Shown here: positions 1 to 64,000 of the stretch, piece after piece
How positions within the stretch are numbered: position 1 is the first letter of the stretch
Layout of the letters: each line of letters begins with the position of its first letter
IMG/VR virus record: IMGVR_UViG_3300047160_035999
Location: 5,059 to 69,058 of that record
DNA: 64,000 bases
Origin: a virus
Strand: one strand, 5' to 3'
Made by a program: the position numbers and the translations under genes
The notes under the pieces: generated by a model
Told to the model about the DNA's origin: nothing
Database searches by the model: none
What the model saw: only the letters and a program-made list of their open reading frames with translations

Positions 1-700
1 GATCCTCCCGCATCTTTCCGCCGGCGGCCTTGTAGGCCTCGGGGCCGACGAAGGTGACGAGCTGCGCGCCCTCGTTCGAATTTCCGACGATCGCGTCCTT
101 GACCTGCCAATGGGATGAAAGCCGCTTGCTCTTCTTCAGCTTCTCCAGCATGGCGTCTTGCTGGGCATGATCCCCCGCCAGGGTAAAGAGCCGCGCGATC
201 TCGTCGGCGTCACCTGGCGAGAACTGCCCTGTCTTCCAGACCTCGCGGACCTTCGGTGAGAGTTGGCCAAGCGCGAGATACTGGCGGACCTCCGGCAACG
301 GAAGGCCGTATCCCTTGGCGATGTCCTCGGCCGCTTTGCCGCAGGCCTTCAGCTCTGCGAAGGCTTCATAGATATCGACCGGATGCATATCTTCGCGGAT
401 GAAATTGGTGGTCAGGCTGATGTCGGCCGCTGCGGCCGCGTCGACCTCCTGAAGCACGCACTTGACCGGCGTCTCCTTATCGAATTCGCCGTCGCGTTGA
501 AGGATGTGGAGCGCGGCAAGCCGCTTCTGCCCATCGGTGACCAGATAACCGCTCGGGCCGTTCCGGCGCACCGTCAGCGGGACGAGCATGCCCTTGTTGC
601 GGATGCTGGCTAGGAGCGATTCATCTGGTACCAGGTCGGTTTTCCGGACGTTCGCCGGATCAACCTTCAGGTCCATCAACTTGGTCTCAACGATATGCAT
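1..700 (-). CDS. ParB/RepB/Spo0J family protein (3' end beyond the window)
   Basis: Manual translation from ATG 700 (RBS GAGGA): MHIVETKLMDLKVDPANVRK...LLASIRNKGMLVPLTVR...YLVTDGQKRLAAL...NFIREDMHPVDIYEAF, then an HTH-like segment; ParB N-terminal motifs; absent from the ORF track because it is truncated. Confidence 0.85.
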   Translation of the reverse strand, partial: MHIVETKLMDLKVDPANVRKTDLVPDESLLASIRNKGMLVPLTVRRNGPSGYLVTDGQKRLAALHILQRDGEFDKETPVKCVLQEVDAAAAADISLTTNFIREDMHPVDIYEAFAELKACGKAAEDIAKGYGLPLPEVRQYLALGQLSPKVREVWKTGQFSPGDADEIARLFTLAGDHAQQDAMLEKLKKSKRLSSHWQVKDAIVGNSNEGAQLVTFVGPEAYKAAGGKMRED

Positions 701-722
701 GGTGGTCCTCAATGTGTTGTGG

Positions 723-2612
723 TCACTTTCGACGCGGAACTTTTTTCGATTTGGCCGCCTTCGCCGGTTTCGTGGCTTTGGCTTTGCGATTGGATGAGAA
801 GTCCAGGCGCAGCTGTCCGGCCATCCGGGCAACGGTCGCGTAAGTGCGTCCCGGCAAGCGCTCGGGCACGTCGACGAGTTTCAGGCCGTCCTTGTGCGCC
901 TTCTTCAGGATCGCCTTTTCGGCATCCGTCCATGGCAGCCGCTGCTTCAGCCCCAGCTGACTTGCCATCGACAGGATCGCGCCCCTCGACCGATCCAACT
1001 CCTGCATGATCTCGGCGACCGATTTGTTCGCCGTGTACATCTCGGTCAGCTTCTTGAGATCGTCATCGGTCCACGGCTTAGCGCTGTTCCGGCTGATCCC
1101 GTGCTTCTGCGCAAATTTTGTGACCCCGGTGATGCCACGCTCGAAGCCGGCATCCTTCAAATCCTGGATGATCTCGCGGGTCGTTTTGCCTGCCTCGAGG
1201 CCGGCGAGCGCGATCTTGCTCTCCTCGCCGGACCAGTAGTTGACGCGATCACGTGTGATTCCCAGCGCGATCGCGCGCATCTGCACGGCGACGCGGCCGC
1301 GGCTGAAGCCGTTCTCGGCAAGCTTGCCGACGATCTCGATGATCTTCAATTCCTTGGTGTAACCGTCCTTGACGATCTCGTCCTCTTCCGCCTGCCATCC
1401 AAGATTCGCCTTGTGGCTGATGAGACCGAGCGCGTGCGCGCGCGTGGAAATGCCGCTGGTCGAGACCTGCAGGCCGGCGTCGGCGAGCAGCTGTCCGATT
1501 TCCGCAAGCGGCGTCGCAGCAGCGTATCCGTCGCGGATGATCTTGTCGTGTTCCTGAGCCCAGTCGATGCCGCGCCTGCCGGCCTTTCGAACATAGACGG
1601 TCATCGGCTGCGGCGCCGCGGCCTCGACCGCTTCGACCTGGCTGAGGAGCGCCAGCGCCTGCGCGGCGCCGAGCACCGGGGGCGCCTCAATCTTCGGAGC
1701 CTCGCCCTTGTGCCGCGTCTCGACGCCGCCGGCCTTGAACCGGGCCCGGCCCGGCAGGTTGAAAGCCGGGCCAATGCCCACGAACTCGCCATCCGATAGT
1801 GTCCGCAGCGCCCGGCTGTGCCCCGCCGTGAAACCCAGCACGTCGCCGGCGCGCTCTAGGTCTCGATCGAAGATCGTACGGCCAACAATGACATTGGTCG
1901 GCTTGGCGATGACCGGAGTCGACGTCTCGGCGATGCGGCTGGTAGCGATGACGCCGGCGATGCCACGCTTGCGGCCGCGCGTCATGACATCGGCGAGCGC
2001 GCGGATAGTCCTCTTGCGGGTCTCGACCTCGACGTCGCCGGGGTCGTACCGAGGCACAAGGGATTGAGCCTCGTCGATCAGCAGAAGCAAGGGGTACCAA
2101 AGCTCGTTCGGAGCCTCGACCAGCGCCGTCACCAGCTCGGCAACGATGACAAACCGATCTTCGCTGGTTGCGTCAGACAGATCGAGCACTGCGCTGTAAC
2201 GATTCTGGCGGAGATGGCGGCCAAAGGCGGCGCCACCAATACGTTGCACGTCCGAGGCCTTCACTACAGCAACATCGAACTTCTCGGCGATCGTGGAAAA
2301 CTCGCCGTCAACGTCGATGAGCAGCTGCTGCACCTTGCCCCAAGACTGCTCGAACAGCCGGCGCAGCAACATTGACTTGCCGGCGCCGCTGTTGCCCTGG
2401 ATCAGCAACCGACCGTCAACCAATCGATCGAGGCTAACGCCGACCTGATCGCCGTTCGAAGCATGGCCGAGAAGGATGTCGCCCTCGCGAATAACCCTCA
2501 GTACCGGCTTGACCGGTGCCGGCGGCGGTACGGGCGCGCCAGATCCTCCGGGCCCGAAGCCACGCCCCTCACGAGCGAGAGCCTGCGAGATTCTGGTGTC
2601 GATTGCGCTCAT
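723..2612 (-). CDS. HerA/DUF87-like ATPase with five C-terminal Myb/GcrA-like HTH repeats
   Basis: Walker A GNSGAGKS, Walker B LLLIDEAQ, RGRKRG motif; repeats of pattern W-x-x-E-x-x-x-(I/L)...EI. Confidence 0.8.
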   Translation of the reverse strand: MSAIDTRISQALAREGRGFGPGGSGAPVPPPAPVKPVLRVIREGDILLGHASNGDQVGVSLDRLVDGRLLIQGNSGAGKSMLLRRLFEQSWGKVQQLLIDVDGEFSTIAEKFDVAVVKASDVQRIGGAAFGRHLRQNRYSAVLDLSDATSEDRFVIVAELVTALVEAPNELWYPLLLLIDEAQSLVPRYDPGDVEVETRKRTIRALADVMTRGRKRGIAGVIATSRIAETSTPVIAKPTNVIVGRTIFDRDLERAGDVLGFTAGHSRALRTLSDGEFVGIGPAFNLPGRARFKAGGVETRHKGEAPKIEAPPVLGAAQALALLSQVEAVEAAAPQPMTVYVRKAGRRGIDWAQEHDKIIRDGYAAATPLAEIGQLLADAGLQVSTSGISTRAHALGLISHKANLGWQAEEDEIVKDGYTKELKIIEIVGKLAENGFSRGRVAVQMRAIALGITRDRVNYWSGEESKIALAGLEAGKTTREIIQDLKDAGFERGITGVTKFAQKHGISRNSAKPWTDDDLKKLTEMYTANKSVAEIMQELDRSRGAILSMASQLGLKQRLPWTDAEKAILKKAHKDGLKLVDVPERLPGRTYATVARMAGQLRLDFSSNRKAKATKPAKAAKSKKVPRRK

Positions 2613-2887
2613 CGCGGATACCCCGCTCGTTGGCTGAGGTCAGTAACGCGCCCCTCGATCGCCTGGATGCACGCGCTCTTGGCGCCCTCGAGCGTCGTCA
2701 CCGGTCCGATGCGCCGGATCAAAGTGGTGTCGGTCGGGTCCATCGCGTGGGCGTAGAAAGGCCCGACGTCGTAGAACCAGAGAACGCCGGCGAGCCGTTC
2801 GCCCTTGTCGTTGGTCAACGAGAGCGATCCCTTGAACATCGGACGCCCTTCCTCATCGTTCTCGATCGGGTCGTCGCGCCAGTTCAT
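2609..2887 (-). CDS. Hypothetical phage protein
   Basis: 92 aa ORF, ATGA-coupled to its neighbours. Confidence 0.7.
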   Translation of the reverse strand: MNWRDDPIENDEEGRPMFKGSLSLTNDKGERLAGVLWFYDVGPFYAHAMDPTDTTLIRRIGPVTTLEGAKSACIQAIEGRVTDLSQRAGYPR

Positions 2888-3090
2888 AGCTCACCTCTTA
2901 AGAGCCGATTGGCGCGTCCAACAGCGGCTGCAGCCCTTTCGACAACATGGATCGCTGTGAAGAATTCGCCGCTAACCCTTCCGGAATTCCGGGCGTTGAG
3001 CCAGCGAAGCACCTGAGCCGCGGTGACGGTCTCAAGGTCCTCCGCAACCTCGAACTCGATCTGGGCGATAGCCATTTTGTCGCCGCTCAT
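2884..3090 (-). CDS. Hypothetical phage protein
   Basis: ATG 3090 overlaps the TGA of the upstream ATPase. Confidence 0.6.
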   Translation of the reverse strand: MSGDKMAIAQIEFEVAEDLETVTAAQVLRWLNARNSGRVSGEFFTAIHVVERAAAAVGRANRLLRGEL

Positions 3091-4814
3091 GCCCGCACCC
3101 ACGATTGCAGCTCGACCATGCCACCGCTGGGATAGTCGATGATCTCGAGCGTTCGCATCGAACCGATCACGTTTTTCAGGTGGCCTGCTTTCGGGTCCCA
3201 GCCGACCGCCTCCGCGACCTCGGCCCGCGACATGGCATTGCGCGTCAGAAGGACCTCGAAAATCTGCTTCTGCGGATTCGAGAGGACATCGCGCAGCCCG
3301 TCGACCAGCGTCAGCGACATGTCGGGCTCAGGCGCTGCGGCCTCGCCGGCGTCGGTCAGTGCGACATGACCGCCGGCCGAAAGCGTCAGTCCGGCCGAGT
3401 TCAAGGAGCCTATGACGTTCTTGAGATGGCCAGCCGTCACCTTCCATCCGGCGATCGCCGCCACCTGCGCGCGCGATGGGTTGTCGAAGCCCATCGCCCG
3501 CCACCAGGCGAGCGCCCGCAGCAGCGTCCGCTGCGGGTTGGAAAGAGAGGCATCACCGCTCGCCACCGGTGATGGTTTGCGCGCGGCTGGAACTGCCGCG
3601 CGCGGCGTCGGGGCTGCGGTGCTTCTGGTCACCGCTGGCGAGCCCGTTTCAGGGTTGATGAATTCGAGGTTGGTCGCTCCAACGTTGGTTTGCAGGGATT
3701 CGGTGAACGTCCTGACCGTCGTTTGCACTTGGTGCTTCAGGGCCGCATACGATTCCTTGCCCTGCTTGGCCGCTTCCGCAAAGCCCAGTTGGTAACCGCG
3801 CGCTTCGGCCTCGAGCAAACCTTCTCGCGATGGCGCTGACGGCGCCGCTGACCGCGCACCATCCCGCTCCTGCTCCAGCTTCCGCTTGTCGCGCTCGAGC
3901 ACCGAGATCCGCTCGCGGAGCTTCTTCGGGTCATCGGCCTCGGCCTTCGCGACCTCCTCGCCGATCAGCGCGCGCAGCGCGGCCTCGTCGACCGGCGCCA
4001 TCTTGACGTCGAACTGGTCATCGTCCCCCGTCGGCGTCGCGGTGTTGTCGAAGGTCCGGAACTTCGGGAACTTGGTCCGCTGAAAGAGCTGCGTGCGGCC
4101 GGAGCATAGCCAGCCCTCGCCGGTCTGCAGCGACGCTAGCGTTCCGGAGACCTCTGCGGCCGCCGACTTGTTCACGCCCTTCAGCCATTTGATGACCGGC
4201 TCCTGGTCGGCATCGAACATCAGCTGATGCGCAATCAGGGTCTGGCAGCTGCCGAGCACGGCATTGTGCAGCGCCTGGACGCGCTGCGTAGCGACGATGA
4301 GCCTGATACCCTTGGTGCGGCTGCCGGTGCCGAGCTTCTTCGCCCAATGGATGGACATGTTCTCGCCGCCGAAGCCTACCCGCTCTTTCGGCGCGATCTC
4401 GTGCGCCTCCTCGATGACCAGATACACGACGCCGCGGATGTTCTTCCAAAGCGACTGGGCGAAATCGACGAAGAACCGCTGGATGCCGCCGGCCTCGAAG
4501 TCGGCCATATCGATGATCGACAGCGGCAGCTTGCCGGTACCGACGAGCTGGCCGATCACCTTGCCGGCCGACGAGTGCAGCGGGACGTGGCCGCGCGGTC
4601 CGCCGAGAATCTTGAATGGCAGGCCCGCGCTCTTTCCGCTGGCGCTGGACGTGATGCCCCACCAGTCCGACTTGATTGTGTCGAGCACGCAGACGCGAAA
4701 GTTTTCGGCGACCTGCTCAACAATCAGCTTCTCGGTCGAGGTTTTACCGCTGCCGGTCATGCCGAGCACGGCAGTGTGAGAGGCGAGAATTTCGTCGGGG
4801 ATGGCGTGCTTCAT
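3087..4814 (-). CDS. HerA/DUF87-like ATPase with coiled coil and two C-terminal winged-helix-like repeats
   Basis: Start moved to MKHAIPD (4814, ATGA-coupled); Walker A GMTGSGKT, Walker B LVIEEAHE, ATQR; duplicated LSNPQ...SRA.VA...GW...AGHLKNVIGS unit. Confidence 0.8.
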   Translation of the reverse strand: MKHAIPDEILASHTAVLGMTGSGKTSTEKLIVEQVAENFRVCVLDTIKSDWWGITSSASGKSAGLPFKILGGPRGHVPLHSSAGKVIGQLVGTGKLPLSIIDMADFEAGGIQRFFVDFAQSLWKNIRGVVYLVIEEAHEIAPKERVGFGGENMSIHWAKKLGTGSRTKGIRLIVATQRVQALHNAVLGSCQTLIAHQLMFDADQEPVIKWLKGVNKSAAAEVSGTLASLQTGEGWLCSGRTQLFQRTKFPKFRTFDNTATPTGDDDQFDVKMAPVDEAALRALIGEEVAKAEADDPKKLRERISVLERDKRKLEQERDGARSAAPSAPSREGLLEAEARGYQLGFAEAAKQGKESYAALKHQVQTTVRTFTESLQTNVGATNLEFINPETGSPAVTRSTAAPTPRAAVPAARKPSPVASGDASLSNPQRTLLRALAWWRAMGFDNPSRAQVAAIAGWKVTAGHLKNVIGSLNSAGLTLSAGGHVALTDAGEAAAPEPDMSLTLVDGLRDVLSNPQKQIFEVLLTRNAMSRAEVAEAVGWDPKAGHLKNVIGSMRTLEIIDYPSGGMVELQSWVRA

Positions 4815-5089
4815 TGTGCAATACCCTCGAATCGGCAAGCGCGTTCCCACGCCTCGGCCTCGCTCAGAGCGCCGCGACCATTGATGCTGGGGTCTGATCG
4901 ATTGCCGATGTCGTACCTGACGCCGAAGCCGACAGGCCCGAACCATGCCCAACGCTCTCCTCCGTAGACGTCTTCGGTCTTGTCCAGTCCCATCGAAAGG
5001 AACGGCCAGATCCGGATGTCGAGGTTGAGCGACAATCGGCGACAATTTCGCCAATGCCAACCGGGCTCGGCAGGGCCAAAGGCATTCAT
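4811..5089 (-). CDS. Hypothetical phage protein
   Basis: 92 aa ORF coupled to the ATPase start. Confidence 0.55.
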   Translation of the reverse strand: MNAFGPAEPGWHWRNCRRLSLNLDIRIWPFLSMGLDKTEDVYGGERWAWFGPVGFGVRYDIGNRSDPSINGRGALSEAEAWERACRFEGIAQ

Positions 5090-5308
5090 CTATAATTTCC
5101 CGAATAAGGCCATCATACCGATGACCAGGAGGCACAGCGCCCCAACGGCGAGCATGAAGGCGCCGAAGCTGATGATCAGCATGATCGGCCAGCCGAGCAG
5201 CCAGCCAAATGTCCATGCGGACGTGAAATCGAAATGGGAGCCGACGAAGATCGCGTGCAATAGCGCGCCGATTCCGATGTATATGCCGAAGCCCATCAGC
5301 CGTGTCAT
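5090..5308 (-). CDS. Small membrane protein
   Basis: MTRLMGFGIYIGIGALLHAIF...; two hydrophobic segments; ATGA overlap at 5305-5308. Confidence 0.65.
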   Translation of the reverse strand: MTRLMGFGIYIGIGALLHAIFVGSHFDFTSAWTFGWLLGWPIMLIISFGAFMLAVGALCLLVIGMMALFGKL

Positions 5309-5562
5309 GCTGCCACCGGTGCTGGATAGTCGCGCGCGAGCTGGGTGAGCAATCGGGTGTCGTCGACATCGAGCTTCCGCGACGCGAGGATTTGCAGTGC
5401 GCCGCCGACGCGCGGATCGTCGAAGAGGATTTGAGGCTCGGGGCCGTTCAAGCCCCATACCCAGGCGAAGGTGCGAGGGCGGCCGGTCATTTCGAAGCAC
5501 TCCCGGCCGAGTTTAGATTTGTCGATGAGAGCGAGCGGCAGAACTCCTTGAAGTCCGGCCAT
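5305..5562 (-). CDS. Hypothetical phage protein
   Basis: ORF in the coupled leftward operon; start uncertain. Confidence 0.5.
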   Translation of the reverse strand: MAGLQGVLPLALIDKSKLGRECFEMTGRPRTFAWVWGLNGPEPQILFDDPRVGGALQILASRKLDVDDTRLLTQLARDYPAPVAA

Positions 5563-6323
5563 TGGTCGAGCTTCCCGAGAAGCCAACATTGCAGGAATTC
5601 GAGGCGCTCAAAATCGTCGTTGATCTTCTCGACGGCAAATCGAACGGCCGCTTCAAGCGCGGCAATCCGCCGCTCAGCCTGAAGGGCTCGCTCTGTCTGT
5701 TCGTCCTCTCCGTGGCGGGCTTCTGCAATTGCTGCGTCAGATGCTGCCGGAGTTTGAGACTTCGCCGGGCAGTGAAAATGATGGCATGGATCGTCCACGT
5801 GACGAGAGCAGCCGGGGCACCAAATCTGCGTTGCGGTCGCTGCCGAAGTGCGAAGAGCTGCGACCCGTCGGCGCTCGCCGGCAAGACACTTGCCTGACTT
5901 TCTGCAGGTATCCTCGCAAAGCTCCCAACCTTCGCAGGCTGATAATTCGCAGCGCCGCGTTGTCGATTGTTGGGCAGGCTCTATCGCTGCCGGTGAGCGC
6001 GGCTCTGTGTATGCTGGAGATACCGCCACGTTCGTTGCGTGCGCGTACATTTCGACATCGCGGGCGGCGCCTCTGGCGGCTTCCTCTGTGAGATAAATCG
6101 ACGCCTGCGGCCCGCTCTGTTTCATTGTCCATGTGACGAGCCATCCGACCGGCTGCGCTGTCGCGCTTTGGGCAGATGCTCGCGCCCAGGCAGTCATCGG
6201 CGCCCGGCATCCGCACGTCGCGCATCGGACGGCGGCTTCCTTGACGCTAGATCCTTCAGCGTAGAAGACGCCTTCAGAGACATTGTTGCCGCTACACAGG
6301 GGGCAGGGCGGAAGATCGGTCAT
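5487..6323 (-). CDS. Lar (restriction alleviation)-like Zn-ribbon domain protein
   Basis: N-terminal LPPCPLCSG...VRCATCGCRAP...W pattern; further Cys clusters downstream. Confidence 0.55.
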   Translation of the reverse strand: MTDLPPCPLCSGNNVSEGVFYAEGSSVKEAAVRCATCGCRAPMTAWARASAQSATAQPVGWLVTWTMKQSGPQASIYLTEEAARGAARDVEMYAHATNVAVSPAYTEPRSPAAIEPAQQSTTRRCELSACEGWELCEDTCRKSGKCLAGERRRVAALRTSAATATQIWCPGCSRHVDDPCHHFHCPAKSQTPAASDAAIAEARHGEDEQTERALQAERRIAALEAAVRFAVEKINDDFERLEFLQCWLLGKLDQWPDFKEFCRSLSSTNLNSAGSASK

Positions 6324-6643
6324 GCGTTCCCCGCTGGGTGCTGGACGGCCACGCGAGGGTGCTTCAGCCACTTCTTTCGAGCAACGAGCAGCTCCGCGAC
6401 GAAGTGCTTCGCGGACTTGCTCGATTGATACGCCAGCAGCTCGCTCAAGACATTGCCGAGGGCCGTGATGGTCTCACCGATGTTCACCGAAAAATCACCG
6501 GTCGGATTGCCATCTGGCGACAGCGCGGCTCGAATGCGGCACTCCATGCAGACGCAGCGCTGCGTCTTGGCATCAGCCTTCTGAGGCTGAGCCGCATCCG
6601 ATGCCTGCTGAAACACGTCGCCGATATCATTGCTCATGGCCAC
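6320..6643 (-). CDS. Hypothetical phage protein
   Basis: 107 aa ORF, ATGA-coupled. Confidence 0.55.
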   Translation of the reverse strand: MAMSNDIGDVFQQASDAAQPQKADAKTQRCVCMECRIRAALSPDGNPTGDFSVNIGETITALGNVLSELLAYQSSKSAKHFVAELLVARKKWLKHPRVAVQHPAGNA

Positions 6644-7002
6644 GTCTCCGGCAGCAGTTCCGCAGTCGGTGATCCTGCCGAGGACTCGGCTAACGCAGAC
6701 CCAGTCATTTGCCTGACTGTCGTCCGTGATGCTGCGCTGCTGTCCCTGCCCTCGGCAGGATTCGGGGAAAGTGGTGGTGATGGTCGCTGCCGCCCGATCG
6801 CGGCGGCAAGCGCGCTGACCAGATAGCCCTGGCAGGAGCCGTCGATCGCGCGCCAGAAGCTCATCGCGAGGTTGAGCTGATAGTCACCCTCGACGATCAC
6901 GTTGAAGTCGTCGACCTCGACGAACCGCAGGCCGAACGTGCGCAGCGCCGCCCGGACGAAGCCCCTGTGCGCCTCCCGCAGGCGCTCGGCCGCGGTCGTC
7001 AT
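6634..7002 (-). CDS. Hypothetical phage protein
   Basis: Start MTTAAERLREAH with RBS GGAGG; ATGA overlap. Confidence 0.55.
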   Translation of the reverse strand: MTTAAERLREAHRGFVRAALRTFGLRFVEVDDFNVIVEGDYQLNLAMSFWRAIDGSCQGYLVSALAAAIGRQRPSPPLSPNPAEGRDSSAASRTTVRQMTGSALAESSAGSPTAELLPETWP

Positions 7003-7430
7003 TGGCGCATCCTCTTGGTGATGGTGAGGTCGAGGCTCATGGCGAGCTGCAGAAACTGGCGGGCCTGCGCCAACCAAGGTTCCTTCTGTTCGTGCGTTCG
7101 CTCCTCCCACAGCGGCCGCATCAGGCCATGCCGACTTCGCAAGAGAAGCGCGCCGACCGCGTCGAGGAGCGCGAGGCTGGCTTTGAGCTCGTCCCATGCA
7201 AGCAGCGCGTCATCGAGCCGGGTGAAGGTCTGCCCGTCCGTGAGCCGGTATTCCTGGCTCTCCTGCCGGAACTCATGCTCCTCCTCGTCCATCCGCGAGA
7301 CGCAGACCACCTGCATGCCAGGCAGGCCGAGCACGTCGAAGACTTGACGCACCCGGCCGCCGTCGAGCGTGTCGGTCCGGAGGAGCTTCGAGACATAGAT
7401 CGTCTCGGCGAGAGGTTGCGCGCTGCTCAT
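6999..7430 (-). CDS. Hypothetical phage protein
   Basis: Start MSSAQPLAET overlaps the recT stop. Confidence 0.55.
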   Translation of the reverse strand: MSSAQPLAETIYVSKLLRTDTLDGGRVRQVFDVLGLPGMQVVCVSRMDEEEHEFRQESQEYRLTDGQTFTRLDDALLAWDELKASLALLDAVGALLLRSRHGLMRPLWEERTHEQKEPWLAQARQFLQLAMSLDLTITKRMRQ

Positions 7431-8725
7431 GACTGGTTCGCGTCCTCGATCTCGCTGCACTTCTTCTCCAGCTTCTCCTGGAGGGTCTCGCGCATGTCGG
7501 GCCCGACGTTCGCCTTGTTGCGAAGCGTCTTCTCGTCCTTCCAGCGCTTGCGCCCTTCGCCGGCATCGGTCAGCGCATCGCGCCACGCGTCCGCGTACTT
7601 GACGTACTCGGCCTCGTTCTTCGGCGCGGTGGCATTGCCGGTCTCGGCCTGGCTCGCGGCCTTGGGCGCCTCCTTCCCACCTTCATCTTTGGGAGGTTCC
7701 GATGTTCGGGAGGCGCCCTGGCCCGACGCAGTGGTCTCCATCTTCGGTCCATCGGAGGGACTTGCGGACGACTGCGCTGAGCTGGATTTGTCGGCACGGC
7801 CTGCCGTCGTGTCAGGACCGGATGGAGTCCCGGCCTGCCCTGCCGTCCCCGCATCGCGTTCTGAATGTGCTCCGGGTTCTTGCGATACGGTGGAAGTGGT
7901 GTACTCGATAGCGGTTGCCGGCGCGTCGGCCGGTGGCAGCTGGGCGAGCATGTCGAGTTTTCCGGCAAGCGATGCCGGCTGGCGCTGCGCGGCGTCCTCG
8001 CGCGCGGCGTCGAAATCATAGAGATTGTCGTCACGGCGGATCAGGTCATCGAGATCCGTGTTCAACGGCAGCCGCTTGGACAACCGTCGAATGGCGCTCT
8101 TCTTCGCCATTTCCTCCCACCACTCGACCCAAGGCCCCTTGTCCTTGGAGCGGCTGACGCTGCGAATCTTCTCGATGTCCGCCGGCTTCAGAACCTCGAC
8201 CTCGACCGCACCGTCCTTGAGCTTCGCCATGGCGAACGCGCAAAGCACCATGTTGCGGTCCTGGGCATCGCCGGCCTCGTACTGAAGGTGCTCACCTTCG
8301 TTGTCGATCCAGTTCCTGAATTTGTCGCCGGCATAGACGACCTTCGCGACGATGGTGGAGAGCTCGCCGGAGTTCCGGACCTTCTTGAGGATTCCCGCGA
8401 CCATCGGCATGTACTGGACCGCATCGATCCAGCGCTCGCCCTGATCATCCTTCTTCTTGGTCCGGTAGATGACGAGCGCGGCTTCTCGACCATCGCACAG
8501 CAGCCCGTCCGCGGCCGCCATCATCGCCGACGAGAAGAGCGAGGCTCGATCGGCAAAGAGCAGCGACGGATTCTTGTTCACGGCGGTGAGGATCACGCGA
8601 ACAAATCGTTCCGCGGGGATATGCGCTGGCAGTGCTGCGGCAAACTCTTGCTGCCGCGCTTCCACCTGCTGGCGGAATATCGCGACGGGGTTGGTGGGCC
8701 GCTCGGCGACGTCGGTGCCGGACAT
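7427..8725 (-). CDS. recT: RecT family single-strand annealing recombinase with long acidic/low-complexity C-terminus
   Basis: LPAHIPAERFVRVILTAV.KNP.L, GLLCDGREAALV, VQYMPMVAGILK, W.EWWEEMAKKSAIRRLSK.LP. Confidence 0.9.
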   Translation of the reverse strand: MSGTDVAERPTNPVAIFRQQVEARQQEFAAALPAHIPAERFVRVILTAVNKNPSLLFADRASLFSSAMMAAADGLLCDGREAALVIYRTKKKDDQGERWIDAVQYMPMVAGILKKVRNSGELSTIVAKVVYAGDKFRNWIDNEGEHLQYEAGDAQDRNMVLCAFAMAKLKDGAVEVEVLKPADIEKIRSVSRSKDKGPWVEWWEEMAKKSAIRRLSKRLPLNTDLDDLIRRDDNLYDFDAAREDAAQRQPASLAGKLDMLAQLPPADAPATAIEYTTSTVSQEPGAHSERDAGTAGQAGTPSGPDTTAGRADKSSSAQSSASPSDGPKMETTASGQGASRTSEPPKDEGGKEAPKAASQAETGNATAPKNEAEYVKYADAWRDALTDAGEGRKRWKDEKTLRNKANVGPDMRETLQEKLEKKCSEIEDANQS

Positions 8726-8735
8726 GAAACTCTCC

Positions 8736-9626
8736 TCAGCGGAATTGGGCGCTAGTGGTGGGGAAGATGCGGACGCCGCGCAGCGGCACGGTGTCCTTGT
8801 GGATGCGCACATAGGCGCGGATGGCCTTCTCGATATCGGCGCGGCCGATGTGCGAGCGCAGCGCTTCGAGATCCACGTCAGCAAGGCTGGCAATCTCGAA
8901 GTCGAACGACTGCGCCAAGGTCGCCAGTCCGCCGCTGGTGGCGCGGGTACGCGCCATATCAGCCGGTTTCTCCTCGGCGGCACGCTGCGCCTGGCTGGCG
9001 GTCGCGGCGGCGTCGATTTCCTTCTGCCGGGCGGCGCGCGCCTCTGCTTCCTTGCGATCGGCTTCGGCCCTGGCAGCGGCGGCGGCCTCCTCGGCTTCCT
9101 TGCGCTTGGCAGCGTCAGCCTCGCGCTGCGCAGCCAGGCGCGCCTCCTCAGCCCTGCGCCGCTCCTCGTCGGCCGCGCGTTGGGCGGCAGCGGCCTCCTC
9201 CTGCCGCTTGCGCTCGTCCTTGCGAGCAATGCGGGCTTCTTCCTCGCGGCGCCTGCGCTCGTCCTCGGCCTTCTTGTCAAGATAGCGCTTGGCGCGCGCC
9301 TCGATCTGCGCCTGCACGTCCGAGCACCGCTTCTTCAGCGAGCTGAAATAGGAGTCTACGATACGACCGGCGTCCAGATATGGCGCCTTGGTGTCTTCGC
9401 GCCTGGCCTCCGCTCGCTTGATCTCGTTGAGCAGGCCCCGCACGGCCTCGCGTGCCGCGGAGATATCCTCCTCGTCCTCAAACACCGCCGGCAGTTCAGC
9501 TGCAGTGTTGAGCGCGGTCGAGACTGCCGTCTCGAGGTAATCGAAGTCCTTTGCGAGCTGATCGGCGGTGATCAGCGGCTCGCGGTTGTCGCCATCTGCG
9601 GCGACGGCTTTTGCCTGCGCGACCAT
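8736..9626 (-). CDS. Coiled-coil phage protein in the recombination module
   Basis: 296 aa with a long E/R/A-rich coiled coil, between yqaJ and recT. Confidence 0.7.
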   Translation of the reverse strand: MVAQAKAVAADGDNREPLITADQLAKDFDYLETAVSTALNTAAELPAVFEDEEDISAAREAVRGLLNEIKRAEARREDTKAPYLDAGRIVDSYFSSLKKRCSDVQAQIEARAKRYLDKKAEDERRRREEEARIARKDERKRQEEAAAAQRAADEERRRAEEARLAAQREADAAKRKEAEEAAAAARAEADRKEAEARAARQKEIDAAATASQAQRAAEEKPADMARTRATSGGLATLAQSFDFEIASLADVDLEALRSHIGRADIEKAIRAYVRIHKDTVPLRGVRIFPTTSAQFR

Positions 9627-9627
9627 G

Positions 9628-10554
9628 TCAGCGGCCCTTCAGAATCTTGACCATGCGGAAACTGGTCGGGTTGACGAAGTAGCCGTCACGGGACGTCATC
9701 TTGTTGGACAGCATGCGACCGTCAGGCAGCAGCGCGAGCGCGGCGTTCTGCATTTTGGCGTTGATGACGGCCTTGGCAGATTTCTCCGCCGCCTCGGCTT
9801 CCTTCTTGGCCTCGCGCGCCCGCTCCAAGCTGACGACCGCGTCACCGATCTGGTTGTCGCCGGACAGGTCGATCTGCAGCCCGTTGTCCTTTGGATACAG
9901 GGACGAGATCAGCCGGCCGTCCCGCGCGTAGTCGGGCGGATAGGGTTCACCGCGATCGACCCGGCACCAGAACTGAGAGACCTCGACCTTGATCCGCTCA
10001 AAGATGCCGTCGTGCACCGGGATCGGAACGATCGGCATGTCGACGCCGAAGCCAATCACCATCGGTGCAACAGCCGCCCATACCCGGCCGGTGAGCTTGG
10101 TCTCGATGATCGCCTGCACCACGATCCAGAGCGGCGGCTCGATCAGACCGCTGTCGGTCTTCCACTCGCGCCGGAATACGCCCGGCTCGACGCTCTTGAT
10201 CTGAATGATGCCCGGCTCGCCCTTCTCATTCGTGGCGAAGACATCGGGTGTCGCTCCAACGCGCGCGACGGGATCGCGGTAGTAGTAACCGACCGGATAG
10301 TCCTCGATCATCCAGTCCGGATGCTCTTCACGCAGCACTTGGACGGCGACGGGTTCGAGCAGCCGTCCGCGGCGCATCGGCGCCGTCTCCTCTGGGTCCT
10401 CCTGCGTTAGTCCCTTCTTCAGCAGGTAGAGGCCGAATGCCGTCGAATATGGGTGCACGCCCAGCAGCGCGCCGGCGACTGATGCCGTCACATCCTGCTG
10501 GCGCAGGGAGAGCCACTGCTCGCGGTCGGTGATTGCGATCCTATCGACCGGCAT
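9628..10554 (-). CDS. YqaJ-like viral recombinase exonuclease (lambda-exo/RecE type)
   Basis: REQWLSLRQQDVTAS, RGRLLEP, GATPD, IQIKS, P.W..VQ motifs. Confidence 0.9.
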   Translation of the reverse strand: MPVDRIAITDREQWLSLRQQDVTASVAGALLGVHPYSTAFGLYLLKKGLTQEDPEETAPMRRGRLLEPVAVQVLREEHPDWMIEDYPVGYYYRDPVARVGATPDVFATNEKGEPGIIQIKSVEPGVFRREWKTDSGLIEPPLWIVVQAIIETKLTGRVWAAVAPMVIGFGVDMPIVPIPVHDGIFERIKVEVSQFWCRVDRGEPYPPDYARDGRLISSLYPKDNGLQIDLSGDNQIGDAVVSLERAREAKKEAEAAEKSAKAVINAKMQNAALALLPDGRMLSNKMTSRDGYFVNPTSFRMVKILKGR

Positions 10555-10876
10555 TGGACGTCTCCCTGGCGATCTGCTCCTTGATCCAGACCACGAGATG
10601 CGCGCGCTGGAGCCGACGCGGACCCGACTCCATCATGCCGGTGTTGGCATCGAGCAGGTCGAGCAGCGGCACCAGCGCGGTCACCTCTTTACTCAGCCGC
10701 GCGACCTTGATGCGCGTGAAGATGTTTTCTTCCGACCGCATCGCGAGCAGTTCGAGTTCGGCGAACAGCCAGGTCGTCCGGGTGAAGAACGGCGGCTTGT
10801 GGTCGCCAGTCTTCTTGCGATCGGCGTCGTCGAGGATTTCGCGCGCGGTGTGCATGAAGCGGGAGAGGTTCGACAT
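10541..10876 (-). CDS. Hypothetical phage protein
   Basis: Start MSNLSRF at a TAATG overlap. Confidence 0.55.
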   Translation of the reverse strand: MSNLSRFMHTAREILDDADRKKTGDHKPPFFTRTTWLFAELELLAMRSEENIFTRIKVARLSKEVTALVPLLDLLDANTGMMESGPRRLQRAHLVVWIKEQIARETSNAGR

Positions 10877-11178
10877 TATCGGCCACCCCATGCTGGATCG
10901 ATGTTCTCGGCATCGAGCTGGGCGCGGGCCTTCTGCCGGCGCAGCGCGGCGCGGCCGATCGCAACTGCCTGTTCTGCGGCTTGAACGCTCGTCACGATGA
11001 GTGTCGACATCCCGCGCTTGATCGCCTCGGCCATGTCGGCCGCCGTGCCGGAGCATGCCGAACAGAGCGGCGGCGAGTTCTTCTCGACGCGGACCCAGCT
11101 GCAACCTTCGTTGCAGGCGTTGTACTCGGTACAGCCGCAGACTCTGCAGGCCGGCTCGGATGATTTGCGGCGACTCAT
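10876..11178 (-). CDS. Hypothetical Cys-rich phage protein
   Basis: CRVCGCTEYNAC.EGCSWV...LCSAC motif. Confidence 0.7.
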   Translation of the reverse strand: MSRRKSSEPACRVCGCTEYNACNEGCSWVRVEKNSPPLCSACSGTAADMAEAIKRGMSTLIVTSVQAAEQAVAIGRAALRRQKARAQLDAENIDPAWGGR

Positions 11179-11450
11179 TGCTCACCGCCCTTCGCGAACA
11201 AGATGGCGTCACGCGCTTTCCGGCAATCGCCAGCGGTAGGACCACGATGGCGCTCACCTGCGATACGCCATGAGCAGATTGCGACGTCATCTGGCTTCCG
11301 GAAATGATCGCAGATGTCAGCAAGCTCGGCGAACGGCTGAAGTGCCCTGATCAGCTCAGCGTTTCGCTCGACCAATTCTGCTAATCGTTTCTCCCTCACC
11401 GCGGAGACAGCCTGCACGGTTTTCCTGTAGGATTCGGCTGGCTTGCTCAT
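11175..11450 (-). CDS. Hypothetical phage protein
   Basis: Start MSKPAES, ATGA-coupled on both sides. Confidence 0.55.
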   Translation of the reverse strand: MSKPAESYRKTVQAVSAVREKRLAELVERNAELIRALQPFAELADICDHFRKPDDVAICSWRIAGERHRGPTAGDCRKARDAILFAKGGEQ

Positions 11451-11653
11451 GCCGCCCTCCCCGGAACGTTCGGCACATCGCCATGCGCCTGGTTCTCGGC
11501 GTCGAGCTGGCGCCACATGGCGCGGACGCAGTGGTTGTGCCCGCTGCACCATCCGATGGTGGCCGCGGGCGCGCTGATGCCGACAGCGCCGACCAAAACG
11601 CCGCTGACAAACGGATGCGAGATGGCGAGGAGCACCAGATCCGCGAGCATCAC
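11447..11653 (-). CDS. Small membrane protein
   Basis: Hydrophobic N-terminal half; ATGA-coupled. Confidence 0.55.
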   Translation of the reverse strand: MMLADLVLLAISHPFVSGVLVGAVGISAPAATIGWCSGHNHCVRAMWRQLDAENQAHGDVPNVPGRAA

Positions 11654-12072
11654 TCGGCCCTCGCGTTCTGAAGGATGGTTGCAGGGGACGGATTTGAACC
11701 GCCGACCTCGAGGTTATGGGCCTCGCGAGCTGTCCGGGCTGCTCTACCCTGCTGTGATTGTTGACCGTGAACGTCGCGGGCATGGTGCTGCCGGCCGGCA
11801 TCGGTCCGGAAATACTTGCCGCAATGGCATTCGAACGGCTTGTGCTGCTTGGCCGCTTCGTGCCGTTCCCGGTTGATGCGGGCCGCCTTCCGGGCGTTCG
11901 CATTGCTTGGCATCAGGGATTTGCGCAACGCCGTCGTGAGAAGGTTGCGGCCGCTGCCACCGCCGCAGCCCGGGCAGCTGCGCGGATAGCCTGACGCCTC
12001 GCCGTCGATCAGTTCGACGCAAACCTCGCAGAGGATTCCTTCGACGACCATGTCAGCGATTTCGCCCATCAT
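11650..12072 (-). CDS. Zinc-finger protein (CxxC pair plus C2H2-like motif); 3' end overlaps the tRNA
   Basis: MGEIADMVVEGILCEVC...YPRSCPGC; KPFECHCGKYFRTDAGRQHHARDVH; ATGA-coupled at both ends. Confidence 0.65.
   Translation of the reverse strand: MMGEIADMVVEGILCEVCVELIDGEASGYPRSCPGCGGGSGRNLLTTALRKSLMPSNANARKAARINRERHEAAKQHKPFECHCGKYFRTDAGRQHHARDVHGQQSQQGRAARTAREAHNLEVGGSNPSPATILQNARAE
11676..11753 (-). tRNA. tRNA-Met(CAU), initiator-like, CCA encoded
   Basis: AGCAGGGTAGAGCAGCCCGGACAGCTCGCGAGGCCCATAACCTCGAGGTCGGCGGTTCAAATCCGTCCCCTGCAACCA folds into a full cloverleaf; 1:72 mismatch, A11-U24 and the GAGCAGCCCGG D-arm are fMet-like. Confidence 0.88.
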
Positions 12073-12425
12073 GCGGCCCTCCGGTCGGAGGCCGCTGCGG
12101 CCGAGATCGTCAGGCGAAGAAGGAATTCTGCGTTGTCGAGAATCTCGGCGTTGGCCAGCGTCGGCGCCACCGGCATCTCGACATCGAAGTCGTCGCGGCC
12201 GGCCGGCCCGATATCCCAAACCATCCCACCGTCGCGGTGGGACATTGACGCGCGGCCGATCTCGTCAGAGCCGCGATAAGCGACGATCGAGCGGCAGGCG
12301 CCGTACATGCCGACGTTGCGGACAATTCGGACGTCCGACCCCGGGACGGTCGCGATGACCGGGGCGGTGCCCCTGCCGGGCAGCGGGCCGGTGGCCCCAG
12401 TGGTCTGCAGCAAGTTGGTGAACAT
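12069..12425 (-). CDS. Hypothetical protein, first gene of the leftward early operon
   Basis: Start MFTNLLQ with RBS GGGAGG just downstream of the operators. Confidence 0.55.
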   Translation of the reverse strand: MFTNLLQTTGATGPLPGRGTAPVIATVPGSDVRIVRNVGMYGACRSIVAYRGSDEIGRASMSHRDGGMVWDIGPAGRDDFDVEMPVAPTLANAEILDNAEFLLRLTISAAAASDRRAA

Positions 12426-12460
12426 CGAAACCCTCCCAAGGTCTGGTTGGGAGAGTTTCA

Positions 12461-12503
12461 CGGTTATCTAACCGCGTCAACACATTTCACGGTTAGAGAA
12501 CCG
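12461..12503 (-). promoter_or_regulatory. PL-like promoter with two repressor operators
   Basis: CGGTTATCTAACCG (12461-12474) and CGGTTAGAGAACCG (12490-12503) flank a minus-strand TTGACG -35 box (12475-12480). Confidence 0.75.
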
Positions 12504-12781
12504 CATTTATTTTGAGGCGAGGTCGCGCGCGTACGTCTCCACGGTTAGACCTTTCCCAGAGGGACGGTGCCCAAAGCACCGTCCCAGTATGAGGAGATAG
12601 TAGTAGTTTATTCTATATAGGTGCGAATTCCATGCCATTTACCGCGCGACCAGCGCCAAACGGCCCCTTGAAGGGGCCGATGGCACGGTTTTGCGAAATG
12701 ATTTTCTATGGACCAAACCAGCGCGCAGAACCGCAACCGGTGCCCATATCGCCGAATCGACGGACCGTGATTCGGGTGCGG

Positions 12782-13090
12782 TTAGCCGGCGTGAAGACGG
12801 AAGGCCGTCCACTCTTCCCGAACGATGAGGCGATAGCTTCCAGTTGCGGCATCGCTCGCATTGAGCCGCGCCAGGGCCTCGCTGAACGGCGGATAGCAGC
12901 GGCCGAGGAAGTAGCTCAGCGCCTGGTCATAGGTCCGGACCTCAGCGATGAATGCAGCTGGCGCGCTGGACCGGATGCATCCGCGAAGGTTCAGAATCGC
13001 AGGCTGGAATTTTGCTGTGTCGTCGGCCGGCTGCGCGCTGGCCGGCGCGGCGAGCGCGAACAGCACCAGCGCTGCCGCCGCGCGCTTCAC
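12782..13090 (-). CDS. Secreted protein co-transcribed with cI (candidate superinfection exclusion factor)
   Basis: Signal peptide MKRAAAALVLFALAAPASA-Q; GTGA overlap with the cI stop. Confidence 0.6.
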   Translation of the reverse strand: MKRAAAALVLFALAAPASAQPADDTAKFQPAILNLRGCIRSSAPAAFIAEVRTYDQALSYFLGRCYPPFSEALARLNASDAATGSYRLIVREEWTAFRLHAG

Positions 13091-13833
13091 TGCGGCCTCA
13101 TGTCGATCACCGCCGCGGCCCAGGTGATGGTGGCGCCGATGATCGGCGGTTCGGTGTTGGACAGCAGCTCGTAACCGCCGCCGCGCACGCGACGGATTTT
13201 CTTGACCAGCACGCGGCCGTCCTCGAGCTTCACCACGCAGAGCTTGTTGACCAGATCCGGCGAGATCGACCGCTCCTCGTCGTTAAAAAACACGATCCAG
13301 CGATCGAATAGCTCGCCCAGGCTGTCGCCGCGGATTTCGAGCGCGCGCGTGCGGTCAGTGGCGTTCGGCGGCGCGCCGACGCGGTCGAGCTCGTTCTCGT
13401 GCAGCGGCAGATAGACGGCCTCGGCGCCGGCACGCACATAGCCGATCAGCGGGACGCGCATACCCATGTCGTGGCCAAAATGCGCGCCAGGTTCCGCCAG
13501 ACCGAGCAGCTCGCCGCTGTCGATGTGGCGGTCGCCGTCCGGAGCGATCTCGGCGCCCTCCCCGCTAAGCAACCATTGTGTGGTGGTCTCCAGGCCCTGG
13601 GCCAGTGCCTCGACCTTCTCCGAGCGCACCCCCGTCTGCTTCCCGGCGCGGAACTGTTTGCGCATCGTGTTCAGGAAGTCCGGCGTCAAGCCGGACCGAA
13701 TCGACGTCGCGCGATCGCTCAGCTTCTTGCCAGGACCGGCCAGAGCCTTCTGTCGCTTATCGATCCGCGCAAAAAACTCCCTGGCAAACCGCGTCGTCTG
13801 CGAAATGCTTGTTTTCTTTGTGGTTCTGCCCAT
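13087..13833 (-). CDS. cI: CI-like repressor (HTH plus S24 peptidase domain)
   Basis: N-terminal HTH (LAQGLETTTQWLLSG); VPLIGYVRAG; IRGDSL catalytic Ser region; VLVKKI Lys; divergent from cro. Confidence 0.9.
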   Translation of the reverse strand: MGRTTKKTSISQTTRFAREFFARIDKRQKALAGPGKKLSDRATSIRSGLTPDFLNTMRKQFRAGKQTGVRSEKVEALAQGLETTTQWLLSGEGAEIAPDGDRHIDSGELLGLAEPGAHFGHDMGMRVPLIGYVRAGAEAVYLPLHENELDRVGAPPNATDRTRALEIRGDSLGELFDRWIVFFNDEERSISPDLVNKLCVVKLEDGRVLVKKIRRVRGGGYELLSNTEPPIIGATITWAAAVIDMRPQ

Positions 13834-13835
13834 AG

Positions 13836-13925
13836 CGGGTATTAAACCGCACATCGAAACCGCGCGGCACGGTTAGTCGCCACCAAATTCGGGTCTTGAC
13901 GAATACGGTTATCTAACCGCATATG
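13836..13925. promoter_or_regulatory. OR/PR-like region with operators
   Basis: CGGGTATTAAACCG (13836-13849, 11/14 match); TTGACG (13896-13901) followed by CGGTTATCTAACCG (13906-13919). Confidence 0.75.
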
Positions 13926-13932
13926 ATGCTCC

Positions 13933-14202
13933 ATGGCCCCCAAGACCCTCAGAGAGCAGTTGCTCGCCGCCACGGATGCCTATTGCCAGGCAACCGGCCG
14001 GTCGGCCTCCCGCGTTTCCACCGTGATCTTCAACGACGGCAAGCGCCTCGGCGCGATCAAAGACGGTGGCGATCTCGCCACCGGCGTATTCGAGCGCGCC
14101 ATGTCGTGGTTTTCGAGCAACCTGCCCGAAGGCGTGGACTGGCCGGATGGCCTGTATCCGCGACCGGTGACTGAAGCCGACCAGGCCGGAGCTGCCGAAT
14201 GA
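13933..14202 (+). CDS. cro: Cro-like repressor
   Basis: Short HTH protein divergent from cI; alphaproteobacterial pattern ...FNDGKRL...F..AM.WFS.N.PEG..WP. Confidence 0.75.
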   Translation: MAPKTLREQLLAATDAYCQATGRSASRVSTVIFNDGKRLGAIKDGGDLATGVFERAMSWFSSNLPEGVDWPDGLYPRPVTEADQAGAAE

Positions 14203-14639
14203 AATCGCTGATCCCTGCACCCATCGCCGCAGCGTTGCCGAAGAACCGCCAACAGGCAAATCAGGCCGGTGAAAGACCTTTCGCTGGAAATGAAGATCCT
14301 TGCGGCGTTTTTCTGCGCCTCGTGAATACCATCAAGCACTTGTGGCCGCGCAAGACGGCCGCGACCGTCTCCCACCTGACAGGCACAAACGAGCGCACGG
14401 TGCAGTTCTGGCTGGCCTGCTCGACGCGGATGTCGGTCGAGGCCGTGGCCGCCCTCCTCCGCACGGACGCGGGTTACGAGATCCTCGAAGCCATCATGGG
14501 CGATTGCAAAGCCGAGTGGTGGCTGACGACCCAGAACGCGCACGAGCTCCGCCGGACACGCCGCGAGATCGCGGCCGCGCAGAAGCGGATCGATGCCGCG
14601 AAAGCACGTCAGAGCCAAATCGATCTTTTCGGCCAGTAA
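14199..14639 (+). CDS. CII-like transcriptional regulator
   Basis: Lies after cro; HTH-like KTAATVSHLTGTNERTVQFWL. Confidence 0.55.
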   Translation: MKSLIPAPIAAALPKNRQQANQAGERPFAGNEDPCGVFLRLVNTIKHLWPRKTAATVSHLTGTNERTVQFWLACSTRMSVEAVAALLRTDAGYEILEAIMGDCKAEWWLTTQNAHELRRTRREIAAAQKRIDAAKARQSQIDLFGQ

Positions 14640-14836
14640 GCATCATGCGCGCGCGGCACCGCAGCGCTTCTGCGGCCTGGGCGAGAAGAAGCCGGCAGTG
14701 ATTAGACAGTTCAGCATCAAGGCAGCGACGTGGCTTTCGCAGCAGTTCGTGCATTGCGCGAACTTCTGGGCGGACGTCGGCGAGGCGTTGAACCGGAGAG
14801 TTCGGCTGGGAACGGTGCGAAGCGAGCGAAGGGAGG

Positions 14837-15403
14837 ATGGGGATGCCCGCAGGTGATTGGTGCGACGAACATGTTACGACGCTGCGGCGTCTTTGGGACG
14901 CCGGCCTCTCTGCATCGGAGATCGCTGGCGAGTTCAAAGGCGCCTATTCGCGTAGCGCGATCCTCGGCAAGGTCAACCGGCTGAAACTGGCGCCGCGCCG
15001 CATCGACAATGCGCGCCATCCGGCCGGCGCGCCGAAACCGCCGCCAATTCCGCGGAAGCGGATTTCTGCCGGCCCCCCTGCTCCGGCTCCGGCACGAACC
15101 AATCGGACCAACGAGACCGTCGAGAGGTTGAGGGTCGCTGCTGAGGAAGCGGCCCAGATGGCGAGGCTCGAAGAGCCTAGCGACGGCAAGGGCGTCAAGC
15201 TCGTCGACCTTGGAAATCATCATTGCCGCTGGCCGAAGGGTGATCCGCGTAACGATGACTTCATGTTCTGCGGCGAGACCACCGCGAATTTTTCGGAGAA
15301 CCGGCCGTATTGCCCGTTCCACACCCTCAAGTCGATCGACCGCACGCGGCTGCGGAATCCAAAGGCGTTCGAGCGCGACGCCGCGTTCGCCGCACGATGT
15401 TGA
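14837..15403 (+). CDS. gcrA: GcrA family cell-cycle regulator homologue
   Basis: W.DE.V..LRRLW.AGLSASEIA...SRSAILGKVNRLKL; C-terminal L.DL...CRWP.GDP...F.FCG...PYC..H. Confidence 0.9.
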   Translation: MGMPAGDWCDEHVTTLRRLWDAGLSASEIAGEFKGAYSRSAILGKVNRLKLAPRRIDNARHPAGAPKPPPIPRKRISAGPPAPAPARTNRTNETVERLRVAAEEAAQMARLEEPSDGKGVKLVDLGNHHCRWPKGDPRNDDFMFCGETTANFSENRPYCPFHTLKSIDRTRLRNPKAFERDAAFAARC

Positions 15404-15429
15404 CCTTGTTCCAACCAGAGGAGCCCGGA

Positions 15430-16083
15430 ATGGGACGCAAAGGAAGTGGCGCAAAGAACGGCGGTGCATCCCCGTCGCCGAAGCAGACGGCAGAAGGCCT
15501 GTCCGACGATCAAGTATACTCGCTGACTGAGCAACACCGGAAGGACTACGAGATCGCGCTGGCCGCGAAGAAGAGCGCGGACAAGCGCCTGAAGGACATC
15601 GGCAAGATCATCAAGGCCGATCTCGGCAAGCACGGCATGGCGCAGATCAAGGCGCTGATCGAGGGAGCGAGTCCGGAAGGAACGGCCGCAATCAAGGCGC
15701 GCATCGAGCGGGACGCGCAAGTGCTGCGCTGGCTGGGTGAACCGATCGGCACACAGTCGGAGATGTTCCCCACCGATCGCACGCCGCTCGCCGAGCGCGC
15801 CTTCGCAGAAGGCAAGCGTCAGGGCCTCGCCGGCACCCGCAACGAGAATCCGCACCATCAATCCACCGAGGCCTACCACAAGCACAACGAGGGCTATGAC
15901 GCTGGACAGGCGACGCTTGCGAGCGGTTTCAAGCCGCTGGACAACACGCCGAAGGGGTCGACGCCGGCGAGTGACTGGCAGACCCGCACGCGCGAGCAGA
16001 ACCGCGAGGTGGAAAACGCGATCAAGACCGGCACTGTCGAGCGTCTCGGCAACAAGGCCCCCACCCACCAGGTCTCGGCTTGA
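15430..16083 (+). CDS. Hypothetical protein; possible GapR-like helical domain plus Rmf-like motif
   Basis: RBS GAGGAG; helical KKSADKRLKDIGKIIKADLG segment; AFAEGKRQGLAG...NPH...EGYDAG; similarity judged by eye only. Confidence 0.45.
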   Translation: MGRKGSGAKNGGASPSPKQTAEGLSDDQVYSLTEQHRKDYEIALAAKKSADKRLKDIGKIIKADLGKHGMAQIKALIEGASPEGTAAIKARIERDAQVLRWLGEPIGTQSEMFPTDRTPLAERAFAEGKRQGLAGTRNENPHHQSTEAYHKHNEGYDAGQATLASGFKPLDNTPKGSTPASDWQTRTREQNREVENAIKTGTVERLGNKAPTHQVSA

Positions 16084-16087
16084 CCCC

Positions 16088-16675
16088 ATGCCGCGCATCA
16101 CCGGGCTCATCTATAGCCTCGATCTCGGAGTCGTCTCTGGCTTTGCCAAGGGGCGGCCCGGTGATGCGCCGGTCTCCGGCTCCGTCCGGCTGAAGGCGCC
16201 AAAGGAAGGCATCGAGGTCGCGCACGCAAACCTGATAGCATTTCTCCAGGAGCAATTCGCGGAGGAAGCACCAGCACTGCTCGTCAAAGAGCGCATCATG
16301 TCGCTGGAGGCATTCAAGCAGCTCAACATGGGCCAGGACGTCGTCTATGCCCACGCGGGCTATCACGCAATCGTCGCGGGCATGTGCGGACGCTATGGCA
16401 TCCCGTGGGAAGACGTGCCGGATTCCACCGCGCGAAAACATTTCATCGGCAAAGGGCGCCTCGGCAATCGGGAAGCGACCAAGGCGGCCGTCATTGACCG
16501 ATGCCACGTCCTCGGCCTGATGCCGAAGGACTGCCGCGACGACAACCGCGCCGACGCGCTCTGTAATCACGACTTTGCCTGCGCGACATATGGCGGCCGG
16601 GCGGCATCGATCGGAGCATTTCAACTATTCGCTCAGGGGGGAACGTCACATGCCGGAAGCCGAAAGGCCGTCTAG
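16088..16675 (+). CDS. RuvC-like Holliday junction resolvase
   Basis: SLDLG, LVKER, RKHFIGKG...KAAV, DDNRADAL acidic motifs. Confidence 0.75.
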   Translation: MPRITGLIYSLDLGVVSGFAKGRPGDAPVSGSVRLKAPKEGIEVAHANLIAFLQEQFAEEAPALLVKERIMSLEAFKQLNMGQDVVYAHAGYHAIVAGMCGRYGIPWEDVPDSTARKHFIGKGRLGNREATKAAVIDRCHVLGLMPKDCRDDNRADALCNHDFACATYGGRAASIGAFQLFAQGGTSHAGSRKAV

Positions 16676-16943
16676 CTTCGACGATATTGCTGTTGCGCTC
16701 TCGCTCGCCGCCGCCAAGCTCAAGCTTGACCTGGACCAGGCCGAGCTGCTCGCCGCGCGGATTGACCTCTCCCCGATGGGACTCAATCTCGCCGTCACCG
16801 AGCTGCGCAAGAACATCGACCTCGTCGCGGAAGCTCACCGCTTCTTTAAGGACAACGCCGCAAACGAGAAACAGATCCGCGCGCTGGTTGCGAGCGGAAA
16901 GCGGAAGCCGTGGTTCGACCTCAGGAAAGTCGCCGTCCTCTAA
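16650..16943 (+). CDS. Hypothetical phage protein
   Basis: Start MPEAERP with a G-rich RBS. Confidence 0.5.
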   Translation: MPEAERPSSFDDIAVALSLAAAKLKLDLDQAELLAARIDLSPMGLNLAVTELRKNIDLVAEAHRFFKDNAANEKQIRALVASGKRKPWFDLRKVAVL

Positions 16944-16957
16944 ACAGGAGCATCGCC

Positions 16958-17374
16958 ATGCCGTTCGAGACACTGGAAATCGTGACGAAGAAGAACATGC
17001 CGCCCGTGGCCAAGCTCAGCTATATGCGGCCGGAAGCTCGCGGCAAGAGCGCAGGTAGATCCCGGCCAGATGCAAAGCCGCAGCTGATCATCGCGATTCC
17101 GACGACGATCTGCGGCACAGCAAAGGCCAAGACCTTCGCGCTAGCTCTCGGCAGCGGCGCCGATCGCGGCAAGCTCCGCGTGCGTGGCTTGACGGGAAAA
17201 GACGCGATGGGGGGGGTAGAGCCAAAGGAATTGAAGCACACGTTCGTGTTCCGGTTCGGCTTCGTACCGAAGCTGGGCGACGACATCTTCGACGGCGAGC
17301 ACCGGCCGGTTCGCAAGATATCGGACGACGAGTTCGAGATCGAAGTGCCAGAGAGCTGGTTTAACGGGCAGTGA
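16958..17374 (+). CDS. Hypothetical phage protein
   Basis: RBS AGGAG, start MPFETLE. Confidence 0.6.
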   Translation: MPFETLEIVTKKNMPPVAKLSYMRPEARGKSAGRSRPDAKPQLIIAIPTTICGTAKAKTFALALGSGADRGKLRVRGLTGKDAMGGVEPKELKHTFVFRFGFVPKLGDDIFDGEHRPVRKISDDEFEIEVPESWFNGQ

Positions 17375-17381
17375 TCGTGCG

Positions 17382-17741
17382 ATGAAGCCGTTTCGCCTCA
17401 CACCAGAGTCCCTCAACCGGATCAAGAAGTATGCGGCCGACCGGCGCAGTGCCGGCGCGATCGCGCGCCTCCTTGCCTGCTCGGTCGGCACCATCGAGAA
17501 CATCGCCCGCGAGCACGGCATCGATATCGTCAAGGATGACGGTGCGCCGCCGCTGTCCCGCTGTCGGCCGACGTTCGCAGGCGGAAGCACCATCGTCCTC
17601 GAGGTTCCGATCGGCTCCGCCGCCATGGAGCAGATCCGGCAGGAAGCCAACCGGCGCGGCTGCAAGCCCGCCGCGCTGGTCGCGCGCATGGCGGAGATCG
17701 TGGCGACTGACAAGATTTTTGCGGCGGTGCTCGATAAGTGA
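17382..17741 (+). CDS. HTH domain protein
   Basis: SAGAIARLLACSVGTIENIAREHGI HTH-like segment; possible C-terminal ribbon-helix-helix. Confidence 0.55.
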   Translation: MKPFRLTPESLNRIKKYAADRRSAGAIARLLACSVGTIENIAREHGIDIVKDDGAPPLSRCRPTFAGGSTIVLEVPIGSAAMEQIRQEANRRGCKPAALVARMAEIVATDKIFAAVLDK

Positions 17742-19588
17742 CGGTTCTCCGCACCAAGAAAGGCGCACTGACCGAACGTGTTGCGAGGCATCTGCTCGGC
17801 ACGCCGTCCGGCATTGACCCCATCAAGGGGCGCGTCTCCTTCGGAGAAATATCCGTCAACATCGCCACCGGCCGCTACTTCGATTCCGAGGACGAGACGA
17901 GTGGCACCCACATCGAGCTGATCCAGCGTTTCAAGAACCTGCAGAATGGCCAAGCCGAGAAGTGGCTCGAGGAGCATATCACCAAGGCGCCGAAGATCAT
18001 GCCGCCGGAGCAGGAGACCGAGCGTCTTCTTCTCGGCATGCTGGCGATGCGGCCCGGGCTGATCGAGGCGATCGAGGAGGAAGTGGAGGCGGCTCATTTT
18101 GCCTTGCCGTCGCACAAGATCATTTTCGAGTGCGTCAGAGACTTTGTTGTGCTGGTCCCGGAGCCGAGGCCGGCGATGCCCATACCGCACCTGCTGGCGG
18201 CTTATGGCGGCGATCCGCTCGCGCCGGTGGTCGGTGCTGAGGACTATACGGCGGCTCAGTATGTCGGGCTCTTGATCGCGCGCGCGCCTGAAGCTCCCGA
18301 CGCGGCACATCTCGCGCGGACGTTGGCAGCACAGATCCGAACCGCAGCCAATAGAGATGGCGACATCGAGGACGAGTACGACCTCGAGCCCGAACCGGAA
18401 CCGTTCGTGTCGCGGTTCGGAGGCATTGCCTTCGAGCAACTCGACGAGCCGGGCCCGGAGCATGCGCACGTCATCGACGATCTGATCACCGTCGGCGACA
18501 AGAGCATCCTGGGCGGGGAGTCCCAATCCGGCAAATCGTTCCTCGCCATCCACATGGCGATGAGCATCGCGACCGGCCGCCCCTTCTTCAGCCACAAGGT
18601 CATGACGCCGGGCCTCGTGATCTATCAGGCCGGCGAAGGGGGCCGAGGCATCAAGAAGCGGTTTCGGGCATGGCGGCAGTACTTCGGAATCGAACCAGGC
18701 CGAAAGGTGCCGCTCTACATCCTGCAATCGCGCGTCGACATCCACAGTCATGAAGGCGATACCGGAAAGCTCATCGAAGAGGTTCAAGGCATCTCGCGCA
18801 TGTATGGCATGCCGGTGGTCGCCCTCTTCATCGACACGCTCGCCAAGGCCTCCGGCGCGGCCGACGAGAACTCCGGGCGCGATATGGGCGTCGTCATGAC
18901 GAACGTCGACCGCATCGCCGACGCTGTGCCCGGCTGCCACGTCTGCCTCGTCCATCACCTCAACGCGGGCGGCACGAAGCTGCGCGGTCACACCTCGGTC
19001 TATGCCGGCGTCGATCAGGTCATCCTCGTCAAGAAGGACCCCGAGACGAAGCTCCGGTCCGCCGTGCTCGATAAGCAGAAGGACGATGCGGACGGGCTGA
19101 ATATCCAGTTCGAGCTGATGCAGGTCGAGATCGGACACCGGCCCGTCGACAACAAGCCGATCACGTCCTGCGTCGTTCTCCCGCTCGGCGGCAAGCTCGA
19201 AGCCAGGCTCGACGGCAAGGCGAAGGACCGGACCATCCCGCTCACGAGCCAACAGAAGAACATCCTGACCGCGCTCAAGGACGCGCTCGCCGAACATGGC
19301 GAGCCGACGCCGATCAGCCTGAAGCTGCCGCGGCAGATCGGCCGCGTCGTCCAATACAAGCACTGGCGCGAGGCCTATGCGGCGATCGCCGCCGATGCCG
19401 AGCCGAACGCCGTCAAGAAGGCGCTGACCCGTGCGGGCGAAAAGCTCTATGCGCTAGGCATCATCGGCAAGGTCAACCCGTACGTCTGGCTCACCGGCCG
19501 GGCAGCCGTGGAATCGCCCCTCGATGTGGCGCGGGGCGATAGCGGCGCCGCCCAGCCGAGCGGCATTCAGGAGGAGTTCCCGGAGTGA
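17738..19588 (+). CDS. Replicative helicase, AAA_25/RepA-like (SF4), with DnaB-N-like segment
   Basis: EQETERLLLGML...HF.LPSHKIIF; Walker A GESQSGKS; YQAGEG; FIDTLA; LVHH..A..TKLRGH. Confidence 0.85.
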   Translation: MTVLRTKKGALTERVARHLLGTPSGIDPIKGRVSFGEISVNIATGRYFDSEDETSGTHIELIQRFKNLQNGQAEKWLEEHITKAPKIMPPEQETERLLLGMLAMRPGLIEAIEEEVEAAHFALPSHKIIFECVRDFVVLVPEPRPAMPIPHLLAAYGGDPLAPVVGAEDYTAAQYVGLLIARAPEAPDAAHLARTLAAQIRTAANRDGDIEDEYDLEPEPEPFVSRFGGIAFEQLDEPGPEHAHVIDDLITVGDKSILGGESQSGKSFLAIHMAMSIATGRPFFSHKVMTPGLVIYQAGEGGRGIKKRFRAWRQYFGIEPGRKVPLYILQSRVDIHSHEGDTGKLIEEVQGISRMYGMPVVALFIDTLAKASGAADENSGRDMGVVMTNVDRIADAVPGCHVCLVHHLNAGGTKLRGHTSVYAGVDQVILVKKDPETKLRSAVLDKQKDDADGLNIQFELMQVEIGHRPVDNKPITSCVVLPLGGKLEARLDGKAKDRTIPLTSQQKNILTALKDALAEHGEPTPISLKLPRQIGRVVQYKHWREAYAAIAADAEPNAVKKALTRAGEKLYALGIIGKVNPYVWLTGRAAVESPLDVARGDSGAAQPSGIQEEFPE

Positions 19589-20313
19589 GCAGTCTTGTCC
19601 CTTTTGTCCCCAATGTCCCCGGTTTTGAAACTGGATTGGTTGTGAAAATGCGAGATAAATCAAAGCGCGGACGAAATCGCGGGGACAATGGAGACATTGG
19701 AGACGTCGATCCTTTGTCCAAAATGTCCCTCACTGATCGGGCCCGCCTCGCCGCCTTGGTCGAGGCCGACGGGGACGAGCAGCTTCGGGTCCACCTCTTG
19801 GGCGCGATCGGCCGCGCCGAGGCCGGCCAGCGCGCGCGGGAATCCGCCCGGGAGGTGCCGAGCAGCTGGACCATGATCCACGTGCTGGACCGGCTGGAGG
19901 AGGCCTATGCGGTGCTCTCTTCCCTTCCCGCCAAGACGAGGCCGCAGCAGTTCGGCAACGGCATGCCAACCCCGGTCCGGGAGAAGCTGACGAACAAGGA
20001 CTGGATCGACCTCCTCGAGGCCGGCGAGCTGGAGAAGGTCGAGCAGGACCGCAACCGCGTGCGCCTGGCGCCGACCACCGCGCAGATCACCAGGATGGAC
20101 CAGGCACTGGCATGGCCGTTCGAGTTCCTGCGCGACCAGCCCGAGCTTGCCAAGGCCATCAGCCTGCGGGCGTTGTGGGCGGTGCTGCGCGCCGACATCC
20201 GCAAGCGCTGTCAGCAGCGCGGCATCGATGCCGACAGGTTCAACCGGCAATGGCAGGAAGGCCTGCGCATTATCACTGCGCACCTGGTGGCCCGGCGGGT
20301 GCCGGTCACCTGA
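19585..20313 (+). CDS. DUF6362-like phage protein (possible late regulator)
   Basis: W....V.DRLEEA..VL..LP...PT.AQITRMDQAL.W pattern; last gene of the early rightward block. Confidence 0.55.
   Translation: MSSLVPFVPNVPGFETGLVVKMRDKSKRGRNRGDNGDIGDVDPLSKMSLTDRARLAALVEADGDEQLRVHLLGAIGRAEAGQRARESAREVPSSWTMIHVLDRLEEAYAVLSSLPAKTRPQQFGNGMPTPVREKLTNKDWIDLLEAGELEKVEQDRNRVRLAPTTAQITRMDQALAWPFEFLRDQPELAKAISLRALWAVLRADIRKRCQQRGIDADRFNRQWQEGLRIITAHLVARRVPVT
19595..19730. repeat. Iteron-like TGTCYC repeat cluster (candidate replication origin)
   Basis: TGTCCC at 19596, 19605, 19614, 19724; inverted GRGACA at 19682, 19691; AT-rich spacer between them; directly after the helicase. Confidence 0.6.
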
Positions 20314-20773
20314 TGATGTCCGGGGGAATTCTCAGCTCTCGACGTGCAATCTTACGAAGATCGTCGATCGCCGCTTCGATAGCAATTTCGCCCTCCTCTA
20401 CGTAAGAGGGCCAATCGTCAAAACGTACTTTGAGGTCATCGGCCAGCTTGGCAATTCGCTCAAGAAAAGCATCAGAGACAAGCCAAGTCTCCGCATCGAC
20501 CCGCCGCCTTATCGCAGCGGCGGCTTCCAAGGCTTCCTTCGCCAGCTTCTCCCGTTCATCATCAGGGATGTCGCGGCCGCGCTCCAACGCATCTGCGTGC
20601 GTAGCGAACCACTTGGCCTGATCGTGAAGCGCATCAAAGACAGCAGTGTAGGCGGCAGCCCGGCGCTCCCAAATCTTCTCGTGCCTAAATCGATCGAGAG
20701 CAAAACGAGCTGCAAGCCAAGACCCAACGAAAGCAGCGATGGCGGAAAGAACCGCGGTGGTGATTGCCATCAT
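20306..20773 (-). CDS. Single-pass membrane protein (moron-like)
   Basis: N-terminal TM AITTAVLSAIAAFVGSWLAA then helical domain; more AT-rich codons than neighbours. Confidence 0.6.
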   Translation of the reverse strand: MMAITTAVLSAIAAFVGSWLAARFALDRFRHEKIWERRAAAYTAVFDALHDQAKWFATHADALERGRDIPDDEREKLAKEALEAAAAIRRRVDAETWLVSDAFLERIAKLADDLKVRFDDWPSYVEEGEIAIEAAIDDLRKIARRELRIPPDIIR

Positions 20774-21111
20774 GTGATGAGCCTTCGCCTGATCTCCTCG
20801 CGCAGCATCTCGCGAATGATCCCGGTCGCCACGCTGCCGCCCTTGAAGTCGACGCCGAAGCGCTGACATGCCATCGCCGCGCCGCGCAGCATGTCGGGAC
20901 CGGGATTGACGCCCTGGCAGGCGAGCTGCAGCAGCTCGAGCTGGGCCGCCACCGGGCCGCTGGGGCCGGCGCCGGCCTCCCATTTGCGCCAGGTGTCCGC
21001 GCCGTTTGCCGGCGCGAGGCCCACGATCTTCGCCATGTCGGCCGTCGACAGCCGCCGGCCGATCGCATGGCCGAGCTCCTCGCGCAGATCCTTCAGCTCG
21101 TCGCCGGTCAT
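20770..21111 (-). CDS. XRE/Cro-type HTH protein
   Basis: MTGDELKDLRE.LG...TADMAKIVG...TWRKWEAG. Confidence 0.7.
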   Translation of the reverse strand: MTGDELKDLREELGHAIGRRLSTADMAKIVGLAPANGADTWRKWEAGAGPSGPVAAQLELLQLACQGVNPGPDMLRGAAMACQRFGVDFKGGSVATGIIREMLREEIRRRLIT

Positions 21112-21374
21112 GACGTTTGCGGCTTGACGAGCATCATGCCGTTCTCGGCCTGATGATACAGGATGGTCGCCCTCACCGCGTCCTCGACTGCGCGCATATG
21201 TTCACCGCAGAACCAGACCTCCTTCATCGGGCTTGGTTTTTGCGATCGGACCGCATCATTTGGGACGTAATATCGTGGATCCTCGCGGCCTTCCTCACCG
21301 TGCGGGCCTTGCGCCAGTAAAATGGAAAATTTGCCCGCGCTGCCGCAGCAGATGCACGCGATGCTAGATGCCAT
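21108..21374 (-). CDS. Small Cys-containing hypothetical protein
   Basis: MASSIACICCG...WFCGEH; RBS GGGAGG. Confidence 0.55.
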   Translation of the reverse strand: MASSIACICCGSAGKFSILLAQGPHGEEGREDPRYYVPNDAVRSQKPSPMKEVWFCGEHMRAVEDAVRATILYHQAENGMMLVKPQTS

Positions 21375-22017
21375 AAGGACCTCCCTTTTCGGCTCTGGAT
21401 TCGGTTGTCTTGAGGCTACAAAGTTCCGCGTCGAATGTCTCGCCCGTCTCCGCGCAGACGCAGGCAGTGATCGCCGGCACCGATGGAAAGACGTCCGGAT
21501 AGTGCCATCCCGGGGCCCGGCTGTGCACGCGCCCTGCCCGTCGCCGCATGCGGTGCTGATAGAACGCGATCGCCACGCGCAGGCCACGGCCGATATTCAG
21601 CGGCCGATTCAGCGCCGACACCGCCGGCGCGCGGACGACCTCCCCGTCGGCGAAGGTCACCACGATGGTAGGATTGCGGGTCTTGAAGGCGCTGAGGTGG
21701 TCGACCGGGTAATCGTGCCACGGGGGAGCCGGAAGCGCGGCGGTGGCGCGCGTAATGAGCGTTGGCGAGCCTCTGCCGCTCTCCAGAGCGGCCTTCAGCT
21801 TCAAGGCGGCGCCGTGCCAGTCTGGCGATGCAGCGGCCGCCTCGCGCTCGAACGCCGCCAAAGCCGCGGAGACCTCGCTCTCGCGCGGCTCCGGACCGTC
21901 GGTGCGCTGCGCCGGCGCCCACCCTTGCGCGCGCCTGGTCTGCCAGGCCTTGAAGGCGGCGGCCGAGCGGCGGCCGGAAATTCCACCATCGATGGGGACG
22001 ATCTCCGGCACCGTCAT
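21364..22017 (-). CDS. Hypothetical phage protein
   Basis: 217 aa ORF, ATGA-coupled to the MTase-like gene. Confidence 0.55.
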   Translation of the reverse strand: MTVPEIVPIDGGISGRRSAAAFKAWQTRRAQGWAPAQRTDGPEPRESEVSAALAAFEREAAAASPDWHGAALKLKAALESGRGSPTLITRATAALPAPPWHDYPVDHLSAFKTRNPTIVVTFADGEVVRAPAVSALNRPLNIGRGLRVAIAFYQHRMRRRAGRVHSRAPGWHYPDVFPSVPAITACVCAETGETFDAELCSLKTTESRAEKGGPYGI

Positions 22018-22841
22018 GTCTCCCCGAAAAGCGAGAGCTGGCGGGGCCGAGGCGCCGGTGGCGCCACCGTGCCCGTGGATGGAGGTTCAACCGATGGTGC
22101 CGGTAGAACCGCCTTGGGGTCGCAATTGAGCCGCTTGGGATGGAGGATTGCGGCAAGGGTGGGCGTCGATAGCCAGGTCTCGAGTGCCAGCGTATTGCCG
22201 TGGAAAACGGCCGCCGAGACGCCACAGATGTTGATTTGCAGGTATGCGGCACACTGCGCCTGGTAATCGATGTCGATCATGGTCCAATGGACCTGGCGCG
22301 CAAGGTCGAAGCCGTGCTCGCGGAGCACCTCGCAGGCGGCGAGCGCCATACTGCCGATACCGCAAGCCGGCTCCTGCAGCGTGATGAAGCCTCGGCCTGA
22401 TCGGCGGAATGCATCGACCGGCTGCTCGATGATCATCATCGCCATGGCCTTGGACAGATGGTATGGCGTGAAGAACTGGCCGAGCCGCGTGCTGGCCGCG
22501 ACCTCGCCGAAGACAGGCCCGATGAAATCGATTGGAGCGGCCTCGAGCGCGAGCACCAGCGCGCCGAGCATCCGAGAGAGGTCCGCCATCGTTTCGGCGG
22601 GGTGCCGGCACCGCTTCACGACACGCATATATTCGGCCTCGTTCTTGGCGCGGTCCTCCGGGCGGTGAACGAGTGTCGCGCCGCGCATTGCCCGGAATGT
22701 TGCGTCCAGCCAGTAGCTGACGGCTTCATGCGCGCGCCAGCCTTCCCGCCGGCATGCCTGGTTCATGTGATGGATGAACCGATCGCGCGCCTCGCGGTGC
22801 GCGTCGGTGTTGAGCAAGATCGCAGAGCGCTTGACGGTCAC
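22014..22841 (-). CDS. N-6 DNA methylase-like protein lacking catalytic motif IV
   Basis: GQFFTP (motif X), EPACGIGSM (motif I), DID, HGNTL; no (D/N/S)PP(Y/F). Confidence 0.75.
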   Translation of the reverse strand: MTVKRSAILLNTDAHREARDRFIHHMNQACRREGWRAHEAVSYWLDATFRAMRGATLVHRPEDRAKNEAEYMRVVKRCRHPAETMADLSRMLGALVLALEAAPIDFIGPVFGEVAASTRLGQFFTPYHLSKAMAMMIIEQPVDAFRRSGRGFITLQEPACGIGSMALAACEVLREHGFDLARQVHWTMIDIDYQAQCAAYLQINICGVSAAVFHGNTLALETWLSTPTLAAILHPKRLNCDPKAVLPAPSVEPPSTGTVAPPAPRPRQLSLFGET

Positions 22842-23281
22842 CGCAGCACCTGCAGGGCCTGCACCGTCGCGGCTCCACCGTCGGACATCACCAGAGTGCC
22901 GGCCGCCGAGTTGATGCGGTCAATGCGCGCAAGGTTCTCGCGGATGATGCTGGCGATCTTCTTCGAGTCGGTCTTCTTCGCGGGACGCGCCTTACGATCG
23001 AAGGTCAGTCGGTCGACCACGACGGTGGCGAGCAGCGGGTAATAGAACAGGCGGACCAGGCGCGGCCCGACGTCGAGCACGACATACCGGCGCCAGCCGC
23101 AGCCAACCTTCGCGTCATCAATGTTCAGATCCACCACCGGCTTTTTAGGATTGAAGGCGGCCGAGGGCTCGACGACGCCGGCGTTCAGCGTGGCGATGTC
23201 CGCGCGCGCTGCGTCGCGGGCGCGCCGCGTGGCCCATGCCTTCTGTGCAGCGTTCATCGGTGCGGGAGATTCACGCAGCAT
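22838..23281 (-). CDS. Hypothetical phage protein
   Basis: AAQKAWATRR motif; coupled to the next gene. Confidence 0.55.
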   Translation of the reverse strand: MLRESPAPMNAAQKAWATRRARDAARADIATLNAGVVEPSAAFNPKKPVVDLNIDDAKVGCGWRRYVVLDVGPRLVRLFYYPLLATVVVDRLTFDRKARPAKKTDSKKIASIIRENLARIDRINSAAGTLVMSDGGAATVQALQVLR

Positions 23282-23498
23282 CGTGACCTCCCGTCAGCTG
23301 CTCAAAGCGATCGGCGGGCAGATCGAGCACGAAGGCCACGAAGGCCCTGAGGCTGAAGCCGTCGTCCTGGCGCTCGGCGCGGAAGGCGAGATTGAGGGGA
23401 TGGTTAGACCAGAACGACCGGCGCGCGGCGGCGCGGCGAATGCCTTCTTGCTCGGAATAGACCCGGTCACCGGGCCGAATGTCGGAGAGTTGTCGCAT
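23271..23498 (-). CDS. Hypothetical phage protein
   Basis: 75 aa ORF with RBS AAGGA. Confidence 0.5.
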   Translation of the reverse strand: MRQLSDIRPGDRVYSEQEGIRRAAARRSFWSNHPLNLAFRAERQDDGFSLRAFVAFVLDLPADRFEQLTGGHDAA

Positions 23499-23542
23499 CG
23501 ATATGATCCTTCGAAAGGCGGGCCGATGGCCCTCTGCGAGAT

Positions 23543-23728
23543 TTATCCAGCGCGCTTGATGGTGATTGTGTCGCCGACGGCCAGGCTGTTGTTTTCGATG
23601 AGCTGCAAGACAGCAGCCTTCAGGCTGGCGTAGTAGAACGCGTTCGCGCCGTCGTCCGCAACAACGCGAGCGGTCAATTCCGCTGTCGTGCCGTTGGCGC
23701 GACGTAGAACAACAAGAACACTTTCCAT
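23543..23728 (-). CDS. Small hypothetical protein
   Basis: MESVLVVLRRANG...; RBS GAGG. Confidence 0.55.
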   Translation of the reverse strand: MESVLVVLRRANGTTAELTARVVADDGANAFYYASLKAAVLQLIENNSLAVGDTITIKRAG

Positions 23729-23778
23729 GGGAATACCTCGGAATGATGGGAGCGGCTCGTCACCGCTCCCCGCCCCGC

Positions 23779-24864
23779 TCAGGCCGCAGCCATCTCCATG
23801 ATCCGCGCGGCCGCGCAGTCGATCGCGTGACGGTCGGAGGCGTTCGGCAGATCGCGGGCGATCTCGGTCAGGCCGCCGGCATAGCCCCATATCGTGTTCG
23901 GCGCGCCGTACCAGTCGACGCGCTTCTCGGCCAGGTCGTACGCCTCGCCCGCAAGCGTCTTCGTGATGCCCTGCACCTTCAGCTTGAAGATGGCGTCGAG
24001 CACGTCTTCCTTCTTCGCGCCGAGCACGTGACGGCGGCAGCGCTCGACCTTCAGCTCGTCTTCGGAAGCGGACGCCTCGGCGTATTTCTTGACCTCGACC
24101 GCCATCATGTCGAAGGCCTTGCCGGATTGATCCTTGCCGATGTGGATGACCTTGGCTTCGGCGACGTCCTGCACGCCCCAAACGCGGTGGTTGCCGCAGA
24201 CGTATTCGTACAGGAATGTCATGATGCCGAAGGAAGCATCACCAACCTCGCTGTTCCAGCAGAAGAAGCCGCGCGACAGCCCGCCGCCGGGCCCGGTCTC
24301 GAAAATGCGGCGTTCGTTGTCGACGAGGAAGGCGAACATGTCGCGATCGCCGAGGTAAAGGCCGCGGCTGCCATCGAAGGCGGCCGGCGCCGGCTGCCAT
24401 GGGCCGCGCGCTTCGAGCTCGAGCAGTCGGCCGGTGATATCCGCGTTCCAGATGCGGGAATATTTGTCGGACGTAATCGCGCGCACGCGACCCTGGCCGT
24501 GCAGCAGCTGGACCGATTTTTCGCCGCTCTCGCCGCGGTGCTCCCGCTCCAGACCGACGTTGAGGCAGTCCGCGGCCAGCTGCGCCGGCAGCGTCTTCAG
24601 GTAGGCCGTCGGCGCCGATGCGCGCCCCGCCAGCTGGGAGAACGACCAGTTATTCATGACGGCTTCGCCGATGCCGTCGGCCTGTAGGATCAGGTTGTCG
24701 TTTGACGTGGCGACGGCGCGCAGCGCCTTGGCCTTGATCTCTTCGACGACGGCGGAGGACTTGAAGGCGCGCGCGGCCTTGTCCATGGCGTCGAGCGAGC
24801 CGAAGCGCTCGTCGGCCGGTCGCGATTCCCATTGGCGGTTGGCTTTGGTGAGGACGATAGACAT
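23779..24864 (-). CDS. DUF932/DUF945-like protein
   Basis: QW.SRPADERF.SL, WSFSQLA, LGDRDMFAFLVD, SRGFF..NSEVG, YEYVCGNH.VWG. Confidence 0.7.
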   Translation of the reverse strand: MSIVLTKANRQWESRPADERFGSLDAMDKAARAFKSSAVVEEIKAKALRAVATSNDNLILQADGIGEAVMNNWSFSQLAGRASAPTAYLKTLPAQLAADCLNVGLEREHRGESGEKSVQLLHGQGRVRAITSDKYSRIWNADITGRLLELEARGPWQPAPAAFDGSRGLYLGDRDMFAFLVDNERRIFETGPGGGLSRGFFCWNSEVGDASFGIMTFLYEYVCGNHRVWGVQDVAEAKVIHIGKDQSGKAFDMMAVEVKKYAEASASEDELKVERCRRHVLGAKKEDVLDAIFKLKVQGITKTLAGEAYDLAEKRVDWYGAPNTIWGYAGGLTEIARDLPNASDRHAIDCAAARIMEMAAA

Positions 24865-24890
24865 GTGCACTTTCTCCCTTCGTGCTGGTG

Positions 24891-25227
24891 GTGGGGCGAT
24901 GCCCCGGGAAGCTCACTGGAGGGGCGCGGCCCGTGAAGGCCGCGCCGCCCTTTCTCAATGAATGCGCTGCAGGATTGCGAGCGCCGCGACACCGGCGGCG
25001 ATCATGCTGCCGAGGCGGATCGTCAGCGCTGACTTCAGGTTGTCGAGCGAGAGGATCAGATCGGACTTCGTGACGAGTTCGTTCATGATGTACTTCTGAG
25101 CGGCTTCCGCGTGCGCGTCAGCCTCAGGACGGCCAACGCCAGCATCCTGAAGGTGCTTCGAAAATCCGAGGGTGTCAAAGGCAAAGGCCATAACATTCTC
25201 CGCTGTTTTGCGTGGGGCGATGCCCCG
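24891..25227. repeat. Two identical 16-bp hairpin repeats upstream of consecutive genes
   Basis: GTGGGGCGATGCCCCG at 24891-24906 and 25212-25227 (stem GGGGC/GCCCC). Confidence 0.75.
24955..25191 (-). CDS. DUF1640/CCDC90-like small protein with C-terminal TM
   Basis: FDTLGFSKHLQDAGV...AEAHA...LVTKSDL...LTIRLGSMIAAGVAALA. Confidence 0.7.
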   Translation of the reverse strand: MAFAFDTLGFSKHLQDAGVGRPEADAHAEAAQKYIMNELVTKSDLILSLDNLKSALTIRLGSMIAAGVAALAILQRIH

Positions 25228-25235
25228 TTGAAGTG

Positions 25236-25269
25236 AGGTTATATAACCGCATTTTTGAGCGCACCGCAA
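25236..25269 (-). promoter_or_regulatory. Leftward promoter with a CI-type operator over the -10 box
   Basis: Minus-strand TTGCGG (25264-25269), 17-18 bp spacer, TATATA; operator AGGTTATATAACCG (25236-25249, 12/14 match to the immunity operators). Confidence 0.65.
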
Positions 25270-25318
25270 GCATTTTTTGTATAAAATCCGCTACTTACGC
25301 CATTTTTCGGAGTAATTT

Positions 25319-25334
25319 TGTTTCACGTGACACT
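25319..25334. promoter_or_regulatory. parS-like site
   Basis: TGTTTCACGTGACACT, 14/16 match to the bacterial parS consensus TGTTTCACGTGAAACA, in an AT-rich intergenic region. Confidence 0.45.
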
Positions 25335-25366
25335 GCGGTTAAACACCTGCATGGTATAGGCCGCCC

Positions 25367-25936
25367 ATGGCAAAGCGTGACGACCTGATAGCCGGCCTAA
25401 TCGCCGGGAAAGCCCCCGCTATTGTTGCCCTGGTCCGGGGACCGGATGCCGAAATCCGCGCCGAAAGTGCCCCTTGGCCCGGCTCTGAAAGCTGGTCGGC
25501 GGCCGCTGTGGTCGACGCGATGGTGCTCGCCAAGCAAAGCCACGCCGAGCTGGTGGCCGCGATGGTGCGCGCAAGCCGCGACGCCGACGAGGCGATTGCA
25601 AGCATGCGGAGGATGGCCGACGAACTCGGTGCCGCGCCGCAAACCGTCGACCAGGTCATCGCCGCGGCCGCGGCCGAAGTCGACGAACTCGAGGTCCAGG
25701 TCAAGGCATGGAACGCGACCGGCGGCCTGTCGAAGATCAATGCGGCCTACAAGCGATATCGGACACTCTGCATCGCGACCGCAGCGACCGCCGTCAGCTA
25801 TTCCGATTATCTGCATGCCTACAAACTAAAGGTCGCCGACCAGGTTGGAAGAAACCTCGCCCTCGGAGCACCGAAGTTCACCGGTGTGCTCGACATCCAG
25901 CCGGACCCCCTGCCCTCGATCAAGACGCAGCGATGA
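25367..25936 (+). CDS. Hypothetical protein
   Basis: 189 aa helical ORF divergent from the leftward operon. Confidence 0.55.
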   Translation: MAKRDDLIAGLIAGKAPAIVALVRGPDAEIRAESAPWPGSESWSAAAVVDAMVLAKQSHAELVAAMVRASRDADEAIASMRRMADELGAAPQTVDQVIAAAAAEVDELEVQVKAWNATGGLSKINAAYKRYRTLCIATAATAVSYSDYLHAYKLKVADQVGRNLALGAPKFTGVLDIQPDPLPSIKTQR

Positions 25937-26007
25937 TCGCCGAGGCGCCGCGACCACGAACAGCGAATCTATGCGCCGAGTGAAAGTTAAAATCGCTAAA
26001 CCTGCCG

Positions 26008-26326
26008 GAGACATTGCTTCAAAAACCCCTTTGTCCCTTTTGTCCCTCCAAATTTTGTTTGCTCGACAATTCAACGTTTTGCAGGTCAAATGTCCCAAAT
26101 GTCTCCGAGCGGCATATTGACAGTACCGTTCCGGGTCGGCCATCCATCGCGCGCATCACGAATAGGGCGAAGTGCGCCAAGAGGGGGAAAGCGAGCCCTC
26201 TAAAGGCTCGCGCTTTCCGACCCTGACGCTCCGCTCTCTCCACAAACTCAGATCTCTTCCGGTACCGCGCGAAGGCTCGACGCCATGCTCGCGCGCCTGT
26301 CGGCGCTCGCTTGTCCCTTTTGTCCC
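26008..26326. repeat. Second TGTCYC repeat cluster
   Basis: TTGTCCCTTTTGTCCC at 26031 and 26311 (identical to 19595); further TGTCYC at 26091 and 26100; inverted copy at 26008. Confidence 0.65.
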
Positions 26327-26457
26327 CCGGTATCTCCGGACCCATGCCAGCGCTGGGACCTAAGCCGATCCGTATTCGGCGACAAACGCATCCCGTTCGA
26401 TCCGGGGTGGCTGGCTCCAGTTTCTTCACCGCTTCTTAACGCGCGCGAGACCTTCGC

Positions 26458-26652
26458 ATGTCGACATCCTCGCGCAGCTCGACCGGACTTGGGCTGCGGC
26501 TGATGCTTTGGATCCTCGGTTTTCTTGTCGACCATTTCGCGGCGATATTTCTGCTCGGTGTCGTCGCGGCCGTTGCTGTGACCGTCTACGCGATCATCTG
26601 GCTCGTCGCCTGGTATGCCGGCCCGCCGCCGGTGGCGTTCTTCGGCGGATGA
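26458..26652 (+). CDS. Small membrane protein
   Basis: 64 aa with two hydrophobic helices. Confidence 0.5.
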   Translation: MSTSSRSSTGLGLRLMLWILGFLVDHFAAIFLLGVVAAVAVTVYAIIWLVAWYAGPPPVAFFGG

Positions 26653-26668
26653 TCTGGGGAGGATTCCC

Positions 26669-26770
26669 ATGGACGCTTGGGCTGTCGACGCATTTCTCGT
26701 CCTGATGGGGCTGGGTATGTTCGTGGGTGGGGCCGGTGTGTTCGTCAATGGTCTGTCGGCGTGGCGCTGA
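26669..26770 (+). CDS. 33-aa membrane peptide
   Basis: RBS GGAGG; MDAWAVDAFLVLMGLGMFVGGAGVFVNGLSAWR; below the ORF-track size cutoff. Confidence 0.45.
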   Translation: MDAWAVDAFLVLMGLGMFVGGAGVFVNGLSAWR

Positions 26771-26975
26771 TGGCTGACGGCGCCGTGGCGAGACCCGATC
26801 AGCGGACGATGGATCGTGCCGCGGCCGGCGCCCCCGCAGTCGCCGGCGCGGGCCGAGCCTGTCGACCACTATGCCGCGGCTGCGCAGAGCGTGCGCATCG
26901 CCAACATTTGGCAAGCCGTCGTCTCGACCGCGTCCGCCTCGTCGATTGCCGATCAGCACCAGGAGTGACGGCCAA

Positions 26976-27143
26976 ATGCCCCGCAACTTCGGCGTCAAGC
27001 GATCGATATCCGGTCTCCGCGAGATGGCGGACGGATTCTGGAACGACCGCGATCCAAACCGCAGGTCGGTCACGCCCGCACCGTTTGTGCTGATCGCGAT
27101 CGCGATGATCGTCCTTCTCGTAGCGGAACGTCTGACCCGCTGA
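26976..27143 (+). CDS. Small protein with C-terminal TM
   Basis: RBS AGGAG; MPRNFGVK...FVLIAIAMIVLLVA. Confidence 0.45.
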   Translation: MPRNFGVKRSISGLREMADGFWNDRDPNRRSVTPAPFVLIAIAMIVLLVAERLTR

Positions 27144-27240
27144 CGGTTTCCAAGCCGGTCGCTCTCCGGCAACGCAGTGCCCGGCGCCTTCGCACTTCGG
27201 GCGCCGGGCCAACTTCATTCAGTGCAGGAGTACCGTATCC

Positions 27241-27432
27241 ATGACCTGGTTGTTTGCTGGAATGTTGCTCGGCTCGATCGTGACGAGCTCGCATGAGACG
27301 CGCGAGGCCTGCGAGGGCCGTGCGGTGCTGTTGCGCGAAAAAGGCGTCATCGGCCAATGCGTGCAGCAGACGATGTATTTGCCCGTCACGACCCCGAGCG
27401 GCAACATCATCACCCTGTCGCCGTCGCGCTGA
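27241..27432 (+). CDS. Small hypothetical protein
   Basis: RBS AGGAG; TGATG-coupled to the ParB-N gene. Confidence 0.55.
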   Translation: MTWLFAGMLLGSIVTSSHETREACEGRAVLLREKGVIGQCVQQTMYLPVTTPSGNIITLSPSR

Positions 27433-28049
27433 TGGCCAGGCAGACCAAACCGGCACCAGCCGCACCGATCGGCGAGCCCGTCGTCACCGACGAGACCCGC
27501 AAGCTCGCCGAGTTGAAACCCGATCCGAAGAACGCGCGACGGCATTCGGAAGCGCAGATCGCGCAGATCATGCAGTCGATCGAGCGGTTCGGCTTCGTCG
27601 ACAAGATCATCATCCGGCCAGACGGCCAGGTGATCGGAGGCCATGCGCGTCTCGAAGCGCTGAAGCGGCTCAACCGCGAAGACGTCGAGTGCCGCGTCGT
27701 CGACGGGCTCACGCTCGCCGGGTACACGGCGTTCGGGATCGCGCTCAACCGGATTCGGGAGAACTCGCGCTGGGATGACGATGTCCTGCGCGATCTCATC
27801 CTTGAGCTCCAGGATGAGGGCGAGAATGCCCTCACCCTCGGTTTTTCGCCGAACGAGTTGAGCAGGATCCTCGACGAGCCTGCCGACCTCGAGGTGAAGG
27901 AGATCGAGACCGGCGCCGTCGATGACGAGTTCTGGATCAGCGTGCGCGGTCCACTCGCCCAGCAGGCCAATGCGCTCCGCGCGCTCGAAGCAGCGATGAA
28001 GCCGTTCGCCGGCGTGAGTGTCGAGCAAGGCACGATCAACATCGGTTGA
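27432..28049 (+). CDS. ParB/Srx N-terminal domain protein
   Basis: LKP.PKNAR.HSEAQIAQI..SI.RFGF..KIII....VIGGHARLEA.K.L...N.I.ENS.WD...L. Confidence 0.85.
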   Translation: MARQTKPAPAAPIGEPVVTDETRKLAELKPDPKNARRHSEAQIAQIMQSIERFGFVDKIIIRPDGQVIGGHARLEALKRLNREDVECRVVDGLTLAGYTAFGIALNRIRENSRWDDDVLRDLILELQDEGENALTLGFSPNELSRILDEPADLEVKEIETGAVDDEFWISVRGPLAQQANALRALEAAMKPFAGVSVEQGTINIG

Positions 28050-28071
28050 GACAGTTCAGGAGTGCGGGCGT

Positions 28072-28314
28072 ATGGGCGTGAAAGACGACTTCGTCAAAGC
28101 GTTCTTCGACAACCTTCCGGAAGGTTGGGAAAGAGGCGAGCATTCCACGAACCGAGCGCTGGCTGAAGCGATCGGCGCTGGCCTCGAGGCCGTGCACGCT
28201 GGCGGGGTCCACTTTCATCTGATGCCCAACCATGTCGTCAGCAAGATCGGCGAGATGATGCAGATCACGCCGCAGCAGCAGCATATTTTCAACCAGGATT
28301 CGACGACCAAGTAG
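28072..28314 (+). CDS. Hypothetical protein
   Basis: RBS AGGAG, 80 aa. Confidence 0.5.
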   Translation: MGVKDDFVKAFFDNLPEGWERGEHSTNRALAEAIGAGLEAVHAGGVHFHLMPNHVVSKIGEMMQITPQQQHIFNQDSTTK

Positions 28315-28321
28315 GCAAGCA

Positions 28322-28528
28322 ATGCTGAAGGTGCTCGCCGTCATCTGCAGGCTCGCCGCGCCGACGGACTGCCACGAGGAAACCGTCACGACGTCGCACT
28401 TCGCACAGGTCTCGCTGCAATCGTGCCTGATGGGCGCGCCGCAGCTCGCCGAGTGGATGAAGGATCGTCCCGGCTACCGGCTGGCCGCCTGGCGCTGCGT
28501 GGTCGGTGATCGCGGCCTCGGCACCTGA
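28322..28528 (+). CDS. Small Cys-containing, possibly secreted protein
   Basis: MLKVLAVIC...C...C.M.AP.LAEW..D.PGY..AAWRC. Confidence 0.6.
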   Translation: MLKVLAVICRLAAPTDCHEETVTTSHFAQVSLQSCLMGAPQLAEWMKDRPGYRLAAWRCVVGDRGLGT

Positions 28529-28700
28529 TCGGAAGATACCAGGCACGCGCAGCCTGCCTGACACAGACCAGGTCGTCGCCGTCTGTGAATCGACGATACC
28601 GGCTCGGTTGCAGGACGAGCCGCGAAAGGCAGCGCAAGCACTGCGGCCGGCACCCTCGGGCACGCCGGCCGCTTTCATCTCACCATGAGGCAATCGAGCA

Positions 28701-28925
28701 ATGCCAGGCGTCCGCGTAACCGGCAAGGTCAAGTTCTTTTCGGACGAAAAGGGTTTCGGATTCATCCGTCCCGATGACGGTGGCGATGAAGTATTCGTGC
28801 ATCGGACCGACCTCGGCCAGAACCTCAACATGCTGATCACCGATCAGCGCGTGACGTACGAACTCGCCGACGCGCGCTCGAAGAAGGGTAACGGCAAAAA
28901 GGCTGTCAACGTCGAGCTGGTGTGA
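28701..28925 (+). CDS. csp: Cold-shock domain protein
   Basis: TGKVKFF..EKGFGFI.PDDGG..VFVH (RNP1/RNP2 motifs). Confidence 0.92.
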   Translation: MPGVRVTGKVKFFSDEKGFGFIRPDDGGDEVFVHRTDLGQNLNMLITDQRVTYELADARSKKGNGKKAVNVELV

Positions 28926-28934
28926 GCAGCGCCT

Positions 28935-29549
28935 GTGTCCCTGCGCAACAAGAACAATGCGGTCAAAACCGACAACAACCCGCAGGCCTTCCGCGCAAAA
29001 GTAGCGATCCGAAAGAGCGTGCTGGCCGCCGTCGGCGCCGAGAAGGCCTCGGTGTTCGACGCATTCGCCGGCAGCGGCGAGATGTATTCGGCGGTCTGGA
29101 AGGATGCCGCGGCCTACACTGGCTGCGATCAGAAGCCGCAGCGCGACGGCCGCCTGCTCTTCTGCGCCGACAATCGCCGCGTCATGCGCGCGATCGAGCT
29201 GGCGCCATTCTCGGTCTTCGACCTCGACAGCTACGGCTCGCCCTGGGTGCAGGCGATCATCATCGCCGACCGGCGCCGCGTGGCGCCCGGCGAGCTGCTC
29301 GGCCTCGTGCTGACCGAGGGCGCCGGCTTCGCGTACAAGTCCAACATCGTGCCGGAGGCCATCGCGCTGCTGACCGGCCTGCGCACCGGAATCGTTGGGC
29401 TGTCGAAGAAACAGGACGCCGTGATCGACAAGGCGATCGCGGGGCTGGCGCGGCGGATGAGCTGCACGGTCATGAAGCGTTGGCAGGCCGAAGGCCGCAC
29501 TGGGGCGGCCATGCGATACATCGGGCTTGTGCTGAAGGGGAAAGGCTAG
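28935..29549 (+). CDS. Class I SAM-dependent methyltransferase-like protein
   Basis: VFDAFAGSG (motif I), GCD, FDLDSYGSPW (motif IV-like). Confidence 0.7.
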   Translation: MSLRNKNNAVKTDNNPQAFRAKVAIRKSVLAAVGAEKASVFDAFAGSGEMYSAVWKDAAAYTGCDQKPQRDGRLLFCADNRRVMRAIELAPFSVFDLDSYGSPWVQAIIIADRRRVAPGELLGLVLTEGAGFAYKSNIVPEAIALLTGLRTGIVGLSKKQDAVIDKAIAGLARRMSCTVMKRWQAEGRTGAAMRYIGLVLKGKG

Positions 29550-29598
29550 CGCAGAAGCCAGCGGAGGTCGTCACCTAGCCTGTTACCATCGTTGTCCA

Positions 29599-29808
29599 TC
29601 ATTCCCCGGTCCCGCGCCGTTCCATCCGCATTGCCGGGTTCTGACGCGAGATCCATGCGTGAAACTCACGATCGCGGTCTCCCCATGATGTGACCCTTTT
29701 CCGGGGCTCGATGAGGAGGTGCGCGATCAAGAACCCGATCGCGACAATTGCGATCGCCGTCACCATCGCAAGCGTGAATGCTCCGCGTTGTTCGAGGTGC
29801 CTGCTCAT
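29599..29808 (-). CDS. Small membrane protein
   Basis: One TM segment; ATGA-coupled. Confidence 0.5.
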   Translation of the reverse strand: MSRHLEQRGAFTLAMVTAIAIVAIGFLIAHLLIEPRKRVTSWGDRDREFHAWISRQNPAMRMERRGTGE

Positions 29809-30014
29809 TGCGTCACCGGTTCCTTGCGATCACAGCTGAACATCACGACCTCTCGGTTCCGAACAGCTCGCAAAGTCATCAATGCCGCGATGCTGCCTCG
29901 CTCGCATTCCTCCTCGCTGGCGAAGCAGGAGACCGCCTGCGGATACCTCGGGTTGGGGTCGGCTGCCACCGACTTGATCGTCAGGGCCCATGCCAACGCG
30001 AGTGTGCAAACCAT
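29805..30014 (-). CDS. Small secreted Cys-containing protein
   Basis: Signal-like N-terminus; CF.SEEEC. Confidence 0.5.
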   Translation of the reverse strand: MVCTLALAWALTIKSVAADPNPRYPQAVSCFASEEECERGSIAALMTLRAVRNREVVMFSCDRKEPVTQ

Positions 30015-30023
30015 CTTAGCCTC

Positions 30024-30830
30024 CTAATGGTGCTGCGCCACGCGCAACGGGTTGTGGTAGCCGTCCGGCAGGTACTTCTGCAGGTCGCGCTTGATGTAGT
30101 GCGCCTTGCCGAGCTGCTGCAGCCGGTTGATCATGCGGTGCGTGTAGCTCTCCCAGTCCTCGGTCTTCGTGATTTCGAGGTAATTCACGCGGCCGACTTT
30201 GTAGAGATCGACGAACTCGTGCGTCGCGTCGACTATCGCGAGCGATGCCTCGACGTCGATGGTGGGCTCAAGGCTGACCCACGTGAAGATGCCCCGATCG
30301 TGAAAGGCCTTGAGCGCAGCAAGACGGTCACCAGGCAGAGCGGCATCCCTTTCCCACTTCTGTGAGAAGGCGTCGTCGAGGCTGGTGAGGGTCGAAGCGA
30401 AGGCGTCGCGGCCGGGCCGGAACAGCTCGATGTCGCGCAGCGCGCGCGTGCCGCCCTTCGTCAGGGTGCAGAAGCCGAGGCCGTACGCCTTCAGTGTGTG
30501 CAGAACTTTGCGTGTCAGGTCGGTGTCGCCCGGGTGATATGGATCGGTCGTGAAGCTCAGCATGACCTGCTCGGTGATGCCGGCGAGCTCGTACTTGGCG
30601 GCGTCGCGGATCAGCGCCTCCTGGAAGCCGGCGCGCGCAACGGCGCCTTCGTTGAATTCGCCGCGGTCCTGCTTGGTCACTCGCGGCACGTAGCAGTAGG
30701 CGCATTTGTGACCGCAGCCGCGATATGGATTCGTGGCGAGTGGCGCATACTCGCCGGCCTGGCCGCGCGGTGCGTAGATGATGCTGCAGCCTTTGACGGA
30801 AACGCCGTCGTCGTTCAGTTGGGGTGCCAT
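30024..30830 (-). CDS. Radical SAM protein (SPL/DUF5131-like)
   Basis: NPYRGCGHKCAYCY (CxxxCxxC); TTDPY; LTKG; TWVSLEP. Confidence 0.85.
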   Translation of the reverse strand: MAPQLNDDGVSVKGCSIIYAPRGQAGEYAPLATNPYRGCGHKCAYCYVPRVTKQDRGEFNEGAVARAGFQEALIRDAAKYELAGITEQVMLSFTTDPYHPGDTDLTRKVLHTLKAYGLGFCTLTKGGTRALRDIELFRPGRDAFASTLTSLDDAFSQKWERDAALPGDRLAALKAFHDRGIFTWVSLEPTIDVEASLAIVDATHEFVDLYKVGRVNYLEITKTEDWESYTHRMINRLQQLGKAHYIKRDLQKYLPDGYHNPLRVAQHH

Positions 30831-30938
30831 GGTGAAAGGTGCTCCGGCTCGTGAGTGATTTGCGACTCTGCGAATTGTGAGCGCAAACACCTGATTTCAC
30901 CAATCATTTTTACAACTTCGGTGCGAGCGCAGTTCAAC

Positions 30939-31361
30939 ATGGCGAGGAAGAAAGAACCGAAGCCGAATGGTCGACCGCCAGTAGTGATCGACTTGCTTCA
31001 GCTTGAAAAGCTTGGTGCTCTACAGCCGACCGTCGAGGAGGTTGCTTCCTTCTTCGGCGTGTCAAAGCGCACCATGATCGAAAAGCTGAAGGTCGAGGAG
31101 ACGAAGCTTGCGCTCGAGCGCGGCAAGAACCTCGGCAAGCTCAACCTCCGCCGGACGCAGCTGCGCCACGCGCAGGGTACCGGCTCCGGCGCCGTCAACA
31201 TGAGCATCCATCTCGGCAAGCACTGGCTCGGCCAGACGGACAAGTCGCTCCTCGAGCTGACCGGCAAGGATGGCAAGCCGATCTCGACCATCACCGCCAC
31301 GATGACGCCAGAGCAGGCCGCAGCCGCCTATGCAAGCACCCTGCACGGCGAGCAAGGATAG
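30939..31361 (+). CDS. terS: Terminase small subunit
   Basis: GRPP...HTH (EEVASFFGVSKRT)...G..NLRR.Q..A..G.V.M.IHLGK.WLGQTD; directly before terL. Confidence 0.75.
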   Translation: MARKKEPKPNGRPPVVIDLLQLEKLGALQPTVEEVASFFGVSKRTMIEKLKVEETKLALERGKNLGKLNLRRTQLRHAQGTGSGAVNMSIHLGKHWLGQTDKSLLELTGKDGKPISTITATMTPEQAAAAYASTLHGEQG

Positions 31362-33048
31362 CTGGCCACCGAACTACGTTGCGGTATGGGCGTGGCGTCA
31401 GCAGCAGCTGCAGAGGATCAGATCCTCTGCGGACATGGTCCTGGGAGCAAAGGAGTATTATCGCACTCGCCCGGTCGAGTTTATCAATCACTGGTGCGAC
31501 ACGTACGATCCGCGCAATGCCGGCACGTCCACGCCGGCGTACATGCCGTTCGTCATGTTCGAGCGTCAGGACGACATGGTCGTCTTCCTCCTCGGATGCC
31601 TGACGGATGAGGAAGCCGGGCTCGTCGAAAAGTGCCGCGACATGGGTGCGACGTGGATTTGCGTCGCCTTCTCGGTGTGGCTCTGGCTGTTTTGGCCCGG
31701 CGCCTCGGTCGGATGGGGCAGCCGCGAGCGCGACCTCGTCGACAAGATCGGCGATGCCGACAGCATCTTTGAGAAGCTGCGGATTCTGATCCGCCGCCTG
31801 CCCGCCGAGTTCATGCCGGCCGGGTTCAAGGAAGGCGAACACCTCGCCTTCATGCGGATCATCAACCCGGAGACGGGCGCCACGATCACCGGCGATATCG
31901 GTGACAACATCGGCCGCGGCGGCCGCAAGCTGATCTTCTTCAAGGATGAATCCGCGCACTACAAGCGCCCGGACCTGATCGAGGCGGCCCTCGGCGACAA
32001 CACCCGCGTTCCGATCGACATCTCGTCGGTGAACGGCACCGGCAACGTCTTCCACCGCCGGCGCGAGGCCGGCGCGGATTGGGTCCGCGGCGAGCCGCCG
32101 CCAAAAGGTCGAACGCGGGTCCTGGTGCTCGACTGGCGAGACCACCCCGCCAAGGACCAGGCATGGCATGATCAGCGCCGCCGCAAGGCGGAGGACGACG
32201 GCCTGCTGCACATCTTCGCGCAGGAAGTAGACCGGGACTATGCGGCGTCTGTCGAAGGCGTCATCATCCCTGCCCCCTGGGTCAAGGCGGCGATCGACGC
32301 ACACATCGCCCTACAGTTCGATGATTCCGGCGGCTGGTGCGCGGCGCTCGACGTCGCTGACGAAGGTCTCGACACCAATGCGATCGCCAAGCGCAAGGGT
32401 ATCATCCTCAAGAGCGTCATTGAATGGGGCGAGCGCGATACCGCGGTCACCACACGTCGCGCGATCGGCGAATGCGAGGGTCTCGGCGCAATCGACCTGC
32501 AATACGACTGCATCGGTGTCGGCGCCGGCATCAAGGCGGAAGCAAACCGCCTGATCGACGACAAGCTGATGCCGAAGGCGATCCACCTGGTGCCATGGAA
32601 CGCCGGGTCGGGTGTCATCGATCCGGAGAAGCGGGTCATTCCGGGCGACAAGGATTCGCCGAAGAACGAAGACTTCTTCGCCAACGTCAAGGCGCAAGGA
32701 TGGTGGTCGCTGCGATCTCGCTTCGAGAAGACATTCCGGGCCATTCGCAAGCTCGCAGGAGATCCGGACCAGAAGGATTTCAGCTACGACGTCGATGAAC
32801 TCATCAGCATCGACAGCAAGATACCGCTCCTCCGCAAGATCGAGAAGGAGCTGAGCCAGCCGACGATAAGCAAGGGCACGCGGATGAAGCTTGTCGTCAA
32901 CAAGACGCCGGAGGGCACGAAGTCGCCGAACCTGGGCGACGCGATCATGATGGCCTTCTATCCGATGCCGGTGAAGCGGCCCTTCGTCATATCGGATGAA
33001 GTGCTCGCGAAGGCCGCACAGCCGGTCCGCAGGAAGCCGCTATCGTGA
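31330..33048 (+). CDS. terL: Terminase large subunit
   Basis: EKCRDMGATW (Walker A variant), FKDESA (Walker B), ISSVNG, LDVADEG.D nuclease motif, SPNLGDA. Confidence 0.92.
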   Translation: MQAPCTASKDSWPPNYVAVWAWRQQQLQRIRSSADMVLGAKEYYRTRPVEFINHWCDTYDPRNAGTSTPAYMPFVMFERQDDMVVFLLGCLTDEEAGLVEKCRDMGATWICVAFSVWLWLFWPGASVGWGSRERDLVDKIGDADSIFEKLRILIRRLPAEFMPAGFKEGEHLAFMRIINPETGATITGDIGDNIGRGGRKLIFFKDESAHYKRPDLIEAALGDNTRVPIDISSVNGTGNVFHRRREAGADWVRGEPPPKGRTRVLVLDWRDHPAKDQAWHDQRRRKAEDDGLLHIFAQEVDRDYAASVEGVIIPAPWVKAAIDAHIALQFDDSGGWCAALDVADEGLDTNAIAKRKGIILKSVIEWGERDTAVTTRRAIGECEGLGAIDLQYDCIGVGAGIKAEANRLIDDKLMPKAIHLVPWNAGSGVIDPEKRVIPGDKDSPKNEDFFANVKAQGWWSLRSRFEKTFRAIRKLAGDPDQKDFSYDVDELISIDSKIPLLRKIEKELSQPTISKGTRMKLVVNKTPEGTKSPNLGDAIMMAFYPMPVKRPFVISDEVLAKAAQPVRRKPLS

Positions 33049-34751
33049 GAAAGAAGGCCGTCAAGGAACTCGCCAGACAGCTGGTGATGGAGTTTGCCGA
33101 CCTGCAAAAGCGCCCTGCCCGGCGCCGGCGCGCGCCGCGGCCGCGCGCCGTCAAGCAGATAGCAAAGGAAGCTCTGCAACCGGTCCAGGTCACGGCCGCC
33201 GCCGATCGTGCCGAACGGAAGCCCATCGTCATCTCCGACGATGTCCTGCAAAAGGCAAAACAGAAGGCCGACCGCTATACCCGCGTCAACCCGTTCAGGC
33301 TGCCGGACTTTCCGGTCCCGCTGATGGATCACATCCCCGTCGATCGCCGGATGGCGGCCGACGAGGCAATCACGGGCATCTCGGCGTGGGCCGGCGGCGC
33401 CTGGAGTTCGCTGGGCTCGAACATCGCATTCGAGGGCATCGCGTTCCTCGGGTACCAGTATCTCGCCGAGCTCTCGCAGCGCCCGGAATACCGGGTCATC
33501 GTCGAGACGATCGCGACCGAGATGACGCGGAAGTGGATCCGCATCCAGGCCAAAGGCGACAAGGACAAGACGAAGAAAATCGCGCAGCTGACCGAAGAAT
33601 TCGAGCGGCTCAAGGTCCGAGAGATGTTCTGCAGGGCCTGCGAAATCGATGGTTTTTTCGGGCGCGCGCACCTCTATCTCGATACCGGGTCGACCGAGGA
33701 CCGGGAAGAGCTCAAAATGCCGATCGGCAATGGCAGCAATGCCATCACCGAGAGGAAGTTTCAAAGAGGAGACCTGAAACGGCTCGCCGTCGTCGAGCCC
33801 ATGTGGACGTATCCGACGAATTACAACTCCAATGATCCGCTGAAGCCGGATTGGTACAATCCGCAGATGTGGTTTGTGATGTCGAAGGAGGTGCACATTT
33901 CGCGCCTTCTGAAGTTCGTTGGCCGCGAAGTCCCTGACGCGCTCAAGCCCGCCTATTCGTTCGGCGGCCTGTCGCTCACGCAGATGGCAAAGCCGTACGT
34001 CGAGAACTTCCTGAACATCAGACAGAGCGTTGCCGACATCGTCCAGGCATTCTCCGTTTTCGTGCTCTCGACCAATCTCGGCGAGACCCTGACGCCCGGC
34101 GGAGACGGATTGTTCCGCCGTGCTGACCTCTTCAACAACCTGCGCGACAACCGCGGGCTGATGATGATCGATGCGGAGTCGGAGGATTTCCAGAACGTCT
34201 CGGCCTCGCTTGCTTCGCTGGACCAGCTCCAGGCGCAGGCTCAGGAGCATATGGCGGCCGTCTCGCGCATCCCGCTCGTCAAGCTGCTCGGCATCTCGCC
34301 GCACGGGCTGAATGCGACGGCAGAGCCGGAGCTTCGGGCCTTCTACGACCACATCCACTCCTATCAGAAGAAGTTTTTCTCGCCGAACCTCGACAGGGTC
34401 TTTCGGTTTGCACAGGTCAATATCTGGGGGCGTTCCGATCCCGACATCTCCTATGTCTACGAACCGCTGTGGGAGCTCGACGAGAAGGGCCAGGCCGAGG
34501 TCCGCAAGACGAACGCGGAGGCCGCACAGATCCACATCGACAGCGGCGTGATATCGCCGGAAGAGGAGCGCGGCAGGATCGCGGCCGATCCTGGGACGCT
34601 CTATCCGGGCCTCGACCCCACCGATGTGCCCGATCTGAAGGAGGAGGAAGAGGAAGGCCTCGAGCCGAAGGGTGCCGCGGCCAAGCTGGCCGAAGGCGGC
34701 GAGGAAGTCGATGGCGAGCACCGCGAGAGCGAAGAAGAACCGGCAGAATGA
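33045..34751 (+). CDS. Portal protein, DUF1073/HI1409 family
   Basis: F.GY.YLAEL.Q.PEYR..VE..A.EMTRKW; IH.SRL; S.IPLVKLLG.SP.GLNAT; follows terL. Confidence 0.88.
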   Translation: MRKKAVKELARQLVMEFADLQKRPARRRRAPRPRAVKQIAKEALQPVQVTAAADRAERKPIVISDDVLQKAKQKADRYTRVNPFRLPDFPVPLMDHIPVDRRMAADEAITGISAWAGGAWSSLGSNIAFEGIAFLGYQYLAELSQRPEYRVIVETIATEMTRKWIRIQAKGDKDKTKKIAQLTEEFERLKVREMFCRACEIDGFFGRAHLYLDTGSTEDREELKMPIGNGSNAITERKFQRGDLKRLAVVEPMWTYPTNYNSNDPLKPDWYNPQMWFVMSKEVHISRLLKFVGREVPDALKPAYSFGGLSLTQMAKPYVENFLNIRQSVADIVQAFSVFVLSTNLGETLTPGGDGLFRRADLFNNLRDNRGLMMIDAESEDFQNVSASLASLDQLQAQAQEHMAAVSRIPLVKLLGISPHGLNATAEPELRAFYDHIHSYQKKFFSPNLDRVFRFAQVNIWGRSDPDISYVYEPLWELDEKGQAEVRKTNAEAAQIHIDSGVISPEEERGRIAADPGTLYPGLDPTDVPDLKEEEEEGLEPKGAAAKLAEGGEEVDGEHRESEEEPAE

Positions 34752-35532
34752 GCGCGTGCTCCGGCCGGTGCACGCCAATCGCGGCATCGAGGCGCGGTAC
34801 CGCAAGCAACTGGTCGACTTGGTCGACGAGATGAACCGCTCCATCCTCTACTGGCTCAGGGCGGCCTACCGCGCCAACCCACCGGTGATGGCGCAGGACC
34901 GCAACCCGGCGCAGGAGCTGCGAGCCGCGGTGCGCAAGCTCGCAGCCCGCTGGCAGCGCAATTTCGACGACGCGGCCAAAAACCTAGCGGAGTATTTTGC
35001 GACATCGGTGCGATCGCGCAGCGACGCGGCGCTGCGCAAGATCCTGCGCGACGGTGGTTTCACGGTGAAGTTCACCATGACGCCGGCGATGAAGGACGTG
35101 TTGGACGCGACGATCGCCGAGCAGGTCTCGCTGATAAAGTCCATCCCGCAGCAGTACCTGACCCAGGTCGAGGGCATCGTGATGCGGTCGGTGCAGACCG
35201 GGCGCGACCTCGGGCAGGTGACCAAGGACCTTCAGGAACAGTTCGGCGTGACGAAGCGGCGCGCCGCCGCGATCGCGCGCGACCAGAACAACAAGGCGAC
35301 CGCATCGATGACGCGCGTGCGTCAGATGCAGGTCGGCATCACCGAGGCCATCTGGGTTCACTCGGGCGGCGGCAAGCACCCTCGGCCCACGCATGTGGCG
35401 GCGGGACGAAGCAAGGAACGGTACGACGTTACGAAGGGCTGGTTCGATCCGGCCGTCGGGAAGCACATCTTCCCGGGCGAGCTCATCAACTGCCGGTGCA
35501 TCTCGAAGCCGGTCATCAAGGGATTCTCATGA
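34711..35532 (+). CDS. Head morphogenesis protein (SPP1 gp7/Mu F family)
   Basis: RRA..IARDQ.NKA; W.HS.G...PRP.H; PGE.INCRC. Confidence 0.88.
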   Translation: MASTARAKKNRQNERVLRPVHANRGIEARYRKQLVDLVDEMNRSILYWLRAAYRANPPVMAQDRNPAQELRAAVRKLAARWQRNFDDAAKNLAEYFATSVRSRSDAALRKILRDGGFTVKFTMTPAMKDVLDATIAEQVSLIKSIPQQYLTQVEGIVMRSVQTGRDLGQVTKDLQEQFGVTKRRAAAIARDQNNKATASMTRVRQMQVGITEAIWVHSGGGKHPRPTHVAAGRSKERYDVTKGWFDPAVGKHIFPGELINCRCISKPVIKGFS

Positions 35533-35861
35533 GCCAGGCCAGCGCCATCCTTCGCCGCGGCGTCGCCGGGTTCTTCCACTGGTGCCCGGCCTGCCAGGAA
35601 ATGCACCCGCTTCCGGACAGTTGGACCTTCAATCGCGATGTCGAAAGGCCGACCTTTTCGCCGAGCTTCAAGCAGACCTTCACGCATTGGCCCGACCGCA
35701 ACGATGTAACCCGCGGCGAGGAGCGCGTCTGCCACTACTTCATTTGCGATGGCCAGATCCAGTTTTGCTTCGACAGCTGGCACAAGCGCAGCGACGTCGT
35801 CGCGATGCCACAGATTCCGGCCCATCTGCGAGACACCTTCAGTCACGAAACCCAGGACTAG
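35529..35861 (+). CDS. DUF6527-like Cys/His protein
   Basis: CPAC.E.H; WTFN.D.E.PTFSPS; CHYFI.DG.I.FC.DS.H. Confidence 0.7.
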   Translation: MSQASAILRRGVAGFFHWCPACQEMHPLPDSWTFNRDVERPTFSPSFKQTFTHWPDRNDVTRGEERVCHYFICDGQIQFCFDSWHKRSDVVAMPQIPAHLRDTFSHETQD

Positions 35862-35865
35862 TTTC

Positions 35866-36129
35866 ATGCGTACCGTTGCCAGCATCGCCCTCGCCTGCCT
35901 TCTCTCCACCTCCGCCCTCGCGCAGCAGCCGACCGACAAGGTCAAGCTCGAGGTGACGCGCGCTGATCTCCAGATCATCGGCCAGGGTCTCATGGAACTG
36001 CCCTACAAGACCTCAGCACCCGTGCTCAATACGTTGCAGCAGCAATTGCTGGCGGCGGATCGTCCTGTCCCGCCGCCGACGCCGACCGAGCCGGAAAAGA
36101 AGCCGGCGGACGAGCCCGCCAAACAATAG
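35866..36129 (+). CDS. Small secreted protein
   Basis: Signal peptide MRTVASIALACLLSTSALA-Q. Confidence 0.6.
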   Translation: MRTVASIALACLLSTSALAQQPTDKVKLEVTRADLQIIGQGLMELPYKTSAPVLNTLQQQLLAADRPVPPPTPTEPEKKPADEPAKQ

Positions 36130-36139
36130 GGTACGTGAA

Positions 36140-38170
36140 ATGCCGAGCGTGTCGAAGGCGCAGCACAACGCCATGGAGGCGGCTGCGCACGGACACTCCA
36201 ACCTCGGCATTCCGAAGAAAGTCGGCGAGGAATTTGTCGCCGCCGATGCGGTGAACGGCAACGCCGCCGGCGTGCTGTTCGTCGCGAATGACGGCGATGT
36301 CCTGCTGATGCGCCGCTCCGCCGATGAGAAGAATTACGGCGGCTGGTGGGGCCTTCCGGGCGGCAAGGCCGAGGACGGCGAGGAGCCGATCGCGGCCGCG
36401 CGCCGCGAAACGCTCGAAGAGACCGGATTCGATTGCGAAGATCGCCTGTTCAAGGCGTTCGACAGCGTCGTGACGCCGGGCAAGATGGCGTTCCATACCT
36501 ATACCTGCGGCGTGGATGAGAAATTCACGCCGAAGATGGAAGACGGCGAGCACACCGGAGCCGCCTGGTTCTCACTCGATGGCCTGCCCGCGACGACACA
36601 CCCGGGAGTGGTCCGCGCGATCAAGGATCGCCTGTCGATAGCCGACGACATGACACCGGAGGACTGGAAGGGGCTGCGCGATGGATTCGCAAAATGGACC
36701 CGCGAGGAAGAGCGCGAGCCGGAGCACCGCGCGTTTGATGCGCGCGAGACGATCGCCTTCGACCGATCCGGATCCGTGCGATCCTATGACGGTGACGGCA
36801 GGCTGCACGTGGCCAGGACCCACATCAGCAAGGCGAACGTCTGCGAATATCTCGGCGGCGAGATTCCGGACTTCGAAAAGCTGGGGCTCAAACCTGACAA
36901 GCTCTACAAGCTCTGGCGTCATCCGGAGGAACTGGAGAGGGCGGCCGACAGCTTCAACAACTTGCCGCTTCTCTCTCGTCATGTCCCCGTCGATGCCTCG
37001 GACCACCGCCCCCACCTGGTGATCGGCTCTTTCGGCACCGATGCCGAGTTTAGGGACGGCTATCTCGACAATTCGATGATCGTCTGGGCCGGGGAAGGCA
37101 TCCGCGACATCGAAGACGAAATCAAGCAGGAATTGTCCAGCGCCTATCGATACCGCGCGGACATGACGCCCGGCCGCACGCCGGAGGGCGAAGAATACGA
37201 CGGCGTCATGCGCGACATCGTCGGCAACCACGTTGCACTCGTCAAGGAAGGCAGAGCCGGGCCAGACGTCCTGGTTGCCGACAGCAAGGAGACACTGAAC
37301 ATGGCGAAAGTCCGCATGACCCGTACCGGTGCCGCTGTCCGTAGCGTCATCGCCCTGCACATCAAACCGCGCCTGGCGCAGGACGCCAGCCTCGATCTGC
37401 GGCCGATCCTGGCGAAGCTCACCTCGAAGAATTTCGCCCAGCAGAAGCCGACCATCCTTGCCGGAATCAACAGGGCCGCCAAGGGCAAGCTTGCGAAGGA
37501 CGCCTCGATCGAGGATGTCGCCACCCTGATCGATGCGCTCGAAAAGGCGCCGATCGCGGAAGGCGACGACGAGCTCGACGTCGGCGATCTCGAGGAAGAG
37601 ACGATGGATTCCGAGGAGCATGGCGGCATCCATGAATTCCTCAAGGGCAAGCTCGGCGAGGACGATTTCCGGAAGGCCTGTGACATGCTCAAGGCCGGCC
37701 CGCACGGTGCCCACGACGAGGAAGACGAAGACGAGGAAGAGAAGAAGCGGAAGGAAAGGGAGCGCGAGGAAAAGATGGCCGGGGATGTCGAGAAGGCGGT
37801 CGCCGAGAAGACCAAGGACATGGTCGACAAGAAGGCGATGGACCAGGCGATCGGCGCCGCGGTCAAGACGGAACGCCAGCGCAACCAGGACATCGCCGAT
37901 GCCCGCGAGGAGGTTCGCCCCTTCGTCGGCGCACTCAAGCAGGCCTTCGACAGCGCCGAGGGGGTGTTCCAGGCCGCTCTTGGCGTCCTCGGTGTCGCCG
38001 ATGCCGACAAGATCACCGGCGTTCCGGCGCTGAAGGCCGTCCTGAAGGCGCAGCGTCCGACCGGCGCGGGCCCCGTCCTACCCAAGCCGGCGATCGCCAC
38101 GGACGCCGCCGTCCAGAAGAGCCTCGCCGAGCGCTTCCCGCACGCGGCCAGGATCGGCATCAGCGCTTAA
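36140..38170 (+). CDS. Nudix hydrolase fused to DUF2213 (capsid maturation protease/scaffold)
   Basis: Nudix box GG.AEDGEEP..AARRE.LEETG; DUF2213 motifs ELSS.Y.Y..D..PG and I.GNHVALV..GRAG.DV; acidic scaffold tail. Confidence 0.85.
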   Translation: MPSVSKAQHNAMEAAAHGHSNLGIPKKVGEEFVAADAVNGNAAGVLFVANDGDVLLMRRSADEKNYGGWWGLPGGKAEDGEEPIAAARRETLEETGFDCEDRLFKAFDSVVTPGKMAFHTYTCGVDEKFTPKMEDGEHTGAAWFSLDGLPATTHPGVVRAIKDRLSIADDMTPEDWKGLRDGFAKWTREEEREPEHRAFDARETIAFDRSGSVRSYDGDGRLHVARTHISKANVCEYLGGEIPDFEKLGLKPDKLYKLWRHPEELERAADSFNNLPLLSRHVPVDASDHRPHLVIGSFGTDAEFRDGYLDNSMIVWAGEGIRDIEDEIKQELSSAYRYRADMTPGRTPEGEEYDGVMRDIVGNHVALVKEGRAGPDVLVADSKETLNMAKVRMTRTGAAVRSVIALHIKPRLAQDASLDLRPILAKLTSKNFAQQKPTILAGINRAAKGKLAKDASIEDVATLIDALEKAPIAEGDDELDVGDLEEETMDSEEHGGIHEFLKGKLGEDDFRKACDMLKAGPHGAHDEEDEDEEEKKRKEREREEKMAGDVEKAVAEKTKDMVDKKAMDQAIGAAVKTERQRNQDIADAREEVRPFVGALKQAFDSAEGVFQAALGVLGVADADKITGVPALKAVLKAQRPTGAGPVLPKPAIATDAAVQKSLAERFPHAARIGISA

Positions 38171-38251
38171 GCCCGCCCCTTCACCTTTGAGCCAACCCAA
38201 GCCGGCGCGCAGATAGCCGCCGGCAACGAACCCTCCTGAAAGGAACATCCG

Positions 38252-39220
38252 ATGACTGGTGGTGGTTTTCAGACGGCGGTCACCGTTCAGCCGGCAATCG
38301 GCGTCGAAGGTGACTTTGCCAGTGCCAATCCGCGCTTTTCCGTGATCGCCGGCGCCGGCGCCTTCGTCTGCGGCGCTGCCGGCGTGCGCGTCGGCCGCTT
38401 TGCCTGGGCGAGCATGGCCGCGGTCGACGACGTCGGCGGTCCCGCGATCGTCAATAACTTCGGCTCCGGGCCCGTGACGGGCTTCGTGCACCGCGAGCAG
38501 CAGGGCCTGATCACCCAGTACCTGCAGAACGCGAGCATGCTGGTACCGGCCGGCTTCGGCATCACGTTGATGAACGGCGGTGACTTCGTCGTGCGCAATG
38601 CCGGATCGGGCCAGGCGCTGATCAATCAGAAGGCCTATGCCATCTTCGCGGACGGCTCGGTGCGCTTCGGCGCGACCGGGTCTCCGGATTCGGGTGGCAC
38701 CTCGACCGCCTCGACGATCGCGGCCGGCACCAGCTCGTTCACCGGCTCCATCACCGGCAACCTCATGACGGTGACCGCGGTCGGCAGCGGCACGCTCTAC
38801 AACGGCACCCAGATCTCCGGCACGAACGTCGCATCCGGCTCGGCCATCGTGTCTCAGGTCCTCCCGCTGCTGGCCGGCGAAGCGCTCCGCGGCATCGGGC
38901 GCTACAATGTGAACATTCCGGAGCAGTCGGCCGCCTCCACCACGATCAGCGGAACCTACGGCCTGCTGACGATCGGCGGTACGGTGGGCGGCACCTTCGG
39001 CATCGGCCAGCCGGTCTCCGGCGGCGGCACGTCGGCTGGTACGGTCATCACCGACCTCGGCACCGGCACCGGCGGCGCCGGAACCTACATCGTCAACAAT
39101 ACCCAGACGGTGGGATCGGGCGCGCTCAACACCGCGCTCGACGTCGAGACCAAGTGGTACGCGATGAGCCCGGGTCTTGCCGGCGAGCTCGTCAAGATCA
39201 GCGATCACCCGCTCGGCTGA
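38252..39220 (+). CDS. Head decoration/cement protein with two inserted beta-rich modules
   Basis: FQT.V..QPA.GVEGDFAS.NP; directly before the major capsid gene. Confidence 0.7.
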   Translation: MTGGGFQTAVTVQPAIGVEGDFASANPRFSVIAGAGAFVCGAAGVRVGRFAWASMAAVDDVGGPAIVNNFGSGPVTGFVHREQQGLITQYLQNASMLVPAGFGITLMNGGDFVVRNAGSGQALINQKAYAIFADGSVRFGATGSPDSGGTSTASTIAAGTSSFTGSITGNLMTVTAVGSGTLYNGTQISGTNVASGSAIVSQVLPLLAGEALRGIGRYNVNIPEQSAASTTISGTYGLLTIGGTVGGTFGIGQPVSGGGTSAGTVITDLGTGTGGAGTYIVNNTQTVGSGALNTALDVETKWYAMSPGLAGELVKISDHPLG

Positions 39221-39293
39221 TAGCTGATCGGCCCTCACCTCCTCCAACCAAGTCGAAACTGAGCCGAGCCCTTCTCGGCCGAAGGAGCATCAT

Positions 39294-40391
39294 ATGTACG
39301 GTTCTCTCCAGGAAGCGATGGATGCATTCGCGCGCGAGAAGGCGTTCTTCGCGGACCGCGGCATCTCCCTGCCCGACACGGTGCGCTGCTACGCGACCGA
39401 CGAGCTGAAGCGCAACTATCTCGCGATGGATGCGCAGCCGGCGCTGCAGACCGATCCAAACACCGGCATCCCGTCGTGGCTGTCGACTTTCATCGATCCG
39501 GATGTCTACAACATCCTGTTCGCGCCGACCGAGGCTGCCGAGATCGTCGGCGAGGAGCGCAAGGGCAACTGGACGACGACGACGGCCATGTTCCCGACCG
39601 TCGAGCATACGGTCGAGGTGTCGACCTATGGCGACTTCAACGAGAACGGCCGCGCCTCGGTGAACACCAACTGGCCCCAGCGCCAGTCGTACAACTTCCA
39701 GGTCATGATGGAGTACGGCGATCGCGAGATCGAGATGGCGGGCCTCGGCCGGGTGAACTGGATCAGCTCGCTCGATGCCGCGGCGGCCGACGGTCTCAAC
39801 CGCTTCCAGAACCTGTCCTACTTTTACGGCGTCTCCGGCCTCCAGTGCTTCGGTCTCTTCAACGATCCGAACCTCGGCGCGCCGCTGTCGCCGGCGCCGA
39901 AGGCCAACGGCGGGACTGCCTGGTTCACGGCGGACGGTCATCCCAACGCGACGGCGAACGAGGTATACAACGACATCGTCGCGCTGTACGAGAACATCGT
40001 GAACAACAACCTCGGCCTCGTGAACAAGAAGTCGCCGATGGTGCTGGGGCTGTCGCCGGGATCCGAAGTCGCCCTCACCTTCACGAACTCGTTCAACGTG
40101 AACGTCGAGGACCTGCTGAAGAAGAACTTCCCGAACCTGCGCATCCAGACCGCCGTCCAATATGGCGCGCAGACGCCGGCCAATCCGCAAGGTGTGCCCG
40201 CCGGCAACTTCATGCAGCTGATCGTGGAGAAGATCAAAGGCCAGAAGACCGCCTATTGCGCCTTCACCGAGAAGCTCAAGGCATTCCCGATCATCCGCGC
40301 CGCCTCCTCGTTCAAGCAGAAGAAGATGGGTGGCACGTTCGGCGCCATCATCCGCATGCCGGTGGCGTTCTCCTCGATGCTCGGCATCTAG
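39294..40391 (+). CDS. Major capsid protein, DUF2184 family
   Basis: KG.W.......P.VE..G..STYGD...G....N.N.P.RQSY; N..YF.GV.GL..FG..NDP. Confidence 0.88.
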   Translation: MYGSLQEAMDAFAREKAFFADRGISLPDTVRCYATDELKRNYLAMDAQPALQTDPNTGIPSWLSTFIDPDVYNILFAPTEAAEIVGEERKGNWTTTTAMFPTVEHTVEVSTYGDFNENGRASVNTNWPQRQSYNFQVMMEYGDREIEMAGLGRVNWISSLDAAAADGLNRFQNLSYFYGVSGLQCFGLFNDPNLGAPLSPAPKANGGTAWFTADGHPNATANEVYNDIVALYENIVNNNLGLVNKKSPMVLGLSPGSEVALTFTNSFNVNVEDLLKKNFPNLRIQTAVQYGAQTPANPQGVPAGNFMQLIVEKIKGQKTAYCAFTEKLKAFPIIRAASSFKQKKMGGTFGAIIRMPVAFSSMLGI

Positions 40392-40439
40392 CGCCGGGCA
40401 TCCCACCTCTTTTCCCAAAACCAGCCAGGAGTTCCTGAA

Positions 40440-40955
40440 ATGTCAGATGCCGCCCCGGCGGGGACCAATGTCGGTTCCCGCGTCGTGACTGTTGCCTGCA
40501 AGCTGCCGCACGGCATCAAGATCAGGGATCACCGGAAGTCCACCACGCACGAACCGGTCATGGGCGGCGGCTCGCGCAAGGTGGAAGTGTTCCGGCCTGT
40601 CGGGCCTACCTACCGCATCAAGGGCCAGAACGTGCCCGAGGCACTTAAGCCGTTTGTCGAAGTTGTCGGAGGGTATGCGATCACGCAGGGCATGCCGGCC
40701 GAGATCTTCGAGCGCTGGATGCGCTGGAACGAGGAAGCGCCCTACGTCAAGAACAACCTGATCTTCGGGTCGGAGAACGCCGATGAGGTCCGCGGCAAGG
40801 CGCGCGAGTTCGCCGCGCTCACGACCGGAATGGAAGCGCTTGACACCAGGATGAAGATGAACGCCGAGGGCCGCATGGAATTCGTCGACCAGCGGATCAA
40901 GGAAGCCGGCCTCAGCCAGATTGTCGATGGCAAGCTCGAGCTCAGCCTGACCTGA
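40440..40955 (+). CDS. Hypothetical virion-region protein
   Basis: VTVACKLPHG motif typical of this phage group; follows the capsid gene. Confidence 0.65.
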   Translation: MSDAAPAGTNVGSRVVTVACKLPHGIKIRDHRKSTTHEPVMGGGSRKVEVFRPVGPTYRIKGQNVPEALKPFVEVVGGYAITQGMPAEIFERWMRWNEEAPYVKNNLIFGSENADEVRGKAREFAALTTGMEALDTRMKMNAEGRMEFVDQRIKEAGLSQIVDGKLELSLT

Positions 40956-40977
40956 ACGTCATCGAGAGGATCGATCC

Positions 40978-41418
40978 ATGGGCGTGGTTGTCCAGTTCAA
41001 CTACGCTCAATGGGCTGCGATCTATCCGGAGTTCAACAACACGGTCAGCGCGCCACAGGCGCAAGAATATTTTCAGCTTGCGACTTCGGTCCATCGCAAC
41101 GACGGCGGCGGACCGGTGAACGACGCCGATCAGCAGCTTGCGTTGCTCAACATGCTGACGGCGCACGTCGCCGCGCTGATGGCGCCGGCGACCGCCGGCG
41201 GCCAGGCAAGCAGCATCGTCGGGCGCATTAGCGGCGCGGCCGAAGGTTCGGTGTCGGTCCAGACGGCCTATTCGAACAACGTCTCCCAGCAGATGGCCTG
41301 GTTCATCCAGACCAAATACGGCGCGATGTATTGGACGGCGACCGCGCCGTTCCGGACCATGCGCTACCTCCCGAACAGGAATCGAGGCGTCGTCGGCCCG
41401 CCGGGCTTCGGCGTCTGA
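40978..41418 (+). CDS. DUF4054 head-tail connector
   Basis: F....W...YPEF; LL..LTAHV..L; GR...A.EGSVSV; W..QT.YG..YW. Confidence 0.85.
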   Translation: MGVVVQFNYAQWAAIYPEFNNTVSAPQAQEYFQLATSVHRNDGGGPVNDADQQLALLNMLTAHVAALMAPATAGGQASSIVGRISGAAEGSVSVQTAYSNNVSQQMAWFIQTKYGAMYWTATAPFRTMRYLPNRNRGVVGPPGFGV

Positions 41419-41435
41419 AGCAGCAGGAGTAGACA

Positions 41436-41945
41436 ATGGACGTCGACGCAATCGGCAAACATGTGAGCGGCCTTTTGGCTTTCAAGAAGCGGGTTGAGGC
41501 GATCATCGACGCCGCCGAGGGCGGCGAGACGACCGCCGCGGAAGCACTGAGCGGCCGGATCGACGAGCTTAGCAGGAAGGTCGGCGACCTCGACGTGCGC
41601 GTGACGTCAAAGCTCGAGCAGGTCCTTGGTGACATCGAGGAGAAGCTGGCCGGTGTTGCCCTTATGCTCACCTGGTTCGAGGAGAATCGCGCGGCGCTCG
41701 ATGTGGTCCTGTCGATGGGCGACGATCTCGCCACGACGATCAGCGACGGCGCCGCGCAGGAGGAAAAGCCGGCCGTCGTGACCATCACCGCCCAGGCGCC
41801 GGAAGGCTCGGCGGAGGCCTCGGTCAACGAGACCGTCAATCCCCCGCTGCCAGAGGGCGTGAGCGCCACGACGGAGCCTGTCGCAGTACCGGACGCAGTA
41901 TCCGTGACCACACCGGCCCCCGAGGCCGAAACGCCGGCGATCTGA
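41436..41945 (+). CDS. Hypothetical acidic/coiled-coil protein
   Basis: RBS AGGAG; TGATG-coupled to the next gene. Confidence 0.6.
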   Translation: MDVDAIGKHVSGLLAFKKRVEAIIDAAEGGETTAAEALSGRIDELSRKVGDLDVRVTSKLEQVLGDIEEKLAGVALMLTWFEENRAALDVVLSMGDDLATTISDGAAQEEKPAVVTITAQAPEGSAEASVNETVNPPLPEGVSATTEPVAVPDAVSVTTPAPEAETPAI

Positions 41946-42388
41946 TGGCCTCGATCCGCGGCGGCGACCGCCTGGCCATGGCCCTGAGCAAGATTGCGCA
42001 GGGCCTGTCTAACGGCGGCATGCTGCGGGTCGGATTCCTGGAAGGCGCCACGGGCCCGGACGGCGATCCGATCGCGCTTCGCGCGGCCATGAACGAGTTC
42101 GGAACGCGGCACATCCCGGCCCGCCCCTTCTTCCGCAATATGGTCGAGGAGAAGAGCCCGGAGTGGCCGGAGGGCATCGCCACCCAGCTGAAGGCCAACG
42201 ATTTCGACGCCGGCCGCGCGCTCGAGGTCACCGGCCACGCCATCAAGAGCCAGATCCAGCAGTCCATCAAGGACACCAATTCCCCGCCGCTAGCGCCGTC
42301 CACGGTGAAGCGGAAAGGCTTCGACAAGCCGCTGATCGAAACCGGCGACATGATCAACGCCGTCGATTTCGAGGTCAAATCCGACTAG
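41945..42388 (+). CDS. Neck/tail completion protein
   Basis: LRVGFL; EFGT..IPARPFFR; PPLA.ST..RKG..KPLI.TG.M. Confidence 0.8.
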   Translation: MASIRGGDRLAMALSKIAQGLSNGGMLRVGFLEGATGPDGDPIALRAAMNEFGTRHIPARPFFRNMVEEKSPEWPEGIATQLKANDFDAGRALEVTGHAIKSQIQQSIKDTNSPPLAPSTVKRKGFDKPLIETGDMINAVDFEVKSD

Positions 42389-42407
42389 ACCAAAAGGACC
42401 CCTGCCC

Positions 42408-42929
42408 ATGCGATTCAAACCCAAAGCGTCCGTCATCGCGGCCGCCCTGCTTGCCTCGTCGGTTGCGGCCCTTGCGGCGAATACCACCTTCTTCACGTCG
42501 ATCGGCGATCTGGTTTTCCCCTTCAAGGCGCCCACCGCAAGCGCTCCCGGCACGATCGACAACATGACGATCGGCGCGACCACGCCCGAGGCCGGAAGCT
42601 TCAGCCAGGTCCAGATCGACCAGGGCACCAAGACAGCGACCGCCTCCTCCGGTGCCGCGACGCTCAACAAGGACGCCGGCGTCATCACGTCGGAATCGCT
42701 GAGCACCGCCGCAGGCGCGACCTATACGCTCACCCTCACCGATTCCTCGATCGCTGCGGCCGACCAGGTCATGGCAAGCGTCGCGCTGGGCACGGCGACG
42801 ACCGGAACGCCGGCGATCACGACGGTGAAACCTGCTGCCGGCTCGGTGGTGATCGTGGTGCAGAACATCCATGCCTCCGCGGCGCTCAACGGCACCATCA
42901 AGATCGCGTTCGTCGTTTTCAAGAACTGA
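42408..42929 (+). CDS. Fibre-like protein with N-terminal signal peptide
   Basis: MRFKPKASVIAAALLASSVAALA-A; IDNMTIGATTPEAGSF motif; Thr/Ala/Ser-rich beta domain. Confidence 0.6.
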   Translation: MRFKPKASVIAAALLASSVAALAANTTFFTSIGDLVFPFKAPTASAPGTIDNMTIGATTPEAGSFSQVQIDQGTKTATASSGAATLNKDAGVITSESLSTAAGATYTLTLTDSSIAAADQVMASVALGTATTGTPAITTVKPAAGSVVIVVQNIHASAALNGTIKIAFVVFKN

Positions 42930-42932
42930 ACC

Positions 42933-43310
42933 ATGAACCTGCGCGGGATTGCGAACGGGGTGACCAGCTCGGTCAACCCGAACGTCCCGCTCGTGGTTCA
43001 GATCTCAACCGGATACACGACGGCCGCGAACGGCCAGCGTTCGCCGAGCTACGCCGCTCCGGTGACCGTGCAGGGACAGGTCCAGGCGCTATCGAACAAA
43101 GAGATCCAGCACCTCGACGCCCTCAACATCCAGGATGCGCGCAACGCCATCTACGTCAACGGCCAGCTGAACGGCTTGGTGCGCGAAGAGAACATGGGCG
43201 GAGACCTGATCACCGATCCTGCGGGCAATGTCTGGCTTGTCGCGATCGTCCTCGAAAACTGGCCGGACTGGTGCAAGGTCGCGGTGGTCCGCCAGAACCC
43301 GCAGAGCTGA
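42933..43310 (+). CDS. Head-tail adaptor/stopper
   Basis: MNL..IA.......NP; QVQAL...LQH.D.LN.Q; W.V..V.E.WPDW. Confidence 0.75.
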   Translation: MNLRGIANGVTSSVNPNVPLVVQISTGYTTAANGQRSPSYAAPVTVQGQVQALSNKEIQHLDALNIQDARNAIYVNGQLNGLVREENMGGDLITDPAGNVWLVAIVLENWPDWCKVAVVRQNPQS

Positions 43311-43323
43311 ATGGAGACGACGA

Positions 43324-43668
43324 ATGCTGCGAGGACTTGCGCTTGCCCTCATCGCCGCCTCGATCCCCATGCAGGCCTGCGCCGATAGCGGCATCCGGCG
43401 CGTGGCGTGCGGCTATCAGCAGATCACCTCGCTGTCCTCGGCGCAGAAGCTGACGGTGCCGACCACATGTGGCGGACCGCCGACGCTCGCCGTCATCACC
43501 GCCGAGGCCCAGGCAGTCCGATATCGAGACGACGGAACGTCGCCGACTGCCACCGTCGGGATGCCGCTCGCGACCGGGGTCGCGCTGTCATATGAAGGCA
43601 CGCTGTCCGCCATCCAGTTCATCGAGCAGACTGCCAGCGCCAAACTGAACGTGCTGTTCTACCGGTAG
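43324..43668 (+). CDS. Hypothetical protein with signal peptide
   Basis: MLRGLALALIAASIPMQACA-D; beta-rich mature part. Confidence 0.6.
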   Translation: MLRGLALALIAASIPMQACADSGIRRVACGYQQITSLSSAQKLTVPTTCGGPPTLAVITAEAQAVRYRDDGTSPTATVGMPLATGVALSYEGTLSAIQFIEQTASAKLNVLFYR

Positions 43669-43680
43669 AGCGCGCAGCAA

Positions 43681-44244
43681 ATGCCCTTGTCGGTGTCGCC
43701 GTCGCAATCCGACATCCAGACGGCGCTGCGCGCCTTCCTGCTCTCGATCCTCCCCAGCGGCACCGAAGTGATCGAAGGCCTCGACAATCGGGTGCCGGAG
43801 CCCAAGAAGGCCAATTTCGTCACGATGACGGTTTTGCGCCGGCCGCGCCTCGCGACCAATCTCGACACCTTGAACGATACCGGCGACCAGACCGCGGTGA
43901 CACAATCCACCGAGGTCGTCTTTCAGCTCGACGTCCACAGCGACAACCTGCTCACCGCATCCGACAACGCGCAGCTTATCGCGACCCTGTTCCGCGACGA
44001 TTACGCGACGGACTTCTTCGACGACTATCCCGGCATTACTCCGCTCTATGCCGATGATCCGCGGCTCATTCCGTTCGTCAACGCCGAGAACCAATACGAG
44101 CCTCGATATGCCGTTGAGGCACGATTGCAGGCAGACCAGGTCGTCACCGTGCCGGCGCAGTCGGCCGACAGCCTCTCGCTCGACATCACCAACGTCGAGA
44201 CGGACCCTGCGTCATGGCCGAACTCCACCGTAACCGTACCTTGA
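43681..44244 (+). CDS. Neck/tail terminator protein
   Basis: VI.G.DNRV.EP...FV.M; QLDVH; PLYA.DP...PF.N.E.QYE.R. Confidence 0.75.
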   Translation: MPLSVSPSQSDIQTALRAFLLSILPSGTEVIEGLDNRVPEPKKANFVTMTVLRRPRLATNLDTLNDTGDQTAVTQSTEVVFQLDVHSDNLLTASDNAQLIATLFRDDYATDFFDDYPGITPLYADDPRLIPFVNAENQYEPRYAVEARLQADQVVTVPAQSADSLSLDITNVETDPASWPNSTVTVP

Positions 44245-44269
44245 TGCCATCGATCCGAGGTCACCGCCT

Positions 44270-46045
44270 ATGAGCACGATTCCTGCCGGCCTCTTCGTGT
44301 CGGTCAATCCGAGCGTTCTCGCCGCCGGCGGGTCGGCACTCGACCTGAACGGGCTGATCCTGACGACCAGCACGCGGGTGCCGATCGGGACCGTCATGTC
44401 CTTTCCGGACGGCGAGACGGTGGCCGAGTTCTTCGGCACGACCTCGAAGGAAGCGCAGATCGCTTCCGGCGGACCGGGCCTCGGCTCCGGATACTTCGGC
44501 GGATTCGACACCGCGACGGTGACGCCCGCCGCGATCCTGTTTGCGCAATACCCGATTGCGGCGGTCGCCGCGTACCTGCGCGGCGGCAACGTCTCGGGGC
44601 TGTCGTTGACCCAGCTGCAGGGATTCAACGGCCAGTTGTCGGCCACGATCGACGGCAACGCGCATACCGCCTCGATCAATCTTAGCGGTGTGACATCCTT
44701 CACGAACGCCGCCCAACTGATCGAAACAGACCTCGCCATTTCCGGCGTGCAGCAAGGCACGGTCACGGCCACGATCGCCGCCAATGTCATGACTGTCTCG
44801 GCGGTGCTGACCGGCGGCGCGCCGCTGGCGGTCGGAGACAAGGTCACAGGCACCGGCGTCACCGCCGCCTCGTTCATCTCCTCGTTCGGCACCGGCACGG
44901 GCGGCGCCGGCACGTACAACCTGACGCAGTCCTCGACGGTCGGATCGCCGACCACGGTGACCTCGTTTGCCCCGGCCGTGAGCTATGACAGCGTCTCCGG
45001 CGGATTCGTCATCGCGTCAGGGACGACGGGGAACGCCTCGACCATGGCGTTTGCGAGCGGTGCACTGGCGGTCGACCTGATGCTCACGCAGGCCACCGGC
45101 GCCGTGCTTTCGCAGGGCGCGGATGCTGCGACCCCCGGCGCCTTCATGGATGGCATGAAGCAGGTCACCCAGAACTGGGCATCATTCATGACCGGGTTCG
45201 ATCCCGACCAGGGATCTGGGATTACGCAGAAGCTCGCCTTCGCATCCTGGGCCAACGCTCAGAAGAACCGATTCGTCTACATTGCATGGGACACCGCCGC
45301 GGCCGCTGCAACGCAGGTGCCGGCAACGGCGACCCTTGGTTACGCGATATCGCAGGCCAACTATTCAGCGACATGCCTCGTCTGGGAGGTCGGAAACACG
45401 AACCTCGCCGCGATGGTGTGCGGCTTCATCGCATCGGTAAATTTCTCGCAGGCCGGCGGGCGCGTATCCTTTGCCTTCAAGAAGCAGAGCGGCATGACGG
45501 CCTCGGTGACCACCGAGGCCGCGGCCGTAAACCTCGGCGGCAACCCGCAGGTGCCGGGTGACCGCGGGAACGGCTATAACTATTATGGTGCGGTCGCCAC
45601 CGCGAACCAGGCGTTCATCGACTTCCAGCGCGGCATGGTGTCGGGTCCGTTCCAGTGGCTTGACACGCTGATCGACCAGATTTGGCTGACCAATGCCCTT
45701 CAGCTGGCGCTGATGAACCTCCTCGAGCAGACGAACGCGATCCCGTTCAACGCCGCGGGCGATGCCTTGATCGAGGCAGCGCTTGCCGACCCCATCCAGG
45801 CTGCCCTGTCGTTCGGCGCGATCGCCACCGGGATCACGCTATCTTCGGCGCAGATCGCGGCCGTCAATGCCGCGGCCGGAGGCAAGAACATCGCCGACAT
45901 CATCTCCACGCAGGGATGGTACCTGCTGCTGCCAGCCGTCTCGCCGTCAATCCGGCAGGCGCGCGGACCGAGATCCATCACGTTTTTCTACGTCGATGGC
46001 GAGAGCGTGCAGAGCATCAGCTTGAGCAGCACCACCATCCTCTGA
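44270..46045 (+). CDS. Tail sheath protein, DUF3383 family
   Basis: TIP....V.V.PSVL.AGG; NW..F.T.F; G.N.YG..ATA; F.W.D....QIWL. Confidence 0.88.
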   Translation: MSTIPAGLFVSVNPSVLAAGGSALDLNGLILTTSTRVPIGTVMSFPDGETVAEFFGTTSKEAQIASGGPGLGSGYFGGFDTATVTPAAILFAQYPIAAVAAYLRGGNVSGLSLTQLQGFNGQLSATIDGNAHTASINLSGVTSFTNAAQLIETDLAISGVQQGTVTATIAANVMTVSAVLTGGAPLAVGDKVTGTGVTAASFISSFGTGTGGAGTYNLTQSSTVGSPTTVTSFAPAVSYDSVSGGFVIASGTTGNASTMAFASGALAVDLMLTQATGAVLSQGADAATPGAFMDGMKQVTQNWASFMTGFDPDQGSGITQKLAFASWANAQKNRFVYIAWDTAAAAATQVPATATLGYAISQANYSATCLVWEVGNTNLAAMVCGFIASVNFSQAGGRVSFAFKKQSGMTASVTTEAAAVNLGGNPQVPGDRGNGYNYYGAVATANQAFIDFQRGMVSGPFQWLDTLIDQIWLTNALQLALMNLLEQTNAIPFNAAGDALIEAALADPIQAALSFGAIATGITLSSAQIAAVNAAAGGKNIADIISTQGWYLLLPAVSPSIRQARGPRSITFFYVDGESVQSISLSSTTIL

Positions 46046-46073
46046 GCACCGTTCGAAGAAGGATATCGAGATC

Positions 46074-46505
46074 ATGCCGAGCCTGACCGCAGCGAACGCA
46101 GTGATCACGCTGACGATCCCCGGCGTGTTCAACCGGCCTCAGCAGCTTCAGCAATTCGGCGTCGACGACGTCGCCGACGTCGATACGCTGACGATCGCCG
46201 AGACGGCCATGGGGGTCGACGGCACCCTGTCCGGCGGCTACGTCTTCAATGCGGTCAAGTATATCTACACCTTGCAGGCCAACTCCCCGTCGAACTTCAT
46301 CTTCGACCAATGGAAGGCCGCGCAGGACGCCCAGCAGGATACGTTCGCAGCCAACGGTCTCCTGACGCTGAAGAGCCTCGGCACGAAATGGACTTGGACC
46401 AACGGTTTCCTCACCGAGTACAAGCCGGCGCCCGAAATCAAGAAGATCCTGCAGCCGCGCAAATTCCAGATCACCTGGGAGCGCGTCGCGCCGCAGCCGA
46501 CGTAG
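46074..46505 (+). CDS. Tail tube protein (DUF3277-like)
   Basis: LT.ANAVI.L...G.F..P..LQ.F..DD; MGVDG.LSGG; TLQANSPS. Confidence 0.82.
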   Translation: MPSLTAANAVITLTIPGVFNRPQQLQQFGVDDVADVDTLTIAETAMGVDGTLSGGYVFNAVKYIYTLQANSPSNFIFDQWKAAQDAQQDTFAANGLLTLKSLGTKWTWTNGFLTEYKPAPEIKKILQPRKFQITWERVAPQPT

Positions 46506-46512
46506 GCTCATC

Positions 46513-47147
46513 ATGTCGATCAAGACGAAGATCATCACCATCGAGGCGGCCGCCGATGGCGCGCGCGAGAACCGTGACGCCGGGAAGACCTATCTCCTCA
46601 CCGAGATGCCGGCGCTGAAGGCCGAGCGCTGGGGACGGCACGCGGTTGCCGCGTGCAGCCGCAACGACCTGGACGTCAAGGGCGAGCTCGCCAAGCTAGG
46701 CCTCCTCGGCTTCTATCTCGTCGGATTTCAGGCGCTTGCCGGCGGCGACATCCAGGCCGTGGACGATCTGATGGACGAGATGCTGTCCTGCATCAAAATC
46801 GTCGAATCGCCGACGCTGGCGCGGCCGCTGGGCGGAGACGACGATATCGAGGAAGTCTCCACACTGATCCGGCTGCGGAAGGAGCTGATCGAACTCCACA
46901 TGGGTTTTACTTTCGGAGAGCTCGCTCAGATGTTGTTGGCGGCCTCTCCGAGCCCGACGGGCTAGCCGAGTACCCGAACGTCACCAACCTGATCGGCGGG
47001 GTGATCGGCGCCTTTGGTGGCGGGATGATGCGCGATATGGCGACGGTGCTGTCGATCGAAGATTGCTATGATCTTCTCGAGATCGCCGCGGTGGATGCTC
47101 ACAACAGGCGCGTGCTGAGAAAGCGGGAGGAGACGAATGCTCGTTGA
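46513..47147 (+). CDS. Tail assembly chaperone G (46513-46965) with probable -1 frameshift extension GT (to 47147)
   Basis: RD.GK.Y...EM; slippery G GGT TTT at 46902-46908; open -1 frame encodes LSIEDCYDLLEI..VD.HN. Confidence 0.75.
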
Positions 47148-48555
47148 CTCCCTCGTCGTCGAGCTTGGCCTGGATCCGAAGAAGTTCGACGAGGGCCAAC
47201 GGCGCGCCCTCGCCGAGTACAAGAAGACCAAGGAAGCCTTCGTCCGCGGCGGAAAGGACATCGAGGACCAGGCGAAGAAGTCCGGCGAGGCGATCGGCGG
47301 GATCAAGACCCAGACGCTGCAGCTATTCACGGCAGTCACGGGTGCCGCCGGCCTTGTCCAGTTCGCGGCTCAAGCCATCCACGCCGGTGCTGCGGTGGGG
47401 CGCCTGTCGCGAAACCTCGGCGTCTCCGTCGAGGTCATCTCGAGGTTTCAGGGGCTAGCCAACATGTTCGGCGGAAGCGCCGAGGGCATGGCACAGTCCT
47501 TCATCCAGATTTCGGACGCCTTGGCCGGGTGGAAGATCGGCGACGTCCGGGCGATCGTTGCGGACTTCCGCGCGCTGGGCGCCGCCGGCGGCACGATCAT
47601 CGACATCAACAAGGGGGTCGAACAGACCTTCCTAGACATCGCCAAGAACCTGCGCGCGATCCACGACACGCAGGGTCCGGCTGCCGCAGGATACTGGCAG
47701 CGGCGGCTAGGCCTCGACCCCGGCCTGTTCGATGCGATGATCCAGAAGGGCGAGAATTTCAACGAGCTGTTGAAGCGTATGCGGGCGCTGACGGATGCCG
47801 AGGCCGATGCCGCCAGCCGGCTCGAGCAGCGATGGAACAATTTCACGGAGAACGCCAAGCGCGCCGCGCAGGGCATGGTTCTTGACCTCGTCGACAGCGA
47901 CAGCAAATTCAACCCCCTCAAGAACGGGTCGGACGCTAAAGACCTGAAGATGATCGGAGGCTGGATCGACAGCCTTTTCGGAACACACCTCGTCAGCGCG
48001 GCAGCCGCTACGCCGGCGCCGGCGGCCGCGAGCACTGCCAAATCGGGCGCATTCACCTCCCAGGCCGAGAAGGAAGCCTTCATCCGCTCGGAGGCGGCCA
48101 AGCGCGGGATCAATCCCGACGTCGCAATGGCGGTCGCCAGAAGCGAGGGCTTCAACAATTTCAAGAGTTCGATCCCGGGCGAGGAGTCCTACAGCGCCTT
48201 CCAGCTCCACCTGACGCCTGGCGGCCGTGGCGGCCATGTCGGCGATCAGTTCCAGAAGGATACGGGGCTGGACGTCCGCGACCCGGCCAACGAGCGTGCA
48301 GCGATCATGTACGCGCTCGACGACATCAGGGCGCACGGATGGGGCGCCTATCACGGCGCCGCAAACAGCGGAATCGGAGCCTGGGCGGGGATCGATCGCG
48401 GGGCGGCGTCTACCAGCAACAATACGTCCATAACCATAAACGGGCCGATCAACGTCGTCACGCAGGCCACCGATGCCAAGGGCATCGCGGGCGGCATCAG
48501 CTCCGAGCTGAAGCGCCAGAGCTACGCGGCGCAGGCAAACGACGGGCAGAACTGA
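47137..48555 (+). CDS. Tape measure protein with C-terminal lysozyme/transglycosylase-like domain
   Basis: L.VELGLD; helical body; IRSEAAKRGINPDVAMAVARSEG...FQL. Confidence 0.75.
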   Translation: MLVDSLVVELGLDPKKFDEGQRRALAEYKKTKEAFVRGGKDIEDQAKKSGEAIGGIKTQTLQLFTAVTGAAGLVQFAAQAIHAGAAVGRLSRNLGVSVEVISRFQGLANMFGGSAEGMAQSFIQISDALAGWKIGDVRAIVADFRALGAAGGTIIDINKGVEQTFLDIAKNLRAIHDTQGPAAAGYWQRRLGLDPGLFDAMIQKGENFNELLKRMRALTDAEADAASRLEQRWNNFTENAKRAAQGMVLDLVDSDSKFNPLKNGSDAKDLKMIGGWIDSLFGTHLVSAAAATPAPAAASTAKSGAFTSQAEKEAFIRSEAAKRGINPDVAMAVARSEGFNNFKSSIPGEESYSAFQLHLTPGGRGGHVGDQFQKDTGLDVRDPANERAAIMYALDDIRAHGWGAYHGAANSGIGAWAGIDRGAASTSNNTSITINGPINVVTQATDAKGIAGGISSELKRQSYAAQANDGQN

Positions 48556-48556
48556 A

Positions 48557-49234
48557 ATGGCGATCCCTGGGCTTCCGGCGCTCGCCAGCGGCATCGTGAT
48601 CCAGGCAGTTCAGCTGATCACGGCAGATGTCTTGTCGATCCTGGGCGGCGCCGGCGCCCCGCAGTGGGGCCTGTTCCAGGATGGCCTGCCGGTCGTGACC
48701 GCCGACAACGTTCTTGCCTTCGAATTCCGGCAGGACCGCCGCATCTCGAAATACCCCATCGAGCAAGGGGCCTTCGAGAGCTACAACAAGGTGATCGTGC
48801 CGTACGACGTGCGGCTTCAGTTCTCTTCCGGCGGCTCGACGGCCAACCGGCAGGCGCTGATCGATTCGGTAGATGCCATCATTGACTCGATCGACACTTT
48901 CGACGCGGTGACGCCGGAAAAGGTTTACCTGAGCATCAACCCGGTTCATCAATCGATCCGGCGGACCGCACGTTCAGGGGCGGGTCTCATCGTCATCGAC
49001 CTGTACTGCGAGCAGATCCGGGTCACGACAAGCCAGCAGTTCACCACCTCGCAGCAAGGATCCACGACGCCGACGAGCCCGACGACGAGTGTGGAAGGGG
49101 TCGTCAAGTTCAGGGACACCGGCACGATCAACCAGCCGCAGTCGCCGAGCGCCGCGCCTCAGGTGAGCGGCGGGACGGTCCAGACGACGCCGGCAGCTCC
49201 CGGACAATTCGACCTATCGCAGGCGTTGCCCTGA
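48557..49234 (+). CDS. Baseplate/tube initiator protein
   Basis: QWG.F; IS.YPIE.G.F.SYNKV..P. Confidence 0.75.
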   Translation: MAIPGLPALASGIVIQAVQLITADVLSILGGAGAPQWGLFQDGLPVVTADNVLAFEFRQDRRISKYPIEQGAFESYNKVIVPYDVRLQFSSGGSTANRQALIDSVDAIIDSIDTFDAVTPEKVYLSINPVHQSIRRTARSGAGLIVIDLYCEQIRVTTSQQFTTSQQGSTTPTSPTTSVEGVVKFRDTGTINQPQSPSAAPQVSGGTVQTTPAAPGQFDLSQALP

Positions 49235-49542
49235 TGCAGATCATCCCGTTGCAGGCGGTCCCGAACCAGACGCTGACGGTGGTGCTCGGAAACCAGAATT
49301 GCCGCATCAATGTCTACCAGAAGTTCTTCGGCCTCTTCGTCGACCTCTCGATCGGATCGACGCCGATCGTGCGCGGCATCATCGCGCAGCAGGCAAACCG
49401 CATCGTCCGATATGCCTATCTTGGATTTGTTGGTGATCTTGCCTTCTTCGACACGCAAGGGACGTCTGACCCGGTCTACACGGGCCTGGGCTCGCGATAC
49501 CAGCTAGTCTATCTCGAGGCGGCAGACCTGGTGACGGGCTGA
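49234..49542 (+). CDS. Baseplate protein
   Basis: IPLQA.PNQ.L...L..Q.C; F.G.L.F.DT.G..DP.Y.GLG.RY.L.Y. Confidence 0.75.
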   Translation: MQIIPLQAVPNQTLTVVLGNQNCRINVYQKFFGLFVDLSIGSTPIVRGIIAQQANRIVRYAYLGFVGDLAFFDTQGTSDPVYTGLGSRYQLVYLEAADLVTG

Positions 49543-50435
49543 TGGCGCTCGTCAGCCGGAAGCTTCGCGCCACGATCACGCTGGCCCCGATCGAGGGGCA
49601 GGCGCAGACGTTCGCAAATAGCGGCGGGGCCGACACCGTCATCATCGAGAACCTGCGGATGTCGGCCGAGGTGCTGCACGCCGGCGGACCGTCGGACGGC
49701 ACGCTCGATCTGACCATCTACGGCCTGTCGCTGTCGACCATCAACCGGTTATCGACGCTCGGCATGCAGATCAACCTGGTGCCGAAGAATGCCATCGTCC
49801 TCGAGGCTGGCGACGATCAATCCGGCATGTCGACCGTCTTCACCGGATACATCCTGGCGGCCTTCGGCGACTTCAACGCCTCGCCAGATGTTTCCTTCCA
49901 CATCTCCGCTCATACGCTTGCCCCTCAAGCGGTGATCCCGGCGCAGGCATCGAGCTTCCAGGGCTCGGCCGATATCGCCACGATCATGAGCGGCCTTGCC
50001 ACGCAGCTCGGCCTGAAGTTCGAGAATTCCGGCGTCACCGGTACGCTCTCGAACGCATATTTCTCCGGATCGTTCAAGACGCAGGCGCAGGCCTGCGTGG
50101 ACGCGGCCGGCATCGCCTGGAATCACGGCGAAGGCGGCACGCTCGCGATCTGGCCGAAGAATGGCTCGCGCGGCGGCCTGGTGCCGCTGGTCTCGCCTCA
50201 GACCGGGATGAAGGGGTATCCGACCTATACGGCCTACGGCATCATGGTCGAGACGCTCTACAACCCGTCGATCGGCTTCGGCGGAAAGGTTCAGGTCCAG
50301 AGCAGCCTGCCCGCGGCCTGCGGCGAATGGACCGTCTACAGCCTCGGCCACCAGCTCGAGGCGGAGATGCCGGACGGCCGGTGGTTCTCGATTCTGCTCT
50401 GCTACAACCCGAAATTCCCAACGCCGGTGGCCTGA
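49542..50435 (+). CDS. Baseplate hub protein
   Basis: L.IYGL....N.L; LEAGD; TGM.GYP; V..L.NP.I..G. Confidence 0.8.
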   Translation: MALVSRKLRATITLAPIEGQAQTFANSGGADTVIIENLRMSAEVLHAGGPSDGTLDLTIYGLSLSTINRLSTLGMQINLVPKNAIVLEAGDDQSGMSTVFTGYILAAFGDFNASPDVSFHISAHTLAPQAVIPAQASSFQGSADIATIMSGLATQLGLKFENSGVTGTLSNAYFSGSFKTQAQACVDAAGIAWNHGEGGTLAIWPKNGSRGGLVPLVSPQTGMKGYPTYTAYGIMVETLYNPSIGFGGKVQVQSSLPAACGEWTVYSLGHQLEAEMPDGRWFSILLCYNPKFPTPVA

Positions 50436-50438
50436 CGC

Positions 50439-51146
50439 ATGGCGGATGACGCGACGAAGGGATATGGGCAACAGGACCCGTCCGATTCCGCCGGCGCCTT
50501 CAATCCGTTCGCCTTCCAGATCGCACAGGCGCTTGCGCGCATCTCGACGAACAAGATCGTGAAGGTGATGGCCGTCGACACCGACAAGAAGACGGTCGAC
50601 GTCCAGATCGCAGTCAACCAGCTCGACGGTCAGCTCAATTCGACACCGCACGGGACGATCTACGGCATCCCCTATGTGTGGGCCATGGGCGGCACGAACG
50701 CTTTCATGATCGATCCGGCCGTGGGTGACATGGGGATGATGTCGGTGTGCGACCGCGACATCTCCGCGGTCAAGAGTACTCAGGATATTGGCAATCCGGG
50801 ATCCTTGCGGAAATTCAGCCCCTCAGACGGAATCTACCTGTTCGGCATTCCGGGCCTCAACGGGACCGCTCCCGTGCAGTGGATCAAGTGGACGAGCGAC
50901 GGCATCGACATCACGGCCAACAACGGCAACCGCCTGACGTCGGATGCCTCAGGCTGGAAATTCACCGGCGTCGTGAATTTCGCGAACGACGTGCAGCTGG
51001 GTGGCCAGATCCTCGGGGGTGCCGGCGGCGAGCTCGCGGTCGACATCAAGACGACCGGCGATGTCGTTGCCGGCACGATCAGCCTGAAGGGCCATCACCA
51101 CACCGCACAAGGCGCAACGGCGCCGACGACGCCGGCGCAAGCATGA
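50439..51146 (+). CDS. Baseplate spike (Gp138-like)
   Basis: VDV..AVNQ.DG; P.VGD.G....CDRDIS.VK; terminal ISLKGHHH (HxH metal tip). Confidence 0.82.
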   Translation: MADDATKGYGQQDPSDSAGAFNPFAFQIAQALARISTNKIVKVMAVDTDKKTVDVQIAVNQLDGQLNSTPHGTIYGIPYVWAMGGTNAFMIDPAVGDMGMMSVCDRDISAVKSTQDIGNPGSLRKFSPSDGIYLFGIPGLNGTAPVQWIKWTSDGIDITANNGNRLTSDASGWKFTGVVNFANDVQLGGQILGGAGGELAVDIKTTGDVVAGTISLKGHHHTAQGATAPTTPAQA

Positions 51147-51508
51147 AGACGATGTTCCTCAACCCACAGACGTGGGACCTCGCCATCGACGCTTCTGGAA
51201 ACATCGCTGCCGCACAAGATCCCTATGCGCTCGCGCAGAACGCCGCGAGCGCCATCCGGCTGTTCCTCGGCGAGCAATGGTACAACACGACGCTGGGCGT
51301 GCCGTACCTCACGGCGAACGGGCGCAGCCAGATCCTCGCCAGACCGGTCAACGTGCCCCTGATGAAGGCAACGCTGGCGGCTGTGGCTGAAACGGTGACG
51401 GGTGTTTCAACGGCGCAGGTGTTCATCACGTCTATCGCGGACCGCAACGTCCGCGGCCAGGTGCAGGTGACGGACGAGAACGGGACGACAACGGCGGCGC
51501 TGTTCTGA
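51143..51508 (+). CDS. Baseplate wedge protein (gp25/gp46-like)
   Basis: WDL..DA.GNIA; AQ..ASA.RLF.GE.WYNT..GVPY. Confidence 0.75.
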   Translation: MKTMFLNPQTWDLAIDASGNIAAAQDPYALAQNAASAIRLFLGEQWYNTTLGVPYLTANGRSQILARPVNVPLMKATLAAVAETVTGVSTAQVFITSIADRNVRGQVQVTDENGTTTAALF

Positions 51509-51509
51509 C

Positions 51510-52925
51510 ATGACAACGAATGTCCCCCCGATCGTATTCACCCCGCAAGGGCCGGTCGCGCCCACCGAGGCGCAGATCCTCGCCGGCGTGCAGGCCGACT
51601 ATGATGCGGCATTCGACGGCGGCCTCGATCCCTCATTGTCAACGCCGCAGGGGCAACTGGCGACCAGCACGTCCGCGATCGTCGGGAATGGGAACGACTC
51701 GTTCCTGTTCATGGCGAACATGTTCAATCCGGACTTCGCCCAGGATCGGTGGCAAGACGCCCTTGCTGCCATCTACTTTCTCCAGCGAAAACCGTCCGAA
51801 CCGACAGTCGTCCAAGCCGTCTGCACCGGCGGTCAGGGCGTACAGATCCCCGCCGGCGCGTTGGCCAAAGCCGTCGATGGCAATCTCTATAGCTGCACCG
51901 ATGGCGGCGTGATCGACAATACCGGAAGCATCACGCTGACGTTCGCCTGCAACGCCGTCGGCCCGATCCCCTGCCCGGCGAATACGCTGACCAAGATCGC
52001 GCGCGCCATTCCGGGCTGGGATAGCATCAACAATCCGGCCGACGGCACGCTCGGAAATAACACCGAGACCCGCGCCGAATTCGAGACGCGGCGAAAGGAA
52101 TCCGTCGCCAAGAACTCTCGCGGCACGATCCAGGCGGTCCAGGGCGAGGTGCTCGATGTTTCCGGCGTGCTAGATGCTTGGTCGGTACAGAACGACTCAA
52201 GCTCGCCGGCGGTGATCTCGGGCGTGACGCTCGCGAAAAACTCGATCTATGTCTCCGCCGTCGGAGGAGCCGACCAGGACGTCGCCAATGCGATCTGGTC
52301 GAAGAAGTCGCCGGGCTGTGGCTACAACGGCAACACGACGGTCACCGTCGTCGACGACAGCTCCGGATATTCGCCGCCGCTGCCATCGTATCAGGTGACG
52401 TTCGAGCGGCCGACCTCGCTCGCCATCTTGTTCGCGGTCGTGATCGCCAACAGCCTGCAGGTGCCCTCCGATGTCATCGCGCAGGTGCAGGCCGCCATCA
52501 TCGGAGCCTTTGCAGGGTCGGATGGAGGTGCGCGCGCCCGCATCGGATCGACGATCTATGCGAGCCGGTACTATCCGCCGATCGCGGCACTGGGATCGTG
52601 GGCCAACATCATCTCGGTTCTGGTCGGTTCCAACAACAATGCCGGCGCCGTATTCACCGGATCGATCTCGGGAACGGCGTTGTCCGTCTCGGCGACCGCA
52701 TCGGGCGCAGTCGCCATCGGGCAGACGATATCCGACGCGGCCGGTCTGATCACACCGGGCACGACGATCCTCAGTGGTAGCGGGACAAGCTGGACGATCA
52801 ATAACCCGCAGACGGTCGGAAGCCGCACGATCACCGGAGCGACGGCGAACCTGACCCTGACGATGGTTCACGGGGATCAAACGCCCACCATCAACGCCAA
52901 CAACATCGCCGTCGCGCTGACATGA
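51510..52925 (+). CDS. Baseplate J-like protein with an inserted beta module
   Basis: L.TPQGQLA; QDALA.IYF..R; G...ET...FE.RR; KKSPGC..NG. Confidence 0.85.
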   Translation: MTTNVPPIVFTPQGPVAPTEAQILAGVQADYDAAFDGGLDPSLSTPQGQLATSTSAIVGNGNDSFLFMANMFNPDFAQDRWQDALAAIYFLQRKPSEPTVVQAVCTGGQGVQIPAGALAKAVDGNLYSCTDGGVIDNTGSITLTFACNAVGPIPCPANTLTKIARAIPGWDSINNPADGTLGNNTETRAEFETRRKESVAKNSRGTIQAVQGEVLDVSGVLDAWSVQNDSSSPAVISGVTLAKNSIYVSAVGGADQDVANAIWSKKSPGCGYNGNTTVTVVDDSSGYSPPLPSYQVTFERPTSLAILFAVVIANSLQVPSDVIAQVQAAIIGAFAGSDGGARARIGSTIYASRYYPPIAALGSWANIISVLVGSNNNAGAVFTGSISGTALSVSATASGAVAIGQTISDAAGLITPGTTILSGSGTSWTINNPQTVGSRTITGATANLTLTMVHGDQTPTINANNIAVALT

Positions 52926-53581
52926 GCGGCCCGGACATCAACAGGCCGAGGCCGGGATCGAACGGCATCGGCCAATTCATCATCGGCGTATCGCCGATCG
53001 GGACGATCATCCCGTTCGATTACTGGGACACGATCGCAAGCCAATTCGCCAACAGCGACACGATCACGACGCTCATTGGGAATATGGACGAGTACCTCGA
53101 CAAGACGGCCGCCCTCGACAACTTCTACGACTTCGTCTTCAACGTCGCGACCGCGCAGGGCTTTGGCCTCGATGACTGGGGCAAGATCGTCGTGGTGAGC
53201 CGCGTCCTCGACGTACCGACCGGGGGTGACTACTTCGGATACAAGGAAGCCCTCCCCGGCTCAAATCCGTTCAACACGCAGTCGTTCTTCTCGGGCCAGC
53301 AGCTGACGAACAACTTCATCCTGTCCGACAGCGCCTATCGCGTTCTGATCTATGCGAAGGCTCTCGCCAATATCTGCGACGGGTCGATCCCGGCGATGAA
53401 CCAGATCCTGCTGCGGCTCTTTCCGGGCCGCGGCAACTGCTTCGTGAAGGACGGCCTCGACATGTCGATGGCCTATCACTTCGACTTCGCGCTGACGCCG
53501 GTCGAGCTTGCGATCGTCGAGCAGTCCGGAGCCCTGCCCCATCCGACCGGAGTGTCGGTCGCCGTGACCGTGCTCGTCTAG
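52922..53581 (+). CDS. DUF2612 baseplate protein
   Basis: QFANS..I..L; TA.GFGLD.WG.IV.VSR; L.D.AYR.LI..KA.ANI; LP.P.GV. Confidence 0.85.
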   Translation: MSGPDINRPRPGSNGIGQFIIGVSPIGTIIPFDYWDTIASQFANSDTITTLIGNMDEYLDKTAALDNFYDFVFNVATAQGFGLDDWGKIVVVSRVLDVPTGGDYFGYKEALPGSNPFNTQSFFSGQQLTNNFILSDSAYRVLIYAKALANICDGSIPAMNQILLRLFPGRGNCFVKDGLDMSMAYHFDFALTPVELAIVEQSGALPHPTGVSVAVTVLV

Positions 53582-53593
53582 GAAAGCCAAACA

Positions 53594-54658
53594 ATGCAGG
53601 GCTCGCAAGTTCCGCTCCGGATGCAGGTGATCTGGGGCAAGAATGCCGGCGGAGCTTATATCCGGGTCGTTCCGGTCGCATCGCAAATCGGCACCCAGGA
53701 TGGCGCGGCGTCCTTCACCGACGGATTTCCGCCCGACAACTTCACGAACGTGTCCGCTGGCGGCGTGCCTCCGTTCGGCCAAGACATGAACGGAATCCTG
53801 AGCGTCGTCACCGCATGGCTGCAGTGGGCTCAGGCGGGAGGCCCCAACGTCTACGATGCGGCGTTTGCAACGGCGGTGGGCGGCTATCCCTTCGGAAGCA
53901 TCCTCAACTCGGCCTACACGGCCGGCGCCATGTGGGCGAGCTTCCAGGACAACAACCTGACGAATCCGGATGATCCGTCGACGTCCGCGGGCTGGGTGCG
54001 TGTCGGCCTTCAACCAGGTACGCCCGTTCCGCTTCTCACGGCCAACACCAACAGCCAGTTCATTCTCGCCAACGGGACGACTGTCGGAAACACGGGCTCC
54101 GGAGCGGCGCAAGCCGATCGCGGCTACGTGTACGTCTACAAGGCAATCTGGGATCAATTTTCGAATACCCAGTGCCCGATCTTCGATTCGTCCGGAAACC
54201 CGTCGACCCGCGGCGCGAATGCCGTCGCTGATTTCCTCGCGCTGAAGCGCCTAACGACCCCGAACATGAAGGGGCTCGGTGTCATCGGTGTGGACACGAT
54301 GGCAGGATCGGCCTCGACGTTCCTCAACGGCGTGCCGATCACAATCGGCAACACCACGACTCCCGGTTCGATTCTCGGCGAGAACCTGCATGCTCTGACC
54401 TCGAGTGAGAATGGAGCACACACTCACGTCAACACGCTGACCGACCCGCAGCACAATCACTCCTACCTCATTGCGCCCGACAGCGGCGCCCGCGTTTCCG
54501 GAACGGGAAACATCTATTTGGGCGGCCCGCAATCGAGCGGTGCGACGACGGGGAGCTCGAGCACCAATATCACCATCAACAATGCGTCGTCAGGAAGCGG
54601 CACCGGCCACAACACCGTTGAGCGCAACATGGCTGTCTACTGGGGGCTGAAAACATGA
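53594..54658 (+). CDS. Tail fibre protein (baseplate-proximal)
   Basis: GA.S..DGFPP......GG.PP.G.D.NGIL; F.TA.GGYP.G.IL; C-terminal HxH collar-like motifs. Confidence 0.8.
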   Translation: MQGSQVPLRMQVIWGKNAGGAYIRVVPVASQIGTQDGAASFTDGFPPDNFTNVSAGGVPPFGQDMNGILSVVTAWLQWAQAGGPNVYDAAFATAVGGYPFGSILNSAYTAGAMWASFQDNNLTNPDDPSTSAGWVRVGLQPGTPVPLLTANTNSQFILANGTTVGNTGSGAAQADRGYVYVYKAIWDQFSNTQCPIFDSSGNPSTRGANAVADFLALKRLTTPNMKGLGVIGVDTMAGSASTFLNGVPITIGNTTTPGSILGENLHALTSSENGAHTHVNTLTDPQHNHSYLIAPDSGARVSGTGNIYLGGPQSSGATTGSSSTNITINNASSGSGTGHNTVERNMAVYWGLKT

Positions 54659-55299
54659 CGACCCGCATTGCCAGGTCGGCCATACGAGATCCTGATGCAT
54701 TTGCGGTGGAAGTGGCTGCCTTCGCGCATGAGCACCGAAACTGGACCGCGCATATGGAGCGCGTCAAGCACGACGAAGATCGCGGCGTCACAGGAATCGA
54801 GCGGCATGCGCCCTATCCTCGCCCGCTCCACCATCAGCTGGTGATGGACGCCGTCAACGAGCATGGCCAGCCGGACTATGAAATATTCGACGACGGACCC
54901 TCTGCTTCGCAGGTGCTGCAGTCGAAAAAGACCGGCCTGCTGGCAGAGGTCAGCTGCGCCGAGGCCGCGGCGATCGCGGCCCTCGTGCCAGCGGGCAAGC
55001 GCCGCCTGCTCAACATGCGCGCGCAGAAAATCCGGGAAGACGATCGCGATCGTTACGCCAAGGCCGCCGAGGCGCGAAGCGGGCTTCTGACAAAACTGAT
55101 GATCACTTCGATCGATCCGGCTGATCTCGCCGCGGACGTCGAGGCGATGCGCCCCGCTGCCGACACGGCGTTCCTGAAAGAGCAGGACGAGATCAAGCGC
55201 AAGATCGATGCGATCGAGCAGAGCGCTGCGCAAGCCATGCACGACATCGAGGACCTCACGATCGACACCATCGATCGCTGGACGATGCCCGAATTCTGA
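54655..55299 (+). CDS. Tail fibre-associated protein (chaperone-like)
   Basis: ATGA-coupled after the fibre gene; helical. Confidence 0.55.
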
Positions 55300-55307
55300 A
55301 GGACACC

Positions 55308-58300
55308 ATGACCCTGTTGAAGTCGACAGCACTCGCCGTCGCGGCGTGGGCGCTCGCGTGCCCGGCCGTGGCCATGGCGCAGAGCACCCCTAACCTGACC
55401 TATGGACAGGTGCCGACCGCAGGTCAGTGGAATTCCTACTTTGCCGCAAAGCAGGACGTGCTGGGATACGTTCCCTTCAACGCCGCCGGCGGCACGTTCA
55501 CCGGGCGCGTGGTGATGGCGGCCGCCGGTGCATCGGTTGCGGGCCTCAACATCACGCCCGGCTCGACGCCCTCCAGCCCGGCACCTGGCGACCTGTGGGT
55601 GACCGACGCGGGGTTCTTCGGCTATGCCAACGGCGTTACGTCGCCGTTTGGACTGACACCGCCGAAGCCGATCTCGGGGTTCAGCTATCAGTATTCCGCG
55701 GCCGACAACGGATACATCGTCCAGCGCTCCAATGGCGGCCTTTCGATGGTCGACATCTTGCGCGGCGACACCATCCTACCGAGCGGCGCCGTCTTCACGG
55801 TGAAGAACGACGACGTCGCCGGCCAGCTTGCGCTTTCGATATCGAACGGCGTTGTCACCGGATCCATTTCCGGAACGACGTTTACCGCCGCGTCGGGGCT
55901 GGTCGGCACCCTTGCGCCCGGGCAAACCATCGGAGGGGCAGGCTCCGGTGTCCTCGCCGGCACCACGATCGTATCCCAGCTGACCGGAACGCCGGGCGGC
56001 CTCGGGACCTATCAGGTGTCGCTCAGCCAGACGGTTGCCTCGACGAGCCTCACATTCGGCGCAACGCTGAACGGTGATCTGAACAACTATGTTCCGATCG
56101 GTCCTGGTCAGAGCGCGAGTTTCGCGTCCGACGGCGTGAACTATCGCTCGATCGGCGCTCCGCTGCGCTCCAAGTCGATCTCGACGCCATTGGGCAGCGT
56201 CACGGGATCGATCTCGGGAACGACGCTCACGGCTTCGTCTGCCCTTGCAGGCACCCTGTCACCCGGTCAGATGATCGGCAATGCCGGGTCGACTATTGCG
56301 CTGGGCACGAAGATCGTGTCGCAGCTGACCGGCACCACCGGCGGGACCGGTACGTATCAGGTCAGCATCAGCCAGACGGTTGGCTCCGGCACCATCTACT
56401 TCGGCTTCCCGACGACGCTCTTTTTCGCCGCGAGCGGCGGGTTGGACGTAAACTCGGGCGTGGACCCGTCTGTTCCGCTCGCGACGCCGCAAGGCGCGAT
56501 GAACACGCTCTCTCAGCGCTATGATCTCAGCGCCGGTTTCTTCGTCGTGCAGGCCTGCCAGACCGCCGGATCAACCTGCAACCCGCCGAGCTCGCCGCAA
56601 ACCTTCTCGGGATTCCTGGTCCGGGGCCGTCCTCTCGGCGTCGGCAACCCGCTCGGCGTGAATCCCTTCTATCACGCGATCCTCTTTCGCGGGGACCCTG
56701 CCAACACGGCGAATTACACGATCAGCGCGCCGGGCACCTGCGTGCAGGCAATTCAGTCGACGCTCATGGTCGACGGTTTCACGCTCACCTGTGGCGGCGA
56801 CGGCATCAGTGCGACGACCAATTCCATCGTCGGCGTCGGCAACATCGCCTACGGTGCCATGACTGGCAATGATATGTTCGCCGGCGCGTCGTCGTACATC
56901 CATTGGGACAACAACAGCACGAAAACCGGCGCTGCCTCGTGTCACCAGCTGGCTGCGACCGGAAGCACGATTGCTGCGAACGGTTCTGGACTTACCGAGA
57001 CCATGAGCAGTGCCGTCTGGGGCACCGGCAACTATTGCGTGAAGGAGGGAGGCACCGTCGACAATACCGGAGGCACTCAGTCCGGAACGGCGACCGGGCC
57101 AAAGTTCAACATCGGCATCGGCGGCGGATACATCGCGATTGGAACTTCTGGCGTCGATCCGAACACGCTGCTGGTCGGCAACTCGAACGGCACTTACGGT
57201 GCGACCGGGCCGGCGAACAATGTAGCCGGCCCCGGCACCTTCAACGGCCTCACGGTCTCCGGGTCGTTCAGTGCTCCCGGCCTCGTCGGCAATGCGAGCC
57301 TGACGAACGCGTCGATGACCATCAACGGCACGACCTGCACGCTGGGATCGAGCTGCAGCCCGTCCGCCGCCGCAACCTCGATCGCCAACGGCAGCACGCT
57401 GGTGACCGGCGGCACCGGGGGTCGTGTCCTGATGGACAACAGCGGCACGCTCGGCGAGTATGCGATCAGCGGCACCGGCAATGTCGCGATGACAACCAAC
57501 CCGGTGTTCACGACGCCGAACCTCGGCACGCCGTCGGCCGTCACCCTCACAAACGGCACAGGCCTGCCCACCACCGGCCTGACCGGCACGCTCCAGGCCG
57601 CGCAATTTCCGGCGCTCACCGGCGACATCACCACGACGGCTGGTGCTCTCGGCACCACGCTCGCGACCGTCAACTCGAATGTCGGCACGTTCGGCTCGGC
57701 GACCCAGTCGGGGACCTTCACCGTCAACGCCAAGGGCCTGATCACGGCAGCGGCCAATGTCACCATCACGCCGGCGGTCGGAAGCCTCACCGGCGCCGGC
57801 TCGGGCGTTCTGACCGCGCTCGGCATTGCCGTGGGCTCCGCCGGCGGGCCCGTCACCAATGGCGGCGCGCTCGGTTCGCCGTCGTCGATCGGCATGCTCC
57901 CCGCCTTCACGCTCGGCGGCACGATCTCCGGCGGCGGCAACCAGATCAACAACGTCATCATCGGCAACTCGACGCCGCTTGCCGGATCGTTCACAACAGC
58001 ATCGGCCAGCACCTCGATCACGAGCCCGATCCACTACGGCGGATCGAGCGCCGGTTCGACGCTTACGTTGCAGTCGACCTCGAGCGGCGCGCCGTCGGGC
58101 GACAAGATCCTTTTCAACGCGGGCGGCTCGACGCGCGGAACGATGCTGTCCGGCGGCAACCTCGGTTTTGGGACGGAGACCAACCCGCAGTTCCCCCTCG
58201 TTGTGAGCGCCAACACGACGACCGGCATCAACGTGTCGGGCTCCGGAAACATGGCGGTCTTCGTCAACGCCGACGGCCAACCGAGCAACTTCGCCGTCGT

Positions 58301-58802
58301 CACCTTCGCGAACAACTCAGGCAACAATCCAGGATTCATCACGTACCATGCGGAGGGCACGGCCCTCTCGCCGACGCAGTCAAAGGCGAACGACGTCACC
58401 GGATTCTTCGCGTCCAAGGCCTACAATAGCAGCCCGGGCTGGAACGGGACGCCGCAGGGCCTCGCGATCTTCGCCGGGCAGGACCAGACGTCGAGCGCGC
58501 AGGGCGGGTACGCCAAGATGCTGCTGACGCCGAACGGCTCGACCACGCGAGGCACGGTCATGCGCTGGCATGGCAGCGGCGGCGTATCGATCGTCAGCGA
58601 GAACGACCCCGGCGCCGGAGCGATGCTCCTGAAGCCGCAGACGTTCGCCAGCCTGACGACCTGCAGCGGCACGATCGAGGGCGCGATGGCGTCGGTGACG
58701 GACAGCACCGTCAACACCTGGGGCTCGACGATCGCGGGCTCGAGCACCAACCACGTCATGGCCTATTGCGACGGGACTAACTGGACGGTCGCAGCGAAGT
58801 AG
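55308..58802 (+). CDS. Large fibre/adhesin-like protein with N-terminal signal peptide
   Basis: [25 protein letters not shown]; Gly/Thr/Ser-rich; two beta modules, a beta-helix-like middle and fibre-shaft motifs. Confidence 0.75.
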
Positions 58803-59847
58803 AGAGGTGTCCACCCAAGGCTATGCATAGCGCGGCAAACCGATGCGACGCGAAGACCGCAAATCGGTTGATCGGCGCAAATGTCCCCGCAGCGGCAAAT
58901 GAGAGGGCCACGATCAGCAGATCGATGCCGACGCGCGCCGCGAGGTCGCCTGCGTGGCGCATCAGCGGCTCGCCGAACAGCACGATGACCGGGCCGTGGA
59001 TCAGATAGAGCGGGAACGATACCTCACCGAGACGCGCGGAAAGCGGGCTGGAAAGCCATGCACGTATCGGCTGCAGACAGATGCACCCAAGGGTGAACGG
59101 GATCGCTCCGAGCAGGATCGCCGCTTCGACGTTGGACGATTTGAAGGGCTGCGCCGCGCCGAGCACCAGCAGAGCAAGTCCTGTGACCGAAGGAGTCCTC
59201 TCGATCCAGCCGCGATTGTAGCAATCAGCAATTGCAGCGCCAGCAGGAAACAGGGACAGCACTTTCGTTCCGTAGGTCGGCGCGTCCAGGGCGATCCAGA
59301 GAGCAAGGATCGCAAGCACCGGAAGCCGCCATGGTGCGCGTCCGAGCGATAGGACGGCCATCAGCACGAGCACTGAACCGAAAAGCTCCGGGCCCATCGT
59401 CCAGAGCGGCCCGATATAGGTCTGCTTGAGATCGAACGCAAAGAAAACATCCCAGAGTGCGAACCGGAAGAGATGTCCGGCCGTCGGCTGGAAATCAAAG
59501 GCGAACTGAAAATTCGGCAGGCGATCATCGGGCGGCGAGACCGCGCCGAACACGAGAGCCAGGTGCATGATGAGGCAGGCCGCAAAAATCGGGATCGCGA
59601 GCCGCAAGTAACGGCCCGCGAGAATCTTGAACCAGCCCTCTAGCTGATAGGTCTCAAGATACCGCACTGTCAGCGAAAAACCCGATACGACGAAAAAGAC
59701 CAGCACGGCGAGGTTGCCGTTGAACGGCACGAACTTCTCCAGCGCCTTGAACGACGGCGCCGGCGGCAGGCTGTCGCAGAAGCAGTGATAGAGCAGCACG
59801 ACGACGGCTCCCCAGCCGCGCAGCCCATCCAAAAACCTCAACTTCAT
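58777..59847 (-). CDS. Acyltransferase-3 family (OafA/Oac-like) membrane O-acyltransferase
   Basis: FLDGLRG.....V.LYH; AV..FFVVSGF; RY.RL; GPLWT...E; LG..SFPLYL.H; about 10 TM segments; antisense to the late operon. Confidence 0.9.
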
Positions 59848-59951
59848 GAGCGCTCCAACCGGCGGTCGGAGGTCATCTAACTCGGCAACTCGCCGGTGCG
59901 CAACTCCGGCGGGCATGACCATTCGTCGGGTAATTGAGCAGGAACAGCACC

Positions 59952-60827
59952 ATGCAGCACCCTTTCGAGACGCTGAAAGACGAATATGCCCATCAGCTTA
60001 CCCTGATGGCCGTCAATCCTGCCAGGACCAAGGCCATCGACGACGCCGCGAAGAAGATCCTGAGGCCGGACAATCTCGACGTCTACACGGCCGCATGCCA
60101 GGGCACGGCCATCCCGCCGGCCTTCATCGGCGCCCTCGAGCTGCGGGAGAGCGATTGCGACCCGACCCGGGCGCTCGGCCAGGGCGACCGCTGGGACCAC
60201 GTCTCGGTGAACGTGCCGCGCGGCATGGGCCCCTTCAAGTCGCGCCTGGACGCGATGGTCTTCTATATCCACTACGATGGGCTGGACCAGAATTCGGCGC
60301 CGTGGTCGATGGAATATGCGTGCTGGAAGGGCGAGGCCTGGAACGGCTTTGGGCCGCGAGCACACGGGCGCCCGACCGGCTATCTCTGGGCAGCCACCAC
60401 GATCTACGACAAGCCCTGGGGCGAGGGCGGGAAGTACATCAGGGACAACGTCTGGTCGCCGTCGACCTATGACACACAGCTCGGCATCGTGCCCGTGTTG
60501 CAGCGCATCGGCCAGCTGCGGCCAGACCTCGCCATCGGCGCGGCGTTGCCGACCGTGGAGGCTCCGCCCGTCGTGCCGGCGCCGTCTCCCCTCCCCGTTG
60601 GCGTCGGCGGAAGCGATCTCCTCGACCTGACGGACGTGGAGTCGGTGGAGGCTCTGCAGGCGATGCTGAACGAGAAGCATGCGACGGCGGATCCTCTCGT
60701 CATCGATGGGTCGTATGGTCGACAGACCCGCGCCGCGGTGCGCGCCTATCAGGCATCACACGGCCTGACCCCGGACGGCCTGGCCGGTCCCGCCACCCTG
60801 AAATCGCTCGGCTTTATCGAAGCCTGA
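59952..60827 (+). CDS. Endolysin: lysozyme-like domain plus C-terminal peptidoglycan-binding domain
   Basis: LELRES..D; E.WNGFG...G.PT.YLW; LQAMLN...L.IDG.YG..T..AVRAYQ..HGL.PDG.AGP.T. Confidence 0.85.
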   Translation: MQHPFETLKDEYAHQLTLMAVNPARTKAIDDAAKKILRPDNLDVYTAACQGTAIPPAFIGALELRESDCDPTRALGQGDRWDHVSVNVPRGMGPFKSRLDAMVFYIHYDGLDQNSAPWSMEYACWKGEAWNGFGPRAHGRPTGYLWAATTIYDKPWGEGGKYIRDNVWSPSTYDTQLGIVPVLQRIGQLRPDLAIGAALPTVEAPPVVPAPSPLPVGVGGSDLLDLTDVESVEALQAMLNEKHATADPLVIDGSYGRQTRAAVRAYQASHGLTPDGLAGPATLKSLGFIEA

Positions 60828-61024
60828 TGCGCGCGGCCATCGTCGCACTGGCGGTCGCGCTCATCGCCGGGACGCCGCCGATCTATGGGCCACCGATGTC
60901 CGCGCTCGAGTTCTTCACCGACCCGTGGCGGTGCTTTGGCGCCGCCAGATACGAGGCGATGAGCCGCGGGCTGCAATGTCCGTTCATCCAGCGCTATCCC
61001 CCGAAACGGCGGCCGAGATCGTGA
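60827..61024 (+). CDS. Small protein with signal-like N-terminus in the lysis cassette
   Basis: TGATG-coupled to the endolysin; MRAAIVALAVALIAG; no lipobox. Confidence 0.5.
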   Translation: MRAAIVALAVALIAGTPPIYGPPMSALEFFTDPWRCFGAARYEAMSRGLQCPFIQRYPPKRRPRS

Positions 61025-61035
61025 CGGAAACCAGC

Positions 61036-61701
61036 ATGCCGTCAGATGCGCTCGTCGCCTCGCTCTGCGCAGCGATCTACCGGCCGATGGCGATCGTCGA
61101 GCTCGACCACTTCGATGCCGGCGAGGATGACGGGGTGTGCTGGGGCATCAAGCGCCTGCCCGGCTGCGATGTGGTGATCTTCCGAGGGTCGATCACGACG
61201 CTGGATTGGGTCCGCGATCTCCGCGCGCTCGCCAGCAAGACGAAAGTTGGGCACGTCCATGTCGGCTTCTACGCCGGCATGGAGCACGTCTGGAGCGATC
61301 TGCGGCCGCTGGTCAATCAGCCCTGCATCGTCGCCGGCCACTCGTTGGGTGCCGCGCGCGCGGCCGTGCTGACCGCTTTGATGGTGGTCGACGGTGCGCC
61401 GCCGGCCGCCCGCGTGGTGTTCGGTGAGCCGAAGCCCGGAATGCTCGACTTCGCGAGAATCGTCGGGACCGTTCCGGGACGCAGCTACCGCAACGGCGAC
61501 AGCCTGCATCACGACCTCGTTTGTGACGTGCCGTTCAGCTTTCCACCGCTCCAATACATGCATCCGACGCCGATCGTGCCGGTGCTGTCAAAGCCTTCCG
61601 AATCGCTCTTCGAGCGCTTCGGCGTCTTCGCCTACCACGATATCGACCTTTATCAGGCCGCGCTGTCACAAGCGTCAGCACAAGCATCACAGGAGAAGTA
61701 G
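61036..61701 (+). CDS. Class 3 lipase (alpha/beta hydrolase)
   Basis: VIFRGS, GHVHVGF, GHSLGAA (GxSxG), FGEPKPG, DLVCDVP (Asp), YHDIDLY (His); alternative GTG start at 61021. Confidence 0.85.
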   Translation: MPSDALVASLCAAIYRPMAIVELDHFDAGEDDGVCWGIKRLPGCDVVIFRGSITTLDWVRDLRALASKTKVGHVHVGFYAGMEHVWSDLRPLVNQPCIVAGHSLGAARAAVLTALMVVDGAPPAARVVFGEPKPGMLDFARIVGTVPGRSYRNGDSLHHDLVCDVPFSFPPLQYMHPTPIVPVLSKPSESLFERFGVFAYHDIDLYQAALSQASAQASQEK

Positions 61702-61702
61702 C

Positions 61703-62575
61703 GTGCCCAACAAACCGTTCTGGCTTCCCGACACCCAGGGCTTCCTCGCAACGGCGATCATCCTCTTGATCGCAGTGGTCGTCCTGATCCTGATCCTGCA
61801 TCCGCCCGTCATCGATGAGCGCACCAGCGGCGTGCTGATGACGATCGTGGGCGTGCTGATCGCGTGCCTGAAAGACGTCTATTCCTTCTTCTTCGGGTCC
61901 TCGAAGGGCTCGGAGAAGAAGGACGATGCCCTCATTTCCGCGTCGATATCGCCGGGGGCGCCGAGTGCCCCGACGTCCGTCCCTGCCGGCGGCGTGGCTA
62001 CGGCGGTCAAGGCGATGATCGTCGCCCTCGCCGTCGGTTTGACCGCGATGGTGCTCCTGCCTCAGGAAGCGATGGCCCAGGGCGGCATCAAGGTTCGCTT
62101 TCCTGATCCGCTGAAGCTGAACCAGCAGCAGGCGACAAACGACGGCGCGCCGTCCGGCCTTGCCAAGTTCATGAACGACCTCGCCGCGCTCAAAACAGAG
62201 GTCGTCGACGGCGCCGTCGCGGACCTGAATGCCGCCGACGCGGACGCTTCGACGCTCACGAATGCGTCCGACCCGACGAGCTTCCGCGATCCGATCGCCC
62301 ACGCCTGCTATCCAGCGGCGGCGAAGTTCCTGCAGTCGCTGCCGACGGCGAGCCCGCCGACCGGAACATTTGTCCTGGTGCAGCTGTTCCAGAAGAAGCG
62401 CGACTTCGTCATGCAGATCCAGGCCGGCCTGCCGACCTACCTCAAGCTCGGCTGCGCGCCGCTGCTCGGCGACGAGGCTGCGATCTTCACGAAGGTCCTG
62501 GGCCTCGTCGGCGTGAAGGTGGCGCTCTCCTCGCTCATCCCGGGCGCCGGCACGCTCGCCGGTCTGTCGTTCTAG
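61703..62575 (+). CDS. Holin-like protein with a long C-terminal extension
   Basis: GTG start; two TM segments then FFFGSSKGSEKKD holin-type motif; third hydrophobic segment ending AMA-Q; helical domain; hydrophobic C-terminus. Confidence 0.65.
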   Translation: MPNKPFWLPDTQGFLATAIILLIAVVVLILILHPPVIDERTSGVLMTIVGVLIACLKDVYSFFFGSSKGSEKKDDALISASISPGAPSAPTSVPAGGVATAVKAMIVALAVGLTAMVLLPQEAMAQGGIKVRFPDPLKLNQQQATNDGAPSGLAKFMNDLAALKTEVVDGAVADLNAADADASTLTNASDPTSFRDPIAHACYPAAAKFLQSLPTASPPTGTFVLVQLFQKKRDFVMQIQAGLPTYLKLGCAPLLGDEAAIFTKVLGLVGVKVALSSLIPGAGTLAGLSF

Positions 62576-62597
62576 CGCGGCCGAGGTGCCGAAAGGG

Positions 62598-62978
62598 ATG
62601 GCCGACAGAATCGACGGGATAAGCCACGCGATTGGCTCGCTGGAGTCGTCGGTCAAAACCCTGACCGATACCTGGCAACGCCAAGACAGGGAGGCGGCAG
62701 AAGGTCGACGCCGCCTCTACGACAAGGTCGAGGAGTTGAAGGCGCAACAGGAAGAATTGGCGCGCCAGCAGCAGGACCTGACAGGTAAACTGGCCAAACA
62801 GACCGAAGAACTCGCCGAAATCAAACCGGCCATCAAACGGTTTGAAGCGCAACGGCAGCGTGCAGAAGGCGCGCGCAGCTTGATCAAGCTGATGTGGATG
62901 GGGATTGTCGCTTTCGCGACTGGCCTCGGATATGTCGGCCACGAGCTACTGGTCTATTTCTGGCCGCCGAAACACTGA
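62598..62978 (+). CDS. Coiled-coil protein with C-terminal TM (lysis-region accessory)
   Basis: AIGSLESSVKTL coiled coil; TM LMWMGIVAFATGLGYV. Confidence 0.65.
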   Translation: MADRIDGISHAIGSLESSVKTLTDTWQRQDREAAEGRRRLYDKVEELKAQQEELARQQQDLTGKLAKQTEELAEIKPAIKRFEAQRQRAEGARSLIKLMWMGIVAFATGLGYVGHELLVYFWPPKH

Positions 62979-62996
62979 GAAGTTGCAGACCTAATC

Positions 62997-63045
62997 GAGC
63001 CCCACTGTGCCCTTCGCCGGGCCGGTGGGGCTCATTTGTTGTTTC
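62997..63045 (+). terminator. Intrinsic terminator of the late operon
   Basis: Stem GAGCCCCAC/GTGGGGCTC (62997-63005/63025-63033) followed by ATTTGTTGTTTC. Confidence 0.7.
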
Positions 63046-63262
63046 AGGCCTGCTTCGGCCGCCTGCGCGAAGGCGGCCGCTCTCCCAGGAGCACGATGTT
63101 CGCGAGCGAGGCCAACAGCGTCGCGTTGCGCGCGAAAGCCGCTTTCTCGAGGCGGACTGCGACGACGGCGTGTGTCTCGTTTTCGGCGATGATCTTGGCT
63201 TCGGTTTTGAAATGATCGACAGAATTGTCTTTTTTGATACCCATGCTTCCGCCCCGCAACAT
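63044..63262 (-). CDS. Hypothetical protein
   Basis: 72 aa ORF; start uncertain. Confidence 0.4.
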   Translation of the reverse strand: MLRGGSMGIKKDNSVDHFKTEAKIIAENETHAVVAVRLEKAAFARNATLLASLANIVLLGERPPSRRRPKQA

Positions 63263-63385
63263 TGCATCCCCCGGATTCTGAAGTGTTCTTGGTGGTAGGA
63301 TGGCAATCTCAACATATGCTCGCGGAGGTTATCAACCGCCGAGGTGTCCAAAATGGACGAATCCCGTAGTTGTGCGGACAGTGTC

Positions 63386-63754
63386 CTAGCGCAGATGGCC
63401 AGCACTTGCCTGTACGAGCTTCACCAAAGCAGCGTGGTCGTCCAGTCTGAGTGCGGCAAGCCTGTTGGTCGGCGTACAATAGACTTTGCCGTTTCGCTCG
63501 ATGGCGCCGCGGCGGATAAGCGTACGCAATTTCCGGATTACGCTCGCACGCGGCATGCCGACATAGTCGGCGAGCTTGCTTGCGGTGAGCGGGCGCCCCT
63601 CGATCGTGCTGAGATAGACGGCAGCCCCGATGAGCAGGAAGTCAGTGCGGGAGCCGAATTGAGCCTGCATGTCCGGCGCCGCAGACCTGTGGAGCTGCCG
63701 GGTGAGTTCAATCCATAGCCGTGCGAGGTGGTAAAGCTTGGGTCGATGAGGCAT
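63386..63754 (-). CDS. Winged-helix (MarR-like) DNA-binding protein
   Basis: PLTASKLADYVGMPRASVIRKLRTL..RG.IER.GK.Y. Confidence 0.65.
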   Translation of the reverse strand: MPHRPKLYHLARLWIELTRQLHRSAAPDMQAQFGSRTDFLLIGAAVYLSTIEGRPLTASKLADYVGMPRASVIRKLRTLIRRGAIERNGKVYCTPTNRLAALRLDDHAALVKLVQASAGHLR

Positions 63755-64000
63755 TTGGCAGGGGCGCCCTCCCTGCTGCTGGCCGGCTGGTGCCGGGCGG
63801 GTGAAATTCAGCAGCAGAGCTTGCTGACCCCCATTATTCCCGCCACGCAGGGAGCGACCCCGCGCTTCTACTAGCGGTTATTCCTGGGGCCGCCCGGCCT
63901 ATAGGCCGGCATTGGCTCTGCTGCCTTACTCGCAGGGTCGGATTTCACGCCGGCTATGCGAGGGAGAGAGGTTAACACATCGAAACTGAAGTGAGAGGCA

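Follow-up and report, generated by a model that had tools for sequence, protein, structure and literature searches.

Two HerA-core ATPases with their own DNA-binding arrays and a HerB homologue in the early operon of an alphaproteobacterial provirus

The window analysed here is a stretch of 64,000 nucleotides, bases 5059-69058 of the 69,395-bp record IMGVR_UViG_3300047160_035999, which IMG/VR classes as a provirus and for which CheckV completeness is 100%; its host is a soil alphaproteobacterium. Two ATPase genes and a gene for a ParB-like protein lie at the integrase-proximal ('exo-xis') end of a leftward early operon, whose order is S24 repressor, YqaJ and RecT, then the ATPase and HerB-like genes, then xis and int. 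Our re-check of the ORFs found the minus-strand reading frames, motifs and coordinates of the original prediction all present as given. That prediction pointed to the sequence left of the window as a place where a parA or an integrase gene might be found; directly there we find small ORFs, an HTH_17 excisionase-like gene and a tyrosine integrase, and no parA. The features are as follows, all on the minus strand.

1..700, HerB-like (YfjB-family) ParB-fold protein, N-terminal 233 codons in the window (full gene 582 aa, genome 4010-5758)
723..2612, ATPase 2, 629 aa: short N-terminal extension, HerA-clade P-loop core and C-terminal HTH array (DUF87 27.6 bits, cut-off 23.2)
783..1580, ATPase 2 array of five to six Myb/SANT/GcrA-like HTH repeats, about aa 345-610 (repeats conserved in 36 homologues; phrog_323)
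1713..2477, ATPase 2 core, about aa 46-300 (Walker A GNSGAGKS, Walker B LIDEAQ, RGRKRG / TSR arginine-rich motifs)
2609..2887, ORF of 92 aa, its stop overlapping the ATPase 2 start (third-position GC 0.83)
2884..3102, ORF of 72 aa, a doubtful gene overlapping the ATPase 1 stop (third-position GC 0.64, weak coding statistics)
3087..4814, ATPase 1, 575 aa: HerA-clade core without HAS barrel, coiled coil, two winged helices (DUF87 30.8 bits, Pfam cut-off 23.2)
3090..3548, ATPase 1 tandem winged-helix domains of MarR/DtxR type, aa 423-496 and 503-575 (pLDDT 83-96)
3681..3986, ATPase 1 long helical (coiled-coil-like) linker, aa 277-378 (model helices 277-293, 296-322, 330-378)
4017..4814, ATPase 1 RecA-like core, aa 1-266 (from structural alignment to HerA)
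4811-5089, ORF of 92 aa with weak coding signal, coupled upstream of ATPase 1 (third-position GC 0.67)
ending at 5090, hydrophobic small ORF, probably membrane (third-position GC 0.81; the pair spans 4811..5305)
5487..6371, Cys-rich protein with a weak Lar-like (restriction alleviation) N-terminus, an upstream operon neighbour (Lar_restr_allev E 9.6e-4, 19.8 bits, below the cut-off of 28.6)

The two small ORFs of 4811..5305 are joined by ATGA-type overlaps and belong to no Pfam family, and no homologues of the small ORFs at 2884-3102 and 2609-2887 were detected in about 100 related loci. Neither Pfam nor PADLOC gave a match among the neighbours of the ATPases. The Cys-rich Lar-like neighbour provides context for an establishment or anti-restriction theme. 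A separate DnaB/AAA_25 helicase encoded elsewhere in the phage covers replication, which is a point in favour of an establishment context for the genes studied here. No RNA run was found to contain this locus.

The start of ATPase 1 at 4814 is correct, since its homologues begin there; the in-frame extension upstream has a third-position GC of 0.51, versus 0.82 within the gene. All 34 homologues share its Walker A, Walker B and TQR motifs unchanged, and the AlphaFold model has a pLDDT of 82. The core aligns to Sulfolobus solfataricus HerA (4d2i) with Z 21.1 and rmsd 3.8 over 236 residues and to the HerA of a DUF4297 system with Z 20.6, nearer than to FtsK (2ius, Z 14.3) or TrwB (Z 15.0); Foldseek matches of the core to HerA have E values of 1e-9 to 1e-10, and Pfam FtsK_SpoIIIE scores 13.8 bits, below its cut-off of 24. 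The model aligns only to residues 116-477 of the 4d2i chain, and Walker A starts at residue 18, leaving no room for an N-terminal HAS domain. The helical linker, whose sequence and length vary among homologues, is followed by a disordered Pro/Ala-rich stretch (pLDDT <50 for 382-421) and then by the winged helices, for which the Rio2 N-terminal wHTH, a DtxR-family repressor and MarR-family chains give Z 10-11.4. The family is large, with 4,420 clusters at 50% identity (E <= 1e-30).

ATPase 2 keeps its Walker A, DEAQ Walker B and RGRKRG motifs invariant among 36 homologues, and its profile matches are to the DUF4297-HerA and other HerA chains over aa 166-289. Some 65 residues precede Walker A and the profile matches begin in the core; judged by its sequence, this protein too is without a HAS barrel. 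In the array, Pfam GcrA reaches 26.6 bits (cut-off 26.9) in the last repeat only, Myb and HTH_38 match weakly, and BLASTP of ATPase 2 against the phage's own GcrA was not significant. Sphingomonad plasmids carry this type of array as a separate gene. The ATPase 2 family has 131 homologous clusters at 90% identity.

The prediction of two non-identical HerA-type ATPases, each with a DNA-binding array, thus holds. Both exceed the DUF87 cut-off, their PADLOC matches are to HerA models only and over the core only, and the two are only remotely related to each other (BLASTP 24% identity over 94 aa; hhalign probability 17%), making them two separate uncharacterised families. With HerA of the NurA, Sir2-HerA (Nezha) and DUF4297-HerA systems they share the RecA-like core, the Walker A and B motifs and the arginine motifs (for the ATPase 1 model, Z 18-21, rmsd 3.0-3.8, 217-236 residues). 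They differ in lacking the HAS barrel, the helical-bundle insert and a nuclease or NADase partner, and in carrying a C-terminal DNA-binding array in cis.

The design of a FtsK-HerA superfamily ring ATPase, a linker and winged-helix DNA readers recalls FtsK/SpoIIIE and Streptomyces TraB, as an analogy of design rather than a demonstrated gamma-domain homology. Those have one gamma domain, whereas ATPase 1 has two tandem MarR/DtxR-type wHTH domains and ATPase 2 reads with Myb/GcrA-like repeats; furthermore, both ATPases here are without a hydrophobic segment that could serve as membrane anchor, and ATPase 1 has no N-terminal extension at all. A minimal core without HAS is also found in the packaging ATPases STIV2 B204 and PRD1 P9 (Z 16.7, 197 residues aligned), and PHROG 2666, labelled 'terminase large subunit', matches the core. 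However, this tailed phage has its own terminase, the ATPase genes are in the early operon, and their products are about three times longer than B204 and P9 and bear DNA-binding arrays.

The gene starting at 700 had been called a ParB with an HTH. The ParB fold and the HTH are confirmed; a partition role is not, and by profile comparison the protein is instead a full-length homologue of YfjB/HerB of the F plasmid. Its ParB CTP-binding domain, with Box II GxxRxxA, and its HTH are followed by D3- and D4-like domains, and hhalign against F HerB gave a probability of 99.96% and E 3.8e-39 over 504 columns (HerB residues 34-634), although D3 is shorter here and may fail the published rule of >=80% coverage per domain (PMC13370423). 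Against Spo0J (1vz0) the profile E is 2.5e-28 and Z is 12.0; against KorB, Z is 11.0. Its full-length matches in AFDB are ParB/Sulfiredoxin proteins of 630-745 aa.

HerB (YfjB), encoded in the leading region of the F plasmid, is a CTP clamp that binds to the chromosome of the host and reprograms transcription there; its family has a four-domain architecture, D1-D4 (PMC13370423, bioRxiv July 2026). Box II residue R94 is needed for CTP binding, and Box III residue E130 serves Mg2+ coordination and CTP hydrolysis and is needed for focus formation in F (PMC13370423). In the phage family, all 48 sequences have G57 and R60 of Box II and 45 have A63, with R60 aligned to Box II of HerB. The Box III Glu position is Thr98 here, and the family column has Thr in 25, Ala in 8, Glu in 8 and Leu in 4 of the 48. 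Because of this replacement and the shorter D3, the clamp cycle may differ from that of F HerB. The two proteins otherwise share the HTH and a helical D4-type C-terminal half, and both are encoded in the part of a mobile element that is expressed first, with anti-restriction-type genes around them and with neither ParA nor parS. Further differences are that the F gene sits in a conjugative leading region and ours in a phage early operon, that HerB is 652 aa and ours 582 aa, and that a HerA-core ATPase often precedes the phage gene while F has none. Only three phage homologues, all of cyanophages, were reported (PMC13370423), and our tblastn search of the phage collection agrees.

The three genes had been proposed to form one coupled system, and our co-occurrence survey speaks against this. 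ATPase 1 occurs with neither ATPase 2 nor a HerB-like gene in 44 of 56 close loci, and no conserved neighbour of it was found among 61 loci. HerB-like genes are likewise without either ATPase in 11 of 18 loci, where DUF5131, HNH, MT-A70 or RecT genes lie upstream instead. The only recurrent pairing within the trio is that of ATPase 2 with the HerB-like gene, which lies downstream of it in 13 of 24 ATPase 2 lineages (within 150 nt in nine); eight of 52 ATPase 1-only loci have a HerB-like gene (Fisher p 8e-4, a value that ignores kinship, from loci that are not phylogenetically independent and were drawn from collections found by sequence motifs). In the ATPase 2 tree, three branches or more show this adjacency. 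Since neither partner is near ATPase 2 in five of the 24 lineages, and since F HerB works without such an ATPase, coupling of ATPase 2 to the HerB-like protein is facultative at best. Plasmid relatives of both ATPases lie among methylase, PAPS-reductase, DUF3768, ArdC-like and nuclease genes.

The folds, motifs, architectures, HerB homology, gene order and co-occurrence are best explained, in our view, by three separable accessory genes for host takeover, rather than by a single machine or a DNA-segregation system; we give this explanation as a whole a probability of about one half. The HerB-like protein would be a ParB-fold clamp, presumably CTP-dependent, that by homology to HerB would load on the host chromosome without parS soon after early transcription starts, altering host transcription. 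The ATPases are stripped-down HerA-clade enzymes, reduced to the RecA-like, predicted ring-forming core with its Walker A, Walker B and arginine motifs intact; they have lost the HAS barrel and any nuclease partner and bear a DNA reader in cis. Each most likely assembles into a ring that its own array tethers to DNA. By analogy with FtsK or TraB and their winged-helix readers, this ring would then move along duplex DNA or remodel the proteins bound to it, either while the phage establishes itself or upon induction. ATPase 1 would act alone. ATPase 2 may have a functional link to the HerB-like clamp: it is a candidate for loading the clamp on host DNA, for unloading it, or for remodelling together with it.

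The HerB study leaves room for a loading partner without naming one (PMC13370423). A bolder version of our explanation would place ATPase 2 in that role: a HAS-less HerA-type ring held on host DNA by its multivalent HTH array would load, spread or recycle parS-less clamps that lack the hydrolytic glutamate, the two together forming a new two-component machine for host-nucleoid takeover, with ATPase 1 as an autonomous sibling of about 4,400 clusters. We regard this version as possible but doubtful.

A possible objection to the takeover explanation is that the ATPases are accessory motors for repair, recombination or replication, working with YqaJ/RecT or RNase_T-type exonucleases in the manner of HerA-NurA resection or of FtsK-assisted dimer resolution near int and xis. 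The ATPases do share their operon with YqaJ and RecT, and their gene set adjoins xis and int. Of 61 ATPase 1 loci, 14 have an RNase_T-type exonuclease no more than three genes upstream of the ATPase, and eight have a DUF1643 gene just upstream; in some lineages ATPase 1 may be loosely associated with a nuclease. However, the exonuclease association is lineage-restricted and never a fixed adjacency, resection motors do not feature sequence-reading HTH arrays, and the DnaB-type helicase of the phage is located elsewhere. We consider this explanation unlikely.

A somewhat weaker case can be made for prophage defence or superinfection exclusion, in which the HerA-core ATPases would sense or expel incoming foreign DNA as in Sir2-HerA or DUF4297-HerA. 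Defence HerAs are among the best structural and profile neighbours, and prophages often have defence genes near int. Known HerA-clade ATPases are partners of nucleases or NADases, and the HAS barrel of HerA docks these effectors. Here that docking barrel is missing, and no effector (Sir2, DUF4297/Cap4, NurA or another nuclease) adjoins either ATPase, or does so consistently in about 90 related loci. Profiles for NurA, SIR2_2, Cap4/DUF4297 (this last search had no positive control) and ParA-type proteins matched nothing anywhere in the provirus, in keeping with the predicted absence of a NurA or Sir2 partner, but the YqaJ recombination exonuclease is encoded about 5 kb upstream in the same operon. 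Moreover, the NCBIfam antiphage HerA models score 28-34 bits against cut-offs of 800-850, and the genes sit inside a repressor-controlled early operon, where no internal promoter or terminator signals above chance were found at the ATPase and HerB-like genes. Defence is thus quite unlikely.

ParA-independent segregation or condensation, the first of three options originally offered, would have the ParB-like protein mark phage DNA and a HerA-type ATPase stand in for ParA. The ATPase gene upstream of a ParB-fold gene mimics the parA-parB order and recurs in the nine close-spaced lineages, and the protein has a genuine ParB N-terminal domain and HTH, as in ParABS and KorB. But the protein is by homology a HerB, with the non-canonical D3 and D4 of a family whose binding has been shown on the host chromosome rather than on its own replicon, which weakens the option; F HerB itself is not enriched on its own plasmid and has no parS (PMC13370423). 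The element integrates, with int and xis, no repeated parS-like palindrome was found, no ParA-type ATPase (AAA_31 or CbiA) was matched in the provirus by searches that detected their positive controls in 14 of 14 genomes, and most HerB-like genes occur without an ATPase. Segregation is very unlikely. Slightly less probable still are the remaining two options, an obligate ATPase 1-ATPase 2 hetero-hexamer translocase and dominant-negative decoys that would poison the HerA rings of the host. Of the 24 ATPase 2 lineages, 11 do have an ATPase 1-like gene (27-51% identity) a few kb away at most, directly downstream in four, but each family mostly occurs without the other (>90% of ATPase 1 loci lack ATPase 2), the two cores can hardly be aligned with each other, neither protein has the helical insert or the domains from which the collars of HerA hexamers are built, and identity to defence HerAs in structural alignments is 14-24%. 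The broader idea of the hetero-hexamer option, action on host DNA-bound proteins, survives.

These are two large HerA-clade families without partner or HAS collar and with their own DNA-reading arrays, and we found no characterised member of either. They suggest that mobile elements of soil Alphaproteobacteria and Actinobacteria harbour a common class of DNA-targeted motors that has gone unstudied. The link to HerB would make the early operons of temperate phages and the leading regions of plasmids equivalent 'establishment' gene sets, and it extends HerB-like clamps well beyond the three reported cyanophage cases, with ATPase 2 as a concrete candidate for handling such clamps on parS-less DNA.

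The window covers bases 5059-69058 of a record of 69,395 bp (classed as a provirus by IMG/VR; 100% complete according to CheckV), with a G+C content of ~63-65% over the whole stretch. The locus forms the distal end of a long operon on the minus strand. The gene content described in the original prediction, two HerA-like ATPases and a ParB-like protein, was confirmed. The operon reads as follows:

operon start, minus strand: S24 (cI-like) repressor gene
after the repressor gene, minus strand: YqaJ exonuclease and RecT
after RecT, minus strand: Cys-rich protein whose N-terminus is weakly Lar-like
between the Cys-rich protein gene and ATPase 1, minus strand: two small ORFs
3087-4814, minus strand: ATPase 1
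between ATPase 1 and ATPase 2, minus strand: two further small ORFs
723-2612, minus strand: ATPase 2
start at 700, minus strand, continuing into the 5 kb left of the window: ParB-like gene, 582 aa
beyond the ParB-like gene: several small unknown genes, an HTH_17 excisionase-like gene, then a tyrosine integrase at the record end

Operon neighbors have start/stop overlaps or gaps within about 30 nt. Because the excisionase-like gene and integrase come next, the ATPase and ParB-like genes occupy the position termed exo-xis in lambdoid phages. Replication is supplied elsewhere, since the rightward operon has genes for a DnaB-N/AAA_25 helicase and a full GcrA. Two genes upstream of ATPase 1, at 5090-5305 (minus strand), a short and strongly hydrophobic ORF with good coding statistics (third-position GC 0.81) is translationally coupled into the operon; it probably encodes a small membrane protein. 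Between YqaJ and RecT (8736-9626, minus strand) lies the gene for a highly charged, Ala/Glu/Arg-rich protein of 296 aa without a Pfam family, whose relatives (ORF cluster 23) hold the same position in related prophages (loci L003 and L021). Megablast against the phage collection gave 0 matches, and the sequencing runs sharing sequence words were soil metagenome DNA only (share 0.10-0.26), with no RNA run listed.

By sequence comparison, the ParB-like gene is a homolog of HerB, the name given to YfjB in a 2026 preprint (PMC13370423). The leading-region protein HerB is induced directly once the plasmid has entered by conjugation. As a homodimer it combines a ParB CTP-binding domain and an HTH with new D3 and D4 domains, and its nucleoid foci depend on the HTH and D4 as well as on two residues, the arginine of Box II and the glutamate of Box III (E130) (PMC13370423). 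On the host chromosome it binds at many loci, with no parS motif; the F plasmid itself is not bound, and transcription in the host is reprogrammed. Only three phage homologs were reported, all from cyanophages (PMC13370423).

When F-plasmid HerB was compared by hhalign with the profile of our 48-sequence phage family, the probability was 99.96% (E 3.8e-39, 504 columns), and the match spanned HerB residues 34-634, D3 and D4 included, although D3 is shorter in our HerB-like protein than in F HerB. Residues 1-200 are a genuine ParB/Spo0J/Noc CTP-binding and HTH unit (profile E 2.5e-28 to Spo0J), and the structural model gives Z 12.0 to Spo0J and 11.0 to KorB. The C-terminal 340 residues are well predicted (model pLDDT 88.7); this half had no match among solved structures (best Z ~4.7), and the HerB D4 entry cited in PMC13370423 was absent among the structure matches of the model, so that the HerB assignment of the C-terminal half comes solely from hhalign. 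Full-length matches in the AlphaFold DB were to 'ParB/Sulfiredoxin' proteins of 630-745 aa. With tblastn the protein matched 2,843 plasmids, mostly conjugative, with many enterobacterial records. In the phage collection the near-full-length tblastn matches were Microcystis cyanophages, with partial matches in Synechococcus and Nostoc phages, in agreement with PMC13370423 on cyanophage homologs. The HerB family was first described only months ago, and the gene found here represents a new, phage-borne branch of it.

Box II is conserved in this protein (G57, R60, A63), and Box III retains its Asn and Arg. The Box III glutamate, which is the CTP-hydrolysis residue of canonical ParB, is replaced by Thr98 (provirus locus L001:4010-5758, minus strand; family alignment A4), and Thr or Ala is found in 33 of the 48 family members. 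This substitution may yield a slow or non-hydrolysing clamp.

Both ATPases reach the cut-off of Pfam DUF87, which is the central domain of HerA. PADLOC matches them with HerA component models alone, over the core only, and with the NCBIfam HerA equivalogs they reach 28-34 bits, the cut-offs being 800-970. In a model of ATPase 1 built from 34 sequences (alignment A1; pLDDT 82), residues 1-266 match Sulfolobus HerA (Z 21.1, rmsd 3.8, 236 residues), HerA of the DUF4297 system (Z 20.6), TdpA, VirB4 and DndH-C (Z 19-20), the minimal viral packaging ATPase B204 (Z 16.7), TrwB (Z 15.0) and FtsK (Z 14.3). The structural match is limited to HerA residues 116-477; ATPase 1 has no HAS barrel, since its Walker A begins at residue 18. 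The core is followed in the model by long helices (aa 277-378) and, after a disordered Pro/Ala stretch, by winged helices at aa 423-496 and aa 503-575, both predicted with confidence, which resemble wHTH of the MarR/DtxR/Rio2 type (Z 10-11).

ATPase 2 has ~65 residues ahead of Walker A, then the HerA core, an invariant RGRKRG motif, and a C-terminus of five to six Myb/SANT/GcrA-like HTH repeats kept across 36 homologs; Pfam GcrA scores 26.6 bits on it, slightly below the cut-off of 26.9. GANTC (CcrM) sites are rarer than expected over the whole provirus (125 versus 175 +/- 14.5 in third-order Markov simulations), which bears on these GcrA-like repeats and on the phage's own GcrA. The kinship of the two ATPases is only remote, with 24% BLASTP identity across 94 residues and an hhalign probability of 17% (E 0.0014) between the family profiles. 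In architecture both are new variants within the HerA clade, and we found no characterized member of either family.

These families are widespread. A word-indexed search with ATPase 1 yielded 893 homologous clusters; among the best 120, mainly from soil metagenomes, Bradyrhizobium and Xanthobacteraceae, 118 of 119 (own protein aside) have 46-73% identity and span 91% or more of the query. An exhaustive profile search gave 4,420 clusters (50% identity level) at E <= 1e-30 and 7,874 at E <= 1e-10, mostly of equal length (~570-620 aa). The 131 clusters of ATPase 2 come from Bradyrhizobium, Mesorhizobium, Devosiaceae and Parvibaculum. Homologs of both are named merely 'DUF87' or 'HerA domain-containing' at source, and cultured-phage records held one distant relative of ATPase 1 and two of ATPase 2. 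Far outside the Alphaproteobacteria, ATPase 1-like proteins are encoded at full length (27-29% identity over 97-98% of the query) on plasmids of the actinobacteria Clavibacter and Mycolicibacterium and of Gemmatirosa (matches H29-H43); on Clavibacter sepedonicus pCSL1 (L140:6944-8809) a cytosine methylase gene and one for an FtsK-domain protein lie nearby. Sphingomonad plasmids carry ATPase 2-like genes amid ArdC-like, thermonuclease, DUF3768 and PAPS-reductase genes; the 565-aa 'ATP-binding protein' beside them is not an ATPase 1 relative. On a Sphingomonas hankookensis plasmid (L143:8953-11429), and also at L141, the counterpart of ATPase 2 consists of two neighboring genes, one for a DUF87 core of 401 aa and one for a Myb/GcrA-like HTH-array protein of 424 aa, so motor and DNA reader can be distinct polypeptides.

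To follow the three genes, loci were gathered around each in turn and the other two were scored by tblastn. The ATPase 1-anchored set held 16 genome and 49 viral loci. Neither partner was present in 44 of its 56 non-redundant close loci (flank of at least 6 kb), the remainder having the HerB-like gene only (8), ATPase 2 only (1) or both (3). Clustering of all flanking ORFs revealed no conserved neighbor of ATPase 1; an RNase_T-type exonuclease, at 14 loci, and DUF1643, at 8, were the most frequent. In many Bradyrhizobium prophages the ATPase 1 homolog is immediately preceded by genes for a 3'-5' exonuclease of the RNase_T family and for DUF1643 (L002, L008, L010, L011, L034, L038, L044, L048 and others), often with a Dam-type methylase farther upstream; this neighborhood is recurrent, not universal.

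Viral and metagenome scans anchored on ATPase 2 gave 25 non-redundant loci, 24 with usable flanks: both partners were found in 5, the HerB-like gene only in 8, an ATPase 1-like gene only in 6, and neither in 5. The HerB-like gene lies at most 150 nt downstream of ATPase 2 in nine loci. Directly downstream of ATPase 2 in four loci (L071, at 11887-13626; L093; L094; L074) is an ATPase 1-like gene of a distinct subfamily that, at 27-34% identity, retains the core, the coiled coil and both wHTH; there it fills the slot held by the HerB-like gene in other lineages. The ATPase 2 tree (25 leaves) requires at least 12 changes of neighbor state, and HerB-like adjacency appears on no fewer than three branches. 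The frequency of the HerB-like gene is higher at ATPase 2 (13/24) than at ATPase 1-alone loci (8/52; Fisher p 8e-4, uncorrected for relatedness). A third set, anchored on the HerB-like gene by a DNA pattern for its conserved C-terminal motif GWLPPELR and hence biased to one subfamily, had ATPase 2 upstream in 7 of 18 loci (at least 3 kb upstream) and neither ATPase in 11; upstream genes profiled in six of these 11 were DUF5131, HNH, MT-A70 or RecT. The trio forms a mosaic whose modules can be separated: ATPase 1 is autonomous and ATPase 2 is rarely alone, preferring a HerB-like neighbor, not obligatorily. The original interpretation was right in part, and what fails is the three-gene 'system'.

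One proposal had been that the ParB-fold protein partitions the phage genome independently of ParA. This idea loses its main support because the protein is of the HerB type, the provirus has no ParA, no recurring palindrome was found and the element integrates; in the search for parS or iterons, both a repeat search of the locus and a genome-wide scan for 14-20-nt palindromes gave scattered, non-recurrent palindromes only. A defense role for the ATPases has against it a missing effector and the lack of an independent promoter, although on this last point the consensus scan, whose counts of promoter- and terminator-like sites were not above those of shuffled sequence, cannot tell whether the genes have a promoter of their own. 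The suggestion that the ATPases are decoys of host HerA is at odds with their missing collar domains and their low identity to defense HerAs. An obligate ATPase 1-ATPase 2 hetero-hexamer is at odds with the distribution of the two genes.

A set of establishment or host-takeover genes, equivalent to a plasmid leading region, fits all the data. The HerB-like clamp would act on host DNA, and the two ring ATPases would each bring their own DNA reader, comparable to the winged helices that read DNA in FtsK and TraB; as both carry such readers, targeting would need no partner. We infer ring formation, translocation or protein displacement by both ATPases, as well as the target DNA of the takeover set and any contact between ATPase 2 and the HerB-like clamp. 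These are very large, unstudied ATPase families, and the repeated occurrence of the HerB-like gene beside ATPase 2 offers a direct experiment on a question left by the HerB study.

Follow-up and report, generated by a model that had tools for sequence, protein, structure and literature searches.

Tailed-phage virions are assembled in the cytoplasm, and their structural proteins normally lack signal peptides. The window analysed here, a 64,000-nucleotide stretch of the virus record IMGVR_UViG_3300047160_035999, belongs to a soil prophage with a contractile tail, and four genes within its virion operon appear to encode proteins with N-terminal export signals. This raises two questions: are these signals real, and if so, where do the exported proteins end up?

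Signal-bearing genes among the late genes

The original prediction was that the genes starting at 35866, 42408, 43324 and 55308 begin with an n/h/c-type presequence and an AxA site, and their open reading frames, starts and N-termini are all as it described them. We refer to the products as SP1 to SP4, with an arrow marking the predicted cleavage site:

SP1, 35866..36129, + strand: 87-residue protein with the presequence MRTVASIALACLLSTSALA↓QQ; mature part small and probably helical
SP2, 42408..42929, + strand: 173-residue fibrelet, ...SSVAALA↓ANTTFF, followed by the IDNMTIGATTPEAGSF motif and a C-terminal knob domain
SP3, 43324..43668, + strand: 114-residue protein, ...PMQACA↓DSG; mature part a small jelly-roll (cupin-like) sandwich with a Cys pair
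SP4, 55308..58802, + strand: 1164-residue second tail fibre; presequence at residues 1-24 (...AVAMA↓QSTPNL), conserved N-domain at 25-121, copies of a ~60-residue module at 182-255 and 299-363, a Cys-paired, probably beta-helical region at ~400-690, a Gly/Thr/Ser fibre region, a motif at 880-895 and a C-terminal domain carrying Cys1119/Cys1154

Signals were called with a home-made n/h/c plus -3/-1 criterion, which flags exactly these four of the 30 late genes. Applied to internal windows, the rule gives 0.6% false positives, and applied to composition-matched random sequences 1.2%; among 30 late genes, ∼0.3 calls would thus be expected by chance. Each of the four proteins has a basic n-region, an uncharged hydrophobic h-region and small residues at -3 and -1, features by which the presequences are assigned to the Sec/SPase I type. 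A Tat signal was ruled out for all four because no twin arginine (RR) precedes the h-region. None has a lipobox Cys at +1, and a lipoprotein reading of SP1 and SP3 was rejected because their Cys residues lie outside a lipobox and are missing from many homologues. Sequence searches gave little to name the proteins by: there were no Pfam matches even at E up to 10, PHROG returned families of unknown function alone, and PDB sequence searches with the single sequences and with an N-domain profile gave no match. In a search of sequencing runs, the only holders were soil metagenome DNA, with small shares, and no RNA holder was listed.

The four genes are embedded in the operon. A Shine-Dalgarno-like AGGA or GGAG lies 6-13 nt 5′ of each start, the intergenic gaps around the genes are just 3-19 nt, and the genome G+C (63-65%) is uniform, with the signal genes the same as their neighbours. 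No promoter-like sites on the + strand or flanking terminator-like sites were found by these genes above chance, a weak test for a non-enteric host. The genes thus show neither the promoter and terminator of their own nor the deviant composition of a moron or lysogenic-conversion gene; the variable presence of a moron is seen in part, SP3 being missing from two near-complete relatives and SP4 from Burkholderia phage PE067.

All four products had been described as fibre-like, which SP1 is not. The SP1 gene lies between head-morphogenesis and protease genes, its product has no Pfam or PHROG family, and the single homologue (in L132) also carries a presequence (...SAIA↓QT); SP1 may be an unrelated small periplasmic protein. 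SP2 is encoded between the Neck1/tail-completion gene and a phrog_1912 gene and matches phrog_18251, and its Atlas clusters are viral and fibre-tip-like. Homologues in eight loci (L076, L080-083, L110, L126 and L132) have the presequence, and in L072 and L073 the protein begins with the mature end (MSGNNTFFTEIGD). The SP3 gene lies between phrog_1912 and phrog_1876, 5′ of the sheath gene. Aligned with signal-less homologues, its presequence stands out as an extra N-terminal segment; these homologues are located in head modules of unrelated phages. The SP3 model (pLDDT 88) is a small jelly-roll whose best structural match, the receptor-binding domain of the PM2 P1 spike (Z 8.1), is tied with many cupins and so uninformative, and comparison with PDB structures gave no decisive match. 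Against GenBank phages, SP2 and SP3 found only marginal matches, to uncultured Manatee Spring phages. In both families, as in that of SP4, the presequence is modular, present in some members and absent from others.

Two further claims about these proteins were borne out. A fibre motif proposed to be common to SP2 and SP4 is found as IDNMTIGATTPEAGSF at residues 50-65 of SP2, with its counterpart at the 880-895 motif of SP4; an IGxxTPxAGxF motif is common to >40 viral loci. Both SP4 copies of the ∼60-residue module match the baseplate wedge protein, and the same PHROG (phrog_21413) matches the sheath and the head decoration protein, the other two places where the module had been noted.

The second tail fibre and its relatives

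SP4 is the last gene in the tail operon and is preceded by the following genes, with the endolysin further 3′ (Pfam names of the baseplate genes are transferred from relatives):

51143..53581, + strand: baseplate periphery, three genes, none with a signal, namely
51143-51508, gp25-like sheath initiator
51510-52925, Baseplate_J-like wedge protein
52922-53581, Wedge1-like protein
53594..54658, + strand: canonical tail fibre (phrog_12796), no signal; N-terminal 140 residues conserved, C-terminus variable
54655..55299, + strand: 214-residue protein without an assigned family, its gene flanked by the two fibre genes; no signal
59934..60827, + strand: endolysin, soluble, lacking both a signal and a SAR segment; PG_binding_1 domain at the C-terminus

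The canonical fibre gene lies immediately 3′ of the wedge genes, and its product probably serves as SP4's docking partner or context. SP4 itself has the marks of a tail fibre, a gene 3′ of the baseplate wedge genes and a conserved N-terminal anchor followed by exchangeable distal domains. Synteny of this fibre slot holds in 10 IMG/VR loci and 2 Logan contigs, and SP4-type genes, whether signal-bearing or signal-less, occupy one place in the order Sheath_initiator, Baseplate_J, Wedge1, fibre, X, lysis. The 214-residue protein co-occurs with SP4-type genes in some relatives (L005, L006), and a 157-residue gene takes the same slot elsewhere; P0057 is a read-through fusion in this region.

A search for the SP4 family gave 1751 matches in 1.84 billion representatives; among the best matches, from which the signal counts are taken, 141 cluster representatives carry a hydrophobic presequence of 18-33 residues. 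In 112 of these, the homology boundary coincides exactly with AxA↓Q; Gln is at +1 in 133, and K or R is among the first eight residues in 140, while RR (five) and a lipobox-like string (three) are rare. Seven family members, and L015, start with M[AG][GS]xPNL right at the boundary, with the Gln missing. Named proteins from Bradyrhizobium, Peteryoungia and Sphingomonas are among the relatives of the two fibres, and the IMG/VR proviruses of L004 and L008 derive from isolate genomes. The homologues preserve the signal as a feature, and its sequence is not conserved. Behind it, the N-domain is 50-70% identical and is the sole part conserved across hundreds of clusters with exchanged C-termini, which differ in their Pfam domains (Pect-lyase, Beta_helix, Peptidase_S74 and T7-tail-fibre among them).

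The SP4-type N-domain (QSxPNL...QWNSYF) is a conserved and so far unrecognised domain without a Pfam entry. Residues 28-91 recur up to 13 times in long fibres. The N-domain model (pLDDT 77) is extended and probably needs a trimer, and no structural match to it was found (best Z 2.4). Against GenBank phages, SP4 has just one 39-residue stretch in common, with a Bradyrhizobium phage, and the N-domain family has no members in 50,697 records.

Cysteine parity provides a second line of evidence. The mature Cys count is even in 131 of the 141 signal-bearing SP4 relatives, versus 52 even and 56 odd among signal-less canonical fibres (Fisher p 8e-16). In SP4 itself, close Cys pairs are found at 417/424, 478/495, 545/577, 677/683 and 1119/1154.

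These data bear on the possibility that nothing is exported and that the hydrophobic N-termini are start-codon artefacts, uncleaved inner-membrane assembly tethers or Ala/Leu-rich by-products of high G+C. A G+C of 63-65% does favour Ala/Leu-rich peptides, the signals were called by the home-made rule, and SP4 has a Met two residues ahead of its cleavage site, in register with the signal-less starts. However, the background of the rule is ∼1%, the AxA↓Q site and the basic n-region recur in the family with the frequencies given above, the even Cys counts are confined to signal-bearing forms, and the genes start right behind the preceding stop codon. A second start as a general mechanism was rejected, since just 6 of the 141 have a Met close to the boundary. 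We consider this explanation improbable. Three findings together strongly support the reading that the presequences are real export signals on fibre-type late proteins: homologues keep the feature, some natural variants lack the signal and begin at the cleavage site, and the Cys counts are even. Sec export with oxidative folding is, as a prediction from sequence, well supported and very probable.

The signals are confined to peripheral proteins, namely a neck-region fibrelet, a small jelly-roll protein and a second tail fibre; none was found among ∼190 relatives of the core proteins (capsid, portal, sheath, tube, hub and wedge). A presequence is also found on the canonical baseplate fibre of L017 and on 11 of ∼120 relatives (∼10%), with the anchor domain still 54-62% identical, and in L147 and L148 the signal-bearing canonical fibre is the single gene between Wedge1 and the lysis genes. 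The signal status of SP3 and SP4 is concordant in all nine records that hold both genes, eight with both signals and one with neither, a co-variation that hangs on the one record without both signals and has a chance of about 1 in 9.

Possible fates of the signal-bearing proteins

The fate that we tentatively favour is that the exported fibres dock on cytoplasm-built particles when the holin opens the membrane. The late-made peripheral proteins SP2, SP3 and SP4 would cross the inner membrane on Sec signal peptides cleaved by signal peptidase I, and in the periplasm, with the signal removed (exposing an N-terminal Gln in SP4), would form disulfide bonds as they fold. Assembly of the heads, the tails and a baseplate bearing the first fibre would take place in the cytoplasm. 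The two pools would stay apart until the holin opens the inner membrane or the cell lyses, and the conserved N-terminal anchor domains would then attach the exported fibres to finished particles. Because the endolysin is soluble, a hole-forming (large-hole) holin is expected, and this would be the step that mixes cytoplasm and periplasm. Export, signal cleavage and disulfide formation are inferences from sequence comparison, and so, most of all, is the attachment to virions once the membrane is open. Docking onto particles is favoured because anchor-type N-domains are conserved, even in signal-bearing canonical fibres. It is known from T4 in vitro complementation that fibreless particles take up fibres in vitro; docking after lysis must succeed within a few seconds or at high dilution. 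The rationale first offered for export, that receptor-binding or lytic domains are kept away from progeny, finds no support in the data, which point to oxidative folding through disulfides.

The main rival, which we judge rather unlikely, is that the proteins never enter the particle and are free exported late proteins that bind, mask or degrade a host surface polysaccharide or receptor, from the periplasm and, after lysis, in the medium. As receptor-destroying or decoy proteins, they would prevent progeny from sticking to debris and block superinfection. Every argument for export counts equally for such proteins. SP4 ends the tail operon and adjoins an O-antigen acetylase-type conversion gene, and its relatives have pectate-lyase and beta-helix domains, which are typical of depolymerases. 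The nearest cultured relative, PE067, has one fibre only, signal-less and without an SP4, which makes the second fibre an add-on, one that could be a non-virion accessory. An exported, trimeric, tailspike-like glycanase is moreover known in bacteria (WceF, PMC7949094). Yet a free enzyme needs no conserved N-terminal anchor, and here the anchor is the sole conserved part; canonical baseplate fibres gain signals while retaining the anchor domain, and signal-less variants occupy the same slot.

Alternatively, the N-domain might display the proteins on the host envelope as cell-surface adhesins, altering the adhesion or surface of the lysogen or induced cell. Their architecture does match that of the mosaic adhesive trimer (MAT) fibres, with a signal peptide, a beta-rich N-domain next, variable tips and S74 in some members, such as P0168 (PMC10769870). 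But the genes always lie in the fibre slot of phage tail modules, and nothing encoded in their vicinity would take the proteins across the outer membrane. Their location in the late operon, with the G+C of their neighbours and without promoter- or terminator-like sites of their own, implies that they are made only shortly before lysis and counts against an adhesin expressed by the lysogen. We regard display on the host as very unlikely.

Returning to docking after membrane opening, a large uncultured group of tailed phages of soil Proteobacteria may, we suggest with some doubt, build a two-compartment particle, in which a cytoplasmic core and periplasmic, SPase-cleaved, disulfide-bonded fibres are joined after holin opening. 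Tailed-phage assembly is taught as wholly cytoplasmic. In this prophage and in hundreds of uncultured relatives, the signal-bearing fibres probably fold in the periplasm, which is not a described route for tailed phages; joined to the particle as proposed, they would add to morphogenesis a Sec- and Dsb-dependent step outside the textbook pathway. If fibres are routinely exported, the host Sec, signal peptidase and Dsb systems would be phage dependency factors, and fibre attachment would be a step at or after lysis with kinetics of its own. Pipelines that exclude virion proteins by their signal peptides would overlook receptor-binding proteins, and recombinant fibre production or host-range engineering would require periplasmic expression. 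Should the proteins be free and not virion-bound, a widespread exported family of fibre-like late proteins with this unrecognised N-domain would still represent a novel class of accessory function in phages.

Comparison with known systems

Among the papers searched, none was found that describes tail fibres of tailed phages with signal peptides. The closest phage parallels in layout are the two-part or branched fibres of contractile-tailed phages, such as P2 gpH with gpI/gpJ and the adaptor tailspikes of CBA120 and G7C. They share with the window the order wedge, Wedge1, fibre, second fibre, and they have conserved N-terminal anchors with exchangeable distal domains; to our knowledge, all known cases lack signal peptides and are assembled in the cytoplasm. 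Exported phage proteins encoded among or beside tail genes also have precedents in Lom and Bor of lambda and Llp of T5. These are small outer-membrane proteins or lipoproteins with expression of their own; they bear no relation to fibres and lack an anchor domain.

Porphyromonas gingivalis phages carry signal-peptide genes that follow a Q rule, with signals on capsid proteins, spanins and genes of unknown function, and these have been read as host-surface modifiers (Matrishin et al. 2023, PMC10367356). They share with our family SPase I sites that expose an N-terminal Gln on phage-encoded proteins, but that paper mentions no tail fibres and the host phylum differs. WceF of Pantoea stewartii, encoded in a chromosomal exopolysaccharide cluster, is an exported trimeric beta-helix glycanase and, as is predicted of SP4, a tailspike-type protein working outside the cytoplasm; unlike SP4, it has a Tat signal and no fibre anchor domain. 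The MAT fibres of Bdellovibrio bacteriovorus are encoded by chromosomal genes of the predator, which bears them on its own cell surface (Caulton et al. 2024, PMC10769870). Both they and the SP4 family are akin to phage tail fibres, with a signal peptide followed immediately by a conserved beta-rich N-domain and a fibre with exchanged tips, and with a Peptidase_S74 chaperone domain in some members. The likeness is one of architecture only, drawn from the description of the MAT fibres, whereas the genes of the window belong to a phage tail operon, in which they occupy the fibre slot.

Probable signal peptides in the late operon

The IMG/VR provirus record is 69.4 kb long and rated 100% complete; the window covers nearly all of it and has an even G+C content along its length (62-66%). 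One late operon occupies the + strand from ~31.3 kb to 58.8 kb of the window. Its core genes have their cultured relatives in temperate myoviruses that infect Burkholderia, Acetobacter, and Pseudomonas. The operon contains the following features.

Head part, +: terminase, portal, Mu-F-like head morphogenesis protein, NUDIX-DUF2213 head protease, XM1-gp53-like decoration protein, major capsid protein
35866-36129, +: SP1, 87 aa
36140-38170: NUDIX hydrolase domain (residues 41-153) fused to a DUF2213-type head maturation protease
Neck/tail part, +: neck proteins, DUF3383/E217-type sheath, tube, chaperone, tape measure
42408-42929, +: SP2, 173 aa
43324-43668, +: SP3, 114 aa
Baseplate part, +: hub, gp25-like initiator, Baseplate_J-like wedge, Wedge1-like protein
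Fibre part, +: tail fibre, 214-aa protein, 1164-aa SP4
53594-54658, +: first (canonical) tail fibre, phrog_12796, without a signal
55308-58802, +: SP4, second tail fibre

The original prediction assigned Sec-type signal peptides to four late ORFs (35866, 42408, 43324, and 55308), and each starts with the N-terminus it gave. It had also placed correctly the fibre-type motif that the products of 42408 and 55308 have in common and both copies of a ~60-aa module. A Shine-Dalgarno-like sequence lies ahead of each ORF, with 3-19 nt to the neighbours. We scored N-termini with a rule of our own that calls for net positive residues followed by an uncharged stretch of 12-32 aa, a Kyte-Doolittle mean of at least 2.0 in an 8-residue window, and small residues at -3/-1, with Pro barred at +1. 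This rule picks 4 of the 30 late genes, exactly SP1-SP4, against a background of 0.6% in internal windows of the same proteins and 1.2% in random sequences of matched composition. Neither a twin arginine nor a lipobox is present in any of the four presequences. Judged from sequence, the signal-bearing proteins are very probably exported. Outside the operon, a 102-aa ORF next to the immunity region (12782-13090, -) carries a clean presequence, MKRAAAALVLFALAAPASA followed by QPADD, and four mature cysteines; it has no Pfam family and may be an exported protein expressed by the lysogen.

Presequences and cysteines among relatives

SP4 homologues from IMG/VR loci and metagenome proteins have hydrophobic presequences that are mutually unrelated, yet all end in AxA before a conserved QS(S/T)... 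start. The mature SP4 N-domain alone, searched against 1.84 billion cluster representatives, gave 1751 matches (865 at E 1e-10 or better). The presequence boundary was fixed by homology, independent of the signal rule. Upstream of it, 141 representatives extend by a hydrophobic stretch of 18-33 aa (mode 22), with K/R within the first eight residues in 140, AxA-Q at the boundary in 112, and Gln at +1 in 133. Signal-less variants (seven representatives and one viral locus, L015) begin M[AG][GS]xPNL at the boundary, without the Gln. Only the N-domain of ~95 aa is conserved; the C-termini vary among pectate-lyase, beta-helix, S74, T7-tail-fibre, and other domains, a combination that characterises receptor-binding proteins with an N-terminal anchor. 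The second half of the N-domain (SP4 residues 52-115, window 55461-55652; ...AGGTxTGxL...PGxxPxxPxxGDLW...) is a repeat unit, present in 5-13 copies in long signal-less fibres such as the metagenome protein P0121 (1599 aa), so the SP4-specific part is only the first ~30 mature residues. No cultured family member was found among GenBank phage records, and predicted structures of SP3 and the SP4 N-domain gave no informative structural match.

The mature cysteine count is even in 131 of the 141 signal-bearing SP4 relatives (mean 6.5; binomial p ~1e-25 for non-zero counts), whereas signal-less canonical fibres show no bias (52 even, 56 odd; Fisher's exact p 8e-16 between the two groups). Canonical-fibre relatives with a presequence split 9 even to 2 odd (n = 11). 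Window SP4 has ten mature cysteines in close pairs (417/424, 478/495, 545/577, 677/683, and 1119/1154), and in one SP3 subclade a Cys pair goes with the presequence, signal-less forms having zero or one Cys. As read from the sequences, this pattern is what an oxidising compartment would leave. Real export, cleavage, and disulfide formation predict both paired cysteines and a +1 Gln that depends on the presequence; a spurious N-terminus predicts neither. A hydrophobic N-terminus without export is improbable.

The smaller families also vary in their starts. SP3 relatives have AxA-D in 11 loci, and ~10 begin directly at the domain (alignment A1); signal-less ones occur also in head modules of unrelated phages. 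SP3 itself, encoded just upstream of the sheath gene, is modeled as a 94-aa jelly-roll (pLDDT 88). SP2, a fibrelet encoded among the neck genes, combines a knob domain with the widespread motif IGxxTPxAGxF; its homologues L072 and L073 begin MSGNNTFFTEIGD, which is exactly the N-terminus predicted for mature window SP2. Other viral contigs encode small SP2-like proteins in tandem pairs (L080:371-1357, L081:4259-5208, and L082:5845-6794), every one of them with a presequence and 2-4 cysteines. The only SP1 homologue has a presequence too.

Position in the particle genes and possible fate after export

No presequence occurs in any of ~190 core-protein homologues from related loci (portal, capsid, decoration, neck, sheath, tube, tape measure, hub, and wedge); the signal-bearing families SP2, SP3, and SP4 are peripheral proteins. 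Ten viral loci share the gene order wedge, Wedge1, fibre, [small gene], SP4-type gene, and two of them hold tandem SP4-type genes (L013:9878-14211 and L016:7469-11961) with presequences on both and different C-termini, which suggests exchangeable or multiple exported fibres per phage. P0168 (signal, weak Peptidase_S74 match) and P0237 (signal-less) are both encoded in this slot, immediately ahead of the lysis genes. SP3 and SP4 signal status agrees in all nine viral records holding both (eight both, G001 neither), a co-variation that is only suggestive, with one informative record and a chance of ~1 in 9. In the induced and imaged temperate Acetobacter phage phiAO1 (L145, LC644971; alphaproteobacterial host), the tail module ends with an 821-aa protein with a signal-like N-terminus, MSPLFKTRFLLSLCSGVVMLAGA... 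(L145:11345-13807), followed by a 159-aa protein with an internal-Met presequence (L145:13868-14344); both are unrelated to the SP4 N-domain.

No promoter- or terminator-like sites were found on the + strand at the signal genes, which are not moron-like, being tightly packed and equal in composition to their neighbours. The proteins should therefore appear only late, in the last minutes before lysis, so that a role on the lysogen surface is disfavoured; a surface adhesin like the MAT fibres discussed below is very unlikely. The following features adjoin the operon.

58777-59922, -: O-antigen acetylase/acyltransferase-type gene (phrog_3333), convergent with the SP4 gene and overlapping its last 26 nt
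59934-62978: lysis cassette, downstream of the late operon, including a soluble endolysin (PG_binding_1, no SAR segment) and a Lipase_3 protein plus a two-TM holin-like stretch
60827-61024: 65-aa ORF with a hydrophobic start
From 61994: 193-aa product with a signal-like start, ...LLPQEAMA-QGG
62586-62978: coiled-coil protein with a C-terminal TM

The cassette showed no classical Rz/Rz1 pair. With a soluble endolysin lacking a SAR segment, a hole-forming holin is expected. The holes of such holins are large enough for cytoplasm and periplasm to mix, and fibreless T4 particles take up fibres in vitro. We tentatively favor a two-compartment assembly, in which the particle core would be assembled in the cytoplasm and the signal-bearing fibres in the periplasm, the two being joined at holin triggering or lysis.

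In the main rival reading, which we hold to be less likely, the proteins would remain free after export, with the receptor or surface polysaccharide as their target. Three points favor it. SP4 lies at the operon end, adjoining the O-antigen acetylase gene; its relatives carry depolymerase-type domains; and the cultured relative PE067 has one signal-less fibre and no SP4. (In this Burkholderia phage an acetyltransferase occupies the equivalent place, after the single fibre.) Against it stands the canonical fibre. One homologue, L017:11001-12407, has a 20-codon extension, MKKFVLGLLILAFSAISASA, that begins one base past the preceding stop codon and runs up to the Met aligned with the window fibre start. 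Among ~120 relatives of the N-terminal 140 residues, 11 have such an extension (...AFG-LAD(S/T)SAPTKIQIP), with an anchor region 54-62% identical to that of the window fibre. In L147:10001-11269 and L148:10001-10909 the signal-bearing fibre is the sole gene between Phage_Wedge1 and the lysis genes; the extensions in these two and L017 span 17-23 aa. Retention of a baseplate-anchor domain on an exported fibre is difficult to account for if the protein, once exported, no longer encounters the baseplate.

Comparison with known systems

We found no published description of signal peptides on tailed-phage tail fibres in a search that covered few subscription journals; a 2026 preprint takes the customary position that the P22 tailspike is without a signal because it has no membrane to cross. 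The tailspike-like glycanase WceF is exported and bears a Tat signal (PMC7949094). Matrishin et al. (PMC10367356) described signal peptides of the Q-rule type in Porphyromonas phages; the carriers there are capsid, spanin, and unknown genes and not tail fibres. The nearest published architecture is the Bdellovibrio MAT family, cell-surface fibres of this predator (PMC10769870) that combine a signal peptide, a conserved N-domain, and a variable tip, with S74 in some members.

Follow-up and report, generated by a model that had tools for sequence, protein, structure and literature searches.

A non-immunoglobulin beta-barrel module repeated in head, sheath, baseplate and fibre proteins of a provirus is a probable accessory decoration domain

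The locus studied here raises the question of what one short module, present six times over four virion proteins of a single provirus, is and what it might do for the particle. In the window (the whole stretch of DNA that was analysed, 64,000 nucleotides) the module is ∼70 amino acids long, and all carriers are encoded on the + strand. The head decoration or minor capsid (cement) protein of the XM1 gp53 family (38252..39220; 322 aa; PF23982, phrog_2122) passed the gathering score of PF23982 with 77.1 bits (cut-off 27) over residues 7–169, and consists of a core of about residues 1–160 followed by two modules (copy 1, 38723..38944, residues 158–231, with a small insertion ahead of its Gly-rich loop; copy 2, 38921..39151, residues 224–300) and a short C-terminal tail. 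The contractile tail sheath of the DUF3383/E217 gp31 family (44270..46045; 591 aa) carries one copy (44747..44977, residues 160–236), and its match to PF11863 (353 bits, above the gathering score) is split into two stretches on either side of it. The AlphaFold2 model of this sheath (pLDDT 91.6) has the three-domain sheath fold, with a Z of 36 over ∼460 of 504 residues against the Pa193 and E217 sheaths. The baseplate J-like wedge protein (51510..52925; 471 aa; phrog_6), which matched PF04865 with 57.5 bits (cut-off 21.1) over residues 83–351 and has relatives in the PDB in E217 gp44, Pa193 gp45-a and XM1 gp16, bears its copy near the C-terminus (52638..52853, residues 377–448). Downstream of the wedge genes, the large fibre-like protein (55308..58802; 1164 aa), matching no Pfam family, contains two copies (55839..56072, residues 178–255, and 56184..56417, residues 293–370) that are 71% identical to each other.

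A profile hidden Markov model (HMM) of the six copies, run against the six-frame translation of the whole window, recovered the same six only, the next match having an E value of 0.29, and the total in the full 69-kb provirus record was likewise six. The copies lie within ∼15–30 nt of the coordinates in the initial annotation, whose sixfold repeat across decoration protein, sheath, baseplate J and fibre was otherwise borne out. Half of the module is Gly, Thr and Ser, and BLAST searches with low-complexity filtering gave near-empty results, both of which would suit a similarity due to mere compositional bias. However, when profiles were built from the copies of other proteins only, each omitted copy scored 32–47 bits, and 500 composition-matched shuffles per copy gave at most 10 bits; the similarity of the six copies is therefore not a matter of Gly/Thr/Ser bias. 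Fibre copy 2, folded alone with AlphaFold2, was predicted with high confidence (pLDDT 96.8) as a closed six-stranded β-barrel, and the sheath copy showed a matching strand pattern within the full-length model. This confident and reproducible fold argues further against compositional bias and agrees with the proposal that the copies share an independently folded, non-Ig domain, so that the module is, as modelled, an autonomous domain.

The same proposal would have failed had the segment been core to every DUF3383 and baseplate J protein. The module is skipped by both the DUF3383 and the Baseplate_J profiles of Pfam, and homologues without it exist in E217, Pa193, XM1 and E177. In the cultured Burkholderia phage vB_E177, the sheath, J and decoration proteins are 52%, 50% and 38% identical to those of the provirus, module copies number zero, and in all three alignments the gaps fall where the modules lie: residues 152–234 in the sheath, 395–469 in J (412 aa in E177) and 163–292 in the decoration protein (158 aa in E177). 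The comparison with insert-free homologues that the initial annotation had called for thus favours its view. The E217 sheath lacks the module around its residues 160–167, and none was found in the solved structures of E217, Pa193 and XM1. Among GenBank phage records, 182 had a sheath match, those listed covering ∼85% of the query, mostly in two pieces. The shuffles, the fold and the module-free homologues together rule out the compositional and core-segment readings, to which we give next to no credence, and the module is accessory to its carriers. All of the 120 nearest sheath homologues nevertheless retain at least one copy (one to three), so that within this sheath subclade it might by now serve as an integral part of the structure. 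In related E217-like contigs three or four virion proteins per contig carry the module; in two shorter viral loci the number is two or three.

Searching protein databases, as had been suggested at the outset, revealed a large family: at E ≤ 1e-3 the module occurs in 7,544 protein clusters (50% identity), of which 2,828 remain at E ≤ 1e-10, and a single protein may contain as many as 29 matched stretches. Classified by Pfam, the carriers include cement proteins (PF23982/PF22758), gpD (PF02924), two sheath families (PF11863 and PF04984/PF17482), the tail terminator family PF23961, J proteins (PF04865), PF10934, PF11134, PF24175, tail collar proteins, β-helix tailspikes and an HK97 capsid fusion, together with P22 gp10-like proteins and fibres. 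Bacterial carriers are secreted, signal-peptide-bearing PilY1 and RHS proteins; named carriers come from the soil bacteria Bradyrhizobium, Paraburkholderia and Terriglobus, and a giant-virus collagen-like protein also bears the module. Its recurrence across numerous virion protein families that are unrelated to one another makes the module a shuffled accessory. No Pfam or NCBIfam model matched consistently in 150 copies, sequence searches of the PDB found no relative, and leads from a feature-based Atlas search all stayed below 0.8 (Phage_tail_3, head fibre, E1_FCCH); judged by these sequence profiles, the family appears to be without a name or model in any profile database searched. Literature on DUF3383 yielded nothing relevant.

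Nucleotide- and BLAST-level searches were far less productive. Against 50,697 GenBank phage records, tblastn with single modules and with the C-terminal half of the decoration protein gave no match, and with the N-terminal 420 residues of the fibre gave one metagenomic record, in which the matched region is annotated as “portal protein”. These results say little about how rare the module is in cultured phages, because the low-complexity filter of BLAST probably hides the Gly/Thr-rich domain. The 7.8-kb structural region likewise had no match among phages by megablast, and a related-locus search of genome contigs with a single copy returned one short betaproteobacterial MAG contig.

Similarity between head and sheath copies at the DNA level had been noted at the outset and could suggest recent spread within the genome. 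The two 30-mers concerned were found at 39059 and 44888 and are identical at 27 of 30 bases. Over whole modules, however, codon identity at shared residues equals the expectation from the codon usage of the phage, with a marginal excess for decoration copy 2 and the sheath copy (17 observed against 10.6 expected). The resemblance is mostly codon bias and hence poor evidence of recent transfer. Moreover, in a tree of modules, copies from related phages group together when they share carrier and position: decoration copy 1 is orthologous to decoration copy 1 of a related locus (L009; 67% identity, clade support 0.97), decoration copy 2 falls in a clade with the second decoration copy of L011 and the third of L010 (deco_c2 and deco_c3; support 0.96), and the baseplate J copy groups with the J copy of L009 (support 0.94). 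This grouping indicates that the insertions are old; within this phage lineage the copies have been inherited with their carriers, copy number changing through local tandem duplication. Recent intragenomic spread was rejected on the strength of codon usage and tree alike. For the mobile module first proposed, shuffling across unrelated virion families is supported; the DNA similarity does not show recent movement.

We favour, with a probability of about 60%, the reading that the six copies represent one autonomous accessory barrel, an old plug-in that would form a passive, outward-facing decoration layer making weak polysaccharide contact. In the cement protein, sheath, J wedge and fibre the modules either follow the conserved core or interrupt it, and relatives that lack the module retain these cores, as alignment shows for E177 and both alignment and fold show for E217 gp31; this marks where the module is an addition. 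The middle domains of sheaths are peripheral, and this, together with homologous structures, suggests that the modules face outward once the particle is assembled. An outward-facing barrel on siphophage tail tubes and a capsid cement protein as best structural neighbour (both treated below) also count in favour of the decoration reading. If the XM1 and E217 particles are a guide, the modules displayed on the head, tail, baseplate and fibres of one virion may number in the order of a thousand. Charged residues make up 3.2% of the module, compared with 10.7% of its carriers outside it, and are missing altogether from 19% of 998 copies; such a charge-poor, Thr/Ser/Gly-rich surface could provide weak multivalent contact with host envelope, capsule or exopolysaccharide. 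A catalytic or assembly-essential function is not likely. Surface adhesion is plausible, and the high-avidity binding to exopolysaccharide, soil or plant surfaces envisaged by the initial annotation is conjecture. Against an adhesive role, the conserved positions (one aromatic, Tyr55, otherwise glycines and core hydrophobics) are unlike those of typical carbohydrate-binding modules; no relation to a carbohydrate-binding family was detectable, and there is neither a known nor a predicted binding partner. Gln61 and the Gly-rich loop likewise count among the conserved features. A search near the virion genes for glycosyltransferases, which could glycosylate Thr/Ser-rich barrels, showed nothing beyond an Acyl_transf_3 gene, which lies on the other strand.

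The same features could be read differently. Were the modules inert structural beads, that is, spacers or extra cement giving bulk, reach and lateral contacts with no external ligand, then tandem arrays resembling stalk-building units in giant proteins (up to the 29 stretches noted above), conservation confined to glycines and core residues with no surface patch, a capsid cement protein as best structural neighbour, and the retained copy in every one of the 120 nearest sheaths would all be expected. We nonetheless regard this as unlikely, given that the module occurs on proteins of quite different assembly settings, including monomeric insertions in PilY1 and RHS proteins, that module-free relatives assemble infectious particles, and that a copy number drifting from one to three at a single site is hard to square with a fixed lattice contact. 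Alternatively, charge depletion, the simultaneous cover of head, tail and baseplate, and the soil bacteria among the named carriers would be consistent with a charge-free, hydroxyl-rich shield that lessens electrostatic sticking to soil minerals and debris or masks the underlying proteins. This idea is purely inferential, no precedent having been retrieved, and the module is also found on fibres and bacterial adhesin-type proteins, where sticking would be expected; we consider it quite improbable.

A broader version of the decoration reading would make the module a general coat domain of tailed phages, which in a clade of soil temperate E217-like myophages covers the particle from head to fibre and addresses one ligand class, such as a polysaccharide backbone. 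It is held tentatively, as possible though somewhat unlikely; if true, the entire virion surface would make an avidity-based first contact, distinct from receptor-binding fibres. For that clade, this version lists the neck beside head, sheath, baseplate and fibre.

Accessory domains affect where phages stick, the length of their persistence and their finding of hosts, and discussion of them has so far been dominated by Ig-like families. The module constitutes a second, non-Ig family of comparable spread, with thousands of protein clusters in a dozen or more carrier families. No searched profile database recognises it, so that phage annotation at present passes over it. With a named model, many stretches of sheaths, cement proteins, baseplates and fibres now labelled hypothetical would gain a new annotation. 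Furthermore, its charge-free surface and cover of the whole particle offer a testable idea on the surface chemistry of soil-phage virions.

The best structural neighbour of the module is the 124-residue capsid cement protein of the Arthrobacter phage Bridgette (PDB 8ECI), with a Foldseek E value of 0.048 (TMq 0.68) and a VIA Z of 7.0, under that tool's own caution line of 8 (rmsd 2.0, 62 aligned residues, 24% identity). It is a protein of the capsid surface, although it is a free-standing dimer rather than a plug-in and was not among the matches when all PDB sequences were searched with the module profile at E ≤ 10. Barrels of the E1_FCCH type (PF08813 with PF16190) face outward on the siphophage tail tubes of NBD2 gp39 and MED16 gp13 (PMC13576161). 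They are fused to virion proteins, as the module is, and may belong to the same class of closed six-stranded barrel, but have no sequence relation to it: PF16190 matched none of 150 module copies, and hhalign of the module profile with the PF16190-like unit adjoining a module array in one protein (P0169) gave a probability of 0.2%. Structural matches to E1 FCCH (4p22_B; Z 5.9, rmsd 2.7, 65 aligned) and many Uba1 entries in Foldseek (E 5–8) lie below the level at which the comparison tool advises trusting a fold match.

Domain II of the translational GTPases (EF-Tu, SelB, IF2, eRF3) has a like barrel arrangement (Z 5.8–6.3, 67–70 aligned, rmsd ∼2.5), but at 9–16% identity and in an unrelated cellular setting, so that a common function is not implied. 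A G-x-hydrophobic-x-x-G strand motif is one that we take to be similar in both. Closer in habit are the Ig-like accessory domains (I-set, FN3, Big_2), which Fraser et al. in 2006 reportedly described on Hoc, major tail, wedge and fibre proteins. Like the module they are small and all-β, are added to diverse virion proteins whose core fold is independent of them and whose close homologues lack them, vary in copy number and occur on bacterial surface proteins; weak surface adhesion has been proposed for them, and the decoration role suggested here would parallel that proposal. The module differs in being a closed barrel rather than an Ig sandwich, in its want of a Pfam model (the Ig and fn3 models did not recognise it, 4 of 150 copies touching Big_6 at E ≥ 0.017), in being nearly charge-free, and in its simultaneous presence on the head, sheath, baseplate and fibre of one phage. 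The shuffling of decoration domains is already a known habit of phages, and the module is a variant of it.

The six segments reported in four virion proteins by the initial annotation aligned on a common motif, approximately TGSISGT.LTV.A...G.L..GQ.I.G.GV..GT.I....GTG.GG.GTY.V..SQTV.S, and the quoted 30-mers were located at 39059 and 44888. An HMM built from the six copies and run against the six-frame translation of the window recovered exactly the same six, with all else at E≥0.29. With profiles lacking every copy from the tested protein, the omitted copies scored 32–47 bits, against a maximum of 10 bits for shuffled controls (500 per copy), so composition, including Gly/Thr/Ser bias, does not account for the repeat. 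The copies are real and lie where they had been placed.

The carriers are a minor capsid (cement) protein of the XM1 gp53 type (322 aa, 38252–39220), a tail sheath of the DUF3383/E217 gp31 type (591 aa, 44270–46045) and a Baseplate_J wedge protein (471 aa, 51510–52925), all assigned through Pfam and PHROGs, together with a fibre of 1164 aa (55308–58802) in which no Pfam family was found. All four translate cleanly. The source record is a 69-kb IMG/VR provirus, and the neighbouring genes are the set of an E217/Pa193/XM1-type contractile-tailed phage, including portal, Mu F-like, NUDIX-DUF2213, DUF4054, neck terminator, E217 gp32-like tube, E217 gp41-like hub and DUF2612 wedge genes. The NUDIX hydrolase domain is fused to DUF2213 in one 676-aa, Pa193 gp24-like protein (36140–38170), whose gene immediately precedes those for cement and capsid; two related contigs, L009 and L011, have this fusion too. 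The fibre ORF opens with a signal-peptide-like segment (55308–55390), a hydrophobic run ending AMA-QS, followed by a motif typical of fibre N-termini; such an opening is odd for a cytoplasm-assembled fibre and may reflect either a wrongly called start or an anchor to the baseplate. Directly following the fibre on the opposite (−) strand is an Acyl_transf_3 family gene (58777–59922, 91 bits), the product of which is probably a lysogenic-conversion acyltransferase acting on surface polysaccharide; the cultured Burkholderia phage vB_E177 has an acetyltransferase at the equivalent position.

Comparison with homologues lacking the insert indicated that the module is not a core part of DUF3383 or baseplate J proteins. 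The Pfam DUF3383 profile matched the sheath in two stretches, skipping the module between them, and the Baseplate_J and gp53 profiles stopped before the module in their carriers. In phmmer alignment against PDB sequences, sheath residues 29–189 and 243–556 corresponded to 28–185 and 167–467 of E217 gp31, placing the extra segment at about residues 160–167 of the latter, and the sheath model superposed on the Pa193 and E217 sheaths with Z 36 over ∼460 of 504 of their residues. Among the matches listed from the 182 GenBank phage records with a sheath match, query coverage was ∼85%, mostly in two pieces. The clearest control for an added part is vB_E177: identity to the window counterparts is 52% for its sheath, 50% for its J and 38% for its cement protein. 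The alignment gaps (sheath 152–234, J 395–469, cement 163–292) coincide with the modules, and no module turned up when 31 kb of the vB_E177 genome were scanned at high sensitivity (best E 0.17).

The fold was predicted from an alignment of 150 sequences, comprising the best copy from each top profile match and the six window copies. On this alignment AlphaFold2 folded fibre copy 2 alone as an all-β domain (mean pLDDT 96.8, pTM 0.82), and residues 161–233 of the full-length sheath model (pLDDT 91.6) repeat its strand pattern, supporting an independently folded unit. The top structural match was the 124-aa capsid cement protein of Arthrobacter phage Bridgette (Foldseek E 0.048, TMq 0.68; VIA-align Z 7.0, rmsd 2.0, 62 aligned residues, 24% identity), followed by translational GTPase domain II (Z ∼6), the E1 enzyme FCCH barrel (Z 5.9) and barrel domains of phage Dit, hub and tailspike proteins. 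Since Z values of ∼6–7 lie in the tool's range for possibly just a common arrangement, our assignment to the predicted fold class, small six-stranded closed barrels, is of moderate confidence, and homology is not claimed.

By sequence, the family is uncatalogued. Neither the window proteins nor ten module-rich matches have a Pfam or NCBIfam model covering the module, Pfam at E≤1 gave no consistent match in any of 150 copies, and the module profile returned only noise from all PDB sequences. In the carrier P0169 the module array is followed directly by a sub-threshold E1_FCCH match; hhalign found no relation between this unit and the module profile.

The module is widespread. Searched with the module profile, 1.84 billion cluster representatives yielded 7,544 proteins at E≤1e-3, of which 2,828 passed E≤1e-10; among the matches are giant proteins, in which as many as 29 stretches match. 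Carriers were surveyed through precomputed Pfam labels, an ESM Atlas shape search (matches at TM 0.90–0.94, rmsd 0.6–1.0) and BFVD. They include gp53/Phage_cement proteins, lambda gpD-type decoration proteins and an HK97 capsid fusion; DUF3383 and Phage_sheath_1 sheaths and neck terminators; Baseplate_J, sheath-initiator-like, SU10 adaptor-like and P22 gp10-like proteins; tail-collar, Stf- and gpJ-like proteins and β-helix tailspikes; and a GDSL lipase. Bacterial carriers with a signal peptide were a PilY1 adhesin, RHS toxins and a Terriglobus secreted protein. Collagen-repeat proteins of the giant virus Indivirus ILV1 (A0A1V0SCQ2, 52% identity, TMq 0.84; A0A1V0SDM6, 30%, TMq 0.79) contain the same barrel, which suggests exchange of the domain between Nucleocytoviricota and tailed phages. 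In GenBank, tblastn matched a single phage record, MW202520.1, which has a copy (21070–21273) under a ‘portal protein’ gene, either an unusual carrier or a mis-annotation.

Three related E217-like contigs carry the module on three or four virion proteins each (cement 2–3 copies, terminator 1, sheath 1–3, J 1, lipase 1), and two more viral loci have it in the sheath and adjoining small ORFs. Among the 120 nearest sheath homologues, 100 have one copy, 18 two and 2 three. In the Paraburkholderia-associated relative L011, the GDSL lipase with its internal module (5228–6757) is encoded among head genes, and a GIY-YIG/NUMOD3 homing-endonuclease-like gene (17852–18496) lies between sheath and tube. 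The 810-aa neck terminator of contig L010 (6486–8918) is enlarged by fn3 domains and one barrel module, a single neck protein thus combining accessory domains of two kinds.

In a tree built from 31 copies, taken from the window and from five relatives, copies with the same carrier and position clustered, rather than those of the same genome. The window sheath copy joined that of the L007 sheath (support 0.98), the J copy that of L009 (0.94), cement copy 1 that of L009 (0.97) and cement copy 2 its counterparts (0.96), and the two fibre copies paired with each other (0.96). Copies in different window proteins are just 26–43% identical, and their synonymous codon agreement equals the codon-usage expectation, as it does for the fibre pair at 71% identity (21 observed, 21.2 expected). 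The DNA similarity noted between head and sheath copies is mostly codon bias, with a marginal excess for the pair of cement copy 2 and sheath (17 observed, 10.6 expected). Grouping by carrier, low identity and codon agreement at expectation show that the insertions are older than the divergence of these phages. Copy number shifts through local duplication, with exchange between carriers at most occasional; L009 sheath copy 1, which clusters with cement copies at weaker support, is an example.

This autonomous barrel is an addition to proteins of the particle exterior. Trimers of gp53-type cement protein lie on the capsid exterior and the XM1 sheath has a lineage-specific insertion domain pointing outward (XM1 paper), and E217 gp31 has a third domain, A, absent from pyocin sheaths; these published structures suggest that the module is exposed on the virion. 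Taking the XM1/E217 stoichiometry of ∼415 major capsid subunits, cement trimers at every three-fold position and 108–204 sheath subunits, a virion would bear on the order of a thousand barrels. Across 998 copies, Gly, Thr and Ser make up 50% of residues and charged residues 3.2%, compared with 10.7% in the remainder of these proteins; 19% of copies have no charged residue, and the conserved positions are turn glycines, core Leu/Val/Ile, one Tyr and one Gln.

Most likely, the barrels would form a passive decoration layer making weak multivalent contact with polysaccharide-rich surfaces, a role favoured by the precedent of Ig-like domains and by the occurrence of the module on fibres, on tailspikes and on adhesin-type proteins of bacteria. 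The polysaccharide contact is well short of proven, since the module has no aromatic platform. That the barrel is simply an inert spacer or cement is rather unlikely, though a reading to be taken seriously, and a non-stick shield is improbable.

As a decoration layer, the module would act in the manner of the Ig-like accessory domains found on tailed phages. It falls outside the Ig-like families, because fold and profile tests both fail, and the initial proposal of a different module holds. A paper of 2026 (PMC13576161) describes siphophage tail tubes whose exterior carries an FCCH-type barrel; this barrel may share the fold class and orientation logic of the module, but no sequence relation is detectable. 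The family is real, widespread and uncatalogued, a variation on a phage trick already known.
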